Sequence record: DRR723986_643
Length of the DNA: 64,000 nt
Reading direction: 5' to 3' (one strand)
Shown here: piece by piece, positions 1-64,000 of the stretch
How positions within the stretch are numbered: position 1 is the stretch's first letter
Layout of the letters: each line of letters begins with the position of its first letter
Program-made: the position numbers and the translations under genes
Notes under the pieces: generated by a model
Database searches by the model: none
Seen by the model: only the letters and a program-made list of their open reading frames with translations
What the model was told of the DNA's origin: nothing

Positions 1-27
1 CGCTCTAACCAACTGAGCTATGGTCCT
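1..27 (-). tRNA. tRNA 5' portion, truncated by the window edge. The anticodon is not visible; the 5' sequence resembles Val(GAC)/Ile(GAT)-type tRNAs
   Basis: Reverse complement reads AGGACCA-TA-GCTC-AGTTGGTTA-GAGC-G: 7-nt acceptor strand, T8A9, D-stem GCTC/GAGC and GG in the D-loop. Confidence 0.85.
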
Positions 28-39
28 GTCGTGACGGAC

Positions 40-72
40 GCGCATTATAATGGCGCGCCGTACGCAGCTCAA
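40..72 (-). promoter_or_regulatory. sigma70 promoter for the tRNA with GC-rich discriminator
   Basis: Minus strand: TTGAGC (72-67), 17-nt spacer, perfect TATAAT (49-44), then GCGC discriminator typical of stringently controlled stable-RNA promoters. Confidence 0.7.
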
Positions 73-102
73 CCACCAAAATTCGACTATCGCAGCGGCC
101 AA

Positions 103-1137
103 TCAGCCGCGATCCACCGGTGCGCGATAGCGCTCCTGCAGCACGGTGAGTTGCCAGAGATCCTTGCGGTCGAGGTGCAGGAAGGGCTGCAAGGTGAGGA
201 CCCCGATCCGTCCTATGGAGCGGCGCAGGAAGCGAAGCTCGCGGAACATCTCCCGCACCTCCGGGTCTGGCTCCGGAGCCAGGCCGTGCTGGCGCATCAT
301 CAGCAGGCCCTTCGCTCGCAGCGCGAGTTCTGTATAAATCCGTAGATAGCAGAGCATGTCGCCAACTACCGGGCCCGGGAATCGCTCTCTGATATCCTGC
401 AGGAACCGGCCGGCATTGGTGTCGCGCAACTCTCCGGAGTCGATCTGGCGAATCAGGTCAGCATCGGAATCAAAATCCAGCTGCAACCAGACGTGAAGAT
501 CGTTAGCGCTCTTGCGAAAAACCAGCACCAGCAACACAGGCAGAACTGTCAGCACCACCACGGTATGCATGACAGGAGACAGGTAGAACTGGTTGAACGC
601 CCAGTGCAAGGCGGTGGCCAGCGCCAGCCCGGGCAGGAAGAACACCAGATTCAGGCGCAGGCTGCGCTCGGTAAAGCGCTGGGCAAGCAACGCGAAAATG
701 GCGCTCACACCGCCGTGCATCACTGCCGTGCCCAGGCCGCGAATCAGCCAGACGCCCTCCGCCAGGGGTGGCCCTGCGAACAGGAGGTAGAGGTTTTCGG
801 CCAGGGCAAAGCCCGCACCGACCGCGAAGCCGAGAATGGCGGCATCGACCAGAAAGCCAACCCGGTGGGTACGGAACAGGGCGACAACCAGGGCACCCTT
901 GGCGAGCTCTTCTATGGCGGGCGCCAACAGACCGATATAGGTATCCCGCGGGACGAAGTCCAAACCGAGCAGCATGCGGTGGCAAACCAGGCTTAGCCAG
1001 GCGGCACCCATACCCGCAACGATGACCAGCGCCACCCGGCGAACCGGCGTCAACTGATGGCTGTCCATGGCGCGCAGGCTCGCCAGAAACAGGATCACCG
1101 GTAACAGACCGATCAGCAATGCGGGTAGAACGTCCAT
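103..1137 (-). CDS. prsW: PrsW-family glutamic intramembrane protease with soluble C-terminal extension
   Basis: Multiple TM helices and the PrsW motifs PAIEELAK (EExxK), GFALAEN (FxxxE), VMHG and LHWAFN (HxxxB); GGAG SD upstream. Confidence 0.85.
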   Translation of the reverse strand: MDVLPALLIGLLPVILFLASLRAMDSHQLTPVRRVALVIVAGMGAAWLSLVCHRMLLGLDFVPRDTYIGLLAPAIEELAKGALVVALFRTHRVGFLVDAAILGFAVGAGFALAENLYLLFAGPPLAEGVWLIRGLGTAVMHGGVSAIFALLAQRFTERSLRLNLVFFLPGLALATALHWAFNQFYLSPVMHTVVVLTVLPVLLVLVFRKSANDLHVWLQLDFDSDADLIRQIDSGELRDTNAGRFLQDIRERFPGPVVGDMLCYLRIYTELALRAKGLLMMRQHGLAPEPDPEVREMFRELRFLRRSIGRIGVLTLQPFLHLDRKDLWQLTVLQERYRAPVDRG

Positions 1138-1288
1138 CGCGCTCCATGGCAGGGACAGGAGAACCCCGGATTCTGCCAGAGATTAGACGCGCGTTGGGCG
1201 CCGGGGATAAAAAAATGGTGACCGCAGGCCACCAGGGAGAATCGCTCAACCGGGCGAAAAGAGCCCGCATCGATATGCCCGGAGGGCG

Positions 1289-1972
1289 CTATCTCTCCGC
1301 AAACTTCAGGGAACCGGCGTACACGACTTCCCCGGCTCGAACCAACTCCACCTCGACCCCGTCGGGTATGCCTGCGACCGGGTAGACCGTGAGCTGCTCG
1401 CCAGTGACAACCAGCTCGGCAATCGGTTCGGCCCCGAGGGTGCGTAAATGCACCTGTACCGGCTCACCCGAGTCAGCCCGTACCTGGAGCAGATAACCAG
1501 CTTCACTGCGCAGCAGCGAGATGTCCGCCGCCACATCCTGCCAGGCAAGTTCGACACGGCCCATCAATTCGGATTGCGGAACGAGGGTGCCGGTCATCTG
1601 GTCCGCCAGGCGCTGGTCGATCTCGCCCGGCGACCCGAGACCAACCCCAACGACAACGGCCAGTAGCAGACTGGCCGCCAGGGCGAAGCCCCGCCACTGC
1701 GGGCGGCTGTTGGCGGGTATACGGGGAATCATCTGGGTCTGCGCCTGGCGGTTAACCGCCGGCGGCAAGTCGGCAAATATCCGCTGCTCGAGATCGGCCG
1801 GTGCGCTGACCTCAGGCGCTTCCGCCAGCAGCGCATCCAACTGGCCCAGATCATGCTCCAGCGCTTCCGCCTCAGAGTCACCCGCCAGGCGAGCGCGCAG
1901 CGCCTGTGCTTCAGCCGCATCGAGCTCCCCGTCCAGCAGGGCCTGTAATTCCAATTTGTCGTGTTCGTTCAT
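1289..1972 (-). CDS. Single-pass membrane anti-sigma factor
   Basis: N-terminal LQALLDGELD anti-sigma domain, one TM helix (WRGFALAASLLLAVVVGVGL), periplasmic C-terminus; ATGA overlap with the ECF sigma gene. Confidence 0.8.
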   Translation of the reverse strand: MNEHDKLELQALLDGELDAAEAQALRARLAGDSEAEALEHDLGQLDALLAEAPEVSAPADLEQRIFADLPPAVNRQAQTQMIPRIPANSRPQWRGFALAASLLLAVVVGVGLGSPGEIDQRLADQMTGTLVPQSELMGRVELAWQDVAADISLLRSEAGYLLQVRADSGEPVQVHLRTLGAEPIAELVVTGEQLTVYPVAGIPDGVEVELVRAGEVVYAGSLKFAER

Positions 1973-2529
1973 CTTGTACTACTCACTCCTGCCTGCTGCA
2001 GGACCGACTGCAGACTGCGCCGCGCCTCGAACAAGCGGGAGCGCACAGTCTTTTCCGGTAAGGCCAGGATATTGCTGATCTCGGCATAGCTGCAGTCGGC
2101 ATAATGGCGCAAGGTAATTACTGCACGGTGGTCGTCACTCAGCTGCATCAATGCAGCCTGGACCTGCGTCTTGAGCTCATCGTGCCGGGAAGCCAGCTCC
2201 GGACCATCTCCTTGATCCGGTACCGGCTGATCCAGATATTCGGTTCCACTATCGCGCCGCCGGACATTGAGAGCTTCATTGATGGCGATGCGGTAAATCC
2301 AGCTGAAAAACTTGAACTGAGGATTATAGGATCCGAGGTTTTCAAATGCTTTGAGAAATACGGTTTGTGTGACATCAGCGGCATCCTCCCTGCTTCCCAG
2401 CATCCGAAAGGCCAGCTTGAACAGCGTTCCCTGGTAGAGTCTGACCAGCGCTTCCAGCGCTTCACGGTCACCCTGCTGCCCAAGCCGGACTAGTTGGCCA
2501 TCCCTGGCCCGTTCCAACTCCTTACTCAT
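1969..2529 (-). CDS. ECF-family RNA polymerase sigma factor (SigW/RpoE-like)
   Basis: Region 2 (DAADVTQTVFLKAF...FFSWIYRIAIN) and region 4 HTH (SYAEISNILALPEKTVRSRLFEAR); 186 aa. Confidence 0.92.
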   Translation of the reverse strand: MSKELERARDGQLVRLGQQGDREALEALVRLYQGTLFKLAFRMLGSREDAADVTQTVFLKAFENLGSYNPQFKFFSWIYRIAINEALNVRRRDSGTEYLDQPVPDQGDGPELASRHDELKTQVQAALMQLSDDHRAVITLRHYADCSYAEISNILALPEKTVRSRLFEARRSLQSVLQQAGVSSTR

Positions 2530-2579
2530 ACCTACCGCCGGGAAGGTAAAAAGTTGGAACGCGAGAGAAAATAGTGTGC

Positions 2580-2598
2580 AAATGCACCATATGCATTT
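2580..2598. promoter_or_regulatory. Perfect 7-5-7 inverted repeat, candidate operator upstream of the ECF sigma gene
   Basis: AAATGCA-CCATA-TGCATTT inside an AT-rich intergenic patch; contains a T-N11-A core. Confidence 0.3.
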
Positions 2599-2623
2599 TA
2601 TCTATCTGATTTATTTGGCTTTT

Positions 2624-2914
2624 TTATTTCCCCGGAACGACTTCAAAGAGCCGATCGAAGCCCGAGTAATGCAAAATATCGACTATATGCGGATTCACCT
2701 GCACCAGCTTGAGGCCGCCCCCCTGCCCCAGCAGCCGCTTGTGCGTCTTCAGCAGCAGCCCGAGGCCCGCGCTGGAAATGTACTCGAGTAGCGCCATGTC
2801 GACCACCGTTTCGGTATCGATACCATCAAACACTGCCTCACAGCGGATCGCCTGGGCGGCGTCCAGGCGGCCGGACAAACGCAAGAGTCCCGGTTCCTCG
2901 TGGATATCAAACAT
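2624..2914 (-). CDS. STAS-domain anti-sigma factor antagonist (RsbV/SpoIIAA-like)
   Basis: LSGRLDA and LEYISSAGLG (phosphoacceptor Ser motif). Start moved to ATG 2914, which overlaps the kinase stop (ATGTTTGA). Confidence 0.9.
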   Translation of the reverse strand: MFDIHEEPGLLRLSGRLDAAQAIRCEAVFDGIDTETVVDMALLEYISSAGLGLLLKTHKRLLGQGGGLKLVQVNPHIVDILHYSGFDRLFEVVPGK

Positions 2915-3320
2915 CGTCTGCTCTCGCTGTTGCGGTAAAACTGACTCGGCTTTGCCGGTCACCGTACTGGTACTCGAGGCTGGAAACCACCTGTTTCACC
3001 AGGTGCAGCCCCAGGCCACCGGGTTCTCGCTGGTCCAGCGCCAGCCGGGTATCTACATCCGGTGCCTCACGGGGATCAAACGGCAAGGCACCGCTGGCGC
3101 ACAGGCTGACTGCCACGCCGTGCTCCAGCGGGGACATTTCCAACAGCACCGGGTCCCGGTCAGGGCCGCCGTGGCGGAGGATATTAACGAACAATTCCTC
3201 GGTTGCCAGATCAACCGCAAAGGCCAGGCTTTCGGGTATCTGCTGCTCGGCAAAAAATGCCCGGGTCGCCGCGACAATGCGATCCAGCTCGGCAACATCC
3301 CTGGCCAGCGTGAGCCTCAT
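2907..3320 (-). CDS. RsbW/SpoIIAB-like anti-sigma serine kinase (HATPase_c_2 fold)
   Basis: N-box EELFVNILRHG, PFDP, G2 box REPGGLGLHLV; lies between PP2C and STAS genes. Confidence 0.85.
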   Translation of the reverse strand: MRLTLARDVAELDRIVAATRAFFAEQQIPESLAFAVDLATEELFVNILRHGGPDRDPVLLEMSPLEHGVAVSLCASGALPFDPREAPDVDTRLALDQREPGGLGLHLVKQVVSSLEYQYGDRQSRVSFTATARADDV

Positions 3321-3392
3321 TCACCATCCTTGCGTCTGCATCGCGCCCAGTGACAGTCTAGAGCACAGTCCGCATCGAAAACACCCGCGCAG

Positions 3393-4175
3393 TCAGCGCG
3401 AGCGCCGCAGCAAGACCATGGTTATGTCGTCCTGCTGGACAGCCCCCTCGCCGAATGCTACCAGCGCAGACAGGATGCCCTCACCGAGCTGCTGCAGCGA
3501 CTGTTCTGTCGCCCCGGCCACCAGTTCGGCGACCCGCTCCAGGCCGAATACCCGCGCGCCGCCATCCGGGTACTCGTACACCCCATCCGAAAGCAGCGCG
3601 ACCACGTCCCCGCGAGCCAGCGACAGGGTGGCATCTGCGGCTGCCCGCTCCACCTCCATGCTACCCAGCGGGAAGGTAGTGGGCCCGAACCAATCAGCTG
3701 TGCCGCTAGCGGCTCGCCAGTGCAGGATCGGCGCCTGTCCCGCCGAGTGATAGCGCAATCGATGGGTATCCGGATCCAGAAAACCGAGGAAGGCGGTTAC
3801 AAAGCGGTCCGCCGGCAGATCCTCCGCAAGCTGGTTGTTGACATGCACATAGGCCTGGTCGAGGTTTGCGCCGAGGCGAAAGGCGACGCGGAACATCGCC
3901 TGCATCTGGGTTGCCGACAGCGCCGGGCCGTAGCCATGACCAGTGGCATCGCCGAGCAGAACGAACACTCCCTGCTCCAGCCTGACCAGGTCGAACATGT
4001 CTCCCCCGGTATGGACAGTAGGGCGCAACAGGCCCCAGAGCTCGTAGCCCTCAACCGCCGGCATGACCGGCGGCAGGATGCTGAGCTGAATCTCGCGCGC
4101 TACCGCTACCTCGTCCTGCAGCAGATCCAGCGAAATCGGCGCCTGCGGCAGTTCGCTGGAGAACGCCTCAGTCAT
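3393..4175 (-). CDS. Stand-alone PP2C/SpoIIE (RsbU-like) Ser/Thr phosphatase
   Basis: AREIQLSILP, GGDMFD, LGDATGHG, SAGQ, LSDGVYE, QDDIT motifs. Start set at ATG 4175, overlapping the amidohydrolase stop (ATGACTGA). Confidence 0.9.
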   Translation of the reverse strand: MTEAFSSELPQAPISLDLLQDEVAVAREIQLSILPPVMPAVEGYELWGLLRPTVHTGGDMFDLVRLEQGVFVLLGDATGHGYGPALSATQMQAMFRVAFRLGANLDQAYVHVNNQLAEDLPADRFVTAFLGFLDPDTHRLRYHSAGQAPILHWRAASGTADWFGPTTFPLGSMEVERAAADATLSLARGDVVALLSDGVYEYPDGGARVFGLERVAELVAGATEQSLQQLGEGILSALVAFGEGAVQQDDITMVLLRRSR

Positions 4176-5823
4176 CGATGTCGGCCGCCTGGAATACCGA
4201 CTGGCCCGCCAGGTACGTGGCCAGCACCCGGTTCTTCCAGATGTCCTGCTCGGCGATGCTGAAATAGTCATCCTCGACCAGGATGAAATCCGCACTGAAG
4301 CCCGGCAGCAGGCGACCTATACGACGCTCCTGGTGGGCGGCGAAGGCGGCATCCTCGGTAAACAGGCTCAGGGTTTCGGCGCGACTCAGTTTTTCCCCCG
4401 GCAGCCAGCCGCCCGGCGGCCGGTTGTCCTGACCCTGGCGCGTCACCGCCGCGTGCAGGCCGAAAAACGGATTGACCGACTCAACCGGGAAGTCCGATCC
4501 CCCTGCCAGACGAGCACCGCTGGCCAGCAGACTGTGCCAGGCATAGGCGCCGGCGAGACGCGCCTCGCCCAGCCGGTCACCCGCCATATTCTTGTCGCTG
4601 GTGGCGTGGGTTGGCTGAATGGAAGCGATCACGCCTGCAGCGGGGAAGCGGGCGATGTCGGCGGGCCGGAGAATCTGGGCATGCTCCACCCGGTGGCGCA
4701 GCTCGCGGCTGCGCTGTTCCCGGTTGAGGCGCTCGTACTCGCTCAATACCCGGTCGTTGGCCAGGTCGCCAATGGCGTGGGTATTGACCTGAAAGCCGGC
4801 CGCGACCGCGCGGTCCATATGGTGCCGAAGCTGCTCGTCATTCAGCAGCAGCAGGCCGCGATGCCCCGGGGAATCGCTGTAATCCTCAAACAACGCTGCG
4901 CCGCGGGACCCGAGAGCACCATCGGCGGAAATTTTCACGCTGCGCACCGCGAGCAATTCGCCCGCGTCCGCGCGTGGCCCGGCCGCGAGGTTCGCATCGT
5001 TGGCCGGATCCAGCACATCAAGCATGGCATAGACGCGTGCCGGCAGGGTGCCGGCAGCGAGCAGTTGCTCGTAGGCACGCAGCTCCTGGGCGGAGACCCG
5101 CGCATCGTGGACCGAGGTGATGCCGTGAGCCGCGAGGTCCCGCAGCGCCCGCAGCTGAAAGGCCGCGACATCCTGGTCGGTGGCCGCCGGCATGATCCCG
5201 AACACCAGGTTCATGGCATTATCGACCAGCACGCCGGTCGCCCGACCGGTGTTGTCCCGCAGAATCTGGCCGCCCTCCGGGTCAGCTGTCTCCGGACCGA
5301 TACCGGCGAGTTCCAGCGCCCGGCTGTTGACCCACAGGGCATGACCGTCGACTCGACCAAGCACAACGGGCTTGTCATTGCCCAGCGCATCCAGGGTCTC
5401 GCGATCGGGAAATTCACGCCCCGGCCACAGCACCTGGTTCCAGCCGCGGCCGGTGATCCATGCCTCACCAGGGTTTGCCTCCATGAATTGCGCCACCCGC
5501 GATACCGCGTCCGCCTCACTGCCCACGCCGATGAGATCGACCGCGGCCAGCGCACGTCCATGGCTGGTGACGTGCCCGTGGGCATCGATCAGGCCCGGCA
5601 ACAGAGTTGCGCCGCCCCCGTCGATGCGGGTTTCGGCAGCGCTCTGCGCCGCTGCAGCAGCCGTGGGATACAGCGCAGTCACCACCCCGGCGTCGTACTC
5701 CAGGGCCACGAACCGCTGCAGCTCACCGTCGTCCATGGTGTAGCCGGAGACGTTGTGCACCAGGGTTGCAGCAAGAGTGGAATGGCTGACGGCGACCAGG
5801 GCCGCGAGAAACCAGTGTTTCAT
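4168..5823 (-). CDS. Exported metal-dependent amidohydrolase (amidohydrolase_3, YtcJ/NfdA-like)
   Basis: Signal peptide MKHWFLAALVAVSHSTLA; LPGLIDAHGH, THAIGD, EHAQ, GSDFPV motifs; ATGA overlap at 5820-5823. Confidence 0.88.
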   Translation of the reverse strand: MKHWFLAALVAVSHSTLAATLVHNVSGYTMDDGELQRFVALEYDAGVVTALYPTAAAAAQSAAETRIDGGGATLLPGLIDAHGHVTSHGRALAAVDLIGVGSEADAVSRVAQFMEANPGEAWITGRGWNQVLWPGREFPDRETLDALGNDKPVVLGRVDGHALWVNSRALELAGIGPETADPEGGQILRDNTGRATGVLVDNAMNLVFGIMPAATDQDVAAFQLRALRDLAAHGITSVHDARVSAQELRAYEQLLAAGTLPARVYAMLDVLDPANDANLAAGPRADAGELLAVRSVKISADGALGSRGAALFEDYSDSPGHRGLLLLNDEQLRHHMDRAVAAGFQVNTHAIGDLANDRVLSEYERLNREQRSRELRHRVEHAQILRPADIARFPAAGVIASIQPTHATSDKNMAGDRLGEARLAGAYAWHSLLASGARLAGGSDFPVESVNPFFGLHAAVTRQGQDNRPPGGWLPGEKLSRAETLSLFTEDAAFAAHQERRIGRLLPGFSADFILVEDDYFSIAEQDIWKNRVLATYLAGQSVFQAADIDD

Positions 5824-7523
5824 TTGGATGCCTCGCTTGTTGCGAAGAGGGGCGTGGGGAATTGGCGGTAACAATCGGCAGCGACGTCCGCAGCGCCTTC
5901 AGCCTCACCACGCCGTTTGGCAGTCGCCATTGCCAGCAGACAGGCGGCTCGATGCCAGGGCTGGCGTTGCAAGGCATCGGCAGCCAGCCTGTCCGCAGCT
6001 TCCAGATCACCCTGGGCAAAAGCTTCGTAGCCGAGGGTCAGCAGGCGCGGCACCGCCGCTGAGGGTGCCTTCAGACGCTGCGGTATGTCCACTTCGTTGC
6101 GGGCCAGCAGGTAACCCGTCGAGTCCCGATAGACCAGCTTCCACTGCCGGGTTTCCCAGAGGGTCTGGAGTTTGGCCTGACCGTTGGCGATGTGCAGGGG
6201 CCAGAGAAAGTAATCGGCGCCGGAGGCATTGACCACGTTCAGCCAACCCTCATCGGAACGGAGGACGGCAATATAGTTGTTGTAGTGCTCGGCATTGTAG
6301 ATGGTGTCAGCCCGGCCATCGATATACACCTTGAGGCCGCCGTCCGTGCGCCAGTGCATGTAGCCCCCCCAGTTGTAATAGGCAAACACGTCACCCTTGA
6401 TGTCGTTCAGCTCCACGAAATCCATCATATCGACGGGGTAGGAATACTCAGCCGTCAGGTAATGAAAGGCCGGGGCGGCACGCACGGGGTAAGGCCACTG
6501 CCGATACGCTGCCACCACCAGAGCGAGCACAGCGAGCGCTATGCCGTAACGCTCCGCGCGCAGCCTGCCGAGAAGGTAGGCCAGCAGCGGGGCCAGCATC
6601 ACCGCCAGGGAAATCCCGAAAATCGGGATAAAGCGACGGCTGGTAAGTGACATGGCCAGGGTGAGGGCAGTCAGCACGAGACCCTCCCAGGGCACCCCCG
6701 TCTCGCGACGGACCGCAGGGATCGCATAGGCCAGGGCCGCGAGTGGGAACCACATCAGCACGAAATACGAAGGCGACGTTATGCCCCCCGACTGAAACGG
6801 CGACAGCCATTCCCCCAACTCACGATAGGGCGAGCTGGAATCAAAGGCATATTTGAGCGGGTAGAGAAAGGTTTCATAACCCGTCGGGTTTACCAGCGCA
6901 GCCGCCAGGCAGATCAGGCCTACCAGGAACGCGCCGCGAAAGTTGTCCCAATTGAAATCCCGCCAGGGAAACAGGAGGATACCCAGCGCCATCAATCCAA
7001 AGAAGAAGCCGCCGTGCAGGTTGACCCATACAAGGAACAGCAGGGCCAGCTGCCAGGTCGGTGCGCGCCGCTCCAGCAGCAGGAACAACAGCAGCGAGAG
7101 GCTGAGTAAGGTGTACAGGTGTGGTCGAACATCGATAAACGGCGCACCAACCAGCACGGCCATACCCGCACACAGAAAACCCGCAGCCCAGCTGCCGGAC
7201 TGCCTGGCTAGCGTGTACTGGAGCAATAGGTAGGTGCCGATGACCACCAGCCACTTCCAGTAGACCAGGGATGCGACCCCGAATGCGGACACCCAGCTGT
7301 AATAAATGATGTCGCTGAACCACTCGTGGTTCAGCCAGTCGTGACCGTGGGCGGAGAACGACCAGTCATCGACCATCCACAGGGTGCGAGTCTGGAACAG
7401 TTCGCGGCCAGCGGCGACATGCCACCACATATCCGAACCCGCCATTTCCGTGTAACCAAATGACAGGACAAGCACGCCTCCCGCTAACAGCCAGAGCGCG
7501 CGATCCAGTGGCAGAGCCCTCAT
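5820..7523 (-). CDS. Polytopic membrane protein, probable GT-C fold glycosyltransferase, with helical C-terminal domain
   Basis: About 11 TM helices; DMWWHVAAGR, NHEW, DVRPH, WVNLHGGF, IDGRAD motifs; lies next to gtrAB-like genes. Confidence 0.6.
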   Translation of the reverse strand: MRALPLDRALWLLAGGVLVLSFGYTEMAGSDMWWHVAAGRELFQTRTLWMVDDWSFSAHGHDWLNHEWFSDIIYYSWVSAFGVASLVYWKWLVVIGTYLLLQYTLARQSGSWAAGFLCAGMAVLVGAPFIDVRPHLYTLLSLSLLLFLLLERRAPTWQLALLFLVWVNLHGGFFFGLMALGILLFPWRDFNWDNFRGAFLVGLICLAAALVNPTGYETFLYPLKYAFDSSSPYRELGEWLSPFQSGGITSPSYFVLMWFPLAALAYAIPAVRRETGVPWEGLVLTALTLAMSLTSRRFIPIFGISLAVMLAPLLAYLLGRLRAERYGIALAVLALVVAAYRQWPYPVRAAPAFHYLTAEYSYPVDMMDFVELNDIKGDVFAYYNWGGYMHWRTDGGLKVYIDGRADTIYNAEHYNNYIAVLRSDEGWLNVVNASGADYFLWPLHIANGQAKLQTLWETRQWKLVYRDSTGYLLARNEVDIPQRLKAPSAAVPRLLTLGYEAFAQGDLEAADRLAADALQRQPWHRAACLLAMATAKRRGEAEGAADVAADCYRQFPTPLFATSEASK

Positions 7524-7580
7524 CAGTCAGGTATCCCCTCGGCAATCATCGACAAATCAATCAGCAAAAAAGTTCCTCCG

Positions 7581-8540
7581 TCAGCCCTGGTCCGACTCGG
7601 GAGCCGCAGAGCTCGCCGGGTGATAGCCCTTCACGAAATACAGGGTACGCCCCTTGCTCTCGCTATAGGTTCGCGCGAGGTATTCACCGATGATGCCCAG
7701 GCAGATCAACTGAACTCCGCCGAGGAAGAGGATAACTACCATCAGCGAGGGATAGCCCGGCACCGGGTCACCGAACAGCAGGGTCTTGGTAACGACATAC
7801 ACACCGTACAGAAACGCGAAGCCGGAAGTCAGCACACCCATATAGGTCGAAATTTTCAGCGGGGCATCACTGAAGGAAGTAATGCCTTCCAGGGCAAAAT
7901 TCCACAGGCGCCAGTAATTCCACTTGGTGACCCCGGACTCCCGCGGCTTGCGTGCATAGGGTACTGCCTTCTGGGGATAACCGATCCAGGCATACAGCCC
8001 TTTCATATATCGATGACGCTCGCCGAGGGTACACAGGGCATCTACCGCCCGACGGCTGAGTAAACGGAAATCGCCAACGTCTTCGGGAATCTCCACGTCG
8101 CTTAAGCGATTCATTATCCGGTAAAACCACTTGGCGGAAAAAATCTTGAACCAGCCCTCTCCCTCGCGACTGGTTCGACGGCCGTACACAACATCGTAGC
8201 CCTCGCGCCAGTTTTTCAGGAATTCGTGAATCAACTCCGGGGGATCCTGCAGATCGGCGTCGATCACGATCACCGCATCGCCCCGTGCATGGTCCAGGCC
8301 TGCAGACAGGGCAATCTCCTTGCCGAAGTTACGGCTGAGTTCCACCAGGCCGACCGTCTCATCCTGCGCACACCAGCCGCGAACCAGTTCAGCGGTGGCA
8401 TCACTACTGCCATCATCGACGTAGATGATCTCGTAACGACAGCCAGTCTCCTCAAGCGTTGCCTTCAGGGTCTGGTGAAAAACCGGCAGTACCTCGGCCT
8501 CGTTGTGCGCCGGCACCACGGCAGAAAGCATGTCACTCAT
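7581..8540 (-). CDS. GT2 polyprenol-phosphate glycosyltransferase (GtrB/ArnC-like)
   Basis: VVPAHNEA, VDDGSSD, LSRNFGKEIAL, IDADLQDPP, GDFRLLSR, two C-terminal TM helices. Confidence 0.92.
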   Translation of the reverse strand: MSDMLSAVVPAHNEAEVLPVFHQTLKATLEETGCRYEIIYVDDGSSDATAELVRGWCAQDETVGLVELSRNFGKEIALSAGLDHARGDAVIVIDADLQDPPELIHEFLKNWREGYDVVYGRRTSREGEGWFKIFSAKWFYRIMNRLSDVEIPEDVGDFRLLSRRAVDALCTLGERHRYMKGLYAWIGYPQKAVPYARKPRESGVTKWNYWRLWNFALEGITSFSDAPLKISTYMGVLTSGFAFLYGVYVVTKTLLFGDPVPGYPSLMVVILFLGGVQLICLGIIGEYLARTYSESKGRTLYFVKGYHPASSAAPESDQG

Positions 8541-8558
8541 GGGGAATGTATTCCGAGG

Positions 8559-8945
8559 TCAGGCACGAAAAACCCAGAGACTGGAGACGAGAAAATTCCA
8601 GCTGATGACGCAGGCAAATGCAATCAGTTGTACCAACAGGTAGTTCCACTCGAGCCCCTCCACGCCTGCCTGCATAACACCGCCATTAAGAACAAAGCCC
8701 AGCGATATCATCACGATATACCGCGCCAGAGCCCGCCCGTGCGGCACCGGCGCAGCAAACGTCCAACTATAGTGCATCACATAATTCACGGCTACGGCGA
8801 ACAGGAAACCCACACTGCTGGCCAGCGCGGCTTGCAGGCCGACATACTCCACCAAAGCATACAGCACGCCATAATGCACCACGGCAGTGACCAGGCCGAC
8901 AACGCTAAACCTGAGCAACCGCCCGGCCTGCAGAAACTCCGCCAC
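8559..8945 (-). CDS. GtrA-family lipid-linked sugar translocase
   Basis: 128 aa, four TM helices, RFSVVG...NYVMHYSWTF...NFLVSSLWVF; directly upstream of the GtrB-like gene. Confidence 0.88.
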   Translation of the reverse strand: MAEFLQAGRLLRFSVVGLVTAVVHYGVLYALVEYVGLQAALASSVGFLFAVAVNYVMHYSWTFAAPVPHGRALARYIVMISLGFVLNGGVMQAGVEGLEWNYLLVQLIAFACVISWNFLVSSLWVFRA

Positions 8946-10667
8946 TCAGTTACGCACCCTGAAAACAAGAATGTCACCGACAAAGATCTGGAAGGTGCCA
9001 TACGCCCACTTGTGCAACACCAACTCCGGCATGAAGTTGCCGACCTCATAGCGCTGCACCAACTCCAGCGCGGGGTGCTCGTTCGCCACCGCCTGGCGAT
9101 AAAAACGGGTGTACGCCGGGGTGGTCTTGATCAGGCGTTCTGGTCGGCCGGTATAGGGACCATTGAGTTCATTGGCAAAAGCCGTGTCGTACCAGTTCTC
9201 ACTCAGCACCAGAAACTGCGCCTGGCGCAAATTGGCAGCATCGCCATCCGCATACTCGGGACGGAACAGCACGTGGTTCCGGGCAAAGTCCGCCGGCGGC
9301 GCAACATAGTAGGACATAAAGACCCGCTCGGGCTGTTCCTGCCGGTACCAGTCACGCAGGGCGACGCGCGGGTCGGTGTGGAAATCGCTGGCCAGGTCAT
9401 AGGCGAGGAGCGCCGGCCACAGCAGGAACAGGCCCAGCGCCCAGGGTTTCGAAGACCAGCGCAGTTCCCAGAACCCCAGCGCTGCCAGCAGGGCTGCTGC
9501 GGGAATAAGGGCCAGGTAGTGCCGGTAGTAGCTTACCGGCGCCAGGAAGGCCATGAACAGCAGGAACACCAGCACCGGCAGCAGGCACAGCCAGGCCCGG
9601 GCCCGCGATCTGTCGCGAACCAGGTAGCGAACGCCGGCGGGCAGGCAGGCGCAGGCGGGAATACCCAGCCCCACCACCAGCACCGCAACCACATTGAAAG
9701 GGTTGCGCAACCACTTGTTCCAGCCAATCGCCGCATAACCGGTACCGAAATTGCTGTCCATCTGGCCGGTGGTGAAATCAGCGAACAGGCCGACCCGGCT
9801 GAGCCCGAACGCCAGCAGCGGCACCGCCAGCCACAGGACGATCATGGGCCGCGGCACCTGACGCCAGGGAATGACCAGGTAAAACAGGGCCAGCAACGGA
9901 TACCACCCCGTGGCCTGGAACGCGCGGTTGGTGACCAGGCCGAACAACACACACAGCGCGAGCACCAGCAGCACCAGCCGCCGGCGGTCGAAACCCGTAG
10001 ACGCATATTCCCATGCGCGAACCGGAACAATCGAGGCGTAGGCGAACAGGGCAAACAGCCAGTACTTGGCCCAGACTGCCGGCACCAGCAATAGCGGACT
10101 CAACACCAGCAATGCGCGCTTGCCACGGGATACGGCGAATGCCAGCACCAACAGGAACAGATAGATATAGAACACCGAGGGCGCGTCCACCGTCCCGCTG
10201 TGGGATTCACTGAGGTGGAAGCCCGAGAACGCGAGTAAAGCCGCAGCGGTCAACCCTACCGACGGACGCCCCGGCACCAGCACCCAGCCCAACAGGCACA
10301 GCAAGAGCACAGTGGCCGCGCCGAGTACCGCGGAGTAGCTGCGCGCCACCAGAATATGGTCCGCACTGTGGCAAAAACCACGGGCGGCGGCCTGGTTGCC
10401 ATAGCTGCCGGGGGCAGGTTCGTGGCCGAGTGCAGCGGCAATCGCAAGGGTCTGGCGACCGATGAAGGTCGAGTAATCAAAGCCACCGAGGGCCGCGCGG
10501 CAGGAACCCGCCTCGTCGAAATTGATCAGGGTAAAACTGCCCGGACTATCCCAGTTCCAGCCGACAGTCTGGGCGCTGTAAAGTCGCGGCACCAGGGCCA
10601 GCACAAACACCAGGAGCAGCAAGGCCCAGTGGCGTGCGCCGATGTGAACGAACGAACTGCTGTGCAT
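8946..10667 (-). CDS. GT-C (ArnT/PMT-like) polyprenol-P-sugar-dependent glycosyltransferase
   Basis: DE motif after the first TM (INFDEAGS), many TM helices, soluble C-terminal domain; stop codon abuts the gtrA start. Confidence 0.7.
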   Translation of the reverse strand: MHSSSFVHIGARHWALLLLVFVLALVPRLYSAQTVGWNWDSPGSFTLINFDEAGSCRAALGGFDYSTFIGRQTLAIAAALGHEPAPGSYGNQAAARGFCHSADHILVARSYSAVLGAATVLLLCLLGWVLVPGRPSVGLTAAALLAFSGFHLSESHSGTVDAPSVFYIYLFLLVLAFAVSRGKRALLVLSPLLLVPAVWAKYWLFALFAYASIVPVRAWEYASTGFDRRRLVLLVLALCVLFGLVTNRAFQATGWYPLLALFYLVIPWRQVPRPMIVLWLAVPLLAFGLSRVGLFADFTTGQMDSNFGTGYAAIGWNKWLRNPFNVVAVLVVGLGIPACACLPAGVRYLVRDRSRARAWLCLLPVLVFLLFMAFLAPVSYYRHYLALIPAAALLAALGFWELRWSSKPWALGLFLLWPALLAYDLASDFHTDPRVALRDWYRQEQPERVFMSYYVAPPADFARNHVLFRPEYADGDAANLRQAQFLVLSENWYDTAFANELNGPYTGRPERLIKTTPAYTRFYRQAVANEHPALELVQRYEVGNFMPELVLHKWAYGTFQIFVGDILVFRVRN

Positions 10668-10741
10668 GGATTACCCGCAAGTGCCTTTCCCCGGCGTCAG
10701 TATCCCTGCTGTCCGGTCAGAAATAAACCGCGGCAGGGGGA

Positions 10742-12109
10742 TTAGCCCAGGAAGGCAATCCCCAGGTAGCCCAGGGCGGCCAGCCCGGCGGCAAACAGGG
10801 CGTAGGGCAGCTGGGTAATGGCATGCTCGTAAGGGGCACAGCCTGCACCCTGGGCTGTGAGCACGGTAGAGTCACTGTAAAAGCAGGCCTGGCTGCCGAA
10901 GCCGCTGGCGGAGAACAGCGCACCAGCCATCAGCGCGACACTCACATCCAGCTCCATGGCCAGCGGGAACACGACCGGCATGGCGATAGCAAACACACCC
11001 CAGTTCGAGCCGGTGGTAAAGGACACAAAGGCCATGGTGATAAAGGTCAGGATAGGCAGCAGGGTGGGCGTCATGTACGGCGCCACAGTGCGAATCACGT
11101 AGTCGGTCATACCGATCGCGTTGTTGGCCTCGATAAAGGTAAACACGGCTATCAGGATAGTCAGTACCGGCACCATCACCCGCAAGCCTTCGATCAGGGT
11201 GTCGAACATCTCGCCCGCCGGCATAACCCGCATTAGCTGGTATTGCACCAGGGTAACCAGCAGGCCCGCCATCACCCCGATCAGCAGATCGATATCAAAC
11301 CAGACCGTAAAGAAAATCAGCGCGCCCAGCGGCAGGAAAAACAGCGAAGCGCGCGCCTCGCTGCCGTCGCCGACCTCATAGGTGTCGCGCATTTCCAGGT
11401 GCTCCGATCCTGTGGGCACCACTTGACCGGTGGACTCGGCGCGCTCCTCCGCCAGCCGCATCTTGCCCCACAGGGGAATCACACCGAGGATCACCAGGGG
11501 GACGATGAGCACGGCTATCCAGGGGTAAAACATGTAGGGAATGGCCTGGATAAAAACCTGGATGCCCTCCCCGTCGCCGGCGACCCCGTTCTTTTCCAGC
11601 AGGCCCGCAAAGTAAACCGCCCAGGTAGAAATGGGGATAATCAGGCAGATTGGTGCCGCCGTGGAGTCGACCACGTAGGCCAGCATTTCGCGGGAAGTAC
11701 GGTATTTGTCTGTCACCGCTTTCATGGTTGAACTCACCGTCAGTGAATTCAGGTAGTCATCGAGAAAGATCACCAGGCCCAGCGCCCAGGTCCACAACAG
11801 TCCACCGCGCTTGCTGGTAACCCGGTTGGTGACAATCCGACCGAAGGCGTAGGCGCCACCCCCCTTGACCACCAGCGCAATAAACGAACCATACAGCGCA
11901 CAGACCAGCAAAACCCAGGCGGTATCGCGGTCCTGCATAACCGTGATCAACGCTTCCGACAGGTCACCGAGAAAGCCCCAGCCGGAAGTGATTATGAAAG
12001 CGACGACTGCGCCGGCGACGACCGATTCCACCGTGCGGTGGCTCCAGATCGCCAGGCCCAGGACCACGGCCGTCGGGAGCAGGCTGATTATCCCGTAGTC
12101 AGTTTCCAA
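10742..12109 (-). CDS. NhaC-family antiporter / amino-acid or amine transporter
   Basis: IFLDDYLNSL, SREMLAYVVDSTAAPIC, SFTTGSNWG, YSDSTVLT, HAITQLPYA motifs; TTG start. Confidence 0.85.
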   Translation of the reverse strand: METDYGIISLLPTAVVLGLAIWSHRTVESVVAGAVVAFIITSGWGFLGDLSEALITVMQDRDTAWVLLVCALYGSFIALVVKGGGAYAFGRIVTNRVTSKRGGLLWTWALGLVIFLDDYLNSLTVSSTMKAVTDKYRTSREMLAYVVDSTAAPICLIIPISTWAVYFAGLLEKNGVAGDGEGIQVFIQAIPYMFYPWIAVLIVPLVILGVIPLWGKMRLAEERAESTGQVVPTGSEHLEMRDTYEVGDGSEARASLFFLPLGALIFFTVWFDIDLLIGVMAGLLVTLVQYQLMRVMPAGEMFDTLIEGLRVMVPVLTILIAVFTFIEANNAIGMTDYVIRTVAPYMTPTLLPILTFITMAFVSFTTGSNWGVFAIAMPVVFPLAMELDVSVALMAGALFSASGFGSQACFYSDSTVLTAQGAGCAPYEHAITQLPYALFAAGLAALGYLGIAFLG

Positions 12110-12344
12110 TCACTCGCTCCCCTCTGCACAAAATCCGATTTAGCCACACCACCCCGAACCAGGGTTGGCAAAGCCGAAGCCAGACATTCTGCACCCTATC
12201 AAATCGCCGGGCGATCAAAATATTCACACTTGGCGCAAATGTCTTTCGGTCACGCACCCTGGCAAGCAACGGCGCAGTTCGCTTCGCTATCTCGCCCGCA
12301 CGGATTGAGGCTACAATGAGGCGAACCGCAAGTTAGAGGATTCG

Positions 12345-12794
12345 ATGATGTTTGAAGACGAGCACCCCGCGCGCCGCGCCGCACTTCTCTCCCGCGAGTA
12401 CGTGCGCACCAAGAACCGGGAAGGCTGGCTGGGCCTGTACGCCGAGGACGCGATCATCGAGGATCCAATCGGCGTCTCCCATATAGACCCGGAAGGCAAG
12501 GGTCATCGCGGCCCCGCAGCCCGGGAAGCGTTCTGGGACAGCTTCATAGCCCCGGCCAATATCGATATCGATATCAAGGACTCCTACGCCGCCGGTAACG
12601 AGGTGGCCAACCATGTGGAAATCACCATCGTCATTCCCGCCGGCGACGGCAAGGCACTGCAGCAGAAGGTCTTCGGGGTATTCACCTACCATGTGAACGA
12701 CGAGGGTAAGCTGCTGTCCCTGCGCGGCTACTGGGAAACCGAGCACCCGCAGAACGCGATGACCGAAATCCCGTATGACGAGAACGCCGCCTGA
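12345..12794 (+). CDS. NTF2/SnoaL-like protein (ketosteroid-isomerase-like fold)
   Basis: WLGLYAEDAIIEDPIG...GKLLSLRGYW; 149 aa; AGAGG SD. Confidence 0.8.
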   Translation: MMFEDEHPARRAALLSREYVRTKNREGWLGLYAEDAIIEDPIGVSHIDPEGKGHRGPAAREAFWDSFIAPANIDIDIKDSYAAGNEVANHVEITIVIPAGDGKALQQKVFGVFTYHVNDEGKLLSLRGYWETEHPQNAMTEIPYDENAA

Positions 12795-12837
12795 ACGGCG
12801 CGGCACATCAAAGCAACGGATTAACCCGGAGAATCGG

Positions 12838-13692
12838 ATGCGACTTGCCCGAAACCTTATTGTCCTGCTGGCAAGCCTTGGCTGTACCGGCCTGGCGGCA
12901 GCCGATGCTATCAACCCGGCACTGCAGGCAGTCATCGAGAGTCGCAGCGAGGAGGACCGGGCCCGGGACGGGTCCCGCCATCCGGCCGAGACGCTCACCT
13001 TCTTCCAGGTGTCACCGGGTATGGCGGTTGCTGAAGCACTGCCGGGAGGCGGCTGGTATACCCGCGTGCTGGCCCCCTATCTCGGCGCTGAGGGCAAACT
13101 GTATGGCGTCAACTACCCCGACAAGCTGTGGCCCCTGTTTGGTTTCATGGACGAAGAGACTGTGGCGAAGCGTATCGCCCTGACCGGCGAGTTCCCCAAG
13201 CAAGTGGCGGGATTTACCGATAACGGCATTGAGGCTCAAGGCTTTACCTTCGACTCTGTGCCACCGGAGTTGGCGAGCACGGTTGACCGGGTGCTGTTGA
13301 TTCGCGCCCTGCACAACCTCAATCGGTTTGAGGAAACGGCCGGCACCCGCTCGCAGGCACTGGCCGGGGTCAGGATGATGCTCAAGCCCGATGGTCTGGT
13401 GGGTGTTGTCCAGCATCGACTGCCAGAGGACGCCGAGGCAAGCGGCGCTGATGGCAGCCGCGGCTACCTGAAGCAGTCTGAGGTCATCCGCTTCTTCGAG
13501 CAGGCGGGCTTCGAACTGGTTGCAAGCAGTGAAATCAATGCCAATGCCAAGGACCGGCCCGGCGCCGACGAATCCGTGTGGCGCCTGCCACCCAGCTTCA
13601 GTGGCAGCAAGGATGATCCGGAGCGCCGCGCCGCGATGGCCGCGATCGGCGAATCCGACAGGATGACCCTGCTATTCAAGAAGGCTTCCTGA
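12838..13692 (+). CDS. Exported class I SAM-dependent methyltransferase-like protein
   Basis: Signal peptide; RHPAETLTFF, EALPGGGWYT, RALHN, LKPDGLVGVVQHR, SEINANAKD, IGESDRMTLLF; ATG 12838 follows GGAGA. Confidence 0.8.
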   Translation: MRLARNLIVLLASLGCTGLAAADAINPALQAVIESRSEEDRARDGSRHPAETLTFFQVSPGMAVAEALPGGGWYTRVLAPYLGAEGKLYGVNYPDKLWPLFGFMDEETVAKRIALTGEFPKQVAGFTDNGIEAQGFTFDSVPPELASTVDRVLLIRALHNLNRFEETAGTRSQALAGVRMMLKPDGLVGVVQHRLPEDAEASGADGSRGYLKQSEVIRFFEQAGFELVASSEINANAKDRPGADESVWRLPPSFSGSKDDPERRAAMAAIGESDRMTLLFKKAS

Positions 13693-13758
13693 ACCGGCAC
13701 AAGGCAAGCCCCGCAATCAGCTCGATCGACTGAGCGTACAGCGCGCCGCGGCACAGGG

Positions 13759-14778
13759 TCACACCAGGTAGTCACCGGTCATCGCTTCAGCTACCGACCA
13801 TAGCTGCCTGGCCATTTCGCGGTCACCCATGTGGTGGGCACCGCTGACCTGGACCGGATTGCAATCCTCGAAGTAAGCCCCGGTCACGCCTTCCAGGCGC
13901 GGACTGGTGGCCACGTAAAGCTGGGTTGCCGCCCCTTCCGCCGGGGACTTCGCAATCACCCCGCCAAACAAATCGAAGGCCGAGCGGATCAGGGCCGGGG
14001 CGGTGCGGGCGATATTGGTCTTAACCAGTCCCGGGTGGATGGCATTGGAGGTGAGGGGCGTATTCTGCAGCCGCTCAGCCAGTTCCAGGGAAAACAGGGC
14101 ATTGGCCAGCTTGGAGCGACCATAGGCTTCCCCCGAATCAAACACCTTCTCACCGCGCAGGTTGTCGAAGTCGATACCCACCGCCGGCGCCTGCCGATAG
14201 CCCGACCGGCTGCTCACATGGACGATCCGGCCGGCGCCGGCTGCCAGCATCGCAGGCAGCAGTCGATTGACCAGGACAAAGTGCCCGAGGAAATTCACCA
14301 CAAAGATTTTCTCGATGCCGTTCACCAGCTCGAGCTCACCGAAGGTATTGATACCGGCATTGCAAATCACCGTATCGGGGACCAGGCCGAGCTCTGCCAC
14401 AGCCGCCGCACAGTCCACGGCGGACTGGAAATCCGCCAGCTCCAGGGCAAGCGGCGTGGCTTTGCCGACAACACTGGCGCAGGCCTCGCGGGCTTTTTCC
14501 AGGGTGCGCCCGGTGCCGAGCACGTGCGCACCGCGCAGTGCCAGTACCCGCATGGTCTCGTAGCCGAGGCCGGAATTGCAGCCGGTAACCAGCGCCACCC
14601 GACCGCTCAGGTCCAGCCCCTCGGTGACTTCTTCGCCCGTGGATTCCGCCCCGAAGGGCCCGGTCGGCAAACTCTGGTCAATGGTAACCACGTGTTGTTC
14701 GCCACCACAGCCGGGCAGTGCCGCCCCCGCGGTGACCGCGGCGCCCGCCAGCAGGGCTTGCCTTCGATTCAGTGCCAT
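13759..14778 (-). CDS. Short-chain dehydrogenase/reductase (retinol-DH/WWOX-like) with Tat-lipoprotein signal
   Basis: NRRQALL...LPGC; TGCNSGLG, NAG, VSS, YGRSK; GGAGG SD before ATG 14778. Confidence 0.88.
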   Translation of the reverse strand: MALNRRQALLAGAAVTAGAALPGCGGEQHVVTIDQSLPTGPFGAESTGEEVTEGLDLSGRVALVTGCNSGLGYETMRVLALRGAHVLGTGRTLEKAREACASVVGKATPLALELADFQSAVDCAAAVAELGLVPDTVICNAGINTFGELELVNGIEKIFVVNFLGHFVLVNRLLPAMLAAGAGRIVHVSSRSGYRQAPAVGIDFDNLRGEKVFDSGEAYGRSKLANALFSLELAERLQNTPLTSNAIHPGLVKTNIARTAPALIRSAFDLFGGVIAKSPAEGAATQLYVATSPRLEGVTGAYFEDCNPVQVSGAHHMGDREMARQLWSVAEAMTGDYLV

Positions 14779-14900
14779 CCGCAATTCCCTCCATCTTTAA
14801 CTGTCACCCAGTGTAGGCCACCCGGGGACCGCTGCGCCACGACAGACGCGCCGGCACAAGGTCCCGGGCGGTTGTCCGCGCCAGCCCGGCTGCACTAGAT

Positions 14901-14915
14901 ATAACGAAAAGCTAT
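14901..14915. promoter_or_regulatory. LysR-type T-N11-A dyad upstream of the sRNA candidate
   Basis: ATAACGAAAAGCTAT in a very AT-rich patch (14897-14950), centred about 76 nt upstream of the predicted TSS. Confidence 0.4.
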
Positions 14916-14949
14916 TTGATGAAATAATAAAATATCATGGGGTTATTTC

Positions 14950-14977
14950 TTGCCCTTCGACCAACGCGTCCTATACT
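14950..14977 (+). promoter_or_regulatory. sigma70-type promoter
   Basis: TTGCCC (14950-55), 16-nt spacer, TATACT (14972-77); predicted TSS about 14984. Confidence 0.55.
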
Positions 14978-14983
14978 CAGATC

Positions 14984-15195
14984 GTGGTGAGCAGACGTGA
15001 ACATGCATGGGGTGCTTCACGGTCGGTTAACGCCGCCACCATTTGGGGAGACGCAGGCGGGCATTTGTCAGATGTGCCCTCCGGCCAGGGGGACGTGATC
15101 CGGTAGCGGGCCGGAGCTTTAAAACCCGGGCAAACAACAAAAAATAGTGCCTTGCCCCTGAAACGCCATCACAGTTATCTGCGATGGCGTTTTTT
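14984..15195 (+). ncRNA. Candidate structured small RNA (~210 nt), family not recognised
   Basis: Own promoter and terminator; five consecutive stems readable by eye (GTGGTG/CGCCAC enclosing CGTGAA/TTCACG; GGGCA/TGCCC; CTCCGGCC/GGCCGGAG; GGGCAA/TTGCCC with A-rich loop; terminator); no convincing ORF. Confidence 0.6.
15161..15195 (+). terminator. Rho-independent terminator
   Basis: AAACGCCATCACAG-TTAT-CTGCGATGGCGTTT (13/14 pairs) ending in a T6 tract. Confidence 0.8.
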
Positions 15196-15306
15196 CTATG
15201 CACCAACAACGTGCAACACCCCATCCACTCCAGAATGCGCTATTCTTCGCCTCCAAAGCCGATAAACCGCCACGCGCGGGACAAATAAAGGCCGGAAAGG
15301 GGACTC

Positions 15307-16929
15307 ATGGCAAGCATCGATTATTTACTGAGCGAGATTGAAGCGGCGCCCGATGGCCCAGAGGTGGCGGCGATATTCGATTTCGACGGCACAATCATCG
15401 CCGGCTATTCGGCCACCGTGTTCATCCGCGAACAGCTCAAGCGCGGCGACCTGTCACCGCGGGAGTTCGTCGAGTTGATGTCGGCCATGGCCAACTTCGG
15501 CCTCGGCAATCTCGGATTCTCCGGCATGATGGCGGTCAATGCCCAGTTCATGCGCGGGATCGAGGAACAAACCTATATCGATGTCGGCGAAGAGCTCTAC
15601 ACCCGGCAAATTGCGCGCCTGATCTATCCCGAATCCCGGGCACTGGTGGACGCGCACCTCGCCAAGGGACACACGGTGAGCATCATCTCCTCCGCCACCC
15701 CCTACCAGGTGGAGCCGGCAGCCCGCGACCTCGGCATCGACCATGTCCTGTGCACCCATCTCGAGGTCACGAAGGGCAAATTCACCGGCGGGGTCGTGAA
15801 GCCGACCTGCTTCGGCCAGGGCAAGGTGGATGCCGCAGAATCCCTGGCTGACGCGGAAGGCTCCGACCTCGACCAGAGCTTCTTTTACTCCGACAGCACC
15901 GACGACCTGCTCCTGCTCGAGCGTGTCGGCCAGCCCTGCGCCCTGAACCCAAGCAGCAAGCTGCGCGCTATCGCCCGTGATCGCGGCTGGCCCATTGCCA
16001 GCTTCGGCAGCCGTGGCCGACCAAGCGTTGGCCAGTTCGTGCGTTCGGTGGCGGCGACAGTCAGCCTGGTACCCAGCTTTGCCGCCGGCCTGCCAATTTA
16101 TGCCCTCACCGGCTCCCGCCGGGACTCGCAGAACTTCTCCTTCTCCCTGTTCGCCGATACCGCCAGTGCACTGATCGGCCTGGACCTTAACGTCGAGGGG
16201 GAGGAACACCTGTGGTCCCACCGCCCGGCAGTCTTCGTGTTCAATCACCAGAGCAAGGCTGACGTGGTGATTTGCGCCCGCTTGCTGCGCCGCGACCTGG
16301 CGGGGGTTGGCAAGCAGGAGATCAAGAAAATGCCGGTCATCGGCAAGGTTTTGGAGATGGGCGGCGTGGTGATGATCGACCGCGCCAATGCACAGAGCGC
16401 TATCGAAGCGATGACCCCGCTGGTCGACGCCATGCGCAAGGAAGGCAAGTCCGTTGTCCTGGCACCGGAAGGCACCCGCACCATTTCGCCGCGCCTGGGG
16501 CCGTTCAAGAAAGGGGCGTTTCACCTCGCCCTGCAGGCCGGGGTACCCATCGTGCCCATCGTGATTCGCAATGCCGGGGATGTCGCCCCGAAGGGGGATT
16601 TTGTCTTCCGTCCGGCAACGGTCGACGTCGAGGTCCTGCCGCCGGTAGAAACTACCGACTGGAGCGCCGCCACGATGGATGAGCACGTACGGGAAGTGCG
16701 CAGTATGTTCCTGCGCGCCCTCGGACAACCGGAAGAACCGGCCCCGGCCAGCGCCAAAACCAAAGCGGCGGCGAAGAAAAAGCCAGCGAGCCGCAAATCC
16801 CCCAGCAAGAAAGCCCCGGCAAACAAAAAGGCCAAGGCCGCTGCTGGCCGCAAGTCCGGGACCCCGGCCAGGAAACGCGCAGCACGCACGCCGCCCAAGG
16901 CCAAACCCAAGTTGAAGTCTGCTGACTGA
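15307..16929 (+). CDS. HAD-IB hydrolase / lysophospholipid acyltransferase (PlsC-type) fusion with Lys/Ala/Pro-rich tail
   Basis: HAD motif IFDFDGT and YSDSTDD; acyltransferase NHQSKAD and PEGTR; basic low-complexity C-terminus. Confidence 0.88.
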   Translation: MASIDYLLSEIEAAPDGPEVAAIFDFDGTIIAGYSATVFIREQLKRGDLSPREFVELMSAMANFGLGNLGFSGMMAVNAQFMRGIEEQTYIDVGEELYTRQIARLIYPESRALVDAHLAKGHTVSIISSATPYQVEPAARDLGIDHVLCTHLEVTKGKFTGGVVKPTCFGQGKVDAAESLADAEGSDLDQSFFYSDSTDDLLLLERVGQPCALNPSSKLRAIARDRGWPIASFGSRGRPSVGQFVRSVAATVSLVPSFAAGLPIYALTGSRRDSQNFSFSLFADTASALIGLDLNVEGEEHLWSHRPAVFVFNHQSKADVVICARLLRRDLAGVGKQEIKKMPVIGKVLEMGGVVMIDRANAQSAIEAMTPLVDAMRKEGKSVVLAPEGTRTISPRLGPFKKGAFHLALQAGVPIVPIVIRNAGDVAPKGDFVFRPATVDVEVLPPVETTDWSAATMDEHVREVRSMFLRALGQPEEPAPASAKTKAAAKKKPASRKSPSKKAPANKKAKAAAGRKSGTPARKRAARTPPKAKPKLKSAD

Positions 16930-16934
16930 ATGCC

Positions 16935-19280
16935 GTGAGCAACCCGAACCTCAAGCCCAAATTCCAGATCGATCCCTGGCCCTGCGAGGAGTGCCGCTCG
17001 GTACTGTTCGTGCTCGATGCCCACAACAGCTTCGAGCGGGAAACGCTGCAACAATGGATAGAGCAGCACGCCGCCGGCAAAGGCGAACTGCAACGCCACC
17101 AGATCGTGCTCGACCTCGGGGACGACCGCAAGGGTATCGACAGCGCCGAGCTGGTTACCCACATGGACCTGCCGGGAGATACCCTGATCGCACCGCTGCG
17201 CATCGCCTGGTTACCCAGTGAGGCCGCGATCAACTCCGGACCGCGCCTGCGCGACCTGCTGCTCGGTGATCCGCGTCGGCCCAGCGCCAAGAAAGGGCGC
17301 AAGATTCTTGCTCTCAATCCCAGTCGCATGCACCTGATTCACGGGGCACCCGACAGCATCGACAACCTGCGCCTGCGCTACCAGCACAAGTACTCGATCA
17401 AACCCGATGAGGCGCCCCAGTCATTCGCCATCTTTGTCGCGCGCCAGGCCGCCATCGTGCTGGATATCGCCGAGCGCCGGCTGCAGGGCGGGCGTTACAA
17501 GGTGCCGCGCTATGTGGCAGAAAGCCTGCGCACCAACCGCGCCTACAACGAAGCCCTGGATCGGCTCGCACAGGAACAGGGCAAGAGCAAGTCGCAGCTG
17601 ATGGACACCGCTTCCGAGTACATGAAGGAGCTGATCTCGATACCCAGCACTTTCTGGCTCGACGTGTGGGCGAAGTTCAACGCCTTCTGCCTGGGTCTCG
17701 GCTACGAGGAGGACCTGGTCTACGACCAGCGGGATGTGGAGCAGCTGCGCGCGGTGGTGCGCGACAATCCCTCGATGCTGCTGTGGACGCACAAGACCTA
17801 CCTCGACGGCATGGTCGTGCCCAAGGTGCTGTACGACAACGACTTCCCCATGCCCCACATGTTCGGCGGTGCCAACCTCAACTTCCCCGGGCTCGGCTTC
17901 CTGGTGCACCGCTCCGGCGGCATCTTCATCAAGCGCAGCTTCCAGGACAATGAACTGTACAAGACGACCTTGCGCCACTACATCGGCTACCTGATGGAAA
18001 AGCGCTTCCCGATGAACTGGGCCTTTGAGGGCACCCGTTCGCGCATGGGCAAGCTCATGCCGCCCCGCTACGGCCTGTTGAAGTATGTACTGGAGGCCTG
18101 CCACGCGACCGATGCGCGCAACATTCACATTGTGCCCGTGTCGATCAGCTACGACCTCATCCGGGACGTGGAAGAATACGCCACCGAGCAGACCGGCCGC
18201 GGCAAGGGGCCGGAATCGCTGCGCTGGTTCATCGGCTATGTCCGCAGCCTGGCCCGCCCGATGGGCAAGGTCTATATGGACATCGGCAAGCCCGTGGTTC
18301 TGGAGCATGCACCGGACCCGGATGACAGCCTCGCCCTGTCGAAGATTGCCTTCGAAGTGGCGGTGGAAGCAAACCGGGTGACACCGATCACCTTCCCCTC
18401 CCTGCTGACCATGGTCCTGCTGGGGGCATCGCCCCGGGCGCTGACCGAGGCGGAAGTGATCGAAGACCTGAGAGCCCTGCTGAACTGGGCCGAGGCACGG
18501 AACCTGCGGATCTCCCAGGATTTCGACCGCGCTTACGCGGAGCACATCGACGGCCTGCTGGGCATCATGATCAATGAGGACCTGATAACCCGCTACGACG
18601 AGGGACCGGAAACCCTGTACGGGGTCGCCATGGAACAGCACCCCATGGCGAGTTACTACCGCAATACGATCATTCACTTCTTCGTCAACAAGGCGATCAT
18701 CGAACTGGCCGCGCTGAAAGCCAGCGAACAGGAGACGGCCAACGCCGTCGACATCTTCTGGGCCGAGGTCGACCACCTGCGGGACCTGTTCAAGTTCGAG
18801 TTCTTTTACGCCCCGACCGAACAGTTCCACCAGGAGATCCGGGACGAGCTGGATCGCTACGGGGTCGACTGGGAAACACTGCTCACCCAGGGCCCGGCGG
18901 GCTTCCAGATGCTGCTGGTGGCGATGGTGCCACTGGTGTCTCACGTCACCCTGCTTACCTTCGCCGAGGCCTATGCGGTGGTGGCCGACCTGCTCGCACG
19001 CAAGGACCCCTGGGAATCGCTGACAGAGCAGGACTGCATCAACCAGTCGCTCAAGCTGGGGCGCCAGGCGTTCCTGCAACGGCGGATCAGTTCCGAGTCG
19101 TCAATCGGTAAGCTGTTGTTCAAGAACGGTTACAGCATGCTGAAAAACCGGCAGCTCACCGAGGGCGGCGGCGACGGCCTGAAGGAGCAGCGCCTTGAAG
19201 TGGCCCGGGAAATCCGCGATGTGCTGCGGCGGATCGAGGTGATCCGGGCGATTGGCGTCGCCAGCCGCGGCGCTTTCTGA
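16935..19280 (+). CDS. plsB: Glycerol-3-phosphate O-acyltransferase (PlsB, mycobacterial PlsB2-like)
   Basis: HKTYLD (HxxxxD), GGIFIKRSF, FEGTRSRMGKL, VPVSISYD, LFKFEFFY. Confidence 0.88.
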   Translation: MSNPNLKPKFQIDPWPCEECRSVLFVLDAHNSFERETLQQWIEQHAAGKGELQRHQIVLDLGDDRKGIDSAELVTHMDLPGDTLIAPLRIAWLPSEAAINSGPRLRDLLLGDPRRPSAKKGRKILALNPSRMHLIHGAPDSIDNLRLRYQHKYSIKPDEAPQSFAIFVARQAAIVLDIAERRLQGGRYKVPRYVAESLRTNRAYNEALDRLAQEQGKSKSQLMDTASEYMKELISIPSTFWLDVWAKFNAFCLGLGYEEDLVYDQRDVEQLRAVVRDNPSMLLWTHKTYLDGMVVPKVLYDNDFPMPHMFGGANLNFPGLGFLVHRSGGIFIKRSFQDNELYKTTLRHYIGYLMEKRFPMNWAFEGTRSRMGKLMPPRYGLLKYVLEACHATDARNIHIVPVSISYDLIRDVEEYATEQTGRGKGPESLRWFIGYVRSLARPMGKVYMDIGKPVVLEHAPDPDDSLALSKIAFEVAVEANRVTPITFPSLLTMVLLGASPRALTEAEVIEDLRALLNWAEARNLRISQDFDRAYAEHIDGLLGIMINEDLITRYDEGPETLYGVAMEQHPMASYYRNTIIHFFVNKAIIELAALKASEQETANAVDIFWAEVDHLRDLFKFEFFYAPTEQFHQEIRDELDRYGVDWETLLTQGPAGFQMLLVAMVPLVSHVTLLTFAEAYAVVADLLARKDPWESLTEQDCINQSLKLGRQAFLQRRISSESSIGKLLFKNGYSMLKNRQLTEGGGDGLKEQRLEVAREIRDVLRRIEVIRAIGVASRGAF

Positions 19281-19307
19281 AAAATAACAGCTAACGGGGT
19301 TCCGGCC

Positions 19308-20312
19308 ATGGGCAATCTGAAAGTTGGGGTACTGGGCGGTGGCTCCTGGGGTACTACCGTGGCGTCACTGGTGACACGCAATGCCCCGGTCACCCTCTGG
19401 GCCCGCAATCCTGAGACGGTCCGGGAAATCAACGAGCACCACCGCAACGCCACCTACCTGCCCGATGCGAAACTGCCGCCGACACTGGTAGCCAGCAACG
19501 ACATCGCCGAGACCGTGGCCGAGGCAGATATCGTGGTCATGGGCATTCCCTCCCAGAACTTTCGCCTGGTGCTGGAAGAGGTCAAAAAGCACGTGCGCGC
19601 CTGGGTGCCAATCATCAGCCTGACCAAGGGGTTGGAACTGGACACCAGCATGCGCATGACGGAAATCATCACCGAGGTACTGCCCGGGCATCCGGTCGGG
19701 GTGCTGACCGGGCCCAACCTTGCCCGGGAGATCATGGCGGGCCAGGCGGCGGCCGGGGTGATTGCCATGGAAGACGACATCATCGTCAAGGAACTGCAGA
19801 AGATCTTTAACAGTGGCCTGTTCCGGGTCTACACCAATACCGATGTCATCGGCTGTGAGCTGGGCGGGGTACTGAAAAATATCATCGCCATCGCGGTCGG
19901 CATGGGGGATGGCCAGGGCGCGGGCGACAACACCCGGGCCGCGCTGATAACCCGCGGGCTGGCGGAAGTTACCCGTCTCGGCGTGGCCATGGGGGGCCGC
20001 CCGGAGACCTTCGCCGGGCTGGCCGGCATGGGCGACATGATCGCAACCTGCACCAGCCCCCAGAGCCGTAACCGCCATGTGGGCATCGAGCTGGGCAAGG
20101 GCCGCAACATGCAGGACATCATCGACGAGATGGTCATGGTGGCCGAGGGTGCGAAGAGTGCGCCCGCGGTGATGGCCCTGGCGGAACACTACGGGGTGGA
20201 AATGCCCATCGCCCGGGATGTCTACCGCGTGGTCAGCGGAGAGACCAACGCGCGCGGAGCCTACCGGGGTCTGCTGCGGGTCACCGCCGGCGCTGAATCA
20301 GAGCCCGGCTGA
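19308..20312 (+). CDS. gpsA: NAD(P)H-dependent glycerol-3-phosphate dehydrogenase
   Basis: GGGSWGT, TKGLE, GPNLAREI, GGVLKNIIAIA, GLAGMGDMIATCTSPQSRN. Confidence 0.95.
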   Translation: MGNLKVGVLGGGSWGTTVASLVTRNAPVTLWARNPETVREINEHHRNATYLPDAKLPPTLVASNDIAETVAEADIVVMGIPSQNFRLVLEEVKKHVRAWVPIISLTKGLELDTSMRMTEIITEVLPGHPVGVLTGPNLAREIMAGQAAAGVIAMEDDIIVKELQKIFNSGLFRVYTNTDVIGCELGGVLKNIIAIAVGMGDGQGAGDNTRAALITRGLAEVTRLGVAMGGRPETFAGLAGMGDMIATCTSPQSRNRHVGIELGKGRNMQDIIDEMVMVAEGAKSAPAVMALAEHYGVEMPIARDVYRVVSGETNARGAYRGLLRVTAGAESEPG

Positions 20313-20465
20313 GTCTTCAGCCCGAATTTTCCTCACCGGGCAATCTGCACAAAAAACCACCAATTACTGGCGCTAACCAGGGGGCTGGGGCACAATATCC
20401 ACAACAGCTTCCGGTTAGGGGCCGGGACTGTGACGATAAGACCAAAAAATACAGAGAGTGAAACC

Positions 20466-21302
20466 ATGCCTATTACGAAAGTGTTTGCGTGTGTTCTGCT
20501 GTTGGCATTGCTGGGCAGTGCCCATGCCAGTGCCGGCTCCAAATTCACCGACCTGAAAGGTAACCCGGGGCTGCGCTCCGCCTCCGCGCTGGTAATCGAC
20601 GCGGACGGCAATGTCATCTACGACAAGGACGCGCGCACCCAGCGGCCAATCGCCTCCATCACCAAGCTGATGACCGCCATGGTCGTGCTCGACGCCGGGC
20701 TCAATCTCGACGAGAAAGTGACCATCACCAAGGCCGATCGCGACATGATCCGCCTCACCGGCTCACGCCTGGAATACGGCGCCCAGCTCTCCCGCAGGGA
20801 GCTGATTCTGCTGGCGCTGATGTCATCCGAGAATCGCGCTGCCACGGCACTGGGGCGCACCTTTCCAGGGGGTATGCCGGCCTTTCTCGATGCTATGAAC
20901 AACAAGGCCCGCCAACTCGGCATGACGCACAGTCGCTTCGCCGATCCCGCCGGGCTGCGTTCTGAGAACGTGTCCACCGCCGCCGACCTCGCGCTGATGG
21001 TGGATGCGGCCAGCCGTTATCCTCTGATTCGCCAGGCCACTACCACCCAGCGCCAGGACGTCCACCCCTATGCGCGGAGGGGACCACTGACCTACGGCAA
21101 TACCAATCGCCTGCTCAAGAACGCCAATTGGGATATCGAACTCAGTAAAACCGGCTACATCAACGAGGCGGGCCGCTGCCTGGTCATGCAGGCCAATATC
21201 GAGGGGGAAGACGTCTCCATCGTCCTGCTCAACTCCTTCGGTAAGCTCACACCCTTCGGTGATTCCAACCGCCTGCGCAAGTGGATGTTGAGCAATAGCT
21301 AG
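20466..21302 (+). CDS. pbpG: D-alanyl-D-alanine endopeptidase (PBP7, peptidase S11)
   Basis: Signal peptide; SITK, SEN and KTG catalytic motifs; KTGYINEAGRCLVM. Confidence 0.88.
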   Translation: MPITKVFACVLLLALLGSAHASAGSKFTDLKGNPGLRSASALVIDADGNVIYDKDARTQRPIASITKLMTAMVVLDAGLNLDEKVTITKADRDMIRLTGSRLEYGAQLSRRELILLALMSSENRAATALGRTFPGGMPAFLDAMNNKARQLGMTHSRFADPAGLRSENVSTAADLALMVDAASRYPLIRQATTTQRQDVHPYARRGPLTYGNTNRLLKNANWDIELSKTGYINEAGRCLVMQANIEGEDVSIVLLNSFGKLTPFGDSNRLRKWMLSNS

Positions 21303-21360
21303 TGTCGGCCGACCGCGTTAGGATAAGCGCCTGTCAGTCACTGGTCCCGGATTCCGCGCT

Positions 21361-22044
21361 GTGAACATTGCCGTCCGTCTCGCCCCGCTCATTCTCGCCT
21401 GCGCCAGCAGCATCGCGCAGGCGGATTACGATCGACTGATCTCCGCCTTCATCGGCAGCCTGGAGCTGGATGACCAGAAGGGTGACCTGCTGGACCCCGG
21501 CGGCAATCCAGTGGCCATTGAATTTCCTTCACTGCCCTCTGCCGGCCTGGAGGGGGAATACCGCTATGGCGGCGGCAGCGTGGCCTGGGGCCTGAACCCC
21601 GGCGGCAGCATCGCCTGGAAGAGTAGCGGTACCCGGGTATCCGGCGGCTTCAGCAGTGGCACTGGCGGGGTTATCCGGATCGATATCGACAACGCCCTGT
21701 TCCTCGGTGAACTGCACCTCGGGGGCTATGTTCGCGGCCGGCTGGGTAAATCCGTCACTGCCTATGCGGCGGCGGGACCGATGCTCACCTACGGACGCAT
21801 GAGTATTGAGGACACCCGCGACCCTGATTCGGGGGGCGGCGAGCTCGGCTTCGAGAGCTCGGATTCCTCCGACTTCGGCGTCGGCTACTACGCCCGCGCC
21901 GGCATCGACCTCTCTATCCGCGGCGAGCAGGCCATCGGCCTGGGTGTGCGCTACATGAGCACCCAACTCGACCTCGACGACAGTGTCGGCAAGATCGACT
22001 TCGAAGGTCCACAGTTTATCCTGAGCTACACTGTTCCCCTGTAG
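21361..22044 (+). CDS. Outer-membrane beta-barrel protein (small, OmpW/OmpA-like)
   Basis: Signal peptide (SIAQA) and Gly/aromatic alternating beta-strands (GVGYYARAGIDL, GLGVRYM, FILSYT). Confidence 0.65.
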   Translation: MNIAVRLAPLILACASSIAQADYDRLISAFIGSLELDDQKGDLLDPGGNPVAIEFPSLPSAGLEGEYRYGGGSVAWGLNPGGSIAWKSSGTRVSGGFSSGTGGVIRIDIDNALFLGELHLGGYVRGRLGKSVTAYAAAGPMLTYGRMSIEDTRDPDSGGGELGFESSDSSDFGVGYYARAGIDLSIRGEQAIGLGVRYMSTQLDLDDSVGKIDFEGPQFILSYTVPL

Positions 22045-22158
22045 ACTCGAACCACGACGCTGTCACCATCAGCCCGCCGACAGGTCGGTGAGTCCCTTTG
22101 CTTGACGCTATTGCGCAGGATTGAAACACTGCGCCAACGCCCTCGGGGAGCAGAACAC

Positions 22159-23085
22159 ATGATTGAGCGCAGAAAACTACTGCAACTGGGTGCCGGTGCC
22201 GTCGCTGCAGCTACGCTCGGCCTGCGGGCACAAGCGCAGGCGCCGGCTGCTGGTGACCAGGTCATCCTGCGCCCGATACCCGCATCGGGCGAACTGATCC
22301 CGGCCATCGGCATGGGCACCTCGCAGACCTTTGACGCGCCCGCTGACCCCGACTCCCTGAGACAGCTGGCGGCGGTCATGCAGACCTTCTTCCAGGCCGG
22401 TGGCACCGTTATCGACTCATCGCCCATGTACGGAAACGCCGAGAGCCGGGTTGGTGATGTCCTGCGCAGCATGCCCGAGCGCGCGCCGGTATTCGCCGCC
22501 ACCAAGGTGTGGACCACCGGCAGGGAACAGGGCATCGCGCAGATGGAGGAGTCAGCCCGACGCATGGCAGTGGAGGTCTTCGACCTGATTGCGGTACACA
22601 ACCTCCAGGACTGGCAGACCCACATGGCGACCCTGCGCGACTGGAAGGCGGAAGGCAGGGTGCGCTACATCGGTATCACGACCTCCCACGGGCGCAGCCA
22701 CGATGAGTTTCTTGAAGTGATGAAGAATGAGCCCATCGACTTCGTGCAATTCAGTTACAACATCGCCGACCGGGCAGCCGAGGACGAGATACTCCCCCTC
22801 GCCCAGGAGCGCGGCATTGCCACCATGATCAACCGGCCTTACCAGCGCGGCTCGCTGTTCGCGAAAACCCGGGGTAAAGAATTGCCGGAGGTGGCGAAGG
22901 ATATCGACGTAACCAGCTGGGGCCAGTTCTTCCTCAAGTTCATTCTGTCCCACCCGGGTGTGACCAACATCATTCCCGCCACCTCCAAGGTGCATCACAT
23001 GGAGGACAACATGAAGGCCAACATGGGCCGGGTGCCTGATGCGGCACAGCGCGAGGAAATGCTGCGTGTCTTCACAAGCCTGTAG
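22159..23085 (+). CDS. Aldo/keto reductase with Tat signal
   Basis: ERRKLL...AQA; IGMGT, IDSSPMYG, ATKVW, AVHN (D/Y/K/H tetrad), IPATSK; ATG 22159 follows GGGGAG. Confidence 0.9.
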   Translation: MIERRKLLQLGAGAVAAATLGLRAQAQAPAAGDQVILRPIPASGELIPAIGMGTSQTFDAPADPDSLRQLAAVMQTFFQAGGTVIDSSPMYGNAESRVGDVLRSMPERAPVFAATKVWTTGREQGIAQMEESARRMAVEVFDLIAVHNLQDWQTHMATLRDWKAEGRVRYIGITTSHGRSHDEFLEVMKNEPIDFVQFSYNIADRAAEDEILPLAQERGIATMINRPYQRGSLFAKTRGKELPEVAKDIDVTSWGQFFLKFILSHPGVTNIIPATSKVHHMEDNMKANMGRVPDAAQREEMLRVFTSL

Positions 23086-23094
23086 GCCGACCCC

Positions 23095-24429
23095 GTGAGC
23101 ACTGCCGCACCCAATCTGATCCAGCGGGCACTCGCCAAGGCCTGCGACATTCATCCGGAGGAGGTGCGGGCCACCCTCGCCTCCTTCTCGCTGGTGCTGG
23201 TGCTGATGGGCTCCTATTACATCCTGCGACCGCTGCGCGATGCCATGGCCAGCGACTGGACCGATGCAGAAGTCAGCTGGTTGTGGACCGCTACGTTCTT
23301 TTTCAGCGCTATTGCGGTTTCGCTATACGGCACCGCCGTTACCCGCATCCGGGTCAAGGCACTGGTGCCGTCTGTCTACGGGTTCTTCGCCGCCAGCTTT
23401 GTGGCCTTCTATATCGGCACCCAGATGCTCACCGACCGCACCCTGGTCGACAAGTCGTTCTACGTCTGGATCAGCGTGTTCAGCCTGTTTCACATCTCCG
23501 TGTTCTGGAGCTTCATGTCGGACACCTTCTCCAAGCCGCAGGCCAAACGCCTGTTCGGCTTCATCGGCGCCGGCGCCAGTATCGGTGCCATCGGCGGTCC
23601 GGCCATCGCCGCCGTGGTCGCCGGCGGTGCCGGCACCGAGCCGCTGCTGCTGATAGCCAGCGCCATGATCGTGCTGACCCTGCCGCTGGTGCTGTGGATC
23701 CAGCGCCTGAAGGACGCCGACCTGCACAACCGCGACGTCAGCGCCCGCCCGGGAGATTTTGAGTATATCGGCGGCAACCCGCTGGCCGGGTTCGTGGAGT
23801 TCCTCAAGAGCCCCTACCTGCTGGGTATCGCCCTGTTCATCTTTCTCTACACAGCGATCAGCTCTTTCGTCTATTTCGAGCTGAAAAACCTGCTCGCCGA
23901 CTACGACCGCGATGCCCGCTCCCAGATCTGGGCGATGATGGACCTGGTGGTGAACACCCTGACCATCCTGATCGCCGCCTTTGCCACCGGGCGCATGGCG
24001 AAATACCTCGGCCTGCCCTTCACCCTGGCCTCGGTGCCGGTGGCCATCGGCCTGGGCATGCTGGCCCTGGCCGCGGCGCCGATGGTGGGCATCGTGGTCG
24101 CCATCCAGATCGCGCGCCGGGCGGGCAACTACGCCATCAGCCGGCCGGCCCGGGAAATGCTGTTCACCGCGGTTGATCGTGAATTGCGGTTCAAGGCCAA
24201 ACCGGTGATCGATATCGTGGTTTACCGCGGTGGCGACATGCTCAATGCCTGGGCATTTACCGGCCTGACCACGGGCCTGGGGCTGGGCCTGGGCGCGGTC
24301 GCGGCCGTCGGCGCGGCAATTGCGGCGGTCTGGGCCTGCGTGGGGATTTACCTCGGGCGCCGCTTCAACGAGATGAAGGGCTCGGTTCTGGAGGCTGGCG
24401 AGGACAGCCCGGCGACCGGCAGTTCCTGA
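23095..24429 (+). CDS. NTT/TLC (ATP:ADP antiporter-like) MFS carrier
   Basis: SYYILRPLRDAM, FYVWISVF, SVFWSFM, QAKRLFG, RPAREMLF, RFKAKPVID..VYRGGD; about 12 TM helices. Confidence 0.85.
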   Translation: MSTAAPNLIQRALAKACDIHPEEVRATLASFSLVLVLMGSYYILRPLRDAMASDWTDAEVSWLWTATFFFSAIAVSLYGTAVTRIRVKALVPSVYGFFAASFVAFYIGTQMLTDRTLVDKSFYVWISVFSLFHISVFWSFMSDTFSKPQAKRLFGFIGAGASIGAIGGPAIAAVVAGGAGTEPLLLIASAMIVLTLPLVLWIQRLKDADLHNRDVSARPGDFEYIGGNPLAGFVEFLKSPYLLGIALFIFLYTAISSFVYFELKNLLADYDRDARSQIWAMMDLVVNTLTILIAAFATGRMAKYLGLPFTLASVPVAIGLGMLALAAAPMVGIVVAIQIARRAGNYAISRPAREMLFTAVDRELRFKAKPVIDIVVYRGGDMLNAWAFTGLTTGLGLGLGAVAAVGAAIAAVWACVGIYLGRRFNEMKGSVLEAGEDSPATGSS

Positions 24430-24457
24430 GCGTCACGCCTCCGGCGGGCCGGTGTCA

Positions 24458-24508
24458 CGGTTCAACTATCGAGTACAGGGGCCCCTGCCGACCTAAATAG
24501 TTGAGCCG
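24458..24508. repeat. Intergenic extended palindrome (REP-like)
   Basis: CGGTTCAACTAT (24458-69) / ATAGTTGAGCCG (24497-508), 11/12 match, enclosing the palindrome CAGGGGCCCCTG. Confidence 0.45.
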
Positions 24509-24594
24509 CATCAAGTTCCTTGGAGTCAGCCCAATCCACCGGGCGCCCACGCTCGCTATAATCACCAGACAGAAACTGGCACAGGACTTACGCC

Positions 24595-25689
24595 ATGGCA
24601 CACGCCGCTGATTACAATTTAGGCCCCAACACCTTCCCGCGGGGCTGGTTTATCGTCGCCGAGAGCTCCGAGCTGGACGACGGCCCCAAGGCCGTGCGCT
24701 TTTTCGGCCAGGATCTCGCGCTCTATCGCGGCGAGAGCGGCCGGCCAGTGCTGCTGGACGCCTATTGCGCCCACATGGGTACCCACCTGACCGCCAGCGA
24801 GAGCGCCATGATCGTCAAGAACGGCGAGCAGATCGAGGGCGACTCTATCCGCTGCCCGTACCATGGCTGGCGCTACGATCCCAATGGCGACGTGGACGAT
24901 ATCCCCTACTTCGACGGGCCCTGCCCGAAATCGGCATCGATCCGCTCCTATCCGGTGGTCGACAACATGGGCTGCATCATGGCCTGGTACGACCCGGACG
25001 CTCGGGAGCCGGATTTCGAGCCGCCGCACCTGCCTCAGTGGGAAGACGCCCAATGGGTCAACTGGCAGCTGGATCACCTGGGCGAAATCGCCATCCACCC
25101 GCAGGAGATCCTCGACAACATGGCAGATTCGAGGCATCTGGGCCCCACCCACGGCGCACCCTGCGAATACTTCGCCAATGAGTTCAAGGATCATGTCTAC
25201 ATCCAGCGCCAGGGCGGCCCCATGCAGCTGTACGATACATACCTGCAGACCACCACCTGGTACACCGGTCCCGGCTTGCTGCTGTCCAAGCAGGTGTTCG
25301 CCGGCAACGAGATCTACGAATTGATCGCCAATACACCGGTCGATGACGGGCTGGTGAAGTGCTGGCACGCGATTCTGTACAAGGGGCAGTCCAATCCCGC
25401 CAGCGCCGAGGACATCGAGGCCGCCAAGCAGGCCCAGGCCGGCGCGCTGGAAGCCTTCGCCGCCGACTTCAACGTCTGGCAGAACAAGCGTCCGGCGATT
25501 CGGATCATGCAGCTCAAGACCGATGGTCCGTTCAAACTGGGGCGCAAGTGGTACTCCCAGTTTTACGCCCGGCCCGAGGACATGCAGGCCATCCGGGACG
25601 AGCTCAACGGTGAACACCTGTGCCAGGGATTGAAGACGCCCGAGGAAGTGAATCACAACATCGATGAAGGGCTGAGATTTACCGCCTGA
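24595..25689 (+). CDS. Rieske non-heme iron oxygenase, KshA (3-ketosteroid 9-alpha-hydroxylase)-like
   Basis: FPRGWF, Rieske CAH...CPYHGW, mononuclear Fe motif DNMADSRHLGPTH, C-terminal D..VWQNK...DGPF. Confidence 0.85.
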   Translation: MAHAADYNLGPNTFPRGWFIVAESSELDDGPKAVRFFGQDLALYRGESGRPVLLDAYCAHMGTHLTASESAMIVKNGEQIEGDSIRCPYHGWRYDPNGDVDDIPYFDGPCPKSASIRSYPVVDNMGCIMAWYDPDAREPDFEPPHLPQWEDAQWVNWQLDHLGEIAIHPQEILDNMADSRHLGPTHGAPCEYFANEFKDHVYIQRQGGPMQLYDTYLQTTTWYTGPGLLLSKQVFAGNEIYELIANTPVDDGLVKCWHAILYKGQSNPASAEDIEAAKQAQAGALEAFAADFNVWQNKRPAIRIMQLKTDGPFKLGRKWYSQFYARPEDMQAIRDELNGEHLCQGLKTPEEVNHNIDEGLRFTA

Positions 25690-25709
25690 CGACAACCGGA
25701 CTTCGATCG

Positions 25710-25739
25710 AAAAAGAGCGCCCTGAGGCGCTCTTTTTTT
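25710..25739. terminator. Bidirectional Rho-independent terminator
   Basis: AAAAAGAGCGCC-CTGA-GGCGCTCTTTTTTT between convergent genes. Confidence 0.88.
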
Positions 25740-25802
25740 ATTGCCGGATCCAATCTGAGGCAGAAGCTTCTACGAATTTTTTTACAGCACCAGCAGCGCG
25801 GC

Positions 25803-28211
25803 TCAGGGCTGCAGAACGAGCTCCGTCTCGACATTGTTGTGGATGGCCGCATCGCTGAACCACAGGTAACCCGGTTCTTCCGCCAGGTAAGCCGCCAGGA
25901 AACTGGCGTTCCACGGGTCAAACCAGCGTTCGCTGTTGCCGCCCGGAAAGTGGAACAGCAGTTTGTCGTTATCGGACAGATCGATGATGAGACGTAGCGA
26001 ATCATTGATGGTGGCCGCGTAGGGTTTATCGAAGGGGTAGATGGCCCGCATCAGGGTTTCACCCGAGCCCGAATAGGGGTGGGTACCGCCGCCGATCAGG
26101 TTCGCCGCGCGCTCCCCGGGGATAAACGGATGTTCGAAGGTAATGGTGTGAGCCTCACCCCAGCGCCACGCCCGTGGGTCCGGGCCATAAGCCTCGCTCA
26201 GCTCAGCCAGCGCCAGCTTGCCCGCCCGCCGGATCAGGTCATCCCGCGACTCGACGGTCGGGGTGCGCTGGTCGTCAAACCACTCGCTCGCTCCGGACTC
26301 GAACCAGTGCACCAGCCGCTCCTGCCAGTAGTAGCGCCGATTGAGAAAGTCGGTGAGCAGCTCCGGCGACAGATCATCCCGCAGCGTCTCCAGGGCAAAC
26401 TGTCGCCACACCGCCTGGAACACCAACGGTGCTGCTGCGTCCTTGTCGTCCATGAAGTCCCACTCAGCCAGTACGTCGGCCAGGCCGGACAGTGCTGACT
26501 CCTCGCGCAGGGCCGACACCAGTGCCGGCGTCAGCCGTTCCGCCAGGGTGTTGTAGATGTCCAGATTTGCCGCCCAGTGTGCCTGTGCATCCAGCGTGGG
26601 CGCGGACATCAATTCCATCAACCGCCAGTAACGGTCGGACGCCGCAAAATAGGTCGAATAGGCATAGGGATAATCCGCCGCGGTCACCCGGTGATTGGCG
26701 GTGCCCGTCCAGCCCTTCGCAGGATTCAGCTCCAGCGGCATGTCCTCCGGCGGCAGGCGGCCGGCCCAGTTGTCCTCGGCGCCTACCGAGAGAGGTATCA
26801 GCCCGTTACCGTGCACCCGTACCGGCACCAGCCCGGAAGCCGCGCGGGCGATATTGCCCTGCTGGTCTATCACGATGTAGCTGAGCGGCGTCGACATCTT
26901 GCGGATCGCTGTCACTGCCTCGTCCACCGACCGTGCGAGCAACAATTCCGACAGTCCGGAGTCCGGCAACACATACTCGGGCACCGACCAGCGCAGCGAC
27001 AGTACCCGGTCCGCCGCGAGGCTCATACCGTGATCGGAAATTACCGGACCGCGACCGGTTGCGCGCACCACCAGGGTTTCGCTGCGGTAACCACCCTCGG
27101 CATCGGCATCCTTTATCCGCAGGGTTTCCTCGCGCTCGATAAAGGCGATACTGGTGTCGCCTTCCAGGTAATGGCCGGGCTTGTCCGGGTCGAGTCGTTC
27201 CACGAACAGGTCGATGATATCCGCATAGCCATTGGTCGCACCGTAGGCGATGTGATCGGTGCGGGCGGCGCCCAGGCCCGGCCCACCCGGATTGGCGGTG
27301 CCCACCGCGCGCACTTCCGGGGTAATAATGCCCATCGGGTACCAGAAGCCCGGCAAGCGGCGCGCATCCAGGTGCGGATCATTGCTCAGGATCGGCTTAC
27401 CCCCGGCGGACCGGGTGCTGCCCGTAGCCCAGGCGTTGCTGCCGATGGCGAAGCGCGCGCTGAGCGGGCTATCGAACAGGTCTTGTTCTACGGTGAGCCC
27501 GGTGGGCTGTGAAAAGCCGGCAAGCAATGACGCGTCCCGAACAGCTTGCTCCGCCCCGGCGACCAGGGGTGGAATCGTTCGCGGGTCATCGGGGTTGATG
27601 TTGAGCGGCCGCAGCTGGTGGGCTCGCCCGGAGCCCAGTTCATCTATCAGGCGCAAGGTAAGTAACTCGTCGCGCCAGTTCACCGAACTGCTCCAGACCC
27701 GGAAGTACTGAATCGCCAGCATATCCTCCAGGGTCCATGGCAACACCTCGTGCCCCATCACCCGGAACATGACCGGGAATTCCCCGGCCCTGCTGGCGAT
27801 GTACTGGTTCACCCCCTCGAGGTAGGGCTGCAGGTACGCCCGCTCCTGGTCACTGATCACCGCAGCCTGGCGCCGGGCGAAGCCCGACATGTCCAGCACG
27901 CGCATCAGGCGGTCATTGCCGAGGCCGCGCTCGCCGATGAATTCCGCCAACCGGCCATGAGCCACGTACTTATACAGCTCCAGTTGGAACAGGCGCTCCT
28001 GGGCGTGCAGGAAACCCTGGGCACGCAACGCATCCTGCAGGGAATCCGCGTACACATACGGTACCCCGTCGCCCGTGCGCAACACGCGGACCGGCGAGGT
28101 CAGGCCCTCAAGGGTAATTTCGCCACTGCGCTGGTAGCTGTCGACCCTGGGCAATAACAGGACCAGGGCGATAATCAGGGCGGCAAACAGGAACAACACT
28201 AGTCGCAACAT
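25803..28211 (-). CDS. Penicillin/AHL acylase family Ntn-hydrolase (peptidase S45), membrane-anchored
   Basis: N-terminal TM; GVPYVYA, QERLFQLE, autoprocessing site IG-SNAWA, SNDPHL, TANH. Confidence 0.9.
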   Translation of the reverse strand: MLRLVLFLFAALIIALVLLLPRVDSYQRSGEITLEGLTSPVRVLRTGDGVPYVYADSLQDALRAQGFLHAQERLFQLELYKYVAHGRLAEFIGERGLGNDRLMRVLDMSGFARRQAAVISDQERAYLQPYLEGVNQYIASRAGEFPVMFRVMGHEVLPWTLEDMLAIQYFRVWSSSVNWRDELLTLRLIDELGSGRAHQLRPLNINPDDPRTIPPLVAGAEQAVRDASLLAGFSQPTGLTVEQDLFDSPLSARFAIGSNAWATGSTRSAGGKPILSNDPHLDARRLPGFWYPMGIITPEVRAVGTANPGGPGLGAARTDHIAYGATNGYADIIDLFVERLDPDKPGHYLEGDTSIAFIEREETLRIKDADAEGGYRSETLVVRATGRGPVISDHGMSLAADRVLSLRWSVPEYVLPDSGLSELLLARSVDEAVTAIRKMSTPLSYIVIDQQGNIARAASGLVPVRVHGNGLIPLSVGAEDNWAGRLPPEDMPLELNPAKGWTGTANHRVTAADYPYAYSTYFAASDRYWRLMELMSAPTLDAQAHWAANLDIYNTLAERLTPALVSALREESALSGLADVLAEWDFMDDKDAAAPLVFQAVWRQFALETLRDDLSPELLTDFLNRRYYWQERLVHWFESGASEWFDDQRTPTVESRDDLIRRAGKLALAELSEAYGPDPRAWRWGEAHTITFEHPFIPGERAANLIGGGTHPYSGSGETLMRAIYPFDKPYAATINDSLRLIIDLSDNDKLLFHFPGGNSERWFDPWNASFLAAYLAEEPGYLWFSDAAIHNNVETELVLQP

Positions 28212-28260
28212 GAGCAGTATCCGAGGTGAAACCTTCCCGGTGATTCAGCGGTCAAACTTA

Positions 28261-28372
28261 GCATTGAAACGCACCCGAGGCGGTCGAACCGAAACCTCGG
28301 CCGGGCAAAAACCGGTGCCGGGTTCAATTTCCGCGCCAGAACCAGGGGCTTGCCCGCCGACGGTTTCAATGC
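28261..28372. promoter_or_regulatory. Pair of 10-bp inverted repeats in a divergent promoter region
   Basis: GCATTGAAAC (28261-70) and GTTTCAATGC (28363-72); each precedes a -10-like hexamer on its own strand (TAAGTT, TAAAAT). Confidence 0.35.
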
Positions 28373-28404
28373 GCTAAAATCTCCACCAGTATCGAGGGTT
28401 ATCC

Positions 28405-29217
28405 ATGTACAAGCGCTTTTTCGTATTCGCCGCCGTCGCGCTGCTCGCAGGCTGTGCCACCAGCCCCACCGGGCGTACGCAGTTGATGTTGATCTCGCCG
28501 GAATCGGCCATCCTGGAGTCGAAGGCGGCCTACCTCAGCACCGTCGGTGAATTGGACAAGCAGAACAAGCTGGTCGATGACCCGCGCATGGCTGACCGGG
28601 TGGCTGGCATCACCGGCCGCCTGGTTACCGAAGCCATCGCCCTGTACCCGAACACCGCAAAGTGGGAATGGAGCGTGGCGATCATCGATGACCCCGAAAC
28701 CGTCAACGCCTGGTGCATGGCCGGTGGCCGTATGGCGGTGTACACCGGACTGTTCGAGAAACTGAAGCTTACTGACGACGAGTTTGCCCAGATCATGGGC
28801 CACGAGATTTCCCACGCCCTGGCCAACCACACCGCCGAGCGCATGTCCCGCGCCATGGCCACCAGCATCGGCGTACTGGCCGTCGGGGTAGCCTCTGATC
28901 GGCCGGCGGCAACCATGGCCGGTGCCGCAGTGGCCGCCAAGCTGGCGCTGGAATTACCCAACAGCCGTACCGCAGAGTCGGAGGCGGATCGCATCGGCAT
29001 TGAACTGGCGACCCGTGCCGGCTACGACCCGGACGCCGCTGTGAGCCTGTGGGACAAAATGGGGGCGCAAAGTAACGGAGCGCCGCCCCAGTTCCTGAGT
29101 ACCCACCCCTCACCGGGCAATCGAGGAGCCGCCCTGGCGGCGCTCACGCCGCAAATGCGCGCGCTGAACCCCACCGGCAAGAAGTCAGCCGTGCACCCGA
29201 TCGAAATCGTTCGCTAA
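28405..29217 (+). CDS. M48 family Zn metallopeptidase lipoprotein (Oma1/LoiP-like)
   Basis: Lipobox LAGC; NAWCMAGG, GHEISH, SRTAESEADRIG, FLSTHP. Confidence 0.9.
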   Translation: MYKRFFVFAAVALLAGCATSPTGRTQLMLISPESAILESKAAYLSTVGELDKQNKLVDDPRMADRVAGITGRLVTEAIALYPNTAKWEWSVAIIDDPETVNAWCMAGGRMAVYTGLFEKLKLTDDEFAQIMGHEISHALANHTAERMSRAMATSIGVLAVGVASDRPAATMAGAAVAAKLALELPNSRTAESEADRIGIELATRAGYDPDAAVSLWDKMGAQSNGAPPQFLSTHPSPGNRGAALAALTPQMRALNPTGKKSAVHPIEIVR

Positions 29218-29225
29218 GTCGCATG

Positions 29226-29247
29226 AGGGGCGGCGAGCGCCGCCCCT
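29226..29247. terminator. GC-rich hairpin between convergent genes (no U-tract)
   Basis: AGGGGCGGC-GAGC-GCCGCCCCT. Confidence 0.4.
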
Positions 29248-29252
29248 GGCTT

Positions 29253-30989
29253 CTAGTCGGCTCCGATGAACTCTGCCCGCACCGCCTGCCGCAGCAGCTC
29301 AGGCGGCAGCAGTCCCTGCTTAAGAATAAAGTCGTGGAACTTCTGCTGATCAAAGTCATCGCCCAGAGCGACCTCAACCTCGGTGCGCATCCGCATCAGG
29401 CCGATGTAGCCATAGTAATAGGAGGTCGCCTGACCCGGGGCCCAGAATGCGTACCGATCGGCCTCTGAGCTGGCCATAGGCTCTGAGAGCGCCATCTGGT
29501 TAACCAGGAAGTCCCGCGCCTCGTCGTGCGACATCTGGCCGGTATTAACCATCGGATCAAGGAACATGCGCGCCGCGCGCATCGCCCGCGTGTAGAGATT
29601 GAACAGCTGGCCTTCCAGCGGCAGATACTCATGCATGATGGACTCGGCGTACAAGCCCCAGCCTTCCGCATTCGCGCTGTTGAACGCGAAGATCGCCCGC
29701 GCCAGGGAGGTTCCGTTCTCCACCAGGCTCGCGAACTGAAGCTCATGACCCGGGCGGGCTTCGTGCACGGTCAAGGCCCAGGTGATGGCGTCATGACTCC
29801 AGTCATCCATGACCGCCGCATCGCCCATGCCCGGGTTCTTCTGCACCAGCACAAATTCGCCGTACTGCCCGGTATTGTTGATCAGTTGCGGCGGGCTCAT
29901 GAAGGATGCCGGGATCGCGGCGGACTCGGCGTCCGTCGCCAGCCGGATCATCGCGTCCCGCTCCGGCAGGGTAATCAGCTTCTCGCGCCGGATTATGGTC
30001 TCGATGGCGGCGAGGCGCTGCTGGTAGGTCGCAAGGACATCCTCGGGCGCAATCTGCTCCTGCTTCATGCGGCGGATTACCGCTACCAGGTCGCGCTCCT
30101 TCCAACCCCGTTGTTCGGCAATCTGCAGCGCCACGGCCTTCATCTCGCTGCGCAGCAACTGGTAGCTGTATTGGCCCTGGGCCATCAACTGCTCCGGCGT
30201 ATCCATGACGCCGTAGTTTTTCAGGCTGTCAGCGTAAACCGCTTCCGGGAGCAGGTTGTCCTGGCGCGCACGAGGCAGCATCTCGTCCCGCAGCCACTGC
30301 TCATAATCTGCCAGCTGCTGTTCCAGCAGCGCCATGTTCTCTTCCCAGCCGGTGAGGCCAGAACGCTCAAACACCGAGCGGATGCCTGCGACATAGCGCT
30401 GCGTATTACCCAGCTCGGTTTCCAGTTCGACGATGTAGGGGCCGAGCAGCCCTTGCTGGGAAAATCGTTCAGAGGTGCGCTGCCGGGCCTGCTCGGTTAT
30501 CGGGGTATAGCCCTCCTCGCTACCCGTGTAGCGGGCCAGTCGTACCAGCGCGGCGGGATAGCGCTCACTGTCGTTTCGGGGGTCGAGCAAACTGTTGAAG
30601 GTGCTGAACAGGAATCGATGCATGTCGGTGTGCGACAGAAGGTACTGCCGGTATATCTGCGCACTGGCAAAATCCCCGCGCTGATCATCGATCATGATCT
30701 GCAGATCCTCTCTCACCCGCGCATCTTTCTCTTCCAGGAGCGCTGATTCCAGCTCGGCGATCATCGCCTGGCGTGCAGCCTGACGGCGTTCAAAAATCCC
30801 CGGACCAAGGTCGAGAACCCGCTCATCGAAAGCGCTCAGGCCAAAGCTACCCACGCTCTCCGGCTGCAGTTCACCCTGCGCCTCCAGAACCTTCATGGCG
30901 TAGACGTCGCTGCGCTCGATCCAATCTGCGAAGGCCGGCGCTGCCAGCAGTGCCAGTAGTGGCAAGGCCAGTAAGTTCAATTTGCGCAT
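29253..30989 (-). CDS. DUF885 family exported putative metallopeptidase
   Basis: Signal peptide; HEARPGHELQ, NAEGWGLYAE, PGQATSYYYG, FHDFIL. Confidence 0.88.
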   Translation of the reverse strand: MRKLNLLALPLLALLAAPAFADWIERSDVYAMKVLEAQGELQPESVGSFGLSAFDERVLDLGPGIFERRQAARQAMIAELESALLEEKDARVREDLQIMIDDQRGDFASAQIYRQYLLSHTDMHRFLFSTFNSLLDPRNDSERYPAALVRLARYTGSEEGYTPITEQARQRTSERFSQQGLLGPYIVELETELGNTQRYVAGIRSVFERSGLTGWEENMALLEQQLADYEQWLRDEMLPRARQDNLLPEAVYADSLKNYGVMDTPEQLMAQGQYSYQLLRSEMKAVALQIAEQRGWKERDLVAVIRRMKQEQIAPEDVLATYQQRLAAIETIIRREKLITLPERDAMIRLATDAESAAIPASFMSPPQLINNTGQYGEFVLVQKNPGMGDAAVMDDWSHDAITWALTVHEARPGHELQFASLVENGTSLARAIFAFNSANAEGWGLYAESIMHEYLPLEGQLFNLYTRAMRAARMFLDPMVNTGQMSHDEARDFLVNQMALSEPMASSEADRYAFWAPGQATSYYYGYIGLMRMRTEVEVALGDDFDQQKFHDFILKQGLLPPELLRQAVRAEFIGAD

Positions 30990-31100
30990 GTCATTCCCTA
31001 CTTAGAAAAAAGGCTGGGATTTTATCAGGCGCGACAGCGGGGGTCAGCCATAGCGGGGCTGATCGGGACAGATGGAGTGATTTCTGAGATGAACTGCGAC

Positions 31101-32621
31101 TCAGGTGGCGAACAGGTCCTCACCCCGGGCCCAGCTGGCGTGAAAGCCAAAAGGCACCCGCTGTGGCATCCGCACCCGGGCGATAGGCCCGGTCGTGATA
31201 TCGGTAGCATCGAATACCAGGCAGTGTGATTGCCAGTTACCGCTGTCAGTTACCAGGGTAATGACATAGCCGTCATCCTCGGCACTGTTGCGGTCGGCTC
31301 CGGTTTTGGGTGCAAACACCGCCTCGCTGCCGAATACTCCGGGGCCGTAGTCCCAGTTCTGGCGCATACCGGTGTCATTGTCGTACTTGACCAGCCCGGT
31401 GAAACGCAGGGTGTGCCCGCCCTCGTGCAGCAGGGGGATACGCTGGTGGTAGGAATAGCGGCTCTTGACGCCGTGAAACAGCGGATTGGATTTGTTGAAC
31501 TCGGTGTTGAGGTCGTCGATATCGCCCTCTCTCACCTCCCCGGTCCGCAGGTTGAAGCGCCAGCGATAGGCATTTGCCTCTAACCGCATATAGGCCAGCA
31601 TATGAGCCAGCTCACCCTCCCCGGGCACCGCATCCGGCATCGGGTTGGTCGAGCGGCAGCCGTCCATTACCACCCAGTCGCCTGCTTCCCAGCAATTGGT
31701 GACGTGCAGGATGTAGCAGGGTTCGCATTCGAACCAGCGCACGTCGCTGCTCTGACCACGGCGCGGGATTATGCCGAAGCGCGTTGGGATATCGCGATGG
31801 AAGGTCAGCACCCGCAGGTGGTGCCGACGCAGGACCTCCAGGTCATGGAAAAACGGCAGGTCGTGGAGGATCGCGTAGTTGGTGGTAAAGCCAATATCGT
31901 GGGGCAGGCGCGCTCCCGGCAGGTCAATCGGCACCTCGTGCAGCAGCTTGCCACTCGGGTCGGCCACACCGTAGGTCATGTAGGGCGGTTCATCGCCGTA
32001 ATCGAAGAACAGCAGTTCACCGGTGGCCCAGTCCACTTTGGAGTGGGCGGAAAGGCGCCGCTGGGCGCGACCCGCGAGTTCGAAATAGCCGCGGGTTTCC
32101 AGGGTACCGGCATCGAGCCGGTAGGGATGGCCGGCGTTGTACCACAGGGTCATCAGGTCACCGGCGTACCAGAACAGGTCTGTGTTCGAGGTGTCCTTGA
32201 TGCCGAAGGGCGAAACATCGTAATCAAACGGGCCCATCACGCCCGGCGATACCGAACAGCCATTGGCCTGCTCCTCGCGGAAGGCCGCTGTCTCCACGTA
32301 GCGATTGCGGTACGAGACCTGGCCGTCGCGGAAGTACACCGCGTGGACCATACCATCGCCATCGAATGGATGGTAACGGTTCTTCGGCTGCTGGGCGGGA
32401 TTGGGACCATTGCGGAAGTAGGCCCCGCAGAGGTCGGCCGGCAGTTCGCCCTCGACCGGCAGGCCGCTTTCGGCCAGTTCCAGGGTAGTGGGCGCGTACA
32501 CGCCATGGACATAGGGGTTGTCGAGTTCGTAGATCCAGGACTGGGTGTGCTCGAAGTGCGGCACATCACCAAGGCAACGCTCGGCGGTGGGGTACTCGCG
32601 CTGGGGCAAGGCCTGGTTCAT
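31101..32621 (-). CDS. Carotenoid cleavage / lignostilbene dioxygenase family enzyme
   Basis: GAYFRNGPNP, HPFDGDGMVH, four Fe-ligand His (SAHSK, LPHD, ILHV, GFHASW), SEAVFAP, EDDGY. Confidence 0.9.
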   Translation of the reverse strand: MNQALPQREYPTAERCLGDVPHFEHTQSWIYELDNPYVHGVYAPTTLELAESGLPVEGELPADLCGAYFRNGPNPAQQPKNRYHPFDGDGMVHAVYFRDGQVSYRNRYVETAAFREEQANGCSVSPGVMGPFDYDVSPFGIKDTSNTDLFWYAGDLMTLWYNAGHPYRLDAGTLETRGYFELAGRAQRRLSAHSKVDWATGELLFFDYGDEPPYMTYGVADPSGKLLHEVPIDLPGARLPHDIGFTTNYAILHDLPFFHDLEVLRRHHLRVLTFHRDIPTRFGIIPRRGQSSDVRWFECEPCYILHVTNCWEAGDWVVMDGCRSTNPMPDAVPGEGELAHMLAYMRLEANAYRWRFNLRTGEVREGDIDDLNTEFNKSNPLFHGVKSRYSYHQRIPLLHEGGHTLRFTGLVKYDNDTGMRQNWDYGPGVFGSEAVFAPKTGADRNSAEDDGYVITLVTDSGNWQSHCLVFDATDITTGPIARVRMPQRVPFGFHASWARGEDLFAT

Positions 32622-32797
32622 TCGACTGCTCCGGCAGGCGCAGGGCCTGGACTCGTGAATAGGCCGATTATAGGTCGCGAGTTCGTTTATGCAAGGAAGT
32701 GATACACCTCAGGGAGCCAGCTCCGGCGGCTTGCCAAGCCGGCTGCCCTACCCTAGGATTTCAGTCTCATTATAAAAGTCACCCCCGGTAACAACAG

Positions 32798-33712
32798 ATG
32801 GCACCACTGGACCAGAACCTGCGGATTCCCCTGATCCAGGCGCCCATGTTCCTGCAATCCGGGCCGGCCATGGTCATCGCCTCCTGCAAGGCGGGTATCA
32901 TCGGCTCATTCCCCTCCCCCAATGCACGTACCACCGCAGACCTGGAGACCTGGTTGCAGGAGATAACGGCAGCTGTCGATCCAGCCACAGACGCGGCCTG
33001 GGCAATCAACCTGATGATGCACCGCTCCAACACCCGGCGCATGGAGGACCTGGAACTGGCGGTCAAGTACCGGGCACCCCTGGTCATTTCTGCCCTGGGC
33101 AGTCCCCGGGAGGCGGTGGAGGCCGTTCACGCTTACGGCGGCAAGGTCTATGCCGACGTGATCGACACCGGCTTCGCGCGCAAGGCCCTGGACAGCGGCG
33201 TTGACGGCCTGGTGCTGGTAGCCGCTGGCGCCGGAGGCCACACCGGGCAGCTGTCGGGATTTGCCTTTGTCGAGGAGGTGCGCCAGTTCTGGGACGGCGA
33301 TATCGTGCTCGGCGGCGGCATCGTCAGCGGCCGAGGCATCCGGGCAGCAGAGATCCTCGGCGCCACCTATGCATATATGGGCACCCGGTTCATCGCCACC
33401 GAGGAAAGCCTCGCAGACGCGCGTTACAAGGATATGGTGGTCGCCGCCAGCGGCAGCGACATCATCTGCTCGGATGCGATTACCGGGGTCAAGGCCAACT
33501 GGCTGCGCCCCAGCCTCATCCAGGCGGGCTACGACCCGGACAATATGCCCGAGCCGGGCGCCATCGACATCATCAAGGCGGCCGGCGACGTGAAGCGCTG
33601 GCGCGATATCTGGGCAGCCGGCCAGGGGGTCGGCAGTATCCGCGAAATCCTCCCGATCGCGTCCCTGGTCGACCAACTGGCGGCGCAATATGCCGCCGCC
33701 TGCGAGCACTGA
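32798..33712 (+). CDS. Nitronate monooxygenase / FabK-like FMN oxidoreductase
   Basis: IQAPMF, AAGAGGHTG, GGGI, YMGTRFIAT, WAAGQGVG. Confidence 0.88.
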   Translation: MAPLDQNLRIPLIQAPMFLQSGPAMVIASCKAGIIGSFPSPNARTTADLETWLQEITAAVDPATDAAWAINLMMHRSNTRRMEDLELAVKYRAPLVISALGSPREAVEAVHAYGGKVYADVIDTGFARKALDSGVDGLVLVAAGAGGHTGQLSGFAFVEEVRQFWDGDIVLGGGIVSGRGIRAAEILGATYAYMGTRFIATEESLADARYKDMVVAASGSDIICSDAITGVKANWLRPSLIQAGYDPDNMPEPGAIDIIKAAGDVKRWRDIWAAGQGVGSIREILPIASLVDQLAAQYAAACEH

Positions 33713-33713
33713 T

Positions 33714-35390
33714 ATGCACACGACGAATCCGGAACGCATCGACCAGCTGACCCGTGACGGTCTCTGGGGCACCGCCACCCTGCACAGCTTGCTGGCTGCC
33801 CAGGCCCGGCAGAATCCCGACTCCCTGGCAGTCGCCGACCAACCCAACAAGGCCGAACTGACCGGCTCCGCACCGGCACGCCTGAGCTTCGCAGAGCTGG
33901 ATGCCGCCAGCGACCGGCTTGCGGCACAACTGCTGGAGCCCGGTCTCGGCTGCGGCGGACGACTGATGGTGCAACTGCCAAATATCAGCGAGCTGGTGGT
34001 GTGTTTCTTCGCGGCCAGCAAGCTCGGCGCGGTGATCTCGCCTCTGCCGGTGCAATACGGCGAACACGAGATCGCCCAACTGTCGGCCGCACTGGAACCC
34101 GAGCTGTTCATCAGCTGCCATAGCTTCCGCGGCGATGACCTCGCGGCCCGGGCCCGGCAAGCCCTCAAGAGCACGCCGGTCATTGCGATCGACGGGGATA
34201 TTGACTGCCTGGGCGCCGGCGGCGAGGTATCACCGGCACTCGCGGCCCACCGCAGCAGTTTCGCTGACGATGCCAATCGCATCGTGACGGTTTGCTGGAC
34301 CTCGGGCACCACCGGTACGCCCAAGGGCGTACCGCGGTCGCACAATATGTGGCTGGCCACAGCCCGCGCCACCGCAGAGGCCGGCGGCTATCAACCGGGC
34401 GAGATACTGTTGAACCCCTTTCCGCTGGTCAACATGGCGGCGGTGGGCGGCTTCCTGTTCGCCGCCACTGAGCTGGGCTGCGCCCTGGTCTTGCATCACC
34501 CCCTCGACCCGCCGCTGTATCTGAAGCAACTGCAGGACGAGCGAGCCAACTTCACTATCGCGCCCCCGGCCCTGCTGAACCAGCTGGCCGCGAAACCCGA
34601 GCTGTGGAACGCCTTCGATTTCAGCGCGCTGCGCGCCTTTGGCTCCGGTTCCGCACCCCTGTCGCCGGATATGATTGCCACCATCGAGGGCAGCTACGGC
34701 AAGCCGGTGGTGAACTTTTATGGCTCTAACGAGGGTATCGCGCTGTTCTCCACGCCGGAGACCGCAGCGGATCCCCAGGTTCGGGCGAGCTGGTTTCCAC
34801 GCTTCGGCGCCGCCGGGGTGCACTGGGACAACTACGCCCACCGGGCGGTGCGCAGCAAGGTCATCGACCCGGACAGCGGGGCCGACGTTGAATTGCCCGG
34901 CCAGGCGGGCGAGCTCTGTTTTGCCGGCGCCACGGTGTTCGATGGCTACCTGGGCAGCGACAACCGGGAGGTATTCACTGACGACGGTTATTTCCGCACC
35001 GGCGACCTGGTGGAAATCTGCGGCGACCCGCCTGATTACTACCGCATCGTCGGTCGCTGCAAGGACATCATCAATCGCGGCGGCATGAAGATCTCACCCA
35101 GCGAGCTGGACACCCTGCTGGAGGGGCATCCCGATATCGCCGAGGCCGCCGTTTGCGCGTACCCGGACGCCATGCTCGGGGAAAAGATCTGCGCCTGTAT
35201 CGTACCCAGGCCGGAAGCTGGTCTGCCGGACCTCGCTGCGCTCGGCGACTACCTGCTCGGCAGGGGCCTGGCAAAATTCAAGCTGCCTGAACGCATCGAG
35301 CAGTTCGACGCCCTGCCCCGCAACCCCATGGGCAAGGTCATCCGCGCGGAGCTGGAAGCCGCCGTCCGCCAACGCAAGGAGAACAACTGA
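33714..35390 (+). CDS. Acyl-CoA synthetase (ANL adenylate-forming enzyme)
   Basis: WTSGTTGTPKG, YGSNE, FRTGD, GRCKDIINRGG, RNPMGK; ATG 33714 immediately follows the upstream stop. Confidence 0.9.
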   Translation: MHTTNPERIDQLTRDGLWGTATLHSLLAAQARQNPDSLAVADQPNKAELTGSAPARLSFAELDAASDRLAAQLLEPGLGCGGRLMVQLPNISELVVCFFAASKLGAVISPLPVQYGEHEIAQLSAALEPELFISCHSFRGDDLAARARQALKSTPVIAIDGDIDCLGAGGEVSPALAAHRSSFADDANRIVTVCWTSGTTGTPKGVPRSHNMWLATARATAEAGGYQPGEILLNPFPLVNMAAVGGFLFAATELGCALVLHHPLDPPLYLKQLQDERANFTIAPPALLNQLAAKPELWNAFDFSALRAFGSGSAPLSPDMIATIEGSYGKPVVNFYGSNEGIALFSTPETAADPQVRASWFPRFGAAGVHWDNYAHRAVRSKVIDPDSGADVELPGQAGELCFAGATVFDGYLGSDNREVFTDDGYFRTGDLVEICGDPPDYYRIVGRCKDIINRGGMKISPSELDTLLEGHPDIAEAAVCAYPDAMLGEKICACIVPRPEAGLPDLAALGDYLLGRGLAKFKLPERIEQFDALPRNPMGKVIRAELEAAVRQRKENN

Positions 35391-36625
35391 TGAATGCACC
35401 GGTCTATATTCTCGGCGGCAGCCAGACCGACTTCGCCCGCAACTGGGCCCGGGAAGGGCTGGAGCTGTACGACATGTTCACCGAGGTGGTGGCGGAGGCG
35501 ATCAGCGATGCCGCCATCGAACCCGCCCAGATCGAGGTTGGCCATGTGGGTAATTTTGTGGCCGACCTGTTCGCCGGCCAAGGCCTGATCGGCGGCTTCT
35601 TCGGCCAGGCCTACCCGGAACTTGCCGGTATGCCCAGCGCCCGTCACGAAGCGGCCTGCGCCTCCGGGTCGATGGCTATCCTGGCGGCCATGCGCGATAT
35701 CGAGGCCGGCCACTACGGGATCGCTTGCGTGGTCGGGCTGGAACTGATGCGCAACGTGGATGGCCGTACCGGCGCGGCACACCTGGGCGCGGCAGCCTGG
35801 CAGGGACACGAGGCACTGCAGTGCGACTTCCCCTGGCCGCACCTGTTCGACCGTCTGACCCGGGAGTACGAGGAACGTCACGGCATCCGCAGCGAGCACC
35901 TGAATGCGATCGCGCAGCTCAACTTTGGTAACGCCAAGCACAACGAGCGCGCCCAGACCCGGGGCTGGCAGTTCGCCGAGGGCTGCTTCACTGACGATGA
36001 CCAGCTGAACCCGGTGATCGAGGGCCGCGTGCGCAAGATGGATTGCGGCCAGATCACTGATGGCGGGGCCTGCCTTATCCTGGCCAGCGAAGCCGCCGCC
36101 CGCGCACACGCGGAAAAAACCGGGCAGGCACTCGCCGATATTCCGCGGATCAAGGGCTGGGGCCACCGCTCCGCCCCGATCCTGCTGGAGACCAAGCTGC
36201 AGGCGAGCAAAGGGCAGCCACTGATCTTCCCCCACGCCGCCGCGACCCTGGCGGATGCCCGCCGGCGCGCGGGGTTCGCCGATATTACCGATCTCGATGG
36301 GCTGGAAACCCATGACTGTTTCAGCGTCACCGAGTACATGGCCATCGACCACAGCGGCCTGACCGCGCCCGGCGAGAGCTGGAAAGCGATCGAGGAAGGC
36401 CGCATCACCCGCGATGGCGACTTCCCGATCAACCCCAGCGGCGGCCTGATCGGCCTCGGCCACCCGGTGGGTGCCACCGGCATCCGGATGATGCTGGACT
36501 GCGCCCGCCAGGTGAGCGGACGGGCGGGCGGCTACCAGCTGACCCGTCCCGAGAACATGATCACCTTCAATGTCGGCGGCAGCACCACGACCTGCGCCAG
36601 TTTCGTGGTCGGAGTTGGCGTTTGA
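35390..36625 (+). CDS. SCP2-type thiolase
   Basis: EAACASG (nucleophile Cys), HDCF, GHPVGATG, C-terminal NVGG; 1-nt overlap with the ligase. Confidence 0.88.
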   Translation: MNAPVYILGGSQTDFARNWAREGLELYDMFTEVVAEAISDAAIEPAQIEVGHVGNFVADLFAGQGLIGGFFGQAYPELAGMPSARHEAACASGSMAILAAMRDIEAGHYGIACVVGLELMRNVDGRTGAAHLGAAAWQGHEALQCDFPWPHLFDRLTREYEERHGIRSEHLNAIAQLNFGNAKHNERAQTRGWQFAEGCFTDDDQLNPVIEGRVRKMDCGQITDGGACLILASEAAARAHAEKTGQALADIPRIKGWGHRSAPILLETKLQASKGQPLIFPHAAATLADARRRAGFADITDLDGLETHDCFSVTEYMAIDHSGLTAPGESWKAIEEGRITRDGDFPINPSGGLIGLGHPVGATGIRMMLDCARQVSGRAGGYQLTRPENMITFNVGGSTTTCASFVVGVGV

Positions 36626-37824
36626 AGGACGTCTTCATCTATGACGCGATTCGCAGTCCGCGAACCCGCGCCAAAGCAGATGGCGGCCTGCACGACCTGA
36701 CCCCGCCGGAACTGCTGGGCCAGCTTTATCGCCAGCTGGAAACCCGGTGCCGGCTTGATCCGGGGCTGGTCAACGAAGTCATTCTCGGCTGTGTGACCCA
36801 GCAGGGTGAGCAAGCGGCAAACATCGCGAAAACCTCTGCGCTGCATGCAGGCTGGCCGGACTCCGTCGCCGGACTGACGGTAAACCGATTCTGCTCGTCC
36901 AGTATCGACGCCATCGCGATCGCCGGGCTGAAGGTCGCCGCTGGGCAGGCGAGCGGTGTCGTGGCCGGCGGTATCGAGATGATGTCGCGGGTACCGATGC
37001 TGGCGGACGGTGCGCGGGTATTCAACGATCCCGCCTATGCGGTGCGGAGCCAGGTTCTGCTGATGGGCAGCGGCGCAGACCTGATCGCCACCCGGATCGG
37101 CGCCAGCCGCGCGGACTGCGACGCGGTGGCGCTACAAAGCCAACAGCGCGCGGCCCGCGCACAGGCCGAGGATCGATTCACCTCGATTGTGCCCATCGAT
37201 ACCCCTGCAGGCGTGGTAACGACAGACGAATGCGTCCGCGGCAACATAACGCTGGAGCAGCTCGCGGCCCTGCCACCGGCTTTCGCCGAACTGGGCGCCG
37301 CGGGGGCCGACGCCGTGCAGTTGCAGCGCTATCCCGACCTCGACTGGATAGACCATGTCCATACCGCGGGCAATTCCCCGGCGATGTGCGACGCGGCTGC
37401 GCTTGTGTTGTTGGGCGATGCCGCCTTCGGCAAGCAACTGGGTATCACTCCGCGCGCCCGGCTGCTGGCCAGCACCACCGCCTGCGGCGAGCCGCTGGAG
37501 GTGCTCTCGGGCTGCATCACAGCCACGCAGAGACTGCTGGCCGAAAATCGACTCGACGTCGACGCTATCGACCTGTTCGAAATCCACGAGGCCTTCGCCG
37601 CCACCATGATCAAGGCGAGGCGCGAACTCGCGCTGGGAGGTGATCGGCTCAACGTCAATGGCGGCGTTATCGCCCTTGGGCACCCGATGGGCGCAACCGG
37701 CGCCATCATGACCGGAACGCTGCTTGATGAGATGCAGCGGGCGGGGCTAAGCCGGGGTGTAGTCGCCGCCAGCGGCGCGGCGGGCAGTGGCAGCGCGCTA
37801 CTGATCGCCGCTGGCGAGAGCTAG
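36622..37824 (+). CDS. Thiolase-family protein lacking the C-terminal catalytic Cys
   Basis: YDAIRSPR, NRFCSSS, HEAFAA, GHPMGATG, but ASGAAG where CxGGG is expected; TTGA overlap. Confidence 0.8.
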   Translation: MKDVFIYDAIRSPRTRAKADGGLHDLTPPELLGQLYRQLETRCRLDPGLVNEVILGCVTQQGEQAANIAKTSALHAGWPDSVAGLTVNRFCSSSIDAIAIAGLKVAAGQASGVVAGGIEMMSRVPMLADGARVFNDPAYAVRSQVLLMGSGADLIATRIGASRADCDAVALQSQQRAARAQAEDRFTSIVPIDTPAGVVTTDECVRGNITLEQLAALPPAFAELGAAGADAVQLQRYPDLDWIDHVHTAGNSPAMCDAAALVLLGDAAFGKQLGITPRARLLASTTACGEPLEVLSGCITATQRLLAENRLDVDAIDLFEIHEAFAATMIKARRELALGGDRLNVNGGVIALGHPMGATGAIMTGTLLDEMQRAGLSRGVVAASGAAGSGSALLIAAGES

Positions 37825-37873
37825 GCTCAGCGGGCATAGCGTCTTTGCGCAGCGCCAGGCGAACGCCGCACCA

Positions 37874-38794
37874 TCACCGACGATAGTGGCTGATCTGAAC
37901 TTCCTCGCCGTAGTCCCCGTAGTCTCCCAGCGCGCGCAGGTCACGGAACTCCTTCCACGACAGAGGCCGATAGCGCGGCGCCTGGGTTGCGCCCTGCGGC
38001 CCCGGCCATGGCTCTATTAGCGCGTGGTAGCCCGGATTGAGAAAATACGCGATGCTCAGCCGTGGCTGCCCGGCACTGGCACGCACCCGGTGCAGGGGTG
38101 CCACGAAGCGGTCGTTTGACACCACCTGCAGCATGTCGCCGACATTGATAGTGAGCGCATCCGCCAGCGGCGGAACATCGTTCCAGACATCATCCTGCTG
38201 CATCTGCAAACCCGCTACGGAATCCTGCAGCAACACGGTCAGCAGGCCGGCGTCGGTATGCGGACTGATGCCCAGGGGGCCCGGCGGCTCGGCTGCCCCC
38301 GCCAGGGGATCGTCCACCGGGTAGTGGTTGAGCCGCATAAAGCTGCTGTGGGAGGGGAACAGGTATGGCCGCCAGCGCTCCGGCTGCTCTCCCAGACCCT
38401 CGCACAGCCATCCCAACAGCCGCAGGACGAGCGCATGACAGCTGGCGGAGAATTGTTCCAGCGCGGGGCGCAGGCCCGGCATCTGCCGTGGCCAGGGTGT
38501 CGGTTCGCCGGGCGCGTAATCAAAGATCTCCTTGCGATCCCGCAGGTTGCGGGTGAGCTCGCGGTCGTAGTAGCCGAAGGGATTTTCCAGCGTCCGCGTA
38601 AGCGCTCTCTTGGTATCGGCATCGCAGGCAAAAAACTGCGCGGCGGTGTCCAGCGTGTCCCGCATCAACGCCGGGGAGACACCGCTGTTAACCACCTGGA
38701 AAAAACCCGGCCGGCGCGCCGCCTGCACGAGTCGGTCAACCACCGTGGCGCTGGGCGCGGCCAGGTCAACTACGGGAACCCCTGGTACGGACAT
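37874..38794 (-). CDS. 2-oxoglutarate/Fe(II) dioxygenase (IPNS-like)
   Basis: GFFQVVNSGV, RLNHYP, HTD, NVGDMLQ, LHRV, RLS. Confidence 0.9.
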   Translation of the reverse strand: MSVPGVPVVDLAAPSATVVDRLVQAARRPGFFQVVNSGVSPALMRDTLDTAAQFFACDADTKRALTRTLENPFGYYDRELTRNLRDRKEIFDYAPGEPTPWPRQMPGLRPALEQFSASCHALVLRLLGWLCEGLGEQPERWRPYLFPSHSSFMRLNHYPVDDPLAGAAEPPGPLGISPHTDAGLLTVLLQDSVAGLQMQQDDVWNDVPPLADALTINVGDMLQVVSNDRFVAPLHRVRASAGQPRLSIAYFLNPGYHALIEPWPGPQGATQAPRYRPLSWKEFRDLRALGDYGDYGEEVQISHYRR

Positions 38795-38888
38795 GAACTG
38801 CCTGCGCCTCCTTCTGGCTTTAGAAGCAATTATGCGACAACAACCGCGCGAGCGGCAGGCGGGGCAGCGCTCTCAAAGCTACTGCCAG

Positions 38889-40040
38889 TCAGCCACGGCC
38901 GTGGGCGCTGAATTCCACTTCCGCGAGCTCCGCGGCCAGCACGTCATGGAGGAAGCGCCGCGCCTGTGCACTTCGCTGCGCATCGGCGGCGAAGCGCGAT
39001 TCGAAGAAGCTCAGCACAACCACGGAGGTAATCATCTGCTGGCGCAGCACATTCATCGCCTGTGGCAGCGGGTCCACCAGGCACAGCTCGTTCTGGTAGC
39101 CGTAGTTGATGCCCTGCTCGGGCGTGCCCAACAGGTCGTACCAGGTTTCGTCATCCCCTTCATCGACATTGCGCAGGACCATGAAGCAACCCAGGGCATC
39201 CGGGTTATCCATCCAGCGCAGGGCGGCCGCCGGTCCGGCGAAGCCGGTATGCGAGGCGCCACTCACCGTCACCAGTTCGGCTCCCGGCACGATCTCGGGG
39301 ACAGGCGCTGCATTGGAGGGATAGGGCACCAGCGCATCGATATCACCGGCCAGCATCAGGAACGGGACCGTGCGGTGCTGGAAGAAGGCGGGAGTAAACA
39401 GGGCGGTTGGGCCGGCAATGGACAGCGATGCCCCGATCCGCTCGTCCGCCCACTCCGGGTGAAAGGCAGCCAGGGTACTGGTCAAGCCGCCCAGTGAGAT
39501 ACCTGTCACCCCAATGCGAGCGGGATCGATCATGCCTTCCAGGCTGTCACCCGCCGTGCCCGACCGGGCAAGCAGCGAGTCGATCAGAAAGCTGACATCA
39601 CCGGGCTGGTTCACCACGTCTTTCACGTTGGGACCGCCCGGCGCGTTCATATTGGTCAGGGGGTAATCAACCGCGACAACCACGTATCCGTGACTGGCCA
39701 GCTGCTCGGCGATATAGGCCCCGCCATCATGGGTGGAGGTGAAACCGTGGCTGTAGACGATCAGTGGATAGGGACCGGCGGCCCCGCTTGCCGGGTGCCA
39801 TACCGTCCCCGCAAGCTGGCGCTCACTCGCCCCGGCATAGTCGCCGTTGGCCTGGGTGGGGCGACTGCTGTCGATGAACAGCTCATCAATGGCGCGCACC
39901 TCGTGGGCACCGGGAGCCAGCCACGCGGCGCTTTCAGAGCCGGCGGGAAAGGGCTGCGGCTGCTTGCCGTTGACCAGCACTGCGCCGGAAACAAACAACA
40001 TACCCAGCACAACCGCCACTACGAGCAGGAGCTTCTTCAT
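38889..40040 (-). CDS. Exported alpha/beta hydrolase (PAF-acetylhydrolase/dienelactone-hydrolase-like)
   Basis: N-terminal TM/signal; YSHGF, GISLGG nucleophile elbow, GDID, ASH. Confidence 0.85.
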   Translation of the reverse strand: MKKLLLVVAVVLGMLFVSGAVLVNGKQPQPFPAGSESAAWLAPGAHEVRAIDELFIDSSRPTQANGDYAGASERQLAGTVWHPASGAAGPYPLIVYSHGFTSTHDGGAYIAEQLASHGYVVVAVDYPLTNMNAPGGPNVKDVVNQPGDVSFLIDSLLARSGTAGDSLEGMIDPARIGVTGISLGGLTSTLAAFHPEWADERIGASLSIAGPTALFTPAFFQHRTVPFLMLAGDIDALVPYPSNAAPVPEIVPGAELVTVSGASHTGFAGPAAALRWMDNPDALGCFMVLRNVDEGDDETWYDLLGTPEQGINYGYQNELCLVDPLPQAMNVLRQQMITSVVVLSFFESRFAADAQRSAQARRFLHDVLAAELAEVEFSAHGRG

Positions 40041-40121
40041 GATATGACCTCGAAAAATTCGACGCCGATTATCGCCGATCGGGCCACCAGCGCGCCAGTA
40101 AGTAGCTTACAAGCGGACAGC

Positions 40122-41300
40122 TCAGCTGGTTTTCAGCGATTGCAGGATACGGGCCGTGTGCTCCCCCAGCAGGGGTGGCGGCGTCGAACAACTTACCGGG
40201 GTGCGGGACAGCTTGATCGGGTTGGCCACCAGCTGCAGGTCCGGATTCAGCGGATGCGGTACGTTGATCTGCATACCCCGCGCCTGGATCTGCGGCTCGA
40301 CGAACACCTCGGCGACCGTGTTGATGGGCCCCGCCGGCACTCCCGCCTGCGCCAACAGCAACAGCCACTCATCGCGTTTACGCGTCAGCATTGCAGCCTG
40401 CAGCAGGGGCACCAGCGCATCCCGGTTTTCCACCCGCGCCCGGTTGCTGGCGAAGCGGGTCTCATCCGCCAGTTCGGGTCGCCCGAGCGCGGCGGCGAAG
40501 CGGCGGAACTGGGCGTCATTGCCGACCGCGACGATCAGGTGGCCATCGGCCACAACGAAACTCTGGTAAGGCACGATGTTGGGGTGCGCGTTACCCAGGC
40601 GGGTGGGATTCAAGCCACCAACAAGGTAATTGGTCGCCTGGTTGGCCAGGGTGGCGGCCGTAACATCGAGCAGGGCGAGGTCCACCTGCTGGCCCAGGCC
40701 GGAGCGCTCGCGCTCCGAAAGCGCGGCGAGAATACCGATGGTCGCGTACAGGCCGGTCATGATGTCGGTGAGGGCGACGCCGACTTTTTGCGGTCCGGCA
40801 CCCTCGGCGCCATCCGGTTGCCCGGTCACACTCATCAATCCGCCCATGGCCTGCACCAGGAAATCGTAGCCCGGGCGATGCCTGAGCGGTCCGGTCTGGC
40901 CAAAGCCGGTGATCGAGCAGTAGACCAGGCGCGGGTTGATTTCGGCGAGGCTGGCGTAATCCAGCCCGAAGCCGGCCGCACCACCTACCTTGAAATTCTC
41001 GATCAGCACATCACTGCGCAGGGCGAGCGAACGCAGCGCTTGCTGGCCTTCGGCGGACTTCATATCGATGCACACCGACTGCTTGCCGCGATTGGCGCTC
41101 ATGAAATAAGCCGACTCGGAGGTAGGCTGGCCGTCGGCATCGCGCATGAAGGGTGGGCCCCAGCCGCGGGTCTCATCGCCGACCCCGGGTCGTTCAACCT
41201 TGACTACCTCGGCACCGAGGTCCGCCAGGATCTGGCTGGCCCACGGGCCGGCCAGTACCCGTGACAGGTCGAGTACCTTGAGCTGGGACAGTGCGCCCAT
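40122..41300 (-). CDS. CaiB/BaiF class III CoA-transferase (probable succinyl-CoA:glutarate CoA-transferase)
   Basis: DLSRVLAGPW, ANRGK, ENFK, RPGYD; translationally coupled to gcdH. Confidence 0.88.
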   Translation of the reverse strand: MGALSQLKVLDLSRVLAGPWASQILADLGAEVVKVERPGVGDETRGWGPPFMRDADGQPTSESAYFMSANRGKQSVCIDMKSAEGQQALRSLALRSDVLIENFKVGGAAGFGLDYASLAEINPRLVYCSITGFGQTGPLRHRPGYDFLVQAMGGLMSVTGQPDGAEGAGPQKVGVALTDIMTGLYATIGILAALSERERSGLGQQVDLALLDVTAATLANQATNYLVGGLNPTRLGNAHPNIVPYQSFVVADGHLIVAVGNDAQFRRFAAALGRPELADETRFASNRARVENRDALVPLLQAAMLTRKRDEWLLLLAQAGVPAGPINTVAEVFVEPQIQARGMQINVPHPLNPDLQLVANPIKLSRTPVSCSTPPPLLGEHTARILQSLKTS

Positions 41301-42484
41301 TAGAAGGCCGGTATCTCGGTCTGGGTCCGGCCCAGAATCAGCGCGTGCACGTCGTGGGTGCCCTCGTAGGTATTCACTACCTCCAGGTTCACCATATGGC
41401 GCATCACCGGGTACTCATCCGAGATCCCATTGCCACCCAGCATGTCCCGCGCCGTGCGGGCGATGTCCAGCGCCTTGCCGCAGGAATTGCGTTTTATCAG
41501 CGAGATCAGCTCCGGCGCTATCTGCCCGGCATCCATCAGTTCACCGGCCCGCAGGCAGCCCTGCAGGGCCAGGGCGATTTCAGTCTGCATATCAGCGAGC
41601 TTGAGCTGCACCAGCTGCTTCGATGCCAGCGGCACCCCGAACTGCTTGCGCTCAAGCGTGTACTGGCGCGCCGTGTGCCAGCAGGTCTCGGCAGCACCCA
41701 TAGCGCCCCAGGCAATGCCGTAGCGAGCGTTGTTCAGGCAGCCGAACGGGCCTTTAAGCCCTTCCACGTTGGGCAGCAGCTGCTCCTCACCGACAAACAC
41801 CTCATCCATCACGATTTCACCGGTGATGGAGGCACGCAGGGCGAGCTTGCCCTCGATCTTCGGTGCACTCAGGCCCTCCATGCCCCGCTCCAGGATGAAG
41901 CCGCGTATCTTGCCGTCATCGGTCTTGGCCCAGACCACGAACACGTCGGCAAACGGGCTGTTGCTGATCCACATCTTGGCGCCACTGAGGCGATAACCCC
42001 CGTCGACACTGCGCGCCCGAGTGACCATGCTGCCCGGATCGGAGCCATGATCCGGCTCGGTCAGGCCAAAGCAGCCGATCCATTCCCCGGTGGCGAGTTT
42101 TGGCAGGTATTTCTCGCGCTGGGCTTCGTTGCCATAGGCATAGATCGGGTACATGACGAGCGAGGACTGCACGCTCATCATCGAGCGGTAGCCGGAGTCG
42201 ACCCGCTCCACCTCGCGGGCAATCAGCCCGTAACTGACATAATCGACGCCGGGGCAGCCGTAGCCGTCAATAGTCGAACCGAGCAGACCCAGTTCGCCCA
42301 TCTCCCTGAAAATCGCCGGGTCAGTCTCCTCCCGGCGGTAGGCGTCCCGTACCCGGGGCAGCAGCTTGTCCTGGGCATACTGTCGCGCACTGTCGCGCAC
42401 CATGCGCTGCTCGTCGCTCAACTGCTGTTCCAACAGGAAGGGGTCTTCCCAGTTGAGTTTCTGCCATGTCCTGCCTGCCGCCAT
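41300..42484 (-). CDS. gcdH: Glutaryl-CoA dehydrogenase
   Basis: [57 protein letters not shown]. Confidence 0.93.
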
Positions 42485-42568
42485 CGTGGGTCTCCGGTCT
42501 ATCCAACTTGGCTGGCAAGGCTAGCAGAGCGCTTTCGATCAATAAAATATATGTTTTAAATATTATCC

Positions 42569-42585
42569 ATATACAATAACTATAT
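42569..42585. promoter_or_regulatory. LysR-type binding dyad in the gcdH/LysR divergent promoter
   Basis: ATATA-CAATAAC-TATAT, contains T-N11-A, within an AT-rich intergenic stretch. Confidence 0.55.
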
Positions 42586-42603
42586 TATATGCCGGGCACC
42601 GCA

Positions 42604-43479
42604 ATGGACCTACGAAAACTCGAGATATTTCAACAGGTTGCTGAGCACAACAGCTTCAGCCTAGCGGCCGAGCACCTCCATATGGCGCAGCCGGCGGTCA
42701 GCATTGCTGTCCGCAAGCTGGAGGAGTCACTCGGTGTCACCCTGTTCGACCGCAGCGCACGCCGGGCCCGCCTGACCGCGGAGGGGCGCGCGGTGCTGGC
42801 GAGGGCGCAGCGTATCCTGCGTGAAACCGATGAGCTCCGCCGCAGCACGGACGCCCTGCAGCAACTGCTGACCGGCGAACTGGAACTGGCCTGCCCATCG
42901 ATGCTCGCCACCTATTTCCTCCCCGACCTGCTCGCAGAGTTCCTGCAGGATCACCCGGGCCTGCGAGCCTCGGTTACCCAGGCCGGCACGACGGCCATTG
43001 AAGAGCTGCTGCTCAATGATGCGACAGAGTTGGGCGTAACCAACCGCCAGGCCCGCCGCGCTGATGAACTCGAGCAGGTCGCACTGGTCAGTGAACCCAT
43101 CGTGCTGTGCGTCGCCGCTAATCACCCCTGGGCCGGTCGTGATCACATCCACCCGCGCGAACTGGATGGCGTTGCCATGGCGGTCTACGAAAGTGGCTAT
43201 TACATTCGCAGCGCCCTGGACCAGTTGTGCGCGGACGCCGGAGCCCAGCCCGAGTACCGTTTGCAATCCAACTTCCTGCCCCTGCTGGTGGGCATGGTGA
43301 GGCAGCAGCTGGGCGTGACCGTAGGCCTGGGCATGCTGGCAAGGCAGGAGCCGGGTATCGTCGCCGTAGGTATCGAGGGTGCACCGCAACTCCCATTGGC
43401 CCTGGCCAAACGGCGGGGACGGACGATTTCCCGCGCCAACCAGGCTTTTTTAGATTGGGCCGCTTTCAAGTTATCATGA
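42604..43479 (+). CDS. LysR-family regulator divergent from gcdH (GcdR-like position)
   Basis: MDLRKLEIF...SFSLAAEHLHMAQPAVSIAVRKLEESLGVTLFDR HTH. Confidence 0.93.
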   Translation: MDLRKLEIFQQVAEHNSFSLAAEHLHMAQPAVSIAVRKLEESLGVTLFDRSARRARLTAEGRAVLARAQRILRETDELRRSTDALQQLLTGELELACPSMLATYFLPDLLAEFLQDHPGLRASVTQAGTTAIEELLLNDATELGVTNRQARRADELEQVALVSEPIVLCVAANHPWAGRDHIHPRELDGVAMAVYESGYYIRSALDQLCADAGAQPEYRLQSNFLPLLVGMVRQQLGVTVGLGMLARQEPGIVAVGIEGAPQLPLALAKRRGRTISRANQAFLDWAAFKLS

Positions 43480-43513
43480 GCGACTTTTATTACGGGTCAC
43501 GCCACAAGCCGCG

Positions 43514-44353
43514 ATGTCCAGCCTAAGTGTATTCAGCAAGCAGCTGGCCCAGCTGATCCCCTCGGTCGGTACTGCGCAGTTCCCCGCCGAGCTGATCAAG
43601 ACCCTGGGGCTACTGGTTCCCGTGGAGGACGCCACGATCCTGGTTTACCCCCGGGGCGACCTGCCGGTGCTGGAGTATTTCCGGGTCAATAAGGAAACCG
43701 GCCGGACCACCCTGGATCGCTATCTGCAGGGCGCTTTCCTGCTGGATCCGTTCTACCTCGCTGCCCACCAGGACAAGCGCTTTGGCGTATTCCGGCTGCG
43801 CGACCTGTCGCCGACCGGTTTCCGGGATAGCGAGTATTACCGCAACTGGTACCGTAACTGCGGTTACCAGGATGAATGCGGCTACCTGTTTCCGCTCAAG
43901 GGCGGCGGCTTCGTGAATGTCGCGCTCGGCCGCACCCACCCCCGCGCGAGTTTCACCAAGACCCACTTCAGCCTGCTGGAGGATATCGCGCCGACCATTG
44001 AAACCCTGTGCCGCGCCCAGTGGGCAGAACCCGCCAGCCGCGGTACCGGACCCAACCTGCGCGCCCAGCTGCACAAGGCGCTGGACGCTTTCGGGTCCAG
44101 CCTGCTGACGGAGCGTGAATCCCAGGTGATCAACCTGGTACTGCACGGCCACAGCACCAAGACCGTCGCGGAGAAACTGTCCATCTCGATGGAGACCGTC
44201 AAACTGCATCGCAAGCACGCATACGCGAAGCTGGAGGTCAGTTCCCAGGCGGAGCTTTTCTACCTGTTCCTGGACTCCCTGATGAGCGCCCAGGACTATG
44301 AGGGCGGGGATACGCTGGTGGCCTATATGCAACCGCCCGCGTCGCGGCACTAG
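43514..44353 (+). CDS. LuxR-type HTH regulator with non-REC N-terminal ligand domain
   Basis: C-terminal LTERESQVINLVLHGHSTKTVAEKLSISMETVKLHRKHAYAKL; N-terminal domain with GAFLLDPFY. Confidence 0.88.
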   Translation: MSSLSVFSKQLAQLIPSVGTAQFPAELIKTLGLLVPVEDATILVYPRGDLPVLEYFRVNKETGRTTLDRYLQGAFLLDPFYLAAHQDKRFGVFRLRDLSPTGFRDSEYYRNWYRNCGYQDECGYLFPLKGGGFVNVALGRTHPRASFTKTHFSLLEDIAPTIETLCRAQWAEPASRGTGPNLRAQLHKALDAFGSSLLTERESQVINLVLHGHSTKTVAEKLSISMETVKLHRKHAYAKLEVSSQAELFYLFLDSLMSAQDYEGGDTLVAYMQPPASRH

Positions 44354-44386
44354 CCTGAGCTGCCAGCTGCACCCCGCATGCCAACC

Positions 44387-44401
44387 TACTCCTAAGGGGT
44401 A
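44387..44401. promoter_or_regulatory. NarL/LuxR-type inverted heptamer site
   Basis: TACTCCT-A-AGGGGTA (7-1-7 dyad; half-sites fit TACYYMT) directly after the LuxR gene and upstream of the sulfotransferase. Confidence 0.45.
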
Positions 44402-44563
44402 TAGTTTTCACCGATGCCATTGGTAAGGTTAAACAACACCGTTAACCCGGCACACCGGCGGACAGTCTGCGAAGGCAGGCTGGCGTGTTGACTGCGCGCC
44501 GCGATTGCCTGACGGAACGGAAAGCCGCGTTTGCCAACCCAACAGGACCCTGTCACTGACCGC

Positions 44564-46162
44564 ATGACGAAGGCTTCACCACAAGCTCCCGCGCCGTGGA
44601 TGCACAACGCGCTCAGGGAGGGCTTCGCCCATCTCGCCGCCGGCCGCTTTCGCGAGGCCGGCGAGTGCTGCCGCCGTTTGCTGGAAGCCAGGCCCGACCT
44701 GGTCGAGGCACATTTCCTGGTGGGGCTCATCGCCACCGAGTTGAAGCAGCGCTGGAACGCGGTCAGCGCTTTCGGGTCGGTGACCAAGCTGCAGCCCGAT
44801 CACGGCGCGGCCTGGGCCAACCTGGCCCGACTATTCATGCAGGCCGGGCAACCGGCACGAGCAACGGCCGCGCTGGAAAAAGCCGTGGCGCACCATGATG
44901 GTAATCCGCTGGTGCTCGATCTCATCGGCACGGTTTACGGCCTGCTCGGCGATCAGGTGGAAGCCGGCGAATGGGTTGGCCGCGCCCTGGAAAAGCAGCC
45001 GGACAGCATCCAGTTTCTGGTCAACCAGGCCAACAATCACATGTTCCTCGACCGGATGGACGAGGCTGAAGTCCTGCTCAACCGGGCACTGGAACTACGC
45101 CCCGGCAATCCGAACGCCCACTGGCTGCTCTCCGGCCTGAAAAAGGCGAGCAACCGGGAACATGTCGAGGTGCTCGAACAGCTGGTACAACAGGAGAACC
45201 GCAATCCGCGGGCGCTTGCCTTTCTTTACTACGGTATGGGCAAGGAACTGGAAGACCTCGAGGACTGGGACAAGGCCTTCGATGCCTTTGCCCGCGGCGC
45301 CAGCGCCCGGCGCAGCACCATTGAATTCGACGAGGCTGCCGAGATCGAGATGTTCGAGGCATTCGCCGCCACGTTCACCGAACAGTGGATGGCGCAGGCC
45401 GGCCCCGGACACGACGACCCTTCACCCATTTTTGTGGTGGGGCAGCCGCGCACCGGCACCACCCTGGTGGAGCGGATCATCACCAGCCACTCGCAGGTGC
45501 ATTCCGCGGGCGAGCTGAAGCAGTTCGGCAACTGCGTGCGCAGACTCTGTGATTACCGTGAGCAAAAGCCTTTCTCCGCCCGCCTGCCCGAACTCGCCGC
45601 AGGCATCGACCCGGACAAGCTCGGCAAATCCTATATGCAAACCACGGCCAGGCTGCGGGGCGAGCTGCCACGCTTTGTCGACAAGCTGCCCCCGAATTAC
45701 CTGTATATACCGCTGATCCTGCAGGCACTGCCCGGGGCGAAGATCGTGCACCTGAAGCGCGATCCGATGGACGCCTGCTTCGCCAGCTTCAAGCAGCTAT
45801 TCGCCGATGCCTACCCGCATTCCTATGACCAGCAGGAAATGGCACGCCACCACGCCCGCTACTACCACCTGATGGCGACCTGGCGCGAGCGTTTCGGCGA
45901 TCGCTTCATCGATATTTCCTATGAGGACACCGCCCGGGACCTGGAGCCCAACGCCCGCGCGCTGATCGACTTTCTCGGGCTGCCCTGGGAAGACGCCTGT
46001 CTCGACTTCCACAAGCAAAAGGCCGCAGTCACCACGGCCAGCGTCGTCCAGGTTAGACAGCCCGCGCACACCCGCTCAGTCGGCAGGTGGCGGCGCTACC
46101 AGGATCAGCTGTCGGTGATGCAGCAAACCCTGGAGCAGGAGGGTGTCCCGCTTGCGTACTGA
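44564..46162 (+). CDS. TPR-repeat PAPS-dependent sulfotransferase (TPST-like)
   Basis: N-terminal TPRs; 5'-PSB VGQPRTGTTLVE, FVDKLP, 3'-PB RDPMDACFAS, TASVVQVRQP; start uncertain (TTG 44531 alternative). Confidence 0.9.
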   Translation: MTKASPQAPAPWMHNALREGFAHLAAGRFREAGECCRRLLEARPDLVEAHFLVGLIATELKQRWNAVSAFGSVTKLQPDHGAAWANLARLFMQAGQPARATAALEKAVAHHDGNPLVLDLIGTVYGLLGDQVEAGEWVGRALEKQPDSIQFLVNQANNHMFLDRMDEAEVLLNRALELRPGNPNAHWLLSGLKKASNREHVEVLEQLVQQENRNPRALAFLYYGMGKELEDLEDWDKAFDAFARGASARRSTIEFDEAAEIEMFEAFAATFTEQWMAQAGPGHDDPSPIFVVGQPRTGTTLVERIITSHSQVHSAGELKQFGNCVRRLCDYREQKPFSARLPELAAGIDPDKLGKSYMQTTARLRGELPRFVDKLPPNYLYIPLILQALPGAKIVHLKRDPMDACFASFKQLFADAYPHSYDQQEMARHHARYYHLMATWRERFGDRFIDISYEDTARDLEPNARALIDFLGLPWEDACLDFHKQKAAVTTASVVQVRQPAHTRSVGRWRRYQDQLSVMQQTLEQEGVPLAY

Positions 46163-46189
46163 CGCAGTCAGGATTAACAGAGGCAACGG

Positions 46190-46205
46190 CGGCATACGTC
46201 TTGCA
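46190..46205 (+). promoter_or_regulatory. Candidate sigma54 (-24/-12) promoter for the TonB receptor-spdH unit
   Basis: CGGCATACGTCTTGCA: GG-N10-GC spacing with a TTGCA -12 element. Confidence 0.4.
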
Positions 46206-46319
46206 AGAAAATACGGTGGACCAGCGCTGCGAGCCGATTGCGGCACCGGTGCTTTCACGCTAGTCTCACCATACTAAGGCCGCGATTTGACGGCCAAACA
46301 GCCCAAACCCGGAGGGGAT

Positions 46320-48803
46320 ATGAACGACAACAACTGCCCACAAGCCAGAATATCCGGCCATACCGCATCCATCAGCAAGGCACGCACCACCGCCTCCACG
46401 CGCACAAGATTAGCGCAGGCCGTCTCGGTCGCGCTCCTTACTGGTGCAACGGCCGTACCAAGCTATGCACAGCAGCTCGAGGAAGTGATTGTCACCGCAA
46501 CCAAGCGGGCTGAGTCGGTCATGGATGTACCTATCGCCATTACCGCCATGTCAGGCGAATCGATCCGCGCGATCAACCTCAACGATATCAAGGACCTGAT
46601 TGCCTTCACCCCGGGAATCAGCGGCAACAGTAAGGACAGCTTCCTCGATTTCGTCAGCGTTCGCGGTATCCGCACGATTGATTTCGGCAACGGCGGCGAT
46701 CCGTCCGTCAGCCTGTACAAGAACGGCCTGTACCAGGGGCGTAACGGCTCTGCCGTCTCCAGTCTCTACGACGTTGAACGGGCCGAGGTCCTGCGTGGAC
46801 CGCAGGGCTTCCTGTTCGGCCGCAACTCGGTGAGTGGTGCGATGAACATCATCACCAACAAGCCGAATGTCTCCGAGACCGAAGGCTACGCCGAACTGGA
46901 TGTTGGTGAGCGCAACGTGCTGGTGTTCGAGGGTGGGGTCAATTTCCCGATCACCGATAACCTGGCGGTCCGGGTGGCGGGCTTCCACACGGAAGAAGAC
47001 GGCTATGTCGAGAACAGCTTCGGCGGACCTGACCTGATTAACCATGAAAACCAGGCCCTGCGGATCACCACGCGCTACGAATCGGACCGCATCACCGCTG
47101 ACCTGCTGCTGGAATATGAAGATCGGGACCAGTTCGGCTCTGTCTATCGCGCGACCGGCAAGGGCGAGGCGTTCACTGACGCACAGACCCGGATCAACGG
47201 CGGCGTGCCCATCGAACTCTCCCGGGATGGTCGCACGGTCAACAATGACAATTCCCTGCAGCCCACCGACCAGTCGGAAATTTTCTCCGTCGGCCTGCTG
47301 ATGGATATTGACCTGGGCTTTGCAACCCTGACCTCGCTGACCGGGTACAAGGATCACGACTACCAGTACGTTGAAGACTACGACGCACTGCCGACCATCA
47401 CCTTCAACTACGGACAGGACCAGAGCGGCGACTATTTCGAGCAGGAACTGCGACTCACCTCCAACGGTGATGGGCCGCTGGACTGGTACGCCGGTGCCTC
47501 CTACTACAAGGAAGACATCGACACCGTGTTCCTGGGCCAGCAGGAGGAAGACGTTTACTGCCTCGGCTACTGGTTCAATACCTGCCAGGACATGTTCGAC
47601 TACTACAACTACCTGGATTCCTACTACGGCAATACCTATTACTGCGATTACTACCTCGATTACTACTTCGGCAGCTGTGACTGGACCGCGTCGCCCACCG
47701 GCCTGATTAATGACCGCAACCGGATTAAGGGCAAGTATGAGGGCTACTCCACCTACGTGGACCTGAAGTACGCCTTCACCGAGAGTTTCGATATCGGTGT
47801 GGGTCTGCGTTACACCTATGACGAGAAAGAGTTCTCCCAGGAGGTCCTGGCAGATCCGGGTGGCTCGCTGCTGAACTTCAAGGTACAGACCGGCTTCTCC
47901 ACCCCTGAAGGGGCGCTGGAAGACAAGCAGGACTGGGATGAAATCACCTGGCGAGTGGTGGCCAACTGGCGTCCGGATGATGACTCGCTGATCTTCGGCA
48001 GCATCGCCACCGGCTACAAGCCCGGCGGCTTCGGCAGCTTCAATATCGAAGGCCCCGGCGCTGAGGCGTGTCCCTTTGGATTGTGCGTTGGCGTCCCCGG
48101 CTCGGAACTGCCCGGGGACTTTGGCCCGGAAACGGTGACCTCGTTTGAGGTTGGCTACAAGGGAACCCTGATGGATGGCAGGACCCAGGTCGCAACCACG
48201 GCATTCTACTACCAGTACGAGGACCTGCAGGCGATCTTCGGTGAAGGCCCGCGGACCATTGTCGACAACGTCGGCGAAGTCGATGGTTGGGGCATTGAGG
48301 CCGAGCTGAATACGGCCCTGACCGACAACTTCACCTTGCGCCTCGGCGCGTCGTGGTTCGATTCGGAAGCGAATGACGTGCAGGCGTTCTGCGGTGCCGG
48401 TGAAGTGATTACCGGTTCAGCCGATGCCTGTGAAGGCAACTCGATTCCCTGGGCCCCGGAATACACCGCGTTTGCCGTGCTCAATGCCAACTTCCCGATC
48501 GGCGACAACGGCGGCGAGGCCTTCGGTACGCTGTCCTGGACCTGGGAAGACGACTACCGCGGCGACTGGCCGGATCCGAGCGTGATCTACCAGCGCATCG
48601 AAGCGGTCAACCAGACGGACTTCATTATCGGTTACCGCCAGGAGTCGTGGCACGTCAGCGCCTACGTTGAGAACGTGTTTGATGACGTGTGGTACGACGG
48701 CGCCTACTCCGATGACCCGACCCCGGGTACCATCTTCGTCCAGCACACCTTCGGCCCGGCCCGTCCGCGGACGGCCGGGGTTAGACTCGGCTACGAGTTC
48801 TGA
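46320..48803 (+). CDS. TonB-dependent receptor with Tyr/Asp/Cys-rich insert
   Basis: Signal peptide, TonB box LEEVIVTATKR, plug EVLRGPQGFLFGRN, C-terminal RTAGVRLGYEF; ATG 46320 follows GGAGGGG. Confidence 0.95.
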   Translation: MNDNNCPQARISGHTASISKARTTASTRTRLAQAVSVALLTGATAVPSYAQQLEEVIVTATKRAESVMDVPIAITAMSGESIRAINLNDIKDLIAFTPGISGNSKDSFLDFVSVRGIRTIDFGNGGDPSVSLYKNGLYQGRNGSAVSSLYDVERAEVLRGPQGFLFGRNSVSGAMNIITNKPNVSETEGYAELDVGERNVLVFEGGVNFPITDNLAVRVAGFHTEEDGYVENSFGGPDLINHENQALRITTRYESDRITADLLLEYEDRDQFGSVYRATGKGEAFTDAQTRINGGVPIELSRDGRTVNNDNSLQPTDQSEIFSVGLLMDIDLGFATLTSLTGYKDHDYQYVEDYDALPTITFNYGQDQSGDYFEQELRLTSNGDGPLDWYAGASYYKEDIDTVFLGQQEEDVYCLGYWFNTCQDMFDYYNYLDSYYGNTYYCDYYLDYYFGSCDWTASPTGLINDRNRIKGKYEGYSTYVDLKYAFTESFDIGVGLRYTYDEKEFSQEVLADPGGSLLNFKVQTGFSTPEGALEDKQDWDEITWRVVANWRPDDDSLIFGSIATGYKPGGFGSFNIEGPGAEACPFGLCVGVPGSELPGDFGPETVTSFEVGYKGTLMDGRTQVATTAFYYQYEDLQAIFGEGPRTIVDNVGEVDGWGIEAELNTALTDNFTLRLGASWFDSEANDVQAFCGAGEVITGSADACEGNSIPWAPEYTAFAVLNANFPIGDNGGEAFGTLSWTWEDDYRGDWPDPSVIYQRIEAVNQTDFIIGYRQESWHVSAYVENVFDDVWYDGAYSDDPTPGTIFVQHTFGPARPRTAGVRLGYEF

Positions 48804-48811
48804 TGACCACT

Positions 48812-48868
48812 CCCTGCCGTCCCGGCAGGGCATCGACGCCCTCCCCTCCGGGGGCGGGCGTATTGTTT
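48812..48868 (+). terminator. Twin hairpins after the TonB receptor (leaky terminator or mRNA stabiliser)
   Basis: CCCTGCCG-TCC-CGGCAGGG, then ACGCCCTCCCC-TCCG-GGGGCGGGCGT followed by ATTGTTT. Confidence 0.5.
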
Positions 48869-48876
48869 GGTGACAC

Positions 48877-50742
48877 ATGAAACATAGGATTTCCCGCCGC
48901 GACTTCGTCAGCGGCATAGCCCTCGGTGCGGCAGGACTCCATCTATCGCCCCTGGAGGCGGTGGCACAAGGTTTGCTGCCGGCATCGAGCATTGGCCCGG
49001 ATTATTACCCACCGGCACTGACCGGAATTCGAGGCAGTCACGCCGGTTCCTTCGAAGTCGCCCATGCGGTAGCGCGCGAAGGCAGGTCCTTTCCGCTACC
49101 CAAGCAGGTGAGCGAACAGGTTTACGACCTGGTCGTCGTGGGCGCCGGCATCTCCGGCCTGTCCGCGGCCAAGTTCTTCCGTGACCGTCACGACAGTGAC
49201 AGCCGGATCCTGGTACTGGACAACCACGACGATTTCGGCGGCCATGCGCGCCGCAACGAACTGGATGTCGACGGGCAGACCCTGCTCGGTTATGGCGGCA
49301 GCCAGACCATCGACAATCCCTCCGCTTACTCGCCGGTAGCGAAACAGCTGCTGCGGGACGTTGCGATCGACACCGATCGCTTTTATGACTACTTCGACCA
49401 GACTTTCTTCAGCCGACGCAATATGACGGCGGGCCTGTACTTCGACCCGGCAAGCTATGGCCGGCACCAGATCGTCGCCAACCCGATTGAGGCGGATGGG
49501 CTGACGCCGGAGCAGCTGGAAGCCGCAGTACGGGCCATGCCCATACCACCGGAAGACCAGACGGCCTTCCTCACCCTGCTGGCAGGGGGCGTGGATTACC
49601 TGGCAGGTAAAAGCCTGGCGGAGAAGGAAGCCCTGCTGCGCAATATCAGCTATCTCGACTACCTTGAGCAGTACGCCGGCGTTCCCGCGTCAGTGCGTGA
49701 GATCCTGCGCGATTCCTTCCTGCCGATGATTGGTGTGGGCTGGGAAGCAGCTTCCGCCTGGGAGGCGCTGGAATACCAGTTCCCCGGCACGGCAGATCTG
49801 GGGGGTGGCGTGCACCACGAACGTTCTGAACCCTACATCCATCACTTCCCCGACGGCAATGCCGGCGTCGCGCGATCCCTGGTCCGCGATCTGATTCCGG
49901 AGGCCATGCCAGGCAAGAGCATGGAAGACCTGGTTACCACCCGGGCCAACTACGCGGCGCTGGACCGCGAGGGATCGCCAGTCAGGGTGCGCCTCAACAG
50001 CACCGTGGTGCAGGTACGCAACAGCGTCGACGGCAGCGGGGTTGACGTCACCTACGTCAACAAGGGCAATGCCTACCGGGTGCGCGCCAGGCACGTGGTG
50101 ATGGCCTGCTACAACGGGATCATCCCGCATATCTGCCCGGAGGTACCCGAGGCACAGGCGTCAGCGATCCGCTACGCCACCAAGATACCCTTCGTGATCG
50201 GCAGCTTTGCCATCCGTAACTGGCAGGCCTTTGCCGACGCGGGCTATTACATGCTGTACACCCCGGGCGACGTGCTGTTCAAGCGTATGCGGCTGGACTT
50301 CCCGGTAAGCATGGGCGACTACCAGTTTGCGCAGAAGCCCGACCAGCCGATCGTGATTTCCGCCTGGCACTCGCCGACCGCCCGTGGCCTGCCGAACATG
50401 CAGCAGTACAAGGCGGGTCGCGCAAAGCTGCTGCAGATGAGCTACACGGATTTTGAGCAGGACATTTTCTCCCACATGGACGGCATGCTGGGCCCGCACG
50501 GATTTGACGCGGAGCGGGACATCGCGGCCATCACCCTGAACCGCTGGCCCCACGGCTATGCCTACGAGTTCGAGGGGATCGGGGTGCCCGCAGAATATGA
50601 CCGCTATAACGGCCCGCACATCGCGGGGCGAGCGCAAATCGGCCGCATATCCATCGCTAACTCGGATTCCGAGGCCTATGCTTATGTCGACGGCGCGATC
50701 GATGCAGCCTCCCGCGCGGTGAATGAGCAGCTCGCGATTTAG
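48877..50742 (+). CDS. spdH: Tat-exported flavo(hemo)protein, spermidine dehydrogenase-like
   Basis: SRRDFV Tat motif; YYPPALTGIRGSHAGSFEVAH, VVGAGISG, DNHDDFGGHARRNE, HFPDGNA, NRWPHGYAY, matching the Pseudomonas SpdH family as I recall it. Confidence 0.8.
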   Translation: MKHRISRRDFVSGIALGAAGLHLSPLEAVAQGLLPASSIGPDYYPPALTGIRGSHAGSFEVAHAVAREGRSFPLPKQVSEQVYDLVVVGAGISGLSAAKFFRDRHDSDSRILVLDNHDDFGGHARRNELDVDGQTLLGYGGSQTIDNPSAYSPVAKQLLRDVAIDTDRFYDYFDQTFFSRRNMTAGLYFDPASYGRHQIVANPIEADGLTPEQLEAAVRAMPIPPEDQTAFLTLLAGGVDYLAGKSLAEKEALLRNISYLDYLEQYAGVPASVREILRDSFLPMIGVGWEAASAWEALEYQFPGTADLGGGVHHERSEPYIHHFPDGNAGVARSLVRDLIPEAMPGKSMEDLVTTRANYAALDREGSPVRVRLNSTVVQVRNSVDGSGVDVTYVNKGNAYRVRARHVVMACYNGIIPHICPEVPEAQASAIRYATKIPFVIGSFAIRNWQAFADAGYYMLYTPGDVLFKRMRLDFPVSMGDYQFAQKPDQPIVISAWHSPTARGLPNMQQYKAGRAKLLQMSYTDFEQDIFSHMDGMLGPHGFDAERDIAAITLNRWPHGYAYEFEGIGVPAEYDRYNGPHIAGRAQIGRISIANSDSEAYAYVDGAIDAASRAVNEQLAI

Positions 50743-50801
50743 CGAATTTGCCGGCGGGCAGAACTATCAGAAGCAGTCTTCACGTTTAAAGAGGAAAGAC
50801 T

Positions 50802-51245
50802 ATGAACAAAATCATCAGCACAGTATGCGCACTGGTACTGGCAGGCAACGCACTGGCGGCAGACCAGGCAACCGTCGTGCCAGTGAAGATCACCCCCGAT
50901 GATATGGCAGGGGCAATCTTCGAGCGCGAGGACATGACCGAAACCACGCACGAGGACGGCCACGTCACCCTGGATGTGACCAGCCTGCTGTCCAGCGACA
51001 AGAAGTTCGCCTCAGGCATGTACAAGTCTGGGAAAACGCGCGCCGAAATCAACGAACCCTATGGCGTTGACGAGTTCATGTACTTCCTTTCCGGCAGCGT
51101 TACCCTGACCTCCAGCGACGGCACGGTGCAGACAATCAATGCGGGTGAAGCGGTCACCATTCCCAGGGAGTGGACCGGCATCTGGGATACCGACGGCTAC
51201 ACCAAGATCTGGGTGATTTACTCGGCAGACGGCTCAGGGCTCTAA
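50802..51245 (+). CDS. Exported cupin (DUF861/EutQ-like)
   Basis: Signal peptide (NALA); DEFMYFLSGSVTL...AGEAVTIPREWTGIW. Confidence 0.8.
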   Translation: MNKIISTVCALVLAGNALAADQATVVPVKITPDDMAGAIFEREDMTETTHEDGHVTLDVTSLLSSDKKFASGMYKSGKTRAEINEPYGVDEFMYFLSGSVTLTSSDGTVQTINAGEAVTIPREWTGIWDTDGYTKIWVIYSADGSGL

Positions 51246-51264
51246 ACAGCGTCACCTGCCAGCC

Positions 51265-52860
51265 ATGAACGCCAAGCGCTTCGACGCCATTGTCCTTGGT
51301 GCCGGCCACAACGGCCTGACTACGGCCAATTACCTCGCCATGGGCGGCATGAACGTCTGCGTACTGGAGCAGCGCGAGGTGGTCGGCGGCGCGGCGGTCA
51401 GCGAAGAATTCCACCCCGGGTATCGCAACTCGCTGGCCTCCTACGTGGTCAGCCTGCTGCGTCAGGAAGTAGTCAGGGACCTGGAGCTTGAGCGTTATGG
51501 CTACGAGCCCATCCTGCTGGAGAACACGCTTTACCTCGACTCGCGGGGTGACTACCTGCTGCTGAACGGCAACGAGGCGCACGACCGGGCACAGTTCGCG
51601 CGCTTCTCGGCCACCGACTATGACGCGATGCACGCCTTCGAGGACAGCGTCGACAAGGTCGGCAGCATTCTCGCCCAGCAGTGGCTGCGCGAGCCTCCGA
51701 AGCTGCACGGCGGCGGCCTCAGCGACCTGCTCGACAGTGTAAAGCTGGGCCTGGACGTCTATCGCCTGGACGAGGACAGCCGCTGGCGCCTGCTGCAGTT
51801 TTTCCTCGGCGCCCCGCAAAGCATCATCGATCGCTGGTTCGAAAGCGATAAGGTCAAGGCCATGGTTGCCGCGCATATCATGCCCGCCAACTACACACCC
51901 CTGAGCCAACCCGGGGCCAGTCTCGCCATGCTCCATCACGCGGTGGGCGAGGTCGGCGGGCGCAAGGGGGCCTGGGGCCTGGTACGCGGTGGCATGGGCA
52001 CCATTACCCAGGCCATGGCGAGCTCCGCCCGGGACAAGGGCGTCACCATCCGCACCGGCGTACCTGTGGAACGCATCCTGGTGGAGAACGGCGCGGTCAC
52101 CGGCGTACAACTGGCAGGTGGCGAAACCCTGGCATGCCCGCTGGTTGCGGCCAATACCGACCCGAAGCGGACTTTTCTCACCTTGCTCGGGGAACAACAC
52201 CTGCCGGCCGACTTCGTGCGCGACATCCGCGCCTTCCGCCAGGAGTCGGCGTCACTGAGGATGAACCTTGCGCTCAGCGCGCTGCCGGAATTCGCCGCGC
52301 TGCCGGGAGCGAGCATCGGCCCGCAGCACCGGGCCAGTATCAGCCTGATCGAAAGCATGCAGCACGTGGACCAGGCTTACTGCTCCGCCAAGCTGGGCAT
52401 TCCCGCGGACCCGCCGATCGTCGAAGCCATCATTCCCAGCGCCAGCGACGACAGCCTGACCGACACCCCGGGCACCCATGTCATGAGCCTGCTGTGTAAG
52501 TACATGCCCTATGACCTCGCCAACGGCGAGCACTGGGACACCAGGAAGCCGGCGGTAGTCGAGGCGGTGCTGGATCATGTAGGCAAGTTCATTCCCAACC
52601 TCGGGGACATCCTGGTCCACGCGCAATGCCTGTCGCCCCTGGATATCGAGCGCCTGTTCGGTATGACCCGGGGCGATATCTGTCACGGGCGTATGGAACC
52701 CGACCAGCTGTACAGCGCCCGCCCCCACCCGCAGGCTGCCCAGTACGCGACACCGGTAAAAGGCCTGTACCTTTGCGGCTCAGGCACCCATCCGGGCGGT
52801 GGCGTCACCGGCGCACCCGGGCACAATGCCGCACGCCGAATCCTGAAAGACCAGCGCTGA
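51265..52860 (+). CDS. PYROXD2/phytoene-dehydrogenase-like FAD oxidoreductase (paralog 1)
   Basis: GAGHNGL, EEFHPG, GGMG, GDICHG, LYLCGSGTHPGGGVTGAPGHNAA. Confidence 0.88.
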   Translation: MNAKRFDAIVLGAGHNGLTTANYLAMGGMNVCVLEQREVVGGAAVSEEFHPGYRNSLASYVVSLLRQEVVRDLELERYGYEPILLENTLYLDSRGDYLLLNGNEAHDRAQFARFSATDYDAMHAFEDSVDKVGSILAQQWLREPPKLHGGGLSDLLDSVKLGLDVYRLDEDSRWRLLQFFLGAPQSIIDRWFESDKVKAMVAAHIMPANYTPLSQPGASLAMLHHAVGEVGGRKGAWGLVRGGMGTITQAMASSARDKGVTIRTGVPVERILVENGAVTGVQLAGGETLACPLVAANTDPKRTFLTLLGEQHLPADFVRDIRAFRQESASLRMNLALSALPEFAALPGASIGPQHRASISLIESMQHVDQAYCSAKLGIPADPPIVEAIIPSASDDSLTDTPGTHVMSLLCKYMPYDLANGEHWDTRKPAVVEAVLDHVGKFIPNLGDILVHAQCLSPLDIERLFGMTRGDICHGRMEPDQLYSARPHPQAAQYATPVKGLYLCGSGTHPGGGVTGAPGHNAARRILKDQR

Positions 52861-52867
52861 GCGAAGG

Positions 52868-54598
52868 TCAGCTCGCCAGCGGACCGTAGCGGCGGCGGAT
52901 AAGATAAAAACTGAACAGCCCCAGCGGCACGAAGAGCACGGCGGGACCAAAGGCGAACAGCGCCTCGGCACCTGACCAGTTGATCGATCCGTCAGCCAGC
53001 AGCTGCCCCGCACCCGCCTGGTAAGGCTTCACGTACCACTGCAGCAGCACAAAGGGCATAGCCAGCCCATACAGAACCAACAGCAGCGGTGCCACCAGGG
53101 TCGTGCGGGTCATGGCGGGATCACGGTCCTCGGACGGCGCCCGGTGCAGACGCATGCGGTACACCGCCTCAACGCGACTTACCCGACCGGCACGCGATAC
53201 CAGCACGATCGCCAGCAGGCTCGCCAGGGTGCCGAGCACCGCCGGGTCAAGGTAGCTGGGCAGCGAGATCCAGCCCAGATAGACCAGCGCCGCCGGTACA
53301 ACATTGCCAAGGAAGCCGCAGACGATTCCCCAGTAAGCGCCAGCGGCCGTAATACGCCGGCTCCAGATACTCATGAAACCCACCGGCCCCCAGGAGGAGG
53401 CGAACACCGTGCCGATAAACAACATGATCCAGAACACGTTCGGCGGCACCCAGTAGCAGGCGACCAGCACAACGAGGGCGACGAACAGGACCGCGCTGCG
53501 GGTCTTGCCGAGGGTAAGGTGACCGGGCCGCGGCGTGACGTCGTTGCTCACGCTGAATCCCACCAGGGACAGGAAGGTGGAAGCCGAGGACAGCGCCGCA
53601 GCCATGATACCGGCCAGCAGCAGGGCGCCGAGCAACTCGGGCACACTGTTCTTCGCCGCCCAGATAATCACTGTTTCCGAGGGGCTGATGCCAGGATTGA
53701 GGAGGTTGATCAGGCCGCCGGCACCATAAATGAGGATCTGCATCGCGATAACCGCAAAGCAGGCGTAGATCGCCGAGCGAATCACCACGTGCTCATTGCG
53801 CGCCATCAGGTGGCGGCTGGCCTGCCAGGGGCTGACTGCGTAGACCACCGCCCAGCTGATATCAATCACCACGAACCAGATCAGGAAATCCACGGCAGTG
53901 GGCCAGTCGGTGCCGGGGCCGATGATGCCGTGCCAGGACGTGATATCCGGCTTCACCTCGGAGCGGGTGAGCGCTTCGACGGATGACGCCACACCGCCGA
54001 GATCCTGAACCAGGAAGATAACGAATGCCAGCGTGGCCAGACCGAACAGCAGGAACATCATGGTGTCGGTGATGATCACGCCCCGTGAGCCGGCATACAT
54101 CGTAAACAAGGTATAGCTCAGCCAGGCGGCGAGCAGTGATTGCTCATAATCCAGAGCGGTGAGATCGGCCAGCAGTATGGCCGCGCCCTGGGTGACAACC
54201 AGCAGGTAGCCGCCCAGGCCGAGAATGATGGTGAGTCCCGCCGCCTGCTGCACCCGACGACTATTGAAGCGCTGGCCGAGGAAATCCGCGACCGTCGGCG
54301 CGCGACTGCGGCGCAGATAGGTGCCGAACAGCAGGGCACCGTAGACGTAACCGGTAACCGCAATACCCGGCAGGATGATATAGGCGCCCAACTGACCATC
54401 GTAAGTAAACGCGGCCTCACCGAGGAAGATCGAGGTACTGAACACACTGGCCACCAGTGTGCCCACGATCAGGAAGGTCGGCGCCCGCCTCCCGGCCACG
54501 AAGTAATCATCCAGCTGCTTGACCTGGCGCCCGCTGTAACTGCCCACGAAGACAAACAGGGCAACGCTGACAATGATCGTGGCGGTGTACAGGTCGAT
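52868..54598 (-). CDS. Sodium:solute symporter (SSS family); probable ATC start at 54598
   Basis: DYFVAGR, GTLVAS, GVIITD, AGIMAAALSSA. The frame extends 17 codons upstream of GTG 54547, encoding TM1 (IDLYTATIIVSVALFVFVG), with GGAGG 8 nt before ATC. Confidence 0.85.
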   Translation of the reverse strand: MDLYTATIIVSVALFVFVGSYSGRQVKQLDDYFVAGRRAPTFLIVGTLVASVFSTSIFLGEAAFTYDGQLGAYIILPGIAVTGYVYGALLFGTYLRRSRAPTVADFLGQRFNSRRVQQAAGLTIILGLGGYLLVVTQGAAILLADLTALDYEQSLLAAWLSYTLFTMYAGSRGVIITDTMMFLLFGLATLAFVIFLVQDLGGVASSVEALTRSEVKPDITSWHGIIGPGTDWPTAVDFLIWFVVIDISWAVVYAVSPWQASRHLMARNEHVVIRSAIYACFAVIAMQILIYGAGGLINLLNPGISPSETVIIWAAKNSVPELLGALLLAGIMAAALSSASTFLSLVGFSVSNDVTPRPGHLTLGKTRSAVLFVALVVLVACYWVPPNVFWIMLFIGTVFASSWGPVGFMSIWSRRITAAGAYWGIVCGFLGNVVPAALVYLGWISLPSYLDPAVLGTLASLLAIVLVSRAGRVSRVEAVYRMRLHRAPSEDRDPAMTRTTLVAPLLLVLYGLAMPFVLLQWYVKPYQAGAGQLLADGSINWSGAEALFAFGPAVLFVPLGLFSFYLIRRRYGPLAS

Positions 54599-54634
54599 GC
54601 TCGTAGCCTCCTGCGCCGGCGGCAGCCGGACTCG

Positions 54635-56215
54635 CTAGCGGTCGCGCAGAATCGCGCGTGCCGCGTTATGCCCCGGCAAGCCGCTCACCCCGCCTCCCGG
54701 GTGAGCCCCGGAACCACAGAGATACACACCCTCAACCGGCATCCGGTAATTTGCGTGCCCCGGGATCGGCCGCAGCGAATAGAACTGGTCGAGGTGCAGG
54801 GCGCCGTGGAAGATATCGCCGCCCACCATGCCCAGGTCGCGCTCGATATCCAGCGGCGTCTTGATCTGGCGCCCGACCACCGAGGCCCGGAAGTTGGGTG
54901 CGTACTGGTCGATGGTGTCGATCACCAGGTCGGCAACTTCCTCGCGCACAGCGTCCCAGTCCTGCCCCTCGGGCAGATGGCGCTGGAAATGCTGGCAGAA
55001 CAGGCTTGCCACATGGCCACCCGGAGGTGCCAGGGAGTCGTCCTGGGTACTGGGGACCTGCATCGAGATTACCGGCCGGCGGGACCAGCCCTGCTGCCGC
55101 GCATCATAGTAGGCATCCTGGATGTAACCCAGGGAGGGGCTGACCTCGATTGCGCCCAGGAAGTGCTCGTCGCCACGGCCGGCCATGCTCGAAAAGCGCG
55201 GCAGCTCCGACAGGGCGACATTCATTCGGAAGGTGGCAGAGTGACTGCGGTAATGGGCTATCCGGCGCTGGTCCGGCTCGTCCATCAGGCCCGGATCGAG
55301 CAATTTCTGCAGCAGGGTCTGCGGGTGCACATTGGCAGCGATAAAACGCGTGCTGAGTTCGCGGCCATCGGCGGTGCGAACGCCACAGGCAGTGCCGTCC
55401 CGAGTAAGGATTTCGCTGACCGGGGTACCGGTTTCGATACGCGCTCCCTTGCTGCGCGCGAAGGACGCCATCGACTCACTGATCGCACCCATGCCGCCCC
55501 GCGCAATACCCCAGGCACCCGCGCGACCTTTCACCTCGCCAAAGGCATGGTGCAACAGCACGTAGGCGGTGCCGGCATGGTAGGGCTCGGCAAAATTCCC
55601 AATGACGCCCTCCAGACCCAGCACGCCCTTGAACGCCTCACCCTCAAACCAGCTATCGAGGTAATCACCGAGCGAACGGGTCATCAGCTCGGCGAGGATG
55701 ATCTGATGCTGTTTGTCGAGCTTGCGGAACACATTGCCCGCCTTGAGTAAGGTCACAGCGTCACGCCAGCCACCGCCAAGGTTGGGCGGGGCCTGCACCG
55801 CCAGTTCGCGCAAGGCCATAGCGACGGTGGCAATACCGGCATCGAACTCATCTACCCGCTCGGCATCGCGGCGGGAAAAGCGCGCGATCTCAGCCCGCGC
55901 CTGGGCGCCGTCGCGGGTCAGCAGCAAATGATCGTTTTCCAGCAGGCTGAGGGTCCCCGCCGGGCGCTCCAGGATTTCCAGGCCGTGTCGCTCCAGCTCC
56001 AGGTCGCGGATTACCCCGGGGTGCAGCAGGCTGACGGAATAGGAATACACCGAATTACGGAAGCCCGGGTGAAACTCCTCGGTCACGGCGGCGCCACCCA
56101 CCACGTCCCGGGCCTCCAGTACCGTGACCCGCAGGCCGGCCTTCGCCAGGTAGCCTGCACAGGCCAGGCCATTGTGGCCGGCACCGATGACAATAACGTC
56201 TGTATCCGTCGCCAC
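54635..56215 (-). CDS. PYROXD2/phytoene-dehydrogenase-like FAD oxidoreductase (paralog 2)
   Basis: GAGHNGL, EEFHPGF, GGMG, GDIFHG, YLCGSGAHPGGGVSG. Confidence 0.88.
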   Translation of the reverse strand: MATDTDVIVIGAGHNGLACAGYLAKAGLRVTVLEARDVVGGAAVTEEFHPGFRNSVYSYSVSLLHPGVIRDLELERHGLEILERPAGTLSLLENDHLLLTRDGAQARAEIARFSRRDAERVDEFDAGIATVAMALRELAVQAPPNLGGGWRDAVTLLKAGNVFRKLDKQHQIILAELMTRSLGDYLDSWFEGEAFKGVLGLEGVIGNFAEPYHAGTAYVLLHHAFGEVKGRAGAWGIARGGMGAISESMASFARSKGARIETGTPVSEILTRDGTACGVRTADGRELSTRFIAANVHPQTLLQKLLDPGLMDEPDQRRIAHYRSHSATFRMNVALSELPRFSSMAGRGDEHFLGAIEVSPSLGYIQDAYYDARQQGWSRRPVISMQVPSTQDDSLAPPGGHVASLFCQHFQRHLPEGQDWDAVREEVADLVIDTIDQYAPNFRASVVGRQIKTPLDIERDLGMVGGDIFHGALHLDQFYSLRPIPGHANYRMPVEGVYLCGSGAHPGGGVSGLPGHNAARAILRDR

Positions 56216-56241
56216 TTCCTATCCCCGCCTGTGCTGCATTG

Positions 56242-57462
56242 TTAATTGCCCTGGATTTCCGGCGGCGGCGTCGCCCGCGCTCTTGCCGGGGCCCAGAAGG
56301 GCTGGTCCCTGACCGTGCAAAGCGCCACCTTGCGATAGTAGCGAAGTTCCTTCCGGTAGTAGATCTCGGCCCAGATAGCACCAGACAGGGCGGCGGTTTC
56401 GACCATCGCCAGCGCGATATTGGCTTTCACCGCCGGTGACCACATGGCGGATGTGATGTAGCCGATCTCCTTGCTGCAGGACTTGCTGCTATAAAGAATC
56501 GCGTCATCTGCCGGCTTGTTGCCCTCGATGTCCAGCTTCACCAGGGTAAATCGCGGCCCCCGCTCACGTTCCTCGAGCAATGCCCTGCGGCCGTTGAAGT
56601 GGGGCTTGCTGAAATCCACCAGCCAGCCCAGGTTCAACTCGTAGGGCGTCTGGTCATGCTGGAAGTGGATTGTTTTCAGCGCCTCCGAGAATTCCATATC
56701 GGGCATGATGAACCCCGCTTCCATGCGCGCCATATTGGTCGCCGCCTCGCCGTAGGGGTGAATGCCGTGGTGCTCACCCGCTGCATACAGGGCGTCCCAC
56801 AAGGCCAGTGCCTGCGCGGGCTCAATCCACAGTTCGTAACCCAGATCGCCGGTGAAACCGGTGCGGGACACCATCAGCTGCTCTCCATTGAACGGGAAAT
56901 GCATAACGCCAAAGGGTTTCAGGTTCTCGATACCCTCCAGGCCCATGGCCTTGAGGGTGGCGCAGGAGGTCGGGCCCTGCAGCGACAGGGCGGCAATCCG
57001 GTCGCTCATATCGACCACAGTGAGATCGTCAAAGCCGCAAGCGCTCTTGCGCAGCCAGGCCAGGCAGGGGCTGCCACAGGTGAGCATGAACCGGTCCTCG
57101 CCGAGGCGGAAAATCGTCCCGTCGTCGACCATACGACCCTCATCGGTACACCAGCACACGTAGGTCACCCGGTCGATCGCCAGTTTGCCCAGGTCGCGGG
57201 TGACCATGCGATCAAGCATCGCCAGGGCGTCGGGGCCACTCACATAGTATTTCTGCATGGGGCAGATATCGTAGGTCCCGCAGGTATTACGAATGCAGAA
57301 GTACTCGTAGCCGGCGTCGTAGTAGTAGTCGGCGAACTTGTAGCCGTTCCAGGACGACCAGGCATCACGCAGGTTCAGCGGCGCCTGTCGCGGGTGAAAA
57401 TGCGACAGCCGCAAACGCTCACCGGCAAAGGGATCATCCTGCCGTGCGCCATCACTCGTCAT
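56242..57462 (-). CDS. GcvT-like THF-dependent aminomethyltransferase/demethylase
   Basis: DICPMQKY, GRMVDDGTI, LQGP, SRTGFTGDLGYELW, ARMEAG, GYITS; ATG 57462 is 9 nt after GGAGG and overlaps the upstream stop. Confidence 0.88.
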   Translation of the reverse strand: MTSDGARQDDPFAGERLRLSHFHPRQAPLNLRDAWSSWNGYKFADYYYDAGYEYFCIRNTCGTYDICPMQKYYVSGPDALAMLDRMVTRDLGKLAIDRVTYVCWCTDEGRMVDDGTIFRLGEDRFMLTCGSPCLAWLRKSACGFDDLTVVDMSDRIAALSLQGPTSCATLKAMGLEGIENLKPFGVMHFPFNGEQLMVSRTGFTGDLGYELWIEPAQALALWDALYAAGEHHGIHPYGEAATNMARMEAGFIMPDMEFSEALKTIHFQHDQTPYELNLGWLVDFSKPHFNGRRALLEERERGPRFTLVKLDIEGNKPADDAILYSSKSCSKEIGYITSAMWSPAVKANIALAMVETAALSGAIWAEIYYRKELRYYRKVALCTVRDQPFWAPARARATPPPEIQGN

Positions 57463-59071
57463 AGCAATCATCCTCCGGCACGGTGTTGGGCCGCTTCAGG
57501 TCGAGCAGGATTTCCCGGGCCGCATTCGCACCGCAGGCAGAGGAAACGCCACCGCCGGGGTGGGTCGACGAACCGCACATATACAGGTTCTTGACCGGCA
57601 TACGGTACTGCCCGTAACCCGGGAAGGGGCGGTTGAACAGCAACTGGTCGATGGTCAGTTCGCCCTGGAAGATGTTGCCTTCGGTGAGCCCGATCTCGTT
57701 TTCAATCTCGTGCGGCGTGCGCACCTCCATGTGGACGATAAGGTCCTTGAAGCCAGGGCTGTGACGCTCGATCTTGTCGATCACTGTCTGCCCGAACTGG
57801 TCCCGCTTCTCCGGCGTCCACGGACCATCCGCCAGCTCCGGCGGACAGTACTGGATAAAGTTGGACATCCAGTGCTTGCCGACCGGCGCCACCGTGGGAT
57901 CCCAGGCCGAGGGAATGATCGACTCGATGAACGGATCCTCCGACCAGCGCCCGCGTTTCCAGCAGTCGTAGGCACGCTCCATGGTCTCCAGGGAGCCGAC
58001 GAAGGTCTGTCCGCCACGGTTGATATAGCGGTTGTCCGGCAGACTGCTGAATGTCGGCAGGCCCGAGAGCGCAATATTGACCTTGCCGGAAGAGCCGCGG
58101 ATCTTGAAATTGCTGGCCCGCTCATAAATGCCGGGGGGCACATCCGCCTTGTCCATGACCCGGGTGAAGGTGCGCCGCGCGTCGAGGTTGGATACCACGA
58201 TCCGGGCCTGGATCTCATCGCCGTTCTCCAACGCCACCCCGACCGCCTGGCCGTTCCTCACCAGAATCTGCCGCACTCCCGACCCGGTACGTAGCTCGCC
58301 GCCCGCGGCCTGCAGAGCGCCGGCGAGCGCCTTGGAGATCGCGCCCATGCCACCCCGGGCCAGACCCCAGGCGCCGACATTGCCGTCGACATCGCCCATC
58401 ACGTGGTGCAACAGGATGTAGGCGGAGCCGGGCGAGTACACCCCCAGGGCGGTGCCGATAATGCCCGGACTGGCCATGGCCGCCTTGATCAGGTCGTTCT
58501 CGAAATAATCATCGAGGAAGTCGGCGGCGCTCATGGTGAAAAAGCGCACGTACTCGTAGAGTTCGCGTTCGCCCAGGGACCAGAACTCACGGGCGAGAAA
58601 CAGCAGTTCACGAATATCCCGCGGCCTGAAAGAGCTGGGGTCCGGCGGGGTACGCAACAGGGTCTTGCGAATCAGCTGCGCGTAACGACCGAGGTCGGCC
58701 TGAAAGCGGGCCATGGCATCCGCGTCATGCGGCGAGTGGCGCTTCAGTTCGAGGTAGCTGGCGGCCTCGGTCGGATAGTCGATCAGGGTCTTGCCATCGT
58801 GGCCGAAGGCCACTGTTCCAAGATAGGGGACCAGCAACAGACCATGCCTGGCCAGGTCGAGATCGCGGTGAATGGCCTGGCGCATCATGCTGCACACGTA
58901 GGAGCAGCTGGAATAAAACCAGCCTTCCTGCAGCTCGCGGGTCACCGCCGCACCACCGATATAGTCGTTCTTCTCCACCACCAGGACGTCGAGACCCGCC
59001 CTGGCCAGGTAGGCAGCATTGGTCAGGCCATTGTGGCCTGCACCGACGACAATGGCGTCATAGCGCTTCAC
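57452..59071 (-). CDS. PYROXD2/phytoene-dehydrogenase-like FAD oxidoreductase (paralog 3)
   Basis: GTG 59071 in a GTGA overlap; GAGHNGL, GGMG, GNIFQGEL, LYMCGSSTHPGGGV. Confidence 0.88.
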   Translation of the reverse strand: MKRYDAIVVGAGHNGLTNAAYLARAGLDVLVVEKNDYIGGAAVTRELQEGWFYSSCSYVCSMMRQAIHRDLDLARHGLLLVPYLGTVAFGHDGKTLIDYPTEAASYLELKRHSPHDADAMARFQADLGRYAQLIRKTLLRTPPDPSSFRPRDIRELLFLAREFWSLGERELYEYVRFFTMSAADFLDDYFENDLIKAAMASPGIIGTALGVYSPGSAYILLHHVMGDVDGNVGAWGLARGGMGAISKALAGALQAAGGELRTGSGVRQILVRNGQAVGVALENGDEIQARIVVSNLDARRTFTRVMDKADVPPGIYERASNFKIRGSSGKVNIALSGLPTFSSLPDNRYINRGGQTFVGSLETMERAYDCWKRGRWSEDPFIESIIPSAWDPTVAPVGKHWMSNFIQYCPPELADGPWTPEKRDQFGQTVIDKIERHSPGFKDLIVHMEVRTPHEIENEIGLTEGNIFQGELTIDQLLFNRPFPGYGQYRMPVKNLYMCGSSTHPGGGVSSACGANAAREILLDLKRPNTVPEDDCYDE

Positions 59072-60609
59072 TTGAGGATCTCCCGCGCGGCATTGTGCCC
59101 GGGGCCTCCCATCAGGCCACCACCGGGGTGGCAACCCGCGCCACAAAGATACAGACCAGGAATCGGCGTGCTGTACTGCGCCGCTTCGTAGGTGGGGCGC
59201 ATCATCAGCAGCTGGTCGACGGCAAACTCCGTGTGATGCCAGTGACCACCGGTCACATGGTGCGTCGCCTCCAGGTCAGCGGGCGTCAGCAGCTCGGCCT
59301 GCAGCACCAGGTCGCCCAGGCCAGGCGAATACTCTTCCAGGGTGGCCATGACCCGCTCGGTCAGCCGGGCGCGGGCCTCCTCGGTCCAGCCGCCCTTCAA
59401 CCGGGCCGGTACATACATGATGTGGGCAGACAGCACATGCTGTCCCGGTGGCGCCAGTGACGGGTCGTGCAGGCTGGGAATCAGCAGCTCCAGCACCGGG
59501 TTCTCGGAGCACTGCCCGTACTTGGCGTCGTCAAAGGCAAACTCTATGGCATCGGGCTCGGGTGCAATGATCATCCGGCCGTCGGCTCGCTCCAGTCCGG
59601 GAAAGCGGGGCAGGTCCCGCAGGGCCAGGTGCAGCTTGGCCACATAACCTTCGCAGCGCAGGCGCTGGATGCGGTTGGTAAATTCGATTTCCAGGTGACG
59701 CGCGCCTACCAGTTGCAGGAAGGTCCGCTGCGGGTCGGCGGAAGACACCACCCGCTGCGCCTGAATCCGCTCGCCGTCAGCCAGCTCAACCCCGGTCGCC
59801 CGCAAACCCTGCTCGTCGCCAGCAACAAGGATTCGCGACACGGGGGTAGAAAAACGCAGCTCCGCACCGGCCGCGGTCGCCGCGGCCTGCAGGGCACCGA
59901 CCAGGCCCTCGATGCCGCCGGCGGGCACGCTGTGCAGGCCGCGATGTTCTCCCAGCATCCGGTACAACAGCGCGAACACCGGGCTGTTGGGCGAGCGCGG
60001 CGCCAGCTTCGACCCGATGAGCCCGTCCCAGCTGAGCGCAGCCTGCAGACGCTTGTTATCGAAGTTTTCATCCATGAGGTCGCGCATCGGCAAGGTGGCT
60101 ACCCGCAGGAATTCAAGCATGTCCGCCTTGCCCAGCATCCGCAGCCTCAGACCCAGCTTGCCGAAAGTAAGCAGTTCGCCGGCGCTGTTATTGCCAATGC
60201 GCGGCATGGTCCTGGTCCAGAAGGGCTGCAGGGCGCGAGCAAACTTTTTCAGCGACTCGCGATAGCGCGGGTATGTAGCTGCGTCCTCATCGCCAACCCC
60301 GGTAACCCGGGAGTCCTCAATCACGATGTGCTCACCGGCGGGGTCGAGGGCCACAGTGGCCAGCGCCGGCCCTGGCTGGTAACCGTGGGCGGCCAGCTTC
60401 AATTCAGCTGCGACCTGCGGTGAGAACTGGTTGACGCTGTGGGCGACCGACGCCCGAAAGCCGGGATGGAATTCCCGGGTCGACGCCAGGCCACCGGCCA
60501 TGGCTGCGGCCTCCAGCACCAGCACCCGCTGTCCCTGTCCGGCAAGGTAGGCGGCACAGATGAGCCCGTTGTGGCCGGCGCCGATAACAATCGTGTCGTA
60601 GCTGTTCAT
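59068..60609 (-). CDS. PYROXD2/phytoene-dehydrogenase-like FAD oxidoreductase (paralog 4, divergent)
   Basis: GAGHNGL, EFHPGF, FDDAKYG, GGHWHHTE, LYLCGAGCHPGGG; ATG 60609. Confidence 0.88.
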   Translation of the reverse strand: MNSYDTIVIGAGHNGLICAAYLAGQGQRVLVLEAAAMAGGLASTREFHPGFRASVAHSVNQFSPQVAAELKLAAHGYQPGPALATVALDPAGEHIVIEDSRVTGVGDEDAATYPRYRESLKKFARALQPFWTRTMPRIGNNSAGELLTFGKLGLRLRMLGKADMLEFLRVATLPMRDLMDENFDNKRLQAALSWDGLIGSKLAPRSPNSPVFALLYRMLGEHRGLHSVPAGGIEGLVGALQAAATAAGAELRFSTPVSRILVAGDEQGLRATGVELADGERIQAQRVVSSADPQRTFLQLVGARHLEIEFTNRIQRLRCEGYVAKLHLALRDLPRFPGLERADGRMIIAPEPDAIEFAFDDAKYGQCSENPVLELLIPSLHDPSLAPPGQHVLSAHIMYVPARLKGGWTEEARARLTERVMATLEEYSPGLGDLVLQAELLTPADLEATHHVTGGHWHHTEFAVDQLLMMRPTYEAAQYSTPIPGLYLCGAGCHPGGGLMGGPGHNAAREILK

Positions 60610-60702
60610 TGAGGGGCGCACCGGCCTGACCTTGATACCGCACAGGCTAACGGCGCCCGCCTCCGGGAACAAGCGCCGCCGAGGGACGGACTATTTTCCC
60701 GC

Positions 60703-62745
60703 TCAGGCAACGGCCGCCACGTCGACTGTACAGTCGTAGTAACAGGCGCCACCGGCGAGATCGGCCTTGTGTCCGGGGATCAGTGCGTTGATGGTCTGCC
60801 CGGTCGGGCTCTCGGCGATCCACGCTCCCTTGGGAACGAACAGGGTGCCGGTCCTGACCCGGTCAGATATCTGCAGTGGCAGATGCACTTCTCCCAGATC
60901 GTTGAACAAGCTCACCTGCACGCCCTGCTCCAGCCCGAGGGAGTCGGCGTCCGCAGGATGCATTTCACAGACCAGGTCCTTGTCGTGTCGCGCTACGCCA
61001 CCCAGGGTCGAGTTGATGCGCCGCTCGGAGGCGGGGCTGACCACGACAAAACGGCGTGCGGACCGGAGCTCGCGAAACCCCGGCAGACCCTGGCCGCACT
61101 CGGCCTCAAGCGCCGCGCTGTACAGCTCGATCCTGCCGCTGGGCGTGGCCGGCGGCAGGCCGCGAAGCAGCCCAGGCGGCGAAACTGCCGACATATCCAG
61201 TGCGCTGTCCGTCGGCAGCTCACTGGGACGCAGGCCACCGAGAGCCGGTGCATCCGGCTCAATGGCCTGGTCCATCAGCGCTGCATCGGAGTCACGAAAG
61301 CAGGCTTCCTCAAAACCAAACCGAGCCGCCAGCCTGCGGAACAGTTCGGTATTGGGCAAGGCCTCACCTACCGGCGCCAGCACGGGGGCGGATCGCTGCA
61401 GGTAATGATGGCCGTAGGCTTTGTACAGATCACCGTATTCCAGGTGACTTGCCGCCGGCAGGATGACGTCGGCACAGGCCATGGAATCCGTCATGCTGAG
61501 ATCCGATCCGACCACGAACAGCGACTCATCCAACAGCGCGGCGCGCATCCCGCGCTGGCGTGGGTGTACCGCAACCGGGTTGTGGTTATAGATGAAGACG
61601 GCTTTCACCGGGATCGCGTCACCCGGGTCCCCGATATGGTCCGGCAGATCGAGGACATTGAACTCGCGCAGTCCCGGCGGAGCCAGGTCAGGGCGACTGA
61701 GGGCTTCCGAGGCCACCGGGAAATACCCGGAGACATCGCAGACCCCGGCGCCGGGCTCGCCAAAATTCCCGGTGAGCGCCGGCAGCGCGAACAAGGCGCG
61801 CAGGCCAGAGCCACCATTGCGATTGCGTTCCGGTGCGACACCCACGGAAATCGCCGCGGGGCTGAGTTCCCGCCAGTAGCGCGCGAACTGGTAGATATCC
61901 TCCACCGCCAGCCCACAGAGTGCGGCCGCTCGCTCCGGCGGGTACTGCGCTGCCCGGTCGAGGAATTCGCGCGCGCCCAGCACATGCTCTGCGATGAAGC
62001 TGTCGTCCAACCCGCCCTCCTGCTCCAGCAGGGCCGCCACCGAATACGCCAGCACCACGTCGGTGCCCGGCATGACCGGCAGGTGCAGGTCAGCAGTTTC
62101 GGCAATGCGGGTGCGCTTGGGGTCGACCACCACCAGGCGGGCACCCCGCTTGCGGGCATCGCGCAGCAGGGTAGTCAGGTGCAGGTTGCAGGCGGTGATA
62201 TTGTTACCCCAGACCACAATCAATCGCGAATGCGCGAGCTCGGCATAAGAGATGCCACCAACCTCACCGAACACGCTGTCCCAGGCCGCGCTCGATGCCC
62301 CGGTGCACAGGGGCGTGGAGTCCACCTTGCTGGCACCGAGACGGTTGAAGAAGCGCTGGTCCATGGACCCGCCCGCCAGCAGCCCCATCGGACCGCCATA
62401 GGTCAGAGGCGCGATCGCCTCGCTGCCATATTCCCCAATGATCTGCTGAAAGCGCTCGTACACAGTATCCAGGGCCTGCTCCCAGGATACCGGGCGAAAA
62501 GCCATCGCGCCCTTGGGCCCGTCGCGCAGCAACGGGGTCAGCAGTCGCTGGGGGCCGTGGACCAGTTCCGGCAGGCCCTCGGCCACCTTGGCGCAGATCT
62601 TGCCGCGGGTGAAGGGGTTCGCATGACTGCCGCGGACGCGGTCTACCTTGCCATCGACGACATCGATCGACAGGCTGCAGGTGTCCGCACAATCGAGGGG
62701 ACACACGCTGGGCAGGCTGGTGGCGACGGGCTCGGCGGATGACAT
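60703..62745 (-). CDS. Cytoplasmic molybdopterin (bis-MGD) oxidoreductase with N-terminal [4Fe-4S] cluster
   Basis: CPLDCADTC...GKICAK, VWGNN, VDP, PGTD, ADVILPAA, INST, EMHPADA; no signal peptide. Confidence 0.88.
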   Translation of the reverse strand: MSSAEPVATSLPSVCPLDCADTCSLSIDVVDGKVDRVRGSHANPFTRGKICAKVAEGLPELVHGPQRLLTPLLRDGPKGAMAFRPVSWEQALDTVYERFQQIIGEYGSEAIAPLTYGGPMGLLAGGSMDQRFFNRLGASKVDSTPLCTGASSAAWDSVFGEVGGISYAELAHSRLIVVWGNNITACNLHLTTLLRDARKRGARLVVVDPKRTRIAETADLHLPVMPGTDVVLAYSVAALLEQEGGLDDSFIAEHVLGAREFLDRAAQYPPERAAALCGLAVEDIYQFARYWRELSPAAISVGVAPERNRNGGSGLRALFALPALTGNFGEPGAGVCDVSGYFPVASEALSRPDLAPPGLREFNVLDLPDHIGDPGDAIPVKAVFIYNHNPVAVHPRQRGMRAALLDESLFVVGSDLSMTDSMACADVILPAASHLEYGDLYKAYGHHYLQRSAPVLAPVGEALPNTELFRRLAARFGFEEACFRDSDAALMDQAIEPDAPALGGLRPSELPTDSALDMSAVSPPGLLRGLPPATPSGRIELYSAALEAECGQGLPGFRELRSARRFVVVSPASERRINSTLGGVARHDKDLVCEMHPADADSLGLEQGVQVSLFNDLGEVHLPLQISDRVRTGTLFVPKGAWIAESPTGQTINALIPGHKADLAGGACYYDCTVDVAAVA

Positions 62746-62794
62746 GGCACGGACTCCCTGTTGTCGAGCTTACTACTATAGCCCAGGACGGGGT

Positions 62795-63718
62795 TCAGCC
62801 GCTGGCGCGCATGTGCAGAAACTGCAGCGCCAACGACGCCCCGGCAAGCGCGGTGATATCCGCATGATCGTAAGCGGGGGACACCTCAACCACATCGAAG
62901 CCAACAATATTGAGGTGCGACAAGCCCTCGAGGATGCGCAGGGCCCGCGAGGTGGACAAACCGCCTACCACCGGCGTGCCGGTGCCGGGCGCAAAGGCCG
63001 GATCCAGGCAATCGATATCAAAGGTCAGGTAAGCCGGGCGTTCGCCGACCCGGCTGCAAATGGCCTCCACTATCGCTGCCACCGAGGATTCATTGGCCTG
63101 ATGGGCGTCGATAACCTGGAAGGCGTGGTTGGCACGGTCGTAGTCCGTGCGAATGCCAATCTGGATCGAGTGCGCCGGATCGATAAGCCCCTCCCTCGGC
63201 GCCCGGTGGAACATGCAGCCGTGGCTGTACTTTTCTTCCTCATCGTAGGTGTCGGTGTGCGCATCGAAGTGAATCAGCGCCAGCTCGCCATGAGTCTGTG
63301 CAGTGCCGCGCAGCAGCGGCAGGGTAACGAAGTGATCGCCCCCCAGCGCCACCAGGGTCTTGCCCGCCCCGGTGATCCGGGCTGCGTGGGCCTCAACCCG
63401 GGCGAGCATGTCCTCTGAATCGCCAAACAGGAACTGCACATCGCCATAGTCCGCCACCCGCAGCCTGTCGGCGAGGGCGAAATCCCAGGGCCAGCGCTTG
63501 TCTTCCCAACGCAGGTTAGCGCTGGCCTGGCGTATACCGGTGGGACCGCTGCGGGTGCCCGCGCGCCCGCTGGTGCCCAGGTCATAGGGTACGCCCATCA
63601 CGAAGGCGTCCAGCTCCGGATCATCGACATCGCGACTCAGGGGCAGGCCCATAAAACCAAAGACGTTGGCATACATCGAGTATTCGCTGCCCGGAAAATC
63701 GCTCTCGGAATCCCTCAC
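62795..63718 (-). CDS. speB: Agmatinase (ureohydrolase family)
   Basis: GVPYD, GPTGIRQAS, GGDHFVT, HFDAHTD, SHG, FDIDCLDPAFAPGTGTP, DVVEVSP. Confidence 0.88.
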   Translation of the reverse strand: MRDSESDFPGSEYSMYANVFGFMGLPLSRDVDDPELDAFVMGVPYDLGTSGRAGTRSGPTGIRQASANLRWEDKRWPWDFALADRLRVADYGDVQFLFGDSEDMLARVEAHAARITGAGKTLVALGGDHFVTLPLLRGTAQTHGELALIHFDAHTDTYDEEEKYSHGCMFHRAPREGLIDPAHSIQIGIRTDYDRANHAFQVIDAHQANESSVAAIVEAICSRVGERPAYLTFDIDCLDPAFAPGTGTPVVGGLSTSRALRILEGLSHLNIVGFDVVEVSPAYDHADITALAGASLALQFLHMRASG

Positions 63719-63754
63719 CTCTTACTCCCTGCTTATCAGTCACACCCTGCCCGG

Positions 63755-64000
63755 CTAAAGGCAGGCGTCGTATTCCAACGGCGTTACCTGGCGATCAAAT
63801 TCGTCCATTTCCTGCTGCTTGAGCAGCACGAAAACCCGCTGGAACTCTTCGCCAAAACGTTCCCGGATGAAGTCAGAGGATTCGAACCGGGCCAGGGCAT
63901 CCGGCCAGTACCGCGGCAGACTGGCGGGCACTTGCTCATAGGCATTGCCTTCAAGCGGTTCGGGGGCCTCCAGCTTGCGTTCTATCCCCTCGAGGATGCC
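63755..64000 (-). CDS. C-terminal part of a glutamine-synthetase-family gamma-glutamylpolyamine synthetase (PuuA/PauA-like); not in the ORF track, truncated by the window
   Basis: My translation: GILEGIERKLEAPEPLEGNAYEQVPASLPRYWPDALARFESSDFIRERFGEEFQRVFVLLKQQEMDEFDRQVTPLEYDACL-stop(TAG 63757-55); lies upstream of agmatinase. Confidence 0.8.
   Translation of the reverse strand, partial: GILEGIERKLEAPEPLEGNAYEQVPASLPRYWPDALARFESSDFIRERFGEEFQRVFVLLKQQEMDEFDRQVTPLEYDACL

Follow-up and report, generated by a model that had tools for sequence, protein, structure and literature searches.

Between positions 40,122 and 64,000 of the window, that is, of the whole 64,000-nucleotide stretch of DNA analysed here, lies a composite, mosaic island for amine catabolism in a marine gammaproteobacterium of the Halieaceae type. 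The stretch occurs in DNA runs from marine plankton and marine metagenomes, and none of the RNA runs checked contains it. Its features are given below, where FP1-FP4 denote four paralogous flavoproteins of the CrtI/amine-oxidase fold with a mutual identity of 32-43%.

40122..41300, minus strand: family III CoA-transferase, glutarate/succinate CoA-transferase-like (PF02515, 440 bits)
41300..42484, minus strand: glutaryl-CoA dehydrogenase (three ACAD domains; PDB 3GNC/3EOM/3D6B)
42589..43479, plus strand: LysR regulator, divergent from the glutarate genes (PF00126, PF03466)
43514..44353, plus strand: LuxR/GerE-type regulator (PF00196, residues 197-249), N-terminal domain without assignment
44531..46162, plus strand: TPR-sulfotransferase, no signal peptide seen (PF13469, 162.5 bits; TPR repeats)
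46287..48803, plus strand: TonB-dependent outer-membrane receptor (plug and beta-barrel domains)
48877..50742, plus strand: SpdH homologue, Tat-exported FAD/haem polyamine dehydrogenase family (PDB 7D9F-J; SRRDFV)
50802..51245, plus strand: Cupin_3 protein, predicted to be exported (PF05899; signal-like N-terminus)
51265..52860, plus strand: FP1, accessory flavoprotein (PF01593, PF01266, PF13450)
52868..54598, minus strand: SSS sodium:solute symporter (PF00474; listed GTG start at 54547)
54635..56215, minus strand: FP2, accessory flavoprotein (PF01593, 84 bits)
56242..57471, minus strand: GcvT-like folate-binding protein, stand-alone, trio member (PF01571, 195.9 bits; PF08669)
57452..59071, minus strand: FP3-class flavoprotein, 539 aa, trio member (PF01593; 4-nt overlap of its start with the FP4 stop)
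59068..60609, minus strand: FP4-class flavoprotein, about 513 aa, trio member (PF01593)
60703..62745, minus strand: bis-MGD molybdoenzyme, cytoplasmic, with an N-terminal 4Fe-4S motif (PF00384, PF01568, PF04879)
62795..63718, minus strand: agmatinase, SpeB type (NF002564, 422 bits vs cut-off 302; TIGR01230, 273.1 vs 174.3)
63755..64000, minus strand: glutamine-synthetase (GS)-family ligase, C-terminal 81 codons of an open frame cut by the window end

Every gene class named in the initial annotation was recovered by Pfam and NCBIfam profile matches, with corrections concerning the TPR-sulfotransferase, a gene missing from its list, the ligase and the PYROXD2 label; its reading of the region as an amine- or polyamine-catabolic island is borne out. 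Four modules can be distinguished: A, the LysR regulator, glutaryl-CoA dehydrogenase and CoA-transferase; B, the LuxR regulator, TPR-sulfotransferase, TonB receptor, Tat-exported SpdH homologue and exported cupin; C, FP1 together with the SSS symporter and FP2; and D, the GS-like ligase, agmatinase, molybdoenzyme, FP4, FP3 and GcvT-like protein. The FP2/GcvT junction between the last two is bridged by contigs from three runs of one study.

The dehydrogenase of module B matches the SpdH structures 7D9F-J over residues 5-617 of 621 (E 1.6e-147), with the twin-arginine motif SRRDFV at its N-terminus and an FAD motif. The haem ligands of Pseudomonas SpdH are His54 and His562 (PMC12564564), with which His63 and His559 of the homologue align (alignment, counted by hand). 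The gene is a true member of the SpdH family, one that is multi-copy, with up to five copies per genome and matches in 62 of 121 family genomes. Receptor orthologues in relatives are 78-81% identical and adjoin SpdH, and the two genes, listed together in the initial annotation, are neighbours in 10 of the 16 related genomes inspected. Outside the family, TonB receptors occur near the trio in 7 of 25 full-length loci, a weak enrichment at about twice the chance rate. The cupin, whose signal-like N-terminus reads MNKIISTVCALVLAGNALA, follows SpdH in G002, G003, G043, G028, G025, G065 and G121. The TPR-sulfotransferase belongs to the receptor module in relatives, preceding the receptor in G001-G004, G041, G043, G028, G025, G062 and G121. 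Both regulators keep their places in the same four genomes (G002, G043, G028, G121), LuxR beside the TPR-sulfotransferase and LysR beside the glutarate genes.

The glutaryl-CoA dehydrogenase of module A matches PDB 3GNC over its full length (661.7 bits, residues 10-394). We take the gcdR-gcdH genes plus glutarate CoA-transferase of pseudomonads to be the known counterpart of this module, with the same LysR gene divergent from a glutaryl-CoA dehydrogenase and a family III CoA-transferase; unlike that system, the CoA-transferase here falls under the curated cut-off for succinate-glutarate CoA-transferase (NF052585, 506.5 bits vs 750), and of 10 relatives only 4 have the module next to amine genes, namely those of the receptor module. 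The genes assigned to a glutarate exit of the pathway are present, but their link to the receptor module is inconsistent, and they may be neighbours by descent only.

FP1, FP2 and the molybdoenzyme are lineage-specific accessories. FP1 is 43% identical to FP2 and falls with it in one clade; FP2 orthologues in relatives are 74-88% identical, and the FP2-SSS pair recurs in L003, L009, G028, G041, G057 and G104. The reading frame upstream of the listed GTG encodes the first membrane helix of the symporter, so that the true start is probably the ATC at 54598, which a GGAGG precedes by 8 nt. In the molybdoenzyme, found directly upstream of FP4 in L001, L002, L003, L009, L032, G041, G043, G028 and G065, the Cys ligand, Cys147, takes the position of SeCys140 of FdhH in the alignment, and the residue after it is Thr instead of His. 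All four flavoproteins earlier described as PYROXD2-like are present but they are not equivalent, FP3 and FP4 forming an ancient pair with GcvT and FP1 and FP2 being accessory. The sole basis of the label is an automatic cluster name: one of the Atlas clusters to which FP3 look-alikes belong is called 'Pyridine nucleotide-disulfide oxidoreductase domain-containing protein', and a eukaryotic homologue (P0249) aligns over 98% of FP3 with 34% identity. We know of no folate partner of human PYROXD2, an orphan flavoprotein.

At the window end, the ligase fragment shares 75% identity with the end of a GS-like gene (462 aa) of G002. In that genome the gene is followed by those for a SpuC-like aminotransferase, which scores 693.7 bits (cut-off 510), and an APC transporter. 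Of the ligase called 'PuuA-like' the window has only a C-terminal fragment, and the full-length G002 orthologue stays below two curated cut-offs, scoring 203 where gamma-glutamylputrescine synthetase requires 650 and 220 where type III GS requires 469.6.

The FP4-FP3-GcvT trio is a conserved core, tightly coupled and widespread. The PF01571 match of its GcvT-like member covers positions 11-254 of 255, and homologues were found at 62-87% identity. One scan for GcvT relatives gave 592 stretches encoding them, and 80 loci were kept, 42 of type 1 and 38 of a paralogous type 2. Flavoprotein genes lie upstream of GcvT in 38 of the type-1 and 34 of the type-2 loci; in seven of the eight without them (L005, L024, L031, L042, L053, L058, L059) GcvT starts at most about 750 nt from the locus edge. 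A tree of 140 flavoprotein ORFs resolves an FP4 class (56) and an FP3 class (72), each monophyletic with support 1.0, and each trio has one gene of either class, in an order swapped between the two types. Sixteen aligned FP3 sequences have a mean column identity of 88%, and the canonical length of 539-540 aa together with the 4-nt FP4/FP3 overlap, both seen in the window, characterises 13 of 15 loci. Such obligate pairing of the two classes with the GcvT-like gene, stop and start codons overlapping, speaks for a trio that works as a single unit. Among longer homologues (n=284), two apparent flavoprotein-GcvT fusions look like frameshift artefacts because of their Arg-rich out-of-frame stretches; of three flavoprotein-flavoprotein fusions one is clean, a singleton on a 4.3-kb contig.

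Neighbourhoods of the trio elsewhere point to amine and one-carbon metabolism. Type-1 loci (n=42) carry an AraC/SnoaL regulator (31), DAO oxidoreductase (23), membrane protein (22), MOSC (11), GS-like (10), SSS (10) and SpdH-like (9) genes, as well as GFA (formaldehyde-activating, 8), PurU (3) and FolD (2); the AraC regulator, DAO, second GS-like gene and membrane protein, usual companions of the trio, are absent from the window. Type-2 loci (n=38) sit in carnitine/betaine and Pot-transporter clusters, with an aminotransferase (22), PotA-type ATPase (20), PuuC-like aldehyde dehydrogenase (19), GbcA-like Rieske oxygenase (19), carnitine 3-dehydrogenase (9) and BKACE (3), a layout found also on Rhizobium and Parasedimentitalea plasmids. 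Demethylation, proposed for these genes in the initial annotation, fits both the GFA, PurU and FolD neighbours and the carnitine/betaine setting of the paralogous trio, and the trio probably passes methyl carbon to folate.

We consider the chances about even that the island serves to take up a polyamine-type amine and cleave it in the periplasm, followed in the cytoplasm by folate-linked N-demethylation by a putative flavoprotein/GcvT unit. On this sequence-based model the TonB receptor would carry the amine across the outer membrane, the SpdH-like dehydrogenase would cut it at a C-N bond in the periplasm, and the fragments would enter the cell, possibly via the SSS symporter. In the cytoplasm, FP4 and FP3 would oxidise N-alkyl groups, most likely N-methyl, and the C1 unit would be captured by the GcvT-like protein, with tetrahydrofolate as the carrier. 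Primary-amine and guanidino products would be processed by agmatinase together with the GS-like ligase, to which processing an aminotransferase, a DAO-type oxidase and a second GS-like gene may contribute in relatives. A literature search found no paper describing a pathway with this gene set, in agreement with the initial annotation, which knew of none.

Parts of this scheme have counterparts in known systems. As in P. aeruginosa SpdH with Pau/Spu and in E. coli Puu, there is an SpdH homologue of full length that retains the two haem histidines, an agmatinase with a GS-family ligase and, in relatives, a SpuC-like aminotransferase and DAO-type oxidase. Unlike its P. aeruginosa counterpart, however, this SpdH paralogue, from a family of several copies per genome, is paired with a TonB receptor, TPR-sulfotransferase and exported cupin, and in contrast to Puu the GS-like genes score below the PuuA cut-off and PuuB, PuuC and PuuD are absent from the window. 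The demethylation step would copy the logic of dimethylglycine and sarcosine dehydrogenases and of TMAO demethylase, with a flavoprotein part that is different and split. Dimethylglycine dehydrogenase/oxidase, sarcosine dehydrogenase and heterotetrameric sarcosine oxidase resemble the proposal in combining flavoprotein N-methyl oxidation with C1 capture by a GcvT fold, and their folate domains (1PJ5, 4P9S, 1VRQ, 2GAG) match the GcvT-like protein at 77-92 bits. The flavoproteins of the trio, by contrast, have the CrtI/amine-oxidase fold (PF01593; 4DGK) rather than the DAO type, are two in number, from two ancient classes, and are encoded separately, unfused to the folate domain; delta and gamma subunits are lacking. 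Among solved structures and in NCBIfam alike, the GcvT-like protein comes closest to TMAO demethylase Tdm (9Q5A, 166 bits; NF053776, 247 bits; about 35% identity), in which a DUF1989 catalytic part is joined to a C-terminal folate domain, the part that matches. In that domain formaldehyde arrives through a tunnel and methylene-THF is made (PMC13619132). Unlike Tdm, the window has no DUF1989, the score is far below the Tdm cut-off (247 vs 1100), and the catalytic partner in the trio would be the flavoprotein pair.

In G043 one stretch holds the GS, agmatinase, Mo, FP4, FP3, GcvT, FP2, FP1, cupin, SpdH, receptor, TPR-sulfotransferase, LuxR, LysR, GcdH and CoA-transferase genes, and most of the island is found also in G028, G041, G065, G001 and G002; such recurrence makes the arrangement more than chance. 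The compared genomes are related, however, so that shared gene order is partly inherited. A possible but rather unlikely alternative is that independent modules without a common substrate lie together by descent, the receptor and SpdH serving ordinary polyamines (such as spermidine, spermine or norspermidine), the trio small methylated amines that have nothing to do with polyamines, the agmatinase/GS pair agmatine and putrescine, and the glutarate module lysine or cadaverine carbon. It would account for the genomes in which the contig of the SpdH module is not that of the trio (G121, G088, G003 and G022), for the inconsistent glutarate neighbourhood and for the several SpdH-like copies per genome. 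The agmatinase/GS pair, too, is linked to the trio in few genomes only: agmatinase is so linked in G002 and G043 only, one of the 42 type-1 loci has it close to the trio, and its G001 orthologue is on another contig. Against independence, among the 38 of 121 scanned family genomes whose FP3 orthologue reaches 80% identity or more, 15 have an SpdH-like gene within 25 kb on the same contig (hand count), where about one is expected by chance; these genes come in several arrangements and paralogue tiers (39-78% identity), and SpdH-like genes are present also in nine of the 42 type-1 loci, a set that takes in other families.

The substrate favoured in the initial annotation was more specific. Diatom N-methylated long-chain polyamines or methyl-lysines would be imported through TonB, cleaved by periplasmic SpdH, taken up by symport, demethylated with folate, glutamylated and oxidised, their carbon leaving via glutaryl-CoA. 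We regard this route as improbable. A receptor with a periplasmic polyamine dehydrogenase does fit a substrate too large or scarce for porins, demethylation-type genes are linked to SpdH-like genes, and the DNA is marine; yet no sequence feature of the window is specific to these compounds, and none examined separates them from other methylated amines. The glutarate link (4 of 10 relatives) is inconsistent, in other lineages (L012, L021) trio-linked SpdH-like genes occur with Pot-type ABC transporters and no receptor, and no paper turned up in a literature search on how bacteria catabolise long-chain polyamines. The earlier interpretation is thus partly supported, in its island and demethylation context, with no sequence pointer to a diatom substrate.

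Stand-alone GcvT-family enzymes such as DmdA and LigM work without a flavoprotein, and the folate protein of the trio could therefore act alone. It might then be a direct methyl- or aminomethyl-transferase of that kind (132 bits to the DmdA model, cut-off 410), the two flavoproteins performing unrelated redox steps such as carbon-chain desaturation or oxidation. The closest characterised families of the flavoproteins in NCBIfam and the PDB are indeed carotenoid desaturases and ketolases (best matches CrtO, 231-276 bits, and CrtI, 4DGK), with no amine oxidases among them. Such a division of labour nonetheless seems quite improbable to us, given that no carotenoid or lipid genes were seen near the island, that FP3-class, FP4-class and GcvT genes are obligately paired with overlapping codons, that the nearest domain relative captures formaldehyde, and that the GFA neighbours point to free formaldehyde.

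It is very improbable that the receptor/SpdH module serves the piracy of siderophores built on polyamines, whose backbone the periplasmic dehydrogenase would cut to free iron: the sole named similarities of the receptor are to siderophore receptors (TIGR01783, 137 bits, cut-off 223.5; FyuA, FpvA, FhuA), but its matches to the solved ones are confined to the generic plug domain, iron-uptake genes (FecR/FecI, periplasmic binding protein, reductase) are absent from the island by Pfam, and its neighbours are nitrogen and carbon catabolic genes.

The amine-gene region of the window (40122–64000) contains every gene class named there by the initial annotation, as judged from the ORF listing together with Pfam and NCBIfam; its list had left off a TPR-sulfotransferase. 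Eight closely spaced genes on the (−) strand run inward from the window end, and a (+) strand group converges on them. Among these genes, FP1–FP4 are four paralogous flavoproteins of the CrtI/amine-oxidase fold, and the SpdH-like protein is a Tat-exported homologue of spermidine dehydrogenase.

Genes of the amine-gene region (coordinates or position, strand, description)
At window end, (−), glutamine synthetase (GS)-family ligase, last 81 codons (ORF listing)
Further inward, (−), agmatinase, above two curated cut-offs
Further inward, (−), cytoplasmic molybdopterin oxidoreductase (Pfam/NCBIfam)
Further inward, (−), FP4, then FP3 (Pfam/NCBIfam)
After FP3, (−), stand-alone GcvT-like folate protein
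Innermost two of the eight, (−), FP2, then sodium:solute (SSS) symporter
Converging, (+), LuxR-type regulator, TPR-sulfotransferase, TonB-dependent receptor
48877–50742, converging, (+), SpdH-like flavoprotein with twin-arginine signal
Converging, (+), cupin with signal-like N-terminus, then FP1
Left of the LuxR gene, LysR gene divergent from glutaryl-CoA dehydrogenase and family III CoA-transferase

To the left of 40122 lie unrelated genes, encoding for example thiolases, an acyl-CoA ligase, an RPE65-type oxygenase, and a penicillin amidase. The names of close homologues (Halioglobus, Haliea, Congregibacter) place the host among Halieaceae-type marine gammaproteobacteria. A promoter and terminator scan of the window (2 vs. 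4.3 and 15 vs. 12) yielded nothing above shuffled controls, and no RNA runs were found among the listed runs containing the stretch.

The trio of FP4, FP3, and the GcvT-like protein proved to be a tight and widespread unit. When species genomes of marine, sediment, and soil bacteria were scanned using aligned GcvT-like homologues, 600 stretches matched; 592 of them code for a relative, and analysis continued with the best 80 loci. Mapping the window proteins onto these 80 loci revealed two trio types: type 1 (42 loci), in the order FP4, FP3, GcvT, with an FP3 ~80% identical across several orders, and type 2 (38 loci), in the order FP3′, FP4′, GcvT′. Flavoprotein genes are present in 38/42 type-1 and 34/38 type-2 loci, and in seven of the eight loci that lack them (L005, L024, L031, L042, L053, L058, L059) GcvT starts no more than ~750 nt from the locus edge. 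Among 15 loci whose FP3 has the canonical length of 539–540 aa, 13 share with the window a 4-nt overlap between the stop of FP4 and the start of FP3, and GcvT begins within a few bases after FP3. In a FastTree phylogeny of 140 flavoprotein ORFs, for which only ORFs >450 aa were taken, the FP4 class (56 sequences) and the FP3 class (72 sequences) are each monophyletic with support 1.0, and FP1 and FP2 belong to a third, smaller group (12 sequences, support 0.63). That each trio contains one member per ancient class speaks for a unit in which two flavoproteins and the folate protein work together.

In four genomes of the family (contigs G121:C4, G088:C17, G079:C172, and G024:C3), three FP3-like genes with ~83–86%, 62–69%, and 60–63% identity to the window FP3 lie within 20–32 kb of each other, so that up to three trio paralogues stand side by side. 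Fused homologues were also encountered. The apparent flavoprotein–GcvT fusions P0125 and P0127, two cases in a set of 284 longer homologues, resemble frameshift artefacts, and the flavoprotein–flavoprotein fusions P0246 and P0247 were discarded for the same reason. P0245, a 1037-aa metagenome protein, joins FP3-class and FP4-class parts with no out-of-frame linker; occurring once, on a 4.3-kb contig, it could be a genuine but rare fusion or else have arisen in assembly.

The folate protein carries a GcvT-fold folate-binding domain (PF01571, 195.9 bits, 11–254 of 255 positions, plus PF08669) and matches PDB folate domains of demethylases of the dimethylglycine/sarcosine dehydrogenase-oxidase type, its closest solved relative being the folate domain of TMAO demethylase (Tdm). 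There, formaldehyde arrives through a tunnel and is converted to methylene-THF (PMC13619132). The proposed logic, C1 capture on folate, is common to the trio and these enzymes, yet the trio is not a member of their families, since the DAO-type flavoprotein domain, the fusion, and DUF1989 are all absent. The dimethylglycine/sarcosine type has a DAO-type flavoprotein fused to or complexed with the folate domain, whereas the window flavoproteins are of PF01593/CrtI type and encoded separately, and their best-scoring DAO stretches span only the N-terminal dinucleotide-binding region. Tdm places a DUF1989 catalytic domain before its folate domain, whereas the 409-aa GcvT-like protein has GCV_T and GCV_T_C domains only, lacks DUF1989, and scores 247 against a cut-off of 1100 (NF053776). 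It also falls short as a glycine cleavage T protein (TIGR00528, 149.8 vs. 235.85; NF001567, 202.9 vs. 300), and Pfam found no gcvH or gcvP partner genes in the island. The flavoproteins score below the cut-offs for carotenoid desaturases and ketolases (CrtO, 231–276 vs. 1000; crtI_fam, 94–125 vs. 238.1), with no carotenoid synthesis genes found by Pfam among the neighbours. The label "PYROXD2-like" comes from automatic Atlas cluster names only, one plant homologue being 34% identical, and Atlas look-ups returned generic names only.

Several considerations weaken a demethylase reading of the trio. Those relatives of the flavoproteins that have been characterised are carotenoid enzymes; stand-alone members of the GcvT family can work by themselves; and the flavoprotein–GcvT fusions look like frameshift artefacts, with a single clean flavoprotein–flavoprotein singleton.

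Genes near the trio in the best 80 loci (number of loci)
Type 1 (n = 42)
AraC regulator with SnoaL-like N-terminus, 31
DAO-type oxidoreductase, 23
Membrane protein without Pfam match, 22
MOSC protein, 11
GS-like ligase, 10
SSS symporter, 10
SpdH-like gene, 9
TPR-sulfotransferase, 8
GFA (glutathione-dependent formaldehyde-activating enzyme), 8
Asp/Asn-hydroxylase-like protein, 7
Molybdopterin oxidoreductase, 5
PurU, 3
FolD, 2
Agmatinase, 1
Type 2 (n = 38)
Aminotransferases, 22
PotA-type ATPase, 20 (399 vs. cut-off 355.6)
PuuC-like aldehyde dehydrogenase, 19
GbcA-like Rieske oxygenase, 19
Carnitine 3-dehydrogenase, 9 (583 vs. cut-off 592)
BKACE, 3

The common theme of these neighbourhoods is amine catabolism releasing C1 units. 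Rhizobium sp. SL42 and Parasedimentitalea marina also carry the type-2 layout on plasmids, its products annotated no more precisely than as "NAD(P)/FAD-dependent oxidoreductase" and "aminomethyltransferase family protein." TonB receptors lie near the trio in 7 of 25 full-length type-1 loci; judged by a chance rate from 38 receptor matches in a 5.5-Mb genome, their frequency in this wider set is only about twice chance. Cultured carriers of the trio include isolates NOR5-3 (L003) and HTCC2080 (L018). In the latter, genes for an AMP-binding ligase and a malonyl-CoA decarboxylase extend the trio cluster (L018 16166–19033), and the substrates of these enzymes could be C3 units such as beta-alanine-derived malonate semialdehyde.

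An accessory molybdoenzyme recurs in two forms. The bis-MGD enzyme of the window is found in 5/42 type-1 loci (L001, L002, L003, L009, L032), and a MOSC gene (~200 aa) in 11/42 (e.g., L005, L012, L016, L021, L024, L029, L040), directly after GcvT in seven of the 11; none of the 42 type-1 loci holds both. This mutual absence suggests that two unrelated molybdoenzymes may occupy one accessory step. Formate dehydrogenases carry a motif in which a Cys or SeCys metal ligand is followed by His. Cys147 of the bis-MGD enzyme aligns with SeCys140 of FdhH, and the next residue is Thr where FdhH and FdhF have His; lacking this His, the enzyme was rejected as a formate dehydrogenase. Its TIGR01591 score is 234.4 against a cut-off of 666.25.

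The SpdH-like protein is a true member of the SpdH family, given its end-to-end alignment with the solved Pseudomonas aeruginosa enzyme (7D9F-J; E 1.6e-147, 496 bits, residues 5–617 of 621 vs. 3–618 of 620) and both haem histidines. The surface haem b of the Pseudomonas enzyme is ligated by His54 and His562 (PMC12564564), and both positions are His in the window protein, within FEVAH and NRWPHGY (His63 and His559, counted by hand from the alignment). It is a candidate polyamine dehydrogenase. SpdH-like genes occur in 62 of 121 genomes of the bacterial family, up to five per genome, and form an expanded paralogous family in tiers of ~75%, 52%, 44%, and 38–41% identity to the window protein (range 37–78%). 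In 10 of the 16 genomes inspected, the receptor and TPR-sulfotransferase genes adjoin an SpdH-like gene. Paralogous TPR-sulfotransferase/TonB receptor pairs also recur beside the trio in other lineages (L006, which has two such sets, and L014, L027, L034, L035), frequently accompanied by an Asp/Asn-hydroxylase-like gene and by a gene of 314 aa that has no Pfam match. A literature search on this pairing found no paper, and one on spermidine dehydrogenase with TonB matched work on carboxynorspermidine dehydrogenase instead.

The island as a whole recurs among relatives. A single stretch of genome G043 holds GS, agmatinase, the molybdoenzyme, FP4, FP3, GcvT, FP2, FP1, cupin, SpdH, receptor, TPR-sulfotransferase, LuxR, LysR, glutaryl-CoA dehydrogenase, and CoA-transferase genes as well as the upstream genes of the window, and most of the island is found in G028, G041, G065, G001 (with the agmatinase orthologue on a separate contig), and G002. 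FP3 orthologues with ≥80% identity occur in 38/121 family genomes; by hand count, 15 of these 38 carry an SpdH-like gene no more than 25 kb away on the same contig (G001, G065, G041, G043, G028, G004, G089, G062, G084, G024, G087, G101, G104, G057, G025), and G002 probably makes a sixteenth, its genes being divided between contig ends. At ~2 SpdH-like copies per ~4 Mb, chance alone would account for roughly one linked case. Identity tier and arrangement vary among the linked copies. Linkage of the sub-blocks in related genomes, on which the initial annotation had staked its proposal, thus holds in part: the island recurs, but the modules lie apart in some genomes, the SpdH module and the trio being on different contigs in G121, G088, G003, and G022. 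Because the compared genomes are related, shared gene order is partly inherited. Between GcvT and FP2, the relatives G043, G028, G041, and G065 have ~5.5 kb with four additional genes, for a membrane protein, a DAO oxidoreductase, an AraC/SnoaL regulator, and a second GS-like protein; a 239-aa gene is often present in these relatives as well. No match to any of these genes was found anywhere in the window, where GcvT adjoins FP2 (56215–56242), a compact junction bridged by run contigs from three runs of one study, possibly the window's own source.

Turning to amine processing, the agmatinase (SpeB) assignment stands (NF002564, 422 vs. 302; TIGR01230, 273.1 vs. 174.3), its activity being putative. 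The "PuuA-like" name of the ligase does not: the window holds 81 residues only, and the full G002 orthologue scores 203.2 against the PuuA cut-off of 650 and 220.1 against 469.6 for type III GS. The glutaryl-CoA dehydrogenase matches 3GNC, 3EOM, and 3D6B over its full length at 661.7 bits and human 1SIQ at 574 bits, and the glutarate and receptor modules are neighbours in 4 of 10 genomes.

What the genes are, how tightly the trio is coupled, what surrounds it, and that the island recurs are all observed; the mechanism that we propose has about even chances. A polyamine-type amine would enter through the TonB receptor and be cleaved by the periplasmic SpdH-like dehydrogenase, and the fragments would be imported into the cell. 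The FP4/FP3 pair would then oxidise N-alkyl groups, probably N-methyl, the C1 unit being passed to folate by the GcvT-like protein, and the amine products would be handled by the agmatinase, the GS-like ligase, and, in relatives, also an SpuC-like aminotransferase (693.7 bits vs. a cut-off of 510 in G002). What the window adds beyond the trio is its link, in Halieaceae, to the TonB receptor/TPR-sulfotransferase/SpdH/cupin module, the molybdoenzyme, FP1, and FP2 with the symporter. Such a connection of the trio, in one abundant coastal family, with an outer-membrane receptor and a candidate periplasmic polyamine dehydrogenase suggests a larger polyamine-type substrate and a defined, testable route from uptake to demethylation. 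The specific substrates first proposed, methylated polyamines or methyl-lysines, are nevertheless improbable. Equally unlikely is the full combination, in which, in Halieaceae-type bacteria, large N-methylated polyamines (for instance the long-chain polyamines of diatoms) would be taken up through the TonB receptor and cut by a periplasmic SpdH-type dehydrogenase; FP4-class and FP3-class PYROXD2-like flavoproteins and the stand-alone GcvT-fold protein would strip N-methyl groups onto folate as a three-protein demethylase; and an accessory molybdoenzyme, bis-MGD here and a MOSC protein in other lineages, would handle an N-oxygenated intermediate.

Methylated amines are among the main carriers of nitrogen and C1 units in the sea. 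If the trio is a folate-linked amine demethylase, it would represent a new enzyme architecture in their turnover, and the orphan human PYROXD2 would gain a testable reaction, flavin-dependent N-demethylation. The initial annotation knew of no published pathway combining these genes; this agrees with our literature search (supplements excluded), in which no paper on the gene set emerged for PYROXD2 in bacteria, as a demethylase, or with N-methyl; for bacteria with diatom long-chain polyamines or Halieaceae with polyamine; or for aminomethyltransferase with phytoene desaturase and polyamine. The homarine operon was rejected as a counterpart, the text of its report containing neither aminomethyltransferase, tetrahydrofolate, nor molybd- (PMC13236597).

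Two minor features of the window deserve mention. The first membrane helix of the symporter, IDLYTATIIVSVALFVF, is encoded 5′ of the listed GTG start (window 54547–54637). Given that no ATG, GTG, or TTG occurs between this helix and the FP2 stop codon, which shares its frame, and that an ATC at 54598 is placed 8 nt after GGAGG, a non-canonical ATC start is likely. Outside the island, two long ORFs of 567 and 573 aa (5820–7523 and 8946–10667) have no Pfam match at 1e-10, and the AT skew around them (6001–12000) is unusually high, at 0.23–0.27.

Follow-up and report, generated by a model that had tools for sequence, protein, structure and literature searches.

In a 64,000-nt stretch of DNA from a marine bacterium (sequence record DRR723986_643, hereafter the window), we found that a gene for a TPR-containing PAPS sulfotransferase directly precedes a gene for a TonB-dependent receptor with a tyrosine-rich insert. 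The enzyme carries the active-site motifs of tyrosylprotein sulfotransferases (TPSTs), the two genes stay adjacent while their surroundings change, receptor families with such a partner are enriched in tyrosine clusters, and the insert lies at the cell surface in the structural model. We propose, tentatively, that the adjoining enzyme sulfates tyrosines of the receptor before its export. The initial annotation had described this gene order together with FDYY, DSYY, CDYY and LDYY motifs in the receptor, and all of these were present. The features are listed in Table 1.

Table 1. Features of the enzyme-receptor locus in the window
Feature	Position	Strand	Remarks
LuxR/GerE-type regulator, upstream, outside the conserved pair	43514..44353	+	Pfam GerE
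TPR + PAPS-sulfotransferase gene	44564..46162	+	ORF 44531-46162, ATG at 44564; 532 aa
Intergenic spacer, enzyme to receptor	46163..46319	+	157 nt; ribosome-binding site before ATG 46320
TonB-dependent receptor gene	46320..48803	+	ORF 46287-48803; 827 aa from ATG
Tyr-rich, Cys-bracketed insert (receptor aa 421-466), probable extracellular loop 5	47547..47684	+	Composition, AF2 model
Flavin amine-oxidase-like protein, twin-arginine-type N-terminus (SRRDFV)	48877..50742	+	Pfam Amino_oxidase, NAD_binding_8

The receptor gene lies 3' of the enzyme gene on the same strand. No terminator-like or promoter-like site was found in the spacer between them, where GGAGGGG precedes the receptor ATG; the small ORFs of the spacer were spurious Arg/Pro-rich frames, and none encoded a Tyr-rich peptide. 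Pfam searches identified several catabolic-looking neighbours at the locus, namely the exported flavin amine-oxidase-like protein, a cupin, a CrtO-like oxidoreductase and a sodium:solute symporter. Of 24 orthologous loci, 5 (L004, L005, L006, L022 and L023) had a GerE-type regulator in their flanks, and 9 had a relative of the amine-oxidase-like protein, which is a frequent but inconstant neighbour.

Comparison of the orthologous loci showed that enzyme and receptor were kept together in 24/24 (receptors 47-83% identical), the enzyme gene preceding the receptor gene on the same strand in 23 and following it in one (L023), while all other neighbours varied. Neither a conserved inner-membrane transporter gene nor a small Tyr-rich peptide gene was found beside the pair. 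In three related genomes, sulfotransferases encoded in frames of at least 500 aa were located less than 700 nt from a receptor in 11 of 15 cases, at 1.7-3.3 kb in three and far away in one, whereas none of the 19 shorter sulfotransferases, which lack the long N-terminal part, was nearer than 3.4 kb. The receptor background was about one per 85 kb (125 Plug matches in ~10.8 Mb). One of the 125 matches, a partial one of 27 bits in a frame of 2278 aa, was left out of the Plug set; of 46 Sulfotransfer_3 matches, the 12 with the lowest scores (38 bits at most) were left out of the sulfotransferase set. These results showed that adjacency is far above this receptor density, with the proviso that the paralogue counts come from related genomes and are not all independent because kin share synteny, and that TPR fusion is tied to outer-membrane partners.

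The pair recurred with 11 receptor families less than 35% identical to one another, and was duplicated in tandem at one locus (L017). On the sulfotransferase tree, the partner class changed 12 times (minimum 10) against a mean of 21.5 after shuffling, although kinship alone can cluster such labels. Kinship could also be invoked to read the adjacency itself as inherited synteny with no direct functional link, and many of the loci do come from kin lineages (Halieaceae, Woeseiaceae). We consider this barely plausible: the pair survives the turnover of every other neighbour and its order has flipped once, the partners include 11 divergent families and the tandem duplicate, and the rate of adjacency far exceeds the receptor background.

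The enzyme comprises a TPR solenoid (~aa 11-280), with matches to many Pfam TPR families at aa 25-255, and a catalytic domain (~aa 285-530; AF2 pLDDT 84.6). Sulfotransfer_3 (PF13469) matched aa 299-488 over profile positions 1-216 of 216 (E 2.3e-47, 162.5 bits vs a cut-off of 27). A profile built from 18 catalytic domains was then compared with the PDB. TPSTs were on top (8w5z 2e-19, TPST1 2.4e-18, TPST2 6e-15; TPST range to 8.5e-15), followed by the CurM sulfotransferase (3.8e-12), with cytosolic small-molecule SULTs at 3e-7 (SULT4A1) or above. The TPST matches covered profile positions 7-234 of 255, which is nearly the whole catalytic domain. PRTGTT and a Glu of the enzyme aligned with PRSGTT and GEET of TPST2; the catalytic base of TPST2 is Glu99. 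A P-R-x-G-x-T-L motif, a Glu 21 residues past the Arg and R..P/D..C/F motifs were invariant in the 18 diverse domains, and this invariance of PAPS-binding and catalytic motifs indicates that catalysis is under selection. Judged by sequence profiles, on which this link rests, TPSTs are the sulfotransferase class nearest to the catalytic domain among solved structures; Foldseek of the full enzyme model returned TPR proteins only. APS kinase, which makes PAPS, was found in 5/5 related genomes, and related marine bacteria had 12-36 Sulfotransfer_3 matches per genome, with long and short forms pooled.

TPSTs are membrane-anchored enzymes of the Golgi lumen, and their substrates are proteins that have already entered the secretory route. 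With animal and plant TPST1/TPST2 (PDB 5wrj, 3ap1, 8w5z) the enzyme shares the PR(S/T)GTT 5'-phosphosulfate loop, the RD..S region, the Glu of GEET and the C-terminal S..QV..P. It differs in having ~270 TPR residues, which are absent from TPSTs, and in lacking an anchor: no hydrophobic N-terminal segment was found, unlike in a type II, lumenal membrane protein, and the AF2 model was soluble and all-helical from residue 11. The enzyme is therefore predicted to be cytoplasmic, and it would act before export. Among natural proteins, its N-terminal half was matched best, in sequence and in structure, by the TPRs of O-GlcNAc transferase (OGT) and SPINDLY (SPY). These proteins are built on the same plan, with a TPR superhelix at the N-terminus joined to a transferase domain, but differ in catalytic fold and in chemistry (glycosyl transfer). 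In the TPRs of OGT an Asn ladder binds the substrate. Such a ladder was rejected for the present enzyme, as Asn was read from the sequence at repeat position 6 in only two TPR repeats.

Sulfation of tyrosine is seen as belonging to the secretory pathway of eukaryotes, and RaxST is the only characterised bacterial case known to us. In PMC4892823 and PMC6637879, RaxST of Xanthomonas oryzae is described as a cytoplasmic TPST-type enzyme that sulfates RaxX, a substrate made by ribosomes, before export, and the former also reports sulfation of the outer-membrane protein Omp1X. The present locus differs from RaxST-RaxX-RaxAB in that the enzyme is TPR-fused and its partner is a TonB-dependent receptor; no RaxX-like precursor gene was found in the spacers, and no ABC or HlyD family member, as expected of a peptidase-ABC exporter and its membrane-fusion partner, among the 45 window ORFs scanned. 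Liu et al. (PMC6637879) describe raxST homologues of about RaxST length in varied contexts, with substrates not known. Neither TonB nor TPR is named in the text of that paper or of the review PMC9372746, and a full-text literature search found no paper that links a TPR-sulfotransferase to a TonB receptor or an autotransporter.

The receptor matched the Pfam Plug (E 2.4e-15) and TonB-dependent barrel (E 1.9e-29) models. TonB-dependent transporters have a plug inside a 22-strand barrel, and the AF2 model of the receptor likewise formed a barrel (pLDDT ~80-90), with a plug part of low confidence (below 50). Foldseek matched FyuA, FoxA and FhuA at E 1e-24 to 1e-29, FyuA (4epa) being the best at 19% identity; these matches are generic, with at most 19% identity, so no cargo can be inferred from them. 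The receptor did not reach the cut-off of any NCBIfam receptor model: the TonB-dependent siderophore receptor model TIGR01783 gave 137.3 bits vs 223.5, and all models of named receptors were far below theirs.

With residues counted from the TTG at 46287, aa 421-466 of the receptor contain 13 Tyr, 8 Asp/Glu and 4 Cys and no Lys, Arg or His. FDYY, DSYY, CDYY and LDYY start at residues 437, 444, 453 and 457 (nt 47595-47666). The highest Tyr count in a 40-aa window was 13, compared with a median of 5 and a maximum of 9 in 113 control receptors of the three related genomes that do not adjoin a TPR-sulfotransferase, and thus exceeds chance. In an alignment of 121 homologues, F437, D438, Y439 and Y440 were conserved in 96-99% of the rows, and Y424, C425, Y428, C433, L457 and Y460 in 121/121, indicating a feature of the family and not a peculiarity of one genome. 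C453 and C464 co-varied: 80 rows had the two, 41 had neither and none had just one. The insert was modelled with confidence as three helices (pLDDT 82-91) between strands 398-420 and 473-496, forming a probably disulfide-stapled part of extracellular loop 5. Given this order and the co-varying Cys pairs, its conservation may be structural or ligand-binding.

We next compared receptor families, with metagenome receptors kept at 600 aa or more here and in the acidic-window analysis. Tyr-dense segments were present in 6/11 partnered and 4/77 unpartnered families (Fisher p 1.4e-4). Counted by receptor, the median maximum of Tyr per 40 aa was 8 in partnered and 5 in other receptors (p 6e-5). Among complete metagenome partner receptors, 18/25 had at least 7 Tyr per 40 aa. 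The correlation between Tyr-rich inserts and adjacent TPR-sulfotransferases put forward in the initial annotation was thus borne out. Asp before Tyr, in contrast, was rejected as a general signature: [DE]Y was not enriched in partnered receptors (p 0.5), and Tyr-rich windows had slightly fewer acidic residues than controls. A single shared loop was also rejected, since the Tyr clusters of the remaining partnered families are placed in loops different from this one.

The cluster was missing in 5 of the 11 partnered families, and a paralogue 53% identical to the receptor keeps the insert without a sulfotransferase within 50 kb. The enzyme might hence be tied to outer-membrane proteins without sulfating the loop, by modifying another residue or envelope component or by mainly holding or escorting precursors with its TPRs; the Tyr-rich insert would then have nothing to do with the enzyme. 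The partners without clusters, the paralogue with no enzyme nearby and the ordered, disulfide-stapled insert model favour this explanation, as do TPR-fused hydroxylase and methyltransferase genes that adjoin TPR-sulfotransferases at two loci (L227, L228) and suggest a wider TPR-guided enzyme family of varied chemistry. We regard it as distinctly improbable; the invariant PAPS-binding and catalytic motifs and the family-level enrichment of Tyr clusters argue against it.

A metagenome search with the catalytic domain yielded 80 loci; a receptor was directly adjacent in 33, an autotransporter in 4, a TpsA exoprotein in 1 and a TolC-like protein in 1. When only the 35 loci with at least 1.5 kb on both sides were considered, 23 had a neighbour of these kinds. 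Four of 92 neighbour frames were left out of the survey. The autotransporter background in five relatives was 0-3 per genome. No Tyr cluster was present in the partners of the autotransporter, TpsA and TolC-like kinds (maximum 3-6 Tyr per 40 aa). At one paralogous locus (L154) a sulfatase gene lies between receptor and TPR-sulfotransferase.

These partners have in common that they are sent to the cell surface, and not a cargo. This suggests that the enzymes are partnered with exported proteins, and favours a protein over an imported small molecule. Sulfation of a small imported molecule was already raised as an alternative in the initial annotation. In a fuller form of this alternative, the enzyme may sulfate a small molecule or peptide tied to the receptor cargo, either tailoring a secreted scavenging compound that is taken back up or conjugating an imported compound inside, and the Tyr-rich loop may be a ligand-binding lid. 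Receptors are often encoded with enzymes for their cargo, CurM (E 3.8e-12), the next-closest relative, acts on acyl carrier-bound small molecules, and the sulfatase at L154 and the catabolic-looking neighbours would also fit. However, only enzyme and receptor are conserved, with no transporter, exporter or biosynthetic gene travelling along; adjacency follows fusion to a protein-binding module, the TPR (11/15 vs 0/19); TPSTs rank above small-molecule sulfotransferases; and autotransporters, TpsA and TolC-like proteins import nothing. Overall, we consider it rather unlikely that the enzyme acts on cargo.

Sulfation of the receptor, the reading we prefer, would make the gene pair a dedicated protein-modification module. 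The TPR solenoid would hold the newly made, unfolded receptor precursor in the cytoplasm, and the TPST-type domain would spend PAPS to O-sulfate one or more of its tyrosines; the sulfated receptor would then undergo Sec export, oxidation to two disulfides and insertion into the outer membrane. The likeliest target is the acidic stretch, rich in Tyr and free of basic residues, that ends up in extracellular loop 5; sulfate would there place a fixed negative charge on an aromatic lid covering the site where the ligand enters. The suggestion of the initial annotation that the receptor itself is the substrate is strengthened by the adjacency, the enrichment of Tyr-rich families, the TPST-like catalytic domain and the exported partners, and weakened by the families without a cluster, the enzyme-free paralogue and a possibly structural role of the insert.

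The cytoplasmic autotransporter heptosyltransferases of the TibC/TibA and AAH/AIDA-I pairs modify an adjacently encoded outer-membrane protein before its Sec export. They differ in heptosylating Ser/Thr and involve no TPR-sulfotransferase, but set the precedent for the proposed order of events. To our knowledge, no pair of this type has been described for TonB-dependent receptors, and no Sec-exported sulfated protein has been demonstrated.

With somewhat greater reserve, we suggest that TPR-guided cytoplasmic tyrosine sulfotransferases may form a widespread class in Proteobacteria that has not been described before. Each would serve one Sec-exported surface protein encoded next to it, so that outer-membrane proteins would carry sulfotyrosine on their surface loops; in the present receptor family, the disulfide-stapled, Tyr-packed lid of loop 5 would be the sulfated ligand- or phage-facing surface. 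The surface proteins so served would be particular TonB-dependent receptor families, autotransporters and TpsA exoproteins. If true, this would be an unrecognised covalent modification of bacterial outer-membrane proteins, and many genes whose present annotation says no more than TPR or sulfotransferase would gain a function. Nutrient uptake in such marine bacteria is dominated by TonB-dependent receptors, and the modification could alter ligand capture, recognition by phages and bacteriocins, and surface charge.

We scanned for orthologues of the gene pair using one genome per species, which returned 26 loci. The results showed that the TPR-sulfotransferase adjoined the TonB-dependent receptor in 24/24 loci whose receptor was 47-83% identical to that of the window, with the enzyme upstream on the same strand in 23 and downstream in one (L023). 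No TPR-sulfotransferase was found in the flanks of the other two loci, whose receptors were 26-27% identical. An amine-oxidase-like gene lay near the pair in 9 of the 24 loci and a LuxR gene in 5. A tandem of two sulfotransferase-receptor modules was observed in Luminiphilus syltensis NOR5-1B (L017:1451-10460); its second pair was divergent from that of the window (enzyme 34% and receptor 25% identical), and the second receptor had its own Cys-bracketed Tyr-rich stretch at a different place.

Coordinates of the paired genes in the window
Feature	Position	Strand	Remarks
TPR-sulfotransferase	44564-46162	+	532 aa; Pfam TPR + Sulfotransfer_3
TonB-dependent receptor	46320-48803		downstream of sulfotransferase; Plug domain + barrel (Pfam)

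The 157-nt spacer between the two genes held no terminator-like site. The G+C content of the window was 58-67%, and the closest relatives of its receptor carried the names Halieaceae and Woeseiaceae (marine Gammaproteobacteria). LysR- and LuxR-type regulator genes lay 5' of the pair; on its 3' side we found genes for a flavin amine-oxidase-like protein with a twin-arginine-type N-terminus, a cupin and a CrtO-like oxidoreductase, as well as a sodium:solute symporter gene on the opposite strand. A minus-strand run at 56242-63718 of the window (GCV_T aminomethyltransferase, two further flavin amine-oxidase-like genes, molybdopterin oxidoreductase and an arginase-family gene) resembles a set of genes for the catabolism of amines or guanidino compounds. 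Two ORFs, at 5820-7523 (567 aa) and 8226-10094 (622 aa), matched no Pfam family at an E-value of 1e-5 or below.

Three related genomes yielded 46 Sulfotransfer_3 and 125 Plug matches, and the 34 sulfotransferase matches of at least 39 bits were retained. Among the 15 frames of at least 500 aa, 11 lay no more than 700 nt from a receptor frame, three were separated from one by 1.7-3.3 kb and one or two genes, and the last had no receptor nearer than 32 kb. All 19 shorter sulfotransferases were at least 3.4 kb from a receptor, indicating that adjacency tracks the long N-terminal (TPR) part. Synteny without function is a very improbable explanation of the pairing. In one of the three pairs with intervening genes (L154:4233-11988, in G004), the genes between the TonB receptor and the TPR-sulfotransferase were those of a sulfatase and an FMN-dependent dehydrogenase; the presence of both a sulfatase and a sulfotransferase might reflect cycling of a small molecule through its sulfate ester. 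The gene of the receptor-distant enzyme (L152:2987-8550, G005) shares 4 nt with the 3' end of a subtilase (S8) gene of 1086 aa, an arrangement that points to coupled translation with a further protein that may itself be exported.

The sulfotransferase of the window comprises a TPR part of about 270 residues followed by the Sulfotransfer_3 domain (162.5 bits, Pfam), and no signal peptide or membrane segment was found in its sequence. Its AF2 model was confident (pLDDT 84.6, pTM 0.85). A single-sequence search gave a partial match to the CurM sulfotransferase and one spanning the entire domain to TPST2 (E 1.4e-5). The PRTGTT motif of the enzyme aligned with PRSGTT of TPST2, and a Glu of the enzyme aligned with the second Glu of TPST2 GEET, the catalytic base Glu99 of TPST2. 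We then compared a catalytic-domain profile built from 18 domains (14 orthologues and 4 paralogues) with solved structures. Protein-tyrosine sulfotransferases ranked at the top (8w5z, 2e-19; TPST1, 2.4e-18; TPST2, 6e-15), followed by the CurM sulfotransferase (3.8e-12) and then by cytosolic SULTs (3e-7 or worse). The N-terminal half matched designed TPRs, OGT, SPINDLY and PEX5, all of them solenoids that bind peptides or proteins. The PAPS-forming enzyme APS kinase was found in 5/5 related genomes. The sole APS kinase gene of G005 adjoins a TPR-sulfotransferase with a 507-aa frame, and a TonB receptor lies about 1.7 kb off (G005:C1:2149928-2156280); in G001 the APS kinase gene comes after a short sulfotransferase.

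In the receptor, with residues counted from the TTG at 46287, the motifs FDYY, DSYY, CDYY and LDYY noticed in the initial annotation were located at residues 437-460. Residues 421-466 contained 13 Tyr, 8 Asp/Glu, 4 Cys and no Lys, Arg or His. The richest 40-residue stretch held 13 Tyr, more than in any of 113 control receptors taken from the three related genomes (median 5, maximum 9). Alignment of 121 homologues showed that Y424, C425, Y428, C433, L457 and Y460 were invariant and that F437, D438, Y439 and Y440 were conserved in 96-99% of rows; the Tyr-rich segment is thus a trait of the receptor family. C453 and C464 were both present in 80 rows, both missing in 41 and single in none, a signature of a disulfide. 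We modelled the receptor with AF2 on 62 sequences (mean pLDDT 67.7; barrel about 80-90, plug poor). Residues 421-461 were modelled as three short helices (pLDDT 82-91) flanked by strands 398-420 and 473-496. Counting strands from the plug placed the segment in the fifth odd-to-even connection, while the even-to-odd connections were 3-5 residues long, like periplasmic turns. Because the first strand of the TonB-dependent barrel fold rises from the periplasm, the segment is predicted to lie in extracellular loop 5.

The link between Tyr-rich inserts and a neighbouring TPR-sulfotransferase, which the initial annotation had proposed to test, was borne out. In the three related genomes, the richest 40-aa stretch held a median of 8 Tyr in the 11 partnered receptors (those adjoining a TPR-sulfotransferase) versus 5 in the other 113 (Mann-Whitney p 6e-5). 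At least 7 Tyr were counted in 18/25 complete partnered receptors from metagenome loci. When 149 receptors were clustered at 35% identity into 88 families, with controls from the three genomes only, a median of at least 7 Tyr was reached by 6/11 partnered versus 4/77 control families (Fisher p 1.4e-4). The expected acid-before-Tyr signature did not hold up: [DE]Y was not enriched in partnered receptors (p 0.5), and Tyr-rich stretches had 5.4 acidic, 1.6 basic and 0.89 Cys residues versus 6.2, 2.4 and 0.07 in control stretches. The cluster was missing from 5/11 partnered families, and the clusters of families other than that of the window's receptor were located in other loops. A G001 receptor paralogue, 53% identical, retained the insert although its nearest sulfotransferase was more than 50 kb off. 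Behind this paralogue (L151:8548-12966) come a Na+/H+-antiporter-family gene and the gene of an EutQ-like cupin, which shares its Pfam family (Cupin_3) with the cupin 3' of the window's receptor.

As a wider and independent sample, we scanned metagenomes with the alignment of catalytic domains, which gave 80 loci (35-77% identity); a receptor directly adjoined the enzyme in 33. Among the remaining 47, the adjoining partner was an autotransporter in four (L179, L194, L203, L233; Pfam) and, in one locus each, a TpsA-type exoprotein (L221), a TolC-like protein (L216) and a phosphoesterase-family protein (L226). An autotransporter lay one or two genes away in two loci (L183, L195) and a receptor 0.7-3.5 kb away in six; in 32 loci, many with short flanks, no such partner was seen. 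Where both flanks were 1.5 kb or longer (35 loci), the direct neighbour was a receptor in 19, an autotransporter in 3 and TpsA in 1; three more had a partner nearby and nine had none. Autotransporters number 0-3 per genome in five related genomes, indicating that autotransporter neighbours are not due to chance. On a FastTree tree of 89 sulfotransferase domains (11 states on 32 labelled rows), partner class needed 12 changes (minimum 10, shuffled mean 21.5); some of this clustering arises from kinship alone. Autotransporter-linked enzymes formed one group, and TpsA- and TolC-linked enzymes fell inside a wider clade holding it. The autotransporter, TpsA and TolC-like partners lacked the Tyr cluster, and the only property common to the partners was export to the cell surface. 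Another role of the enzyme tied to outer-membrane proteins is unlikely. TPR-fused Asp/Asn beta-hydroxylase and methyltransferase genes also adjoined TPR-sulfotransferases (L227:80-3384, L228:5678-9729), which hints at a broader set of TPR-guided modifying enzymes. A tryptophan-halogenase-family gene was flanked by two TPR-sulfotransferase genes in L208:1261-7804. In two soil-type loci (L168:3415-7487, L172:356-4123) the enzyme was followed, not by an outer-membrane protein, but by UbiA-family and COX15/CtaA genes, probably for heme O and heme A synthesis.

No conserved transporter, exporter or precursor-peptide gene was found alongside the pair. Together with the TPST-type catalytic domain, the protein-binding solenoid that adjacency tracks and the surface-exported partners, this lack of accessory genes is easier to reconcile with a substrate that is a protein than with a small molecule taken up from outside, and action on a cargo-related small molecule seems rather unlikely. 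The most probable reading, though still a tentative one, is that the receptor is sulfated, most likely at the loop-5 cluster. Modification would have to take place ahead of Sec export, because PAPS is cytoplasmic and the receptor is present in that compartment only before it has folded; the enzyme would thus act on the precursor in the cytoplasm. Autotransporters are heptosylated before their export, and the same order is proposed here. Full-text searches found no paper on the TPR-sulfotransferase-receptor pairing, nor did the main texts of two papers on bacterial tyrosine sulfation mention it. RaxX is sulfated ahead of its export (PMC6637879), and the outer-membrane protein Omp1X is also a reported substrate of RaxST (PMC4892823). 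If the receptor is indeed sulfated, the added charge may help it to capture its ligand, or the modification may hide it from phages.

Follow-up and report, generated by a model that had tools for sequence, protein, structure and literature searches.

Two diverged flavoprotein genes (P4 and P3) and a gene for a stand-alone GcvT-like protein, located side by side in the 64,000-nt stretch of DNA analysed here (hereafter the window), constitute a conserved and translationally coupled unit, P4-P3-GcvT, and suggest an undescribed enzyme for amine demethylation. The trio was found in many marine and soil bacteria, within gene clusters for amine breakdown; candidate carriers among cultured strains are Lentisalinibacter, NOR5-3, HTCC2080 and Halioglobus japonicus. 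In our estimation there is about an even chance that the three proteins together make up a cytoplasmic, folate-coupled flavin amine dehydrogenase, as its subunits or at least as obligate partners. Such a split enzyme is the best reading because the genes form a coupled module, lie in an amine-catabolic context and include a GcvT-like protein resembling TMAO demethylase (Tdm) and the T-proteins; the association of the three proteins, the removal of N-methyl groups, the use of folate and the separate roles of P3 and P4 are our inferences. Our literature search retrieved no published description of the trio and no biochemical or genetic data on any of its members.

Gene organisation in the window

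The trio belongs to a minus-strand string composed of the GS-like, agmatinase, molybdopterin (Moco) enzyme, P4, P3, GcvT, P2 and symporter genes, which is faced by a plus-strand string of the TonB receptor, spermidine dehydrogenase, cupin and P1 genes (Table 1). The stop codon of P4 and the start codon of P3 share the nucleotides GTGA. The P3 gene, whose stop lies at 57452, overlaps the GcvT gene by 20 nt when the ATG at 57471 is taken as the start and by 11 nt when the ATG at 57462 is used; the later start is suggested by the length of the orthologues, which measure 398-403 aa. The earlier note had described four paralogues of about 510-540 aa around a GcvT-like gene, two of them joined by a GTGA overlap and then overlapping the GcvT-like gene, and the ORFs of 531, 526, 539 and 513 aa agree with this description. 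Its gene layout was also correct except for the symporter gene, which sits between P1 and P2.

Table 1. Features of the window discussed in the text
Feature	Position	Strand	Remarks
RPE65-family gene	31101-32621		20 kb distant from the flavoprotein/GcvT cluster
TPR-sulfotransferase	44531..46162	+	Pfam Sulfotransfer_3 2.3e-47 + TPR
TonB-dependent receptor	46287..48803	+	Pfam Plug + TonB-dependent receptor barrel
Spermidine dehydrogenase (SpdH) homologue	48877..50742	+	PDB 7d9j; twin-arginine-like N-terminus
EutQ-like cupin protein	50802..51245	+	Pfam Cupin_3 3.1e-9
P1 flavoprotein, 531 aa, GDICHG type	51265..52860	+	CrtI/PYROXD2 family; stand-alone; end of convergent plus-strand string
Sodium:solute symporter	52868..54547	-	Pfam SSF 1.2e-26; end of minus-strand string
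P2 flavoprotein, 526 aa, GDIFHG type	54635..56215	-	CrtI/PYROXD2 family; stand-alone; 26 nt 3' of GcvT gene
GcvT-family putative folate-binding protein, stand-alone, 409 aa	56242..57471 (start possibly 57462)	-	Pfam GCV_T 9.4e-58 + GCV_T_C
P3 flavoprotein, 539 aa, EGNIFQGE type	57452..59071	-	GTG start; CrtI/PYROXD2 family; acidic C-terminal tail
P4 flavoprotein, 513 aa, GGHWHH type	59068..60609	-	ATG start; divergent CrtI/PYROXD2 family; Pfam Amino_oxidase 1.1e-20
Molybdopterin oxidoreductase, cytoplasmic, FdhF-like	60703..62745	-	Pfam Molybdopterin, Molydop_binding, Fe4S4; 93 nt 5' of P4
Agmatinase, SpeB-type	62795..63718	-	NCBIfam PRK02190, TIGR01230
Glutamine-synthetase-like (PuuA-like) gene, 3' end	63755..64000	-	open-ended ORF running past window edge

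Conservation of the trio

Neighbourhood statistics, which had been named as a check on the initial proposal, were obtained from 80 loci gathered by seeding with the GcvT-like protein (42 of type A and 38 of type B). In all 65 informative loci, i.e. those with at least 3300 nt of upstream DNA, CrtI-family genes lay directly upstream of the GcvT relative and on the same strand. The order was P4-P3 (type A) in 36 of these loci and P3-P4 (type B) in 27; one further locus had P3 alone and another had P3 in two pieces. Among the 49 trios that could be cleanly extracted (32 of type A, 17 of type B), the flavoprotein genes overlapped by 4 nt in 27/32 type-A trios and by 1-8 nt in 13/17 type-B trios, and the spacing to GcvT ranged from -20 to +34 nt in 47/49. 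Since dozens of genomes show the order P4-P3-GcvT, the arrangement is not due to chance.

No genuine fusion of the trio parts was found. The search for longer GcvT-containing proteins returned fusions with DUF1989, DAO or SoxA-type parts (28-36% identity) and three entries at 48-52%, namely P0122, a putative GcvT-CoA-ligase-domain protein, and the apparent flavoprotein-GcvT proteins P0121 and P0123. The latter two, together with P0242 and P0243, were rejected as fusions, as their garbled out-of-frame linkers are frameshift artefacts; P0241, known from a single contig, has a P3-like and a non-P4-type module in tandem.

Family membership of the flavoproteins

All four flavoproteins of the window matched Pfam Amino_oxidase (PF01593) at 53-84 bits (cut-off 19.8) and also DAO, and the other three paralogues are 44, 37 and 35% identical to P1. 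The structural models of P3 and P4 show the CrtI-type three-domain fold, with CrtD (4rep) as the best PDB match (TM 0.73/0.80 for P3 and 0.73/0.76 for P4). In the fold ranking CrtD and CrtI came first, and MAO, putrescine oxidase and NicA2 matched nearly as well; by sequence and fold together the nearest solved structures are carotenoid C-C desaturases (CrtI, CrtD), not amine oxidases.

These matches raise the question of whether the flavoproteins could be C-C desaturases, ketolases or isomerases of carotenoids or of other isoprenoids/lipids, with a GcvT neighbour that is incidental. The top NCBIfam model for P1-P4 was indeed the CrtO ketolase (NF045689), and the window proteins share fold and Pfam/NCBIfam superfamily with CrtI, CrtD and CrtO. 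However, the CrtO scores of 231-276 bits are far below the cut-off of 1000, as are those for the crtI family (TIGR02734; 94-125 bits against 238), and the identity to these enzymes is only about 18%. The carotenoid pathway context is missing as well: neither a phytoene-synthase nor a prenyl-synthase Pfam match was present among the 48 window ORFs scanned (14 + 34), in agreement with the earlier statement that crtB and crtE are absent, and no carotenoid pathway genes (crtB, crtE, cyclases) were found among the annotated neighbour families of the 80 loci. Moreover, the linkage to GcvT is invariant, and the flavoproteins occur as a fixed heterologous pair accompanied by a folate protein. We therefore regard carotenoid-type chemistry as highly improbable. 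At the same time, because the four flavoproteins and the GcvT-like protein all miss every curated NCBIfam cut-off, no known function can be transferred to them.

The GcvT-like protein

The GcvT-like protein exceeded the Pfam cut-offs for GCV_T (195.9 bits) and GCV_T_C (34.2 bits), but it missed the GcvT equivalog models TIGR00528 (149.8 bits, cut-off 235.85) and PRK00389 (202.9 bits, cut-off 300); neither gcvH nor gcvP was seen beside its gene. Its best NCBIfam match was the C-terminal half of Tdm (247 bits, 4e-73, model positions 386-760), although the cut-off of 1100 for this model (NF053776), which covers the full-length DUF1989 + GcvT protein, was not reached. In the PDB, Tdm (9q5a, 1e-47, residues 426-748) was followed by the T-proteins (1.5e-42), and the folate domains of DMGO (1pj5, 1.3e-23) and DMGDH (5l46, 1.3e-21) were also aligned. 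The models for SoxA (144 bits, 4.3e-42; cut-off 1164), DmdA (NF009133; 132 bits, 2.1e-38; cut-off 410) and the LigM/DesA O-demethylases (61 and 72.5 bits; cut-offs 580 and 800) all remained below their thresholds.

In the set of 49 GcvT-like sequences D116 and D117 are invariant and the S202-E213 stretch is nearly so. D116/D117 match the DD, and SRTG-TGDLGYE the SRTGYTGE segment, of the T-proteins and Tdm; the invariant DD and SRTGFTGDLGYE segments have been retained. The DD of T-proteins is an acidic pair in the folate pocket with a catalytic role. By these similarities, the GcvT-like protein is closest to true T-proteins and to the part of TMAO demethylase that traps formaldehyde, its C-terminal half.

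Gene neighbourhood

The surroundings of the trio are amine-catabolic, occasionally with formaldehyde or folate genes. In the 42 type-A loci we found DAO-family oxidases (21 loci), GS/PuuA-like genes (9), SpdH relatives (9), the TPR-sulfotransferase as a recurrent neighbour (8), GFA (6), Cupin_3 genes (4) and FolD (2). The 38 type-B loci contained ALDH (19), GbcA-like Rieske oxygenases (18), PotA-type ABC ATPases (15) and carnitine-dehydrogenase-like genes (6), as well as BetI-type regulators and, in two cases, a deacetylase-family (Hist_deacetyl) gene. Over all 80 loci, symporter relatives (at least 50% identity) were present in 10 and the Moco enzyme gene in 5, each time directly upstream of P4; folate/formaldehyde genes occurred in a minority (GFA 7/80, FolD 2/80). 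No conserved electron acceptor gene (ETF, cytochrome) was detected near the trio.

The window fits this picture, and one locus (L001) has the same order of GS-like, agmatinase, Moco enzyme, P4, P3 and GcvT genes. The SpdH homologue, which carries an N-terminal RRDFV, aligned with SpdH (7d9j) over residues 5-617 against 3-618 (E 1.6e-147), and the agmatinase exceeded the cut-offs of PRK02190 (422 bits against 302) and TIGR01230 (273 against 174). The GS-like fragment at the right edge was recognised by tblastn with the GS-like neighbour family (33% identity over 79 aa); PuuA/PuuB-like genes occur among trio neighbours outside the window. The Moco enzyme matched FdhF in the PDB at 7.8e-49 and has PLCTG at the selenocysteine-His position of FDH-H, i.e. 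Cys-Thr instead.

Agmatine, putrescine and spermidine carry no N-methyl group, and thus the context itself supplies no C1-yielding substrate. Given this strong polyamine context and an amine-oxidase fold that matches nearly as well as CrtI, the flavoproteins could be polyamine-oxidase-like enzymes that split an unmethylated polyamine at a secondary amine, giving an amine and an aminoaldehyde. The GcvT-like protein would then have a different job, either to methylate THF directly at the expense of a quaternary or sulfonium compound, like DmdA, or to carry out an unrelated aminomethyl transfer. The GcvT family also holds direct methyltransferases (DmdA, LigM/DesA) that need no oxidase, and the match to the DmdA model, together with the BetI-type regulators, the GbcA-like oxygenase and the carnitine-dehydrogenase-like gene of type-B loci, is in line with this. 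However, unrelated functions would leave the strict co-linearity and overlap with GcvT unexplained, which hold across 65/65 loci and two gene orders, and the DmdA (132 bits) and LigM (61 bits) scores are far weaker than those of Tdm (247) and GcvT (203). Separate jobs of this kind therefore seem to us quite unlikely.

Divergence of P3 and P4 and the proposed reaction

The P4-type proteins form a single clade (68 sequences, support 100) and the P3-type proteins are contained in a set of 60 (support 100); the P3-type (EGNIFQGE) and the P4-type (GHWHH) are separate old clades. Among the P3 type-A orthologues TEGNIFQGELT is invariant, and GHWH is invariant across 50 P4 orthologues; in type A the orthologues are 78-91% identical for P3 versus 53-77% for P4. 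Of the residues that are invariant in P3 and common to P1, P2 and a plant homologue, 14 have been lost from P4, including an HH pair and the Ile of the motif; P3 has lost 5 family-conserved residues. Both have kept the N-terminal GxGxxG and C-terminal HPGGG dinucleotide-binding segments, the Rossmann-type GAGHNG being invariant or nearly so across the P3 and P4 orthologues, and P3 ends with a conserved tail, RPNTVPEDD[FC]YDE.

The segments GDICHG, GDIFHG, GNIFQG and GHWHHT do occupy one aligned position in the four paralogues and differ as first described. Their designation as active-site segments is less secure: the motif residues 462-470 of the P3 model have pLDDT below 50 and a low-pLDDT stretch (470-477) lies just past the motif (454-460) in the P4 model, and neither result places the motif in the active site.

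P3 and P4 might instead be separate enzymes for consecutive steps, e.g. from tertiary to secondary to primary amine, sharing the GcvT-like protein as folate-dependent C1 acceptor, as dimethylglycine dehydrogenase is followed by sarcosine dehydrogenase. The dinucleotide-binding segments present in both proteins, the confident folding of each model alone (pLDDT 83.7 for P3 and 89.6 for P4), the swapped gene order in type B and the class-III aminotransferase, which acts on primary amines, directly upstream in 19/38 type-B loci would all suit two enzymes. At the same time, the stop/start overlaps in 40/49 trios suggest equimolar synthesis, and the 14 losses in P4 better fit a non-canonical role than a second ordinary site. 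We thus consider two consecutive enzymes a minor, though not negligible, possibility.

In the folate-coupled dehydrogenase that we favour, P3, with nearly all family-conserved residues kept, would be the catalytic FAD subunit; its substrate would be a secondary or tertiary amine with an N-methyl group, whose C-N bond it would oxidise to give an iminium. The GcvT-like subunit would then load the formaldehyde-level carbon onto tetrahydrofolate, yielding 5,10-methylene-THF. P4, the old and strongly diverged paralogue with retained dinucleotide-binding motifs, might serve as a non-catalytic or electron-transfer partner, or provide a second site for the next demethylation. The leftover primary amine could pass to the neighbouring polyamine-type enzymes, i.e. 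to the aminotransferase, to the aldehyde dehydrogenase, or to gamma-glutamylation followed by oxidation. The initial proposal that paralogues 3 and 4 with GcvT form a split folate-coupled amine dehydrogenase has been strengthened in part, by the conserved coupled module, the amine context and the Tdm/T-protein-like GcvT.

P1, P2 and the relation to PYROXD2

P1 and P2 represent a lineage confined to Halieaceae and separate from the trio flavoproteins: each was present in 4/80 loci, and the P1 and P2 clades have four members each, those of the P2 clade all Halieaceae-related. P1 belongs to the convergent operon with the spermidine dehydrogenase homologue, and we found no evidence tying either protein to GcvT. 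The suggestion of the earlier note that these two paralogues extend the substrate range was thus not borne out.

The designation PYROXD2-like is based on the plant homologue with a GGNIFHG motif, which is 37% identical to P2 and 30% to P4, and on automatic Atlas cluster names. By these cluster names and the plant homologue, human PYROXD2, an orphan mitochondrial flavoprotein, would fall into the same broad family; unlike the two-flavoprotein + GcvT trio, it is a single protein. Parts of PMC13352909, PMC8777681 and PMC3169529 describe the function of PYROXD2 as little known and report that its variants associate with N2-acetyl,N6,N6-dimethyllysine and trimethylamine. The trio may offer a hint at the role of this human orphan.

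Comparison with known folate-coupled demethylases

In heterotetrameric sarcosine oxidase (SoxABDG), a catalytic flavoprotein (beta) is combined with a non-catalytic dinucleotide-binding module carrying the GcvT-like folate domain (alpha). SoxABDG and N-methylglutamate dehydrogenase are multi-subunit N-demethylases, to which a catalytic P3, a diverged P4 and the GcvT-like protein may be analogous. However, the trio lacks homologues of SoxB, SoxD and SoxG, none of which was found among the neighbours, its flavoproteins are from another family, and its GcvT is fused to neither of them.

In both NCBIfam and PDB no protein is closer to the GcvT-like one than Tdm, which has TGELGYE in place of TGDLGYE. 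The window protein is without the catalytic DUF1989 half of Tdm and has two flavoprotein genes in its place, and the fused DUF1989 proteins are only 30-36% identical to it.

Uptake of the C1 unit on THF is the task of the GcvT domain in TMAO demethylase, in heterotetrameric sarcosine oxidase and in the dehydrogenases for dimethylglycine and sarcosine. The logic proposed for the trio is like that of DMGDH/DMGO, sarcosine dehydrogenase (SDH) and 4-methylaminobutyrate oxidase, in which a flavin oxidises the N-methyl C-N bond and a GcvT fold traps the carbon on THF. DMGDH and sarcosine dehydrogenase, along with the amine-oxidase-fold demethylase LSD1, are presented as folate-binding formaldehyde producers in part of PMC4769866. 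In DMGDH, SDH and DMGO the FAD domain is DAO-type and is fused N-terminally to the GcvT domain, whereas the trio has a GcvT-like protein as a separate polypeptide and a CrtI/PYROXD2-type flavin domain in two diverged copies.

Two flavoprotein genes are coupled to a GcvT-like gene

As the earlier note had claimed, four genes of the CrtI/PYROXD2 flavoprotein family (P1-P4) lie within 51265-60609 around a GcvT-like gene, and the ORFs, Pfam matches and alignment also confirmed the motifs it quoted and the GTGA overlap; the symporter gene situated in the same span had been left unmentioned. Pfam matches common to the four flavoproteins were Amino_oxidase, DAO and NAD_binding_8, and P2, P3 and P4 were 44, 37 and 35% identical to P1, respectively. 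The motifs GDICHG, GDIFHG, GNIFQG and GHWHHT (P1 to P4) occupy the same aligned position. The top curated model for all four was the beta-carotene ketolase CrtO (231-276 bits; cut-off 1000), and the crtI-family model gave 94-125 bits (cut-off 238). The reported absence of carotenoid-synthesis genes was borne out by zero matches to such families among the 48 window ORFs scanned. An RPE65/carotenoid-oxygenase-family gene (Pfam 2.6e-123) is located 20 kb from the cluster, surrounded by fatty-acid/CoA genes and with no link to the flavoproteins.

The P4 stop and the GTG start of P3 share the sequence GTGA, and the end of P3 overlaps the GcvT-like gene by 20 nt if the first ATG of the latter is used or by 11 nt if the second is used. 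These three genes (the trio) belong to a minus-strand string in the order glutamine-synthetase (GS)-like 3' end, agmatinase, molybdopterin oxidoreductase, P4, P3, GcvT, P2 and symporter, neighbouring genes being no more than 93 nt apart. On the converging plus strand, a TPR-sulfotransferase and a TonB-dependent receptor are followed by a 621-aa flavoprotein, a cupin and P1. This flavoprotein, labelled by Pfam and NCBIfam just as a generic amine oxidase, aligns end to end with solved spermidine dehydrogenase (SpdH; E 1.6e-147). Formate dehydrogenase was rejected as an unsupported identity for the molybdopterin protein: the model gave 234 bits, below the cut-off of 666, and Cys-Thr replaces the Sec/Cys-His of FDH-H and FdhF. 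Its gene is also found directly upstream of P4 in five of the fetched loci (L001, L002, L003, L031 and L070). Scans of 48500-64000 stayed at chance level both for promoters (1 promoter-like site versus 3.0 expected from shuffling) and for terminators (11 terminator-like sites versus 8.9).

Features of the window discussed in the text
Feature	Position	Strand	Remarks
RPE65/carotenoid-oxygenase-family gene	31101-32621	-	
TPR-sulfotransferase and TonB-dependent receptor	44531-48803	+	
SpdH homologue	48877-50742	+	621 aa; RRDFV, twin-arginine-like N-terminus; between TonB-dependent receptor and cupin/P1
P1	51265-52860	+	531-aa CrtI/PYROXD2-family flavoprotein
Sodium:solute symporter	52868-54547	-	between P1 and P2
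P2	54635-56215	-	526-aa CrtI/PYROXD2-family flavoprotein
GcvT-like gene	56242-57471	-	409 aa, GcvT family
P3	57452-59071	-	539 aa, GTG start
P3 acidic tail	57452-57493	-	residues 526-539
P4	59068-60609	-	513 aa
Molybdopterin oxidoreductase	60703-62745	-	cytoplasmic, FdhF-like; directly upstream of P4
SpeB-type agmatinase		-	second in the minus-strand string; exceeds both NCBIfam cut-offs
GS-like gene, 3' end	63755-64000	-	

The trio is conserved across genomes

Close relatives of the GcvT-like protein number in the hundreds, with 74-87% identity among the 120 matches listed; these came from Halioglobus, Haliea, Congregibacter, Oceanicoccus and many MAGs, and the sole name they bear is 'aminomethyltransferase (family protein)'. 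When one genome per species was scanned, at least 593 relatives were confirmed, and the best 80 loci were taken and compared with the window proteins by tblastn, retaining matches that covered more than half of the query. Among these 80 loci, 42 are of type A (GcvT identity 62-84%) and 38 of type B, with a more distant GcvT (about 50%). Of the best 80 loci (of at least 593), 65 extend 3300 nt or more beyond GcvT on its upstream side. The neighbourhood statistics that the earlier note had proposed for PYROXD2-like and GcvT genes gave linkage in 65 of 65 informative loci, all of them seeded with GcvT: flavoprotein-family genes lie directly upstream on the same strand, as P4-P3 in 36 type-A loci and as a P3-like followed by a P4-like gene in 27 type-B loci. 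The exceptions were L049, with only a P3-like match, and L068, where the P3-like gene is split in two pieces. As for the 15 shorter loci, eight contained the expected partial genes and seven, with less than 1 kb upstream, were blank. Type-A and type-B sets occur together, a few kb apart, in five loci (L008, L011, L017, L018 and L021), which points to a locus with two substrate specificities.

Trios were kept as clean if their three ORFs followed one another on the same strand and the alignment of each ORF covered more than 80% of the query; 49 remained (32 type A, 17 type B), others being dropped. Starts were set at the start codon closest to the position homologous with that in the window. 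The two flavoprotein genes overlap by 4 nt in 27/32 type-A trios and by 1-8 nt in 13/17 type-B trios, and the distance between the second flavoprotein gene and GcvT fell between -20 and +34 nt for 47 of the 49, with one undetermined and one of -94 nt whose start is uncertain. The P4-P3-GcvT trio is real and conserved, with its genes translationally coupled.

Searches for longer relatives yielded two candidate flavoprotein-GcvT fusions (P0121 and P0123, from GcvT) and two candidate flavoprotein-flavoprotein fusions (P0242 and P0243, from P3). The linkers of the former were out-of-frame and arginine-rich, marking them as frameshift artefacts, and those of the latter were garbled likewise; all four are frameshifted read-throughs of overlapping genes in public protein sets. 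P0241 is a clean tandem, but its second module is of the GGHIFHG type and not of the P4 type, and it was set aside since it comes from a single 4.3-kb contig.

P1 and P2 relatives at 50% identity or more were each found in 4 of the best 80 loci, all Halieaceae-related. P2 begins 26 nt past GcvT in the window and about 2.3, 5.0 and 6.5 kb past the GcvT start in L009, L002 and L003, respectively, and P1 accompanies SpdH and the cupin in the window and L002. Both retain the family's canonical motif, and P2 shares 37% identity with a plant homologue whose motif is GGNIFHG. No link of P1 or P2 to GcvT was found across the window and the best 80 loci, and they look like ordinary stand-alone family members recruited to a polyamine locus.

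P3 and P4 form separate lineages

A FastTree tree was built from 137 rows, comprising P1-P4 of the window and 133 family ORFs of 480-640 aa (this length filter removed 12 of 145). A single branch (support 100) set the 68 P4-type rows apart; P3-type proteins formed a 60-row set (support 100), and P1 and P2 4-row clades joining each other (support 98). P3 and P4 are two old, distinct lineages. TEGNIFQGELT was invariant in 50 P3 sequences and G-H-W-H in 50 P4 sequences, with type-A identities to the window proteins of 78-91% and 53-77%, respectively. Relative to the residues common to P1, P2 and the plant homologue, P4 is altered at 14 positions invariant in P3 (including S57/Y58, the H222-H223 pair, N332 and the motif Ile, replaced by Trp), and P3 at five, among them the motif His, replaced by Gln. 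Both retain the N-terminal GAGHNG and C-terminal HPGGG segments. In addition, P3 ends in an acidic tail, RPNTVPEDD[FC]YDE, which is conserved in all type-A copies and which some type-B copies carry in shortened form; P1, P2 and P4 lack this tail, a candidate docking peptide. At E<=1e-3 the P4 profile matched 35,931 cluster representatives, of which 2,997 passed E<=1e-30, and the aligned motif among the best 150 matches was GHWHH in 46 and GHW[HN][HQ] in 49, a variety indicating that the P4 type is itself diverse.

The structural models of P3 (mean pLDDT 83.7, pTM 0.87) and P4 (89.6, 0.90) both had CrtD (4rep) as the best PDB fold match (TM 0.73/0.80 and 0.73/0.76), closely followed by the flavin amine oxidases MAO, putrescine oxidase, NicA2 and 6-hydroxynicotine oxidase. 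By sequence, the closest solved protein was CrtI (1.6e-16 for P3, 1.4e-17 for P2). With CrtD best and amine oxidases close behind, C-C and C-N oxidation cannot be told apart from the fold. The designation of the aligned motif as an active-site segment is likewise not established: the motif loop of the P3 model (residues 462-470) has pLDDT <50, and the poorly predicted stretch of P4 (470-477) lies directly past the motif.

The GcvT-like protein is related to folate-dependent domains

The GcvT-like protein scored 247 bits (4e-73) with the C-terminal half of the model for the TMAO demethylase Tdm (cut-off 1100), 203 with GcvT (PRK00389; 300), 144 with SoxA (1164), 132 with DmdA (410), 72.5 with DesA (800) and 61 with LigM (580). 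Among PDB entries Tdm ranked first (1e-47), followed by T-proteins (1.5e-42 and 8.5e-39), SoxA, and then DMGO and DMGDH, the alignments spanning the folate domain. These below-cut-off scores, together with the PDB ranking, indicate that it is no orthologue of any characterised enzyme. D116, D117 and the SRTG-TGDLGYE loop were invariant in 49 sequences. By sequence similarity, its closest kin are domains that turn formaldehyde-level carbon into methylene-THF.

Trio neighbourhoods are rich in amine catabolism genes

ORFs of the best 80 loci were clustered at >=30% identity over 70% of length, and cluster representatives were scanned with Pfam and NCBIfam. The shared theme is polyamine and betaine-like amine catabolism, with occasional formaldehyde/folate genes.

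Neighbours of the trio among the best 80 loci (counts are lower bounds, many loci being incomplete)
Neighbour	Type	Loci	Remarks
AraC-SnoaL regulator	A	26/42	
DAO-family oxidase	A	21/42	best models pipecolate oxidase, aminophosphonate oxidoreductase, below cut-off
297-aa protein	A	20/42	
MOSC protein	A	10/42	
GS-like protein	A	9/42	best model gamma-glutamylputrescine synthetase, below cut-off
SpdH-like protein	A	9/42	
Symporter	A	8/42	
TPR-sulfotransferase	A	8/42	
Glutathione-dependent formaldehyde-activating family (GFA)	A	6/42	
Cupin_3	A	4/42	
Class-III aminotransferase	A	3/42	
FolD	A	2/42	
Class-III aminotransferase	B	19/38	directly upstream
Aldehyde dehydrogenase	B	19/38	best model PuuC, below cut-off
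GbcA-like Rieske oxygenase	B	18/38	
PotA-type ABC ATPase	B	15/38	
ADP-forming acyl-CoA synthetase	B	13/38	
ACAD	B	8/38	
ECH	B	8/38	
Carnitine 3-dehydrogenase-like	B	6/38	579 bits vs 592
BetI-type TetR regulators	B	5 and 4 of 38	
Deacetylase-family (Hist_deacetyl) gene	B	2/38	

The 297-aa protein (e.g., L003:11179-12072, minus strand), absent from the window, adjoins the GcvT gene; it had zero Pfam/NCBIfam matches and its Atlas clusters are unnamed. FolD (methylene-THF dehydrogenase/cyclohydrolase) is encoded two genes downstream of type-A GcvT, past the MOSC gene (L011:11868-12728, minus strand, and L018). The TPR-sulfotransferase (L006, L012, L026, L032-L034, L039 and L041) mostly lies beside a TonB-dependent receptor.

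A possible folate-coupled amine dehydrogenase

Our favoured interpretation of the trio is a folate-coupled flavin amine dehydrogenase, for which we infer complex formation, demethylation, folate use and distinct subunit roles. P3 would oxidise an N-methyl C-N bond, GcvT would move the carbon to THF, and P4 would be a partner with a structural or electron-transfer role or a second site. Processing of the demethylated amine could then fall to the aminotransferase and aldehyde dehydrogenase encoded alongside, or to gamma-glutamylation enzymes. Folate binding has been described for LSD1, a demethylase of the amine-oxidase fold (PMC4769866). A weakness of the demethylase reading is that agmatine, putrescine and spermidine carry no methyl groups, so that the context names no C1 donor. 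The central proposal of the earlier note, an amine dehydrogenase handing the C1 unit to a stand-alone GcvT, is plausible and better founded now; the P3/P4 heterodimer, the wider substrate range credited to P1 and P2, and the N-methyl amine substrates are putative.

A more far-reaching version, which we consider unlikely, is that the trio represents a hitherto unrecognised PYROXD2-family class of heterotrimeric folate-dependent N-methylamine dehydrogenases with two demethylation sites and that, by homology, the chemistry of PYROXD2 is oxidative N-demethylation. P3 and P4 would then be two specialised active sites stripping successive methyl groups from N-methylated (poly)amines imported via the TonB receptor and symporter encoded nearby; pieces of the N-methylated long-chain polyamines found in diatom silica would be one example of such substrates. 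Each C1 unit would be channelled to methylene-THF by the GcvT subunit, and PYROXD2 substrates would be methyl-lysine-type amines. PMC12206195 describes N-methylated long-chain polyamines of algal biosilica, and such compounds are a speculative substrate class for the trio.

The function of PYROXD2 is still called little-known in passages of PMC13352909, which associate it with N2-acetyl,N6,N6-dimethyllysine and trimethylamine. Literature searches returned nothing linking PYROXD2 to a bacterial demethylase (the single paper matched, on mouse neuroanatomy, looks unrelated) and nothing joining phytoene dehydrogenase/desaturase with aminomethyltransferase, or aminomethyltransferase with FAD-oxidoreductase and polyamine or with spermidine dehydrogenase; neither did the annotation names of the trio appear together with betaine, polyamine, catabolism or spermidine dehydrogenase. 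As far as these searches show, the trio is undescribed. If the proposal is true, amine and one-carbon metabolism would provide a testable function for a large family whose members are routinely mis-named as 'phytoene desaturase family' or 'NAD(P)/FAD-dependent oxidoreductase', and methyl groups of organic amines would enter the folate pool in Halieaceae, Woeseiaceae, Porticoccaceae and Steroidobacteraceae, which are abundant marine and sediment groups. Moreover, the orphan human PYROXD2, whose variants are associated with methylated lysine derivatives and trimethylamine according to the same passages (PMC13352909), would gain the concrete hypothesis that it may be an oxidative N-demethylase. 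Cultured carriers of the trio (Lentisalinibacter, NOR5-3 and HTCC2080) allow direct testing. The trio would represent a variation on a known enzyme logic, built on an unexpected flavoprotein family and split over three genes, and the logic proposed for it matches that of DMGDH, SDH, DMGO, SoxABDG and Tdm, the last of which combines DUF1989 and GcvT halves.
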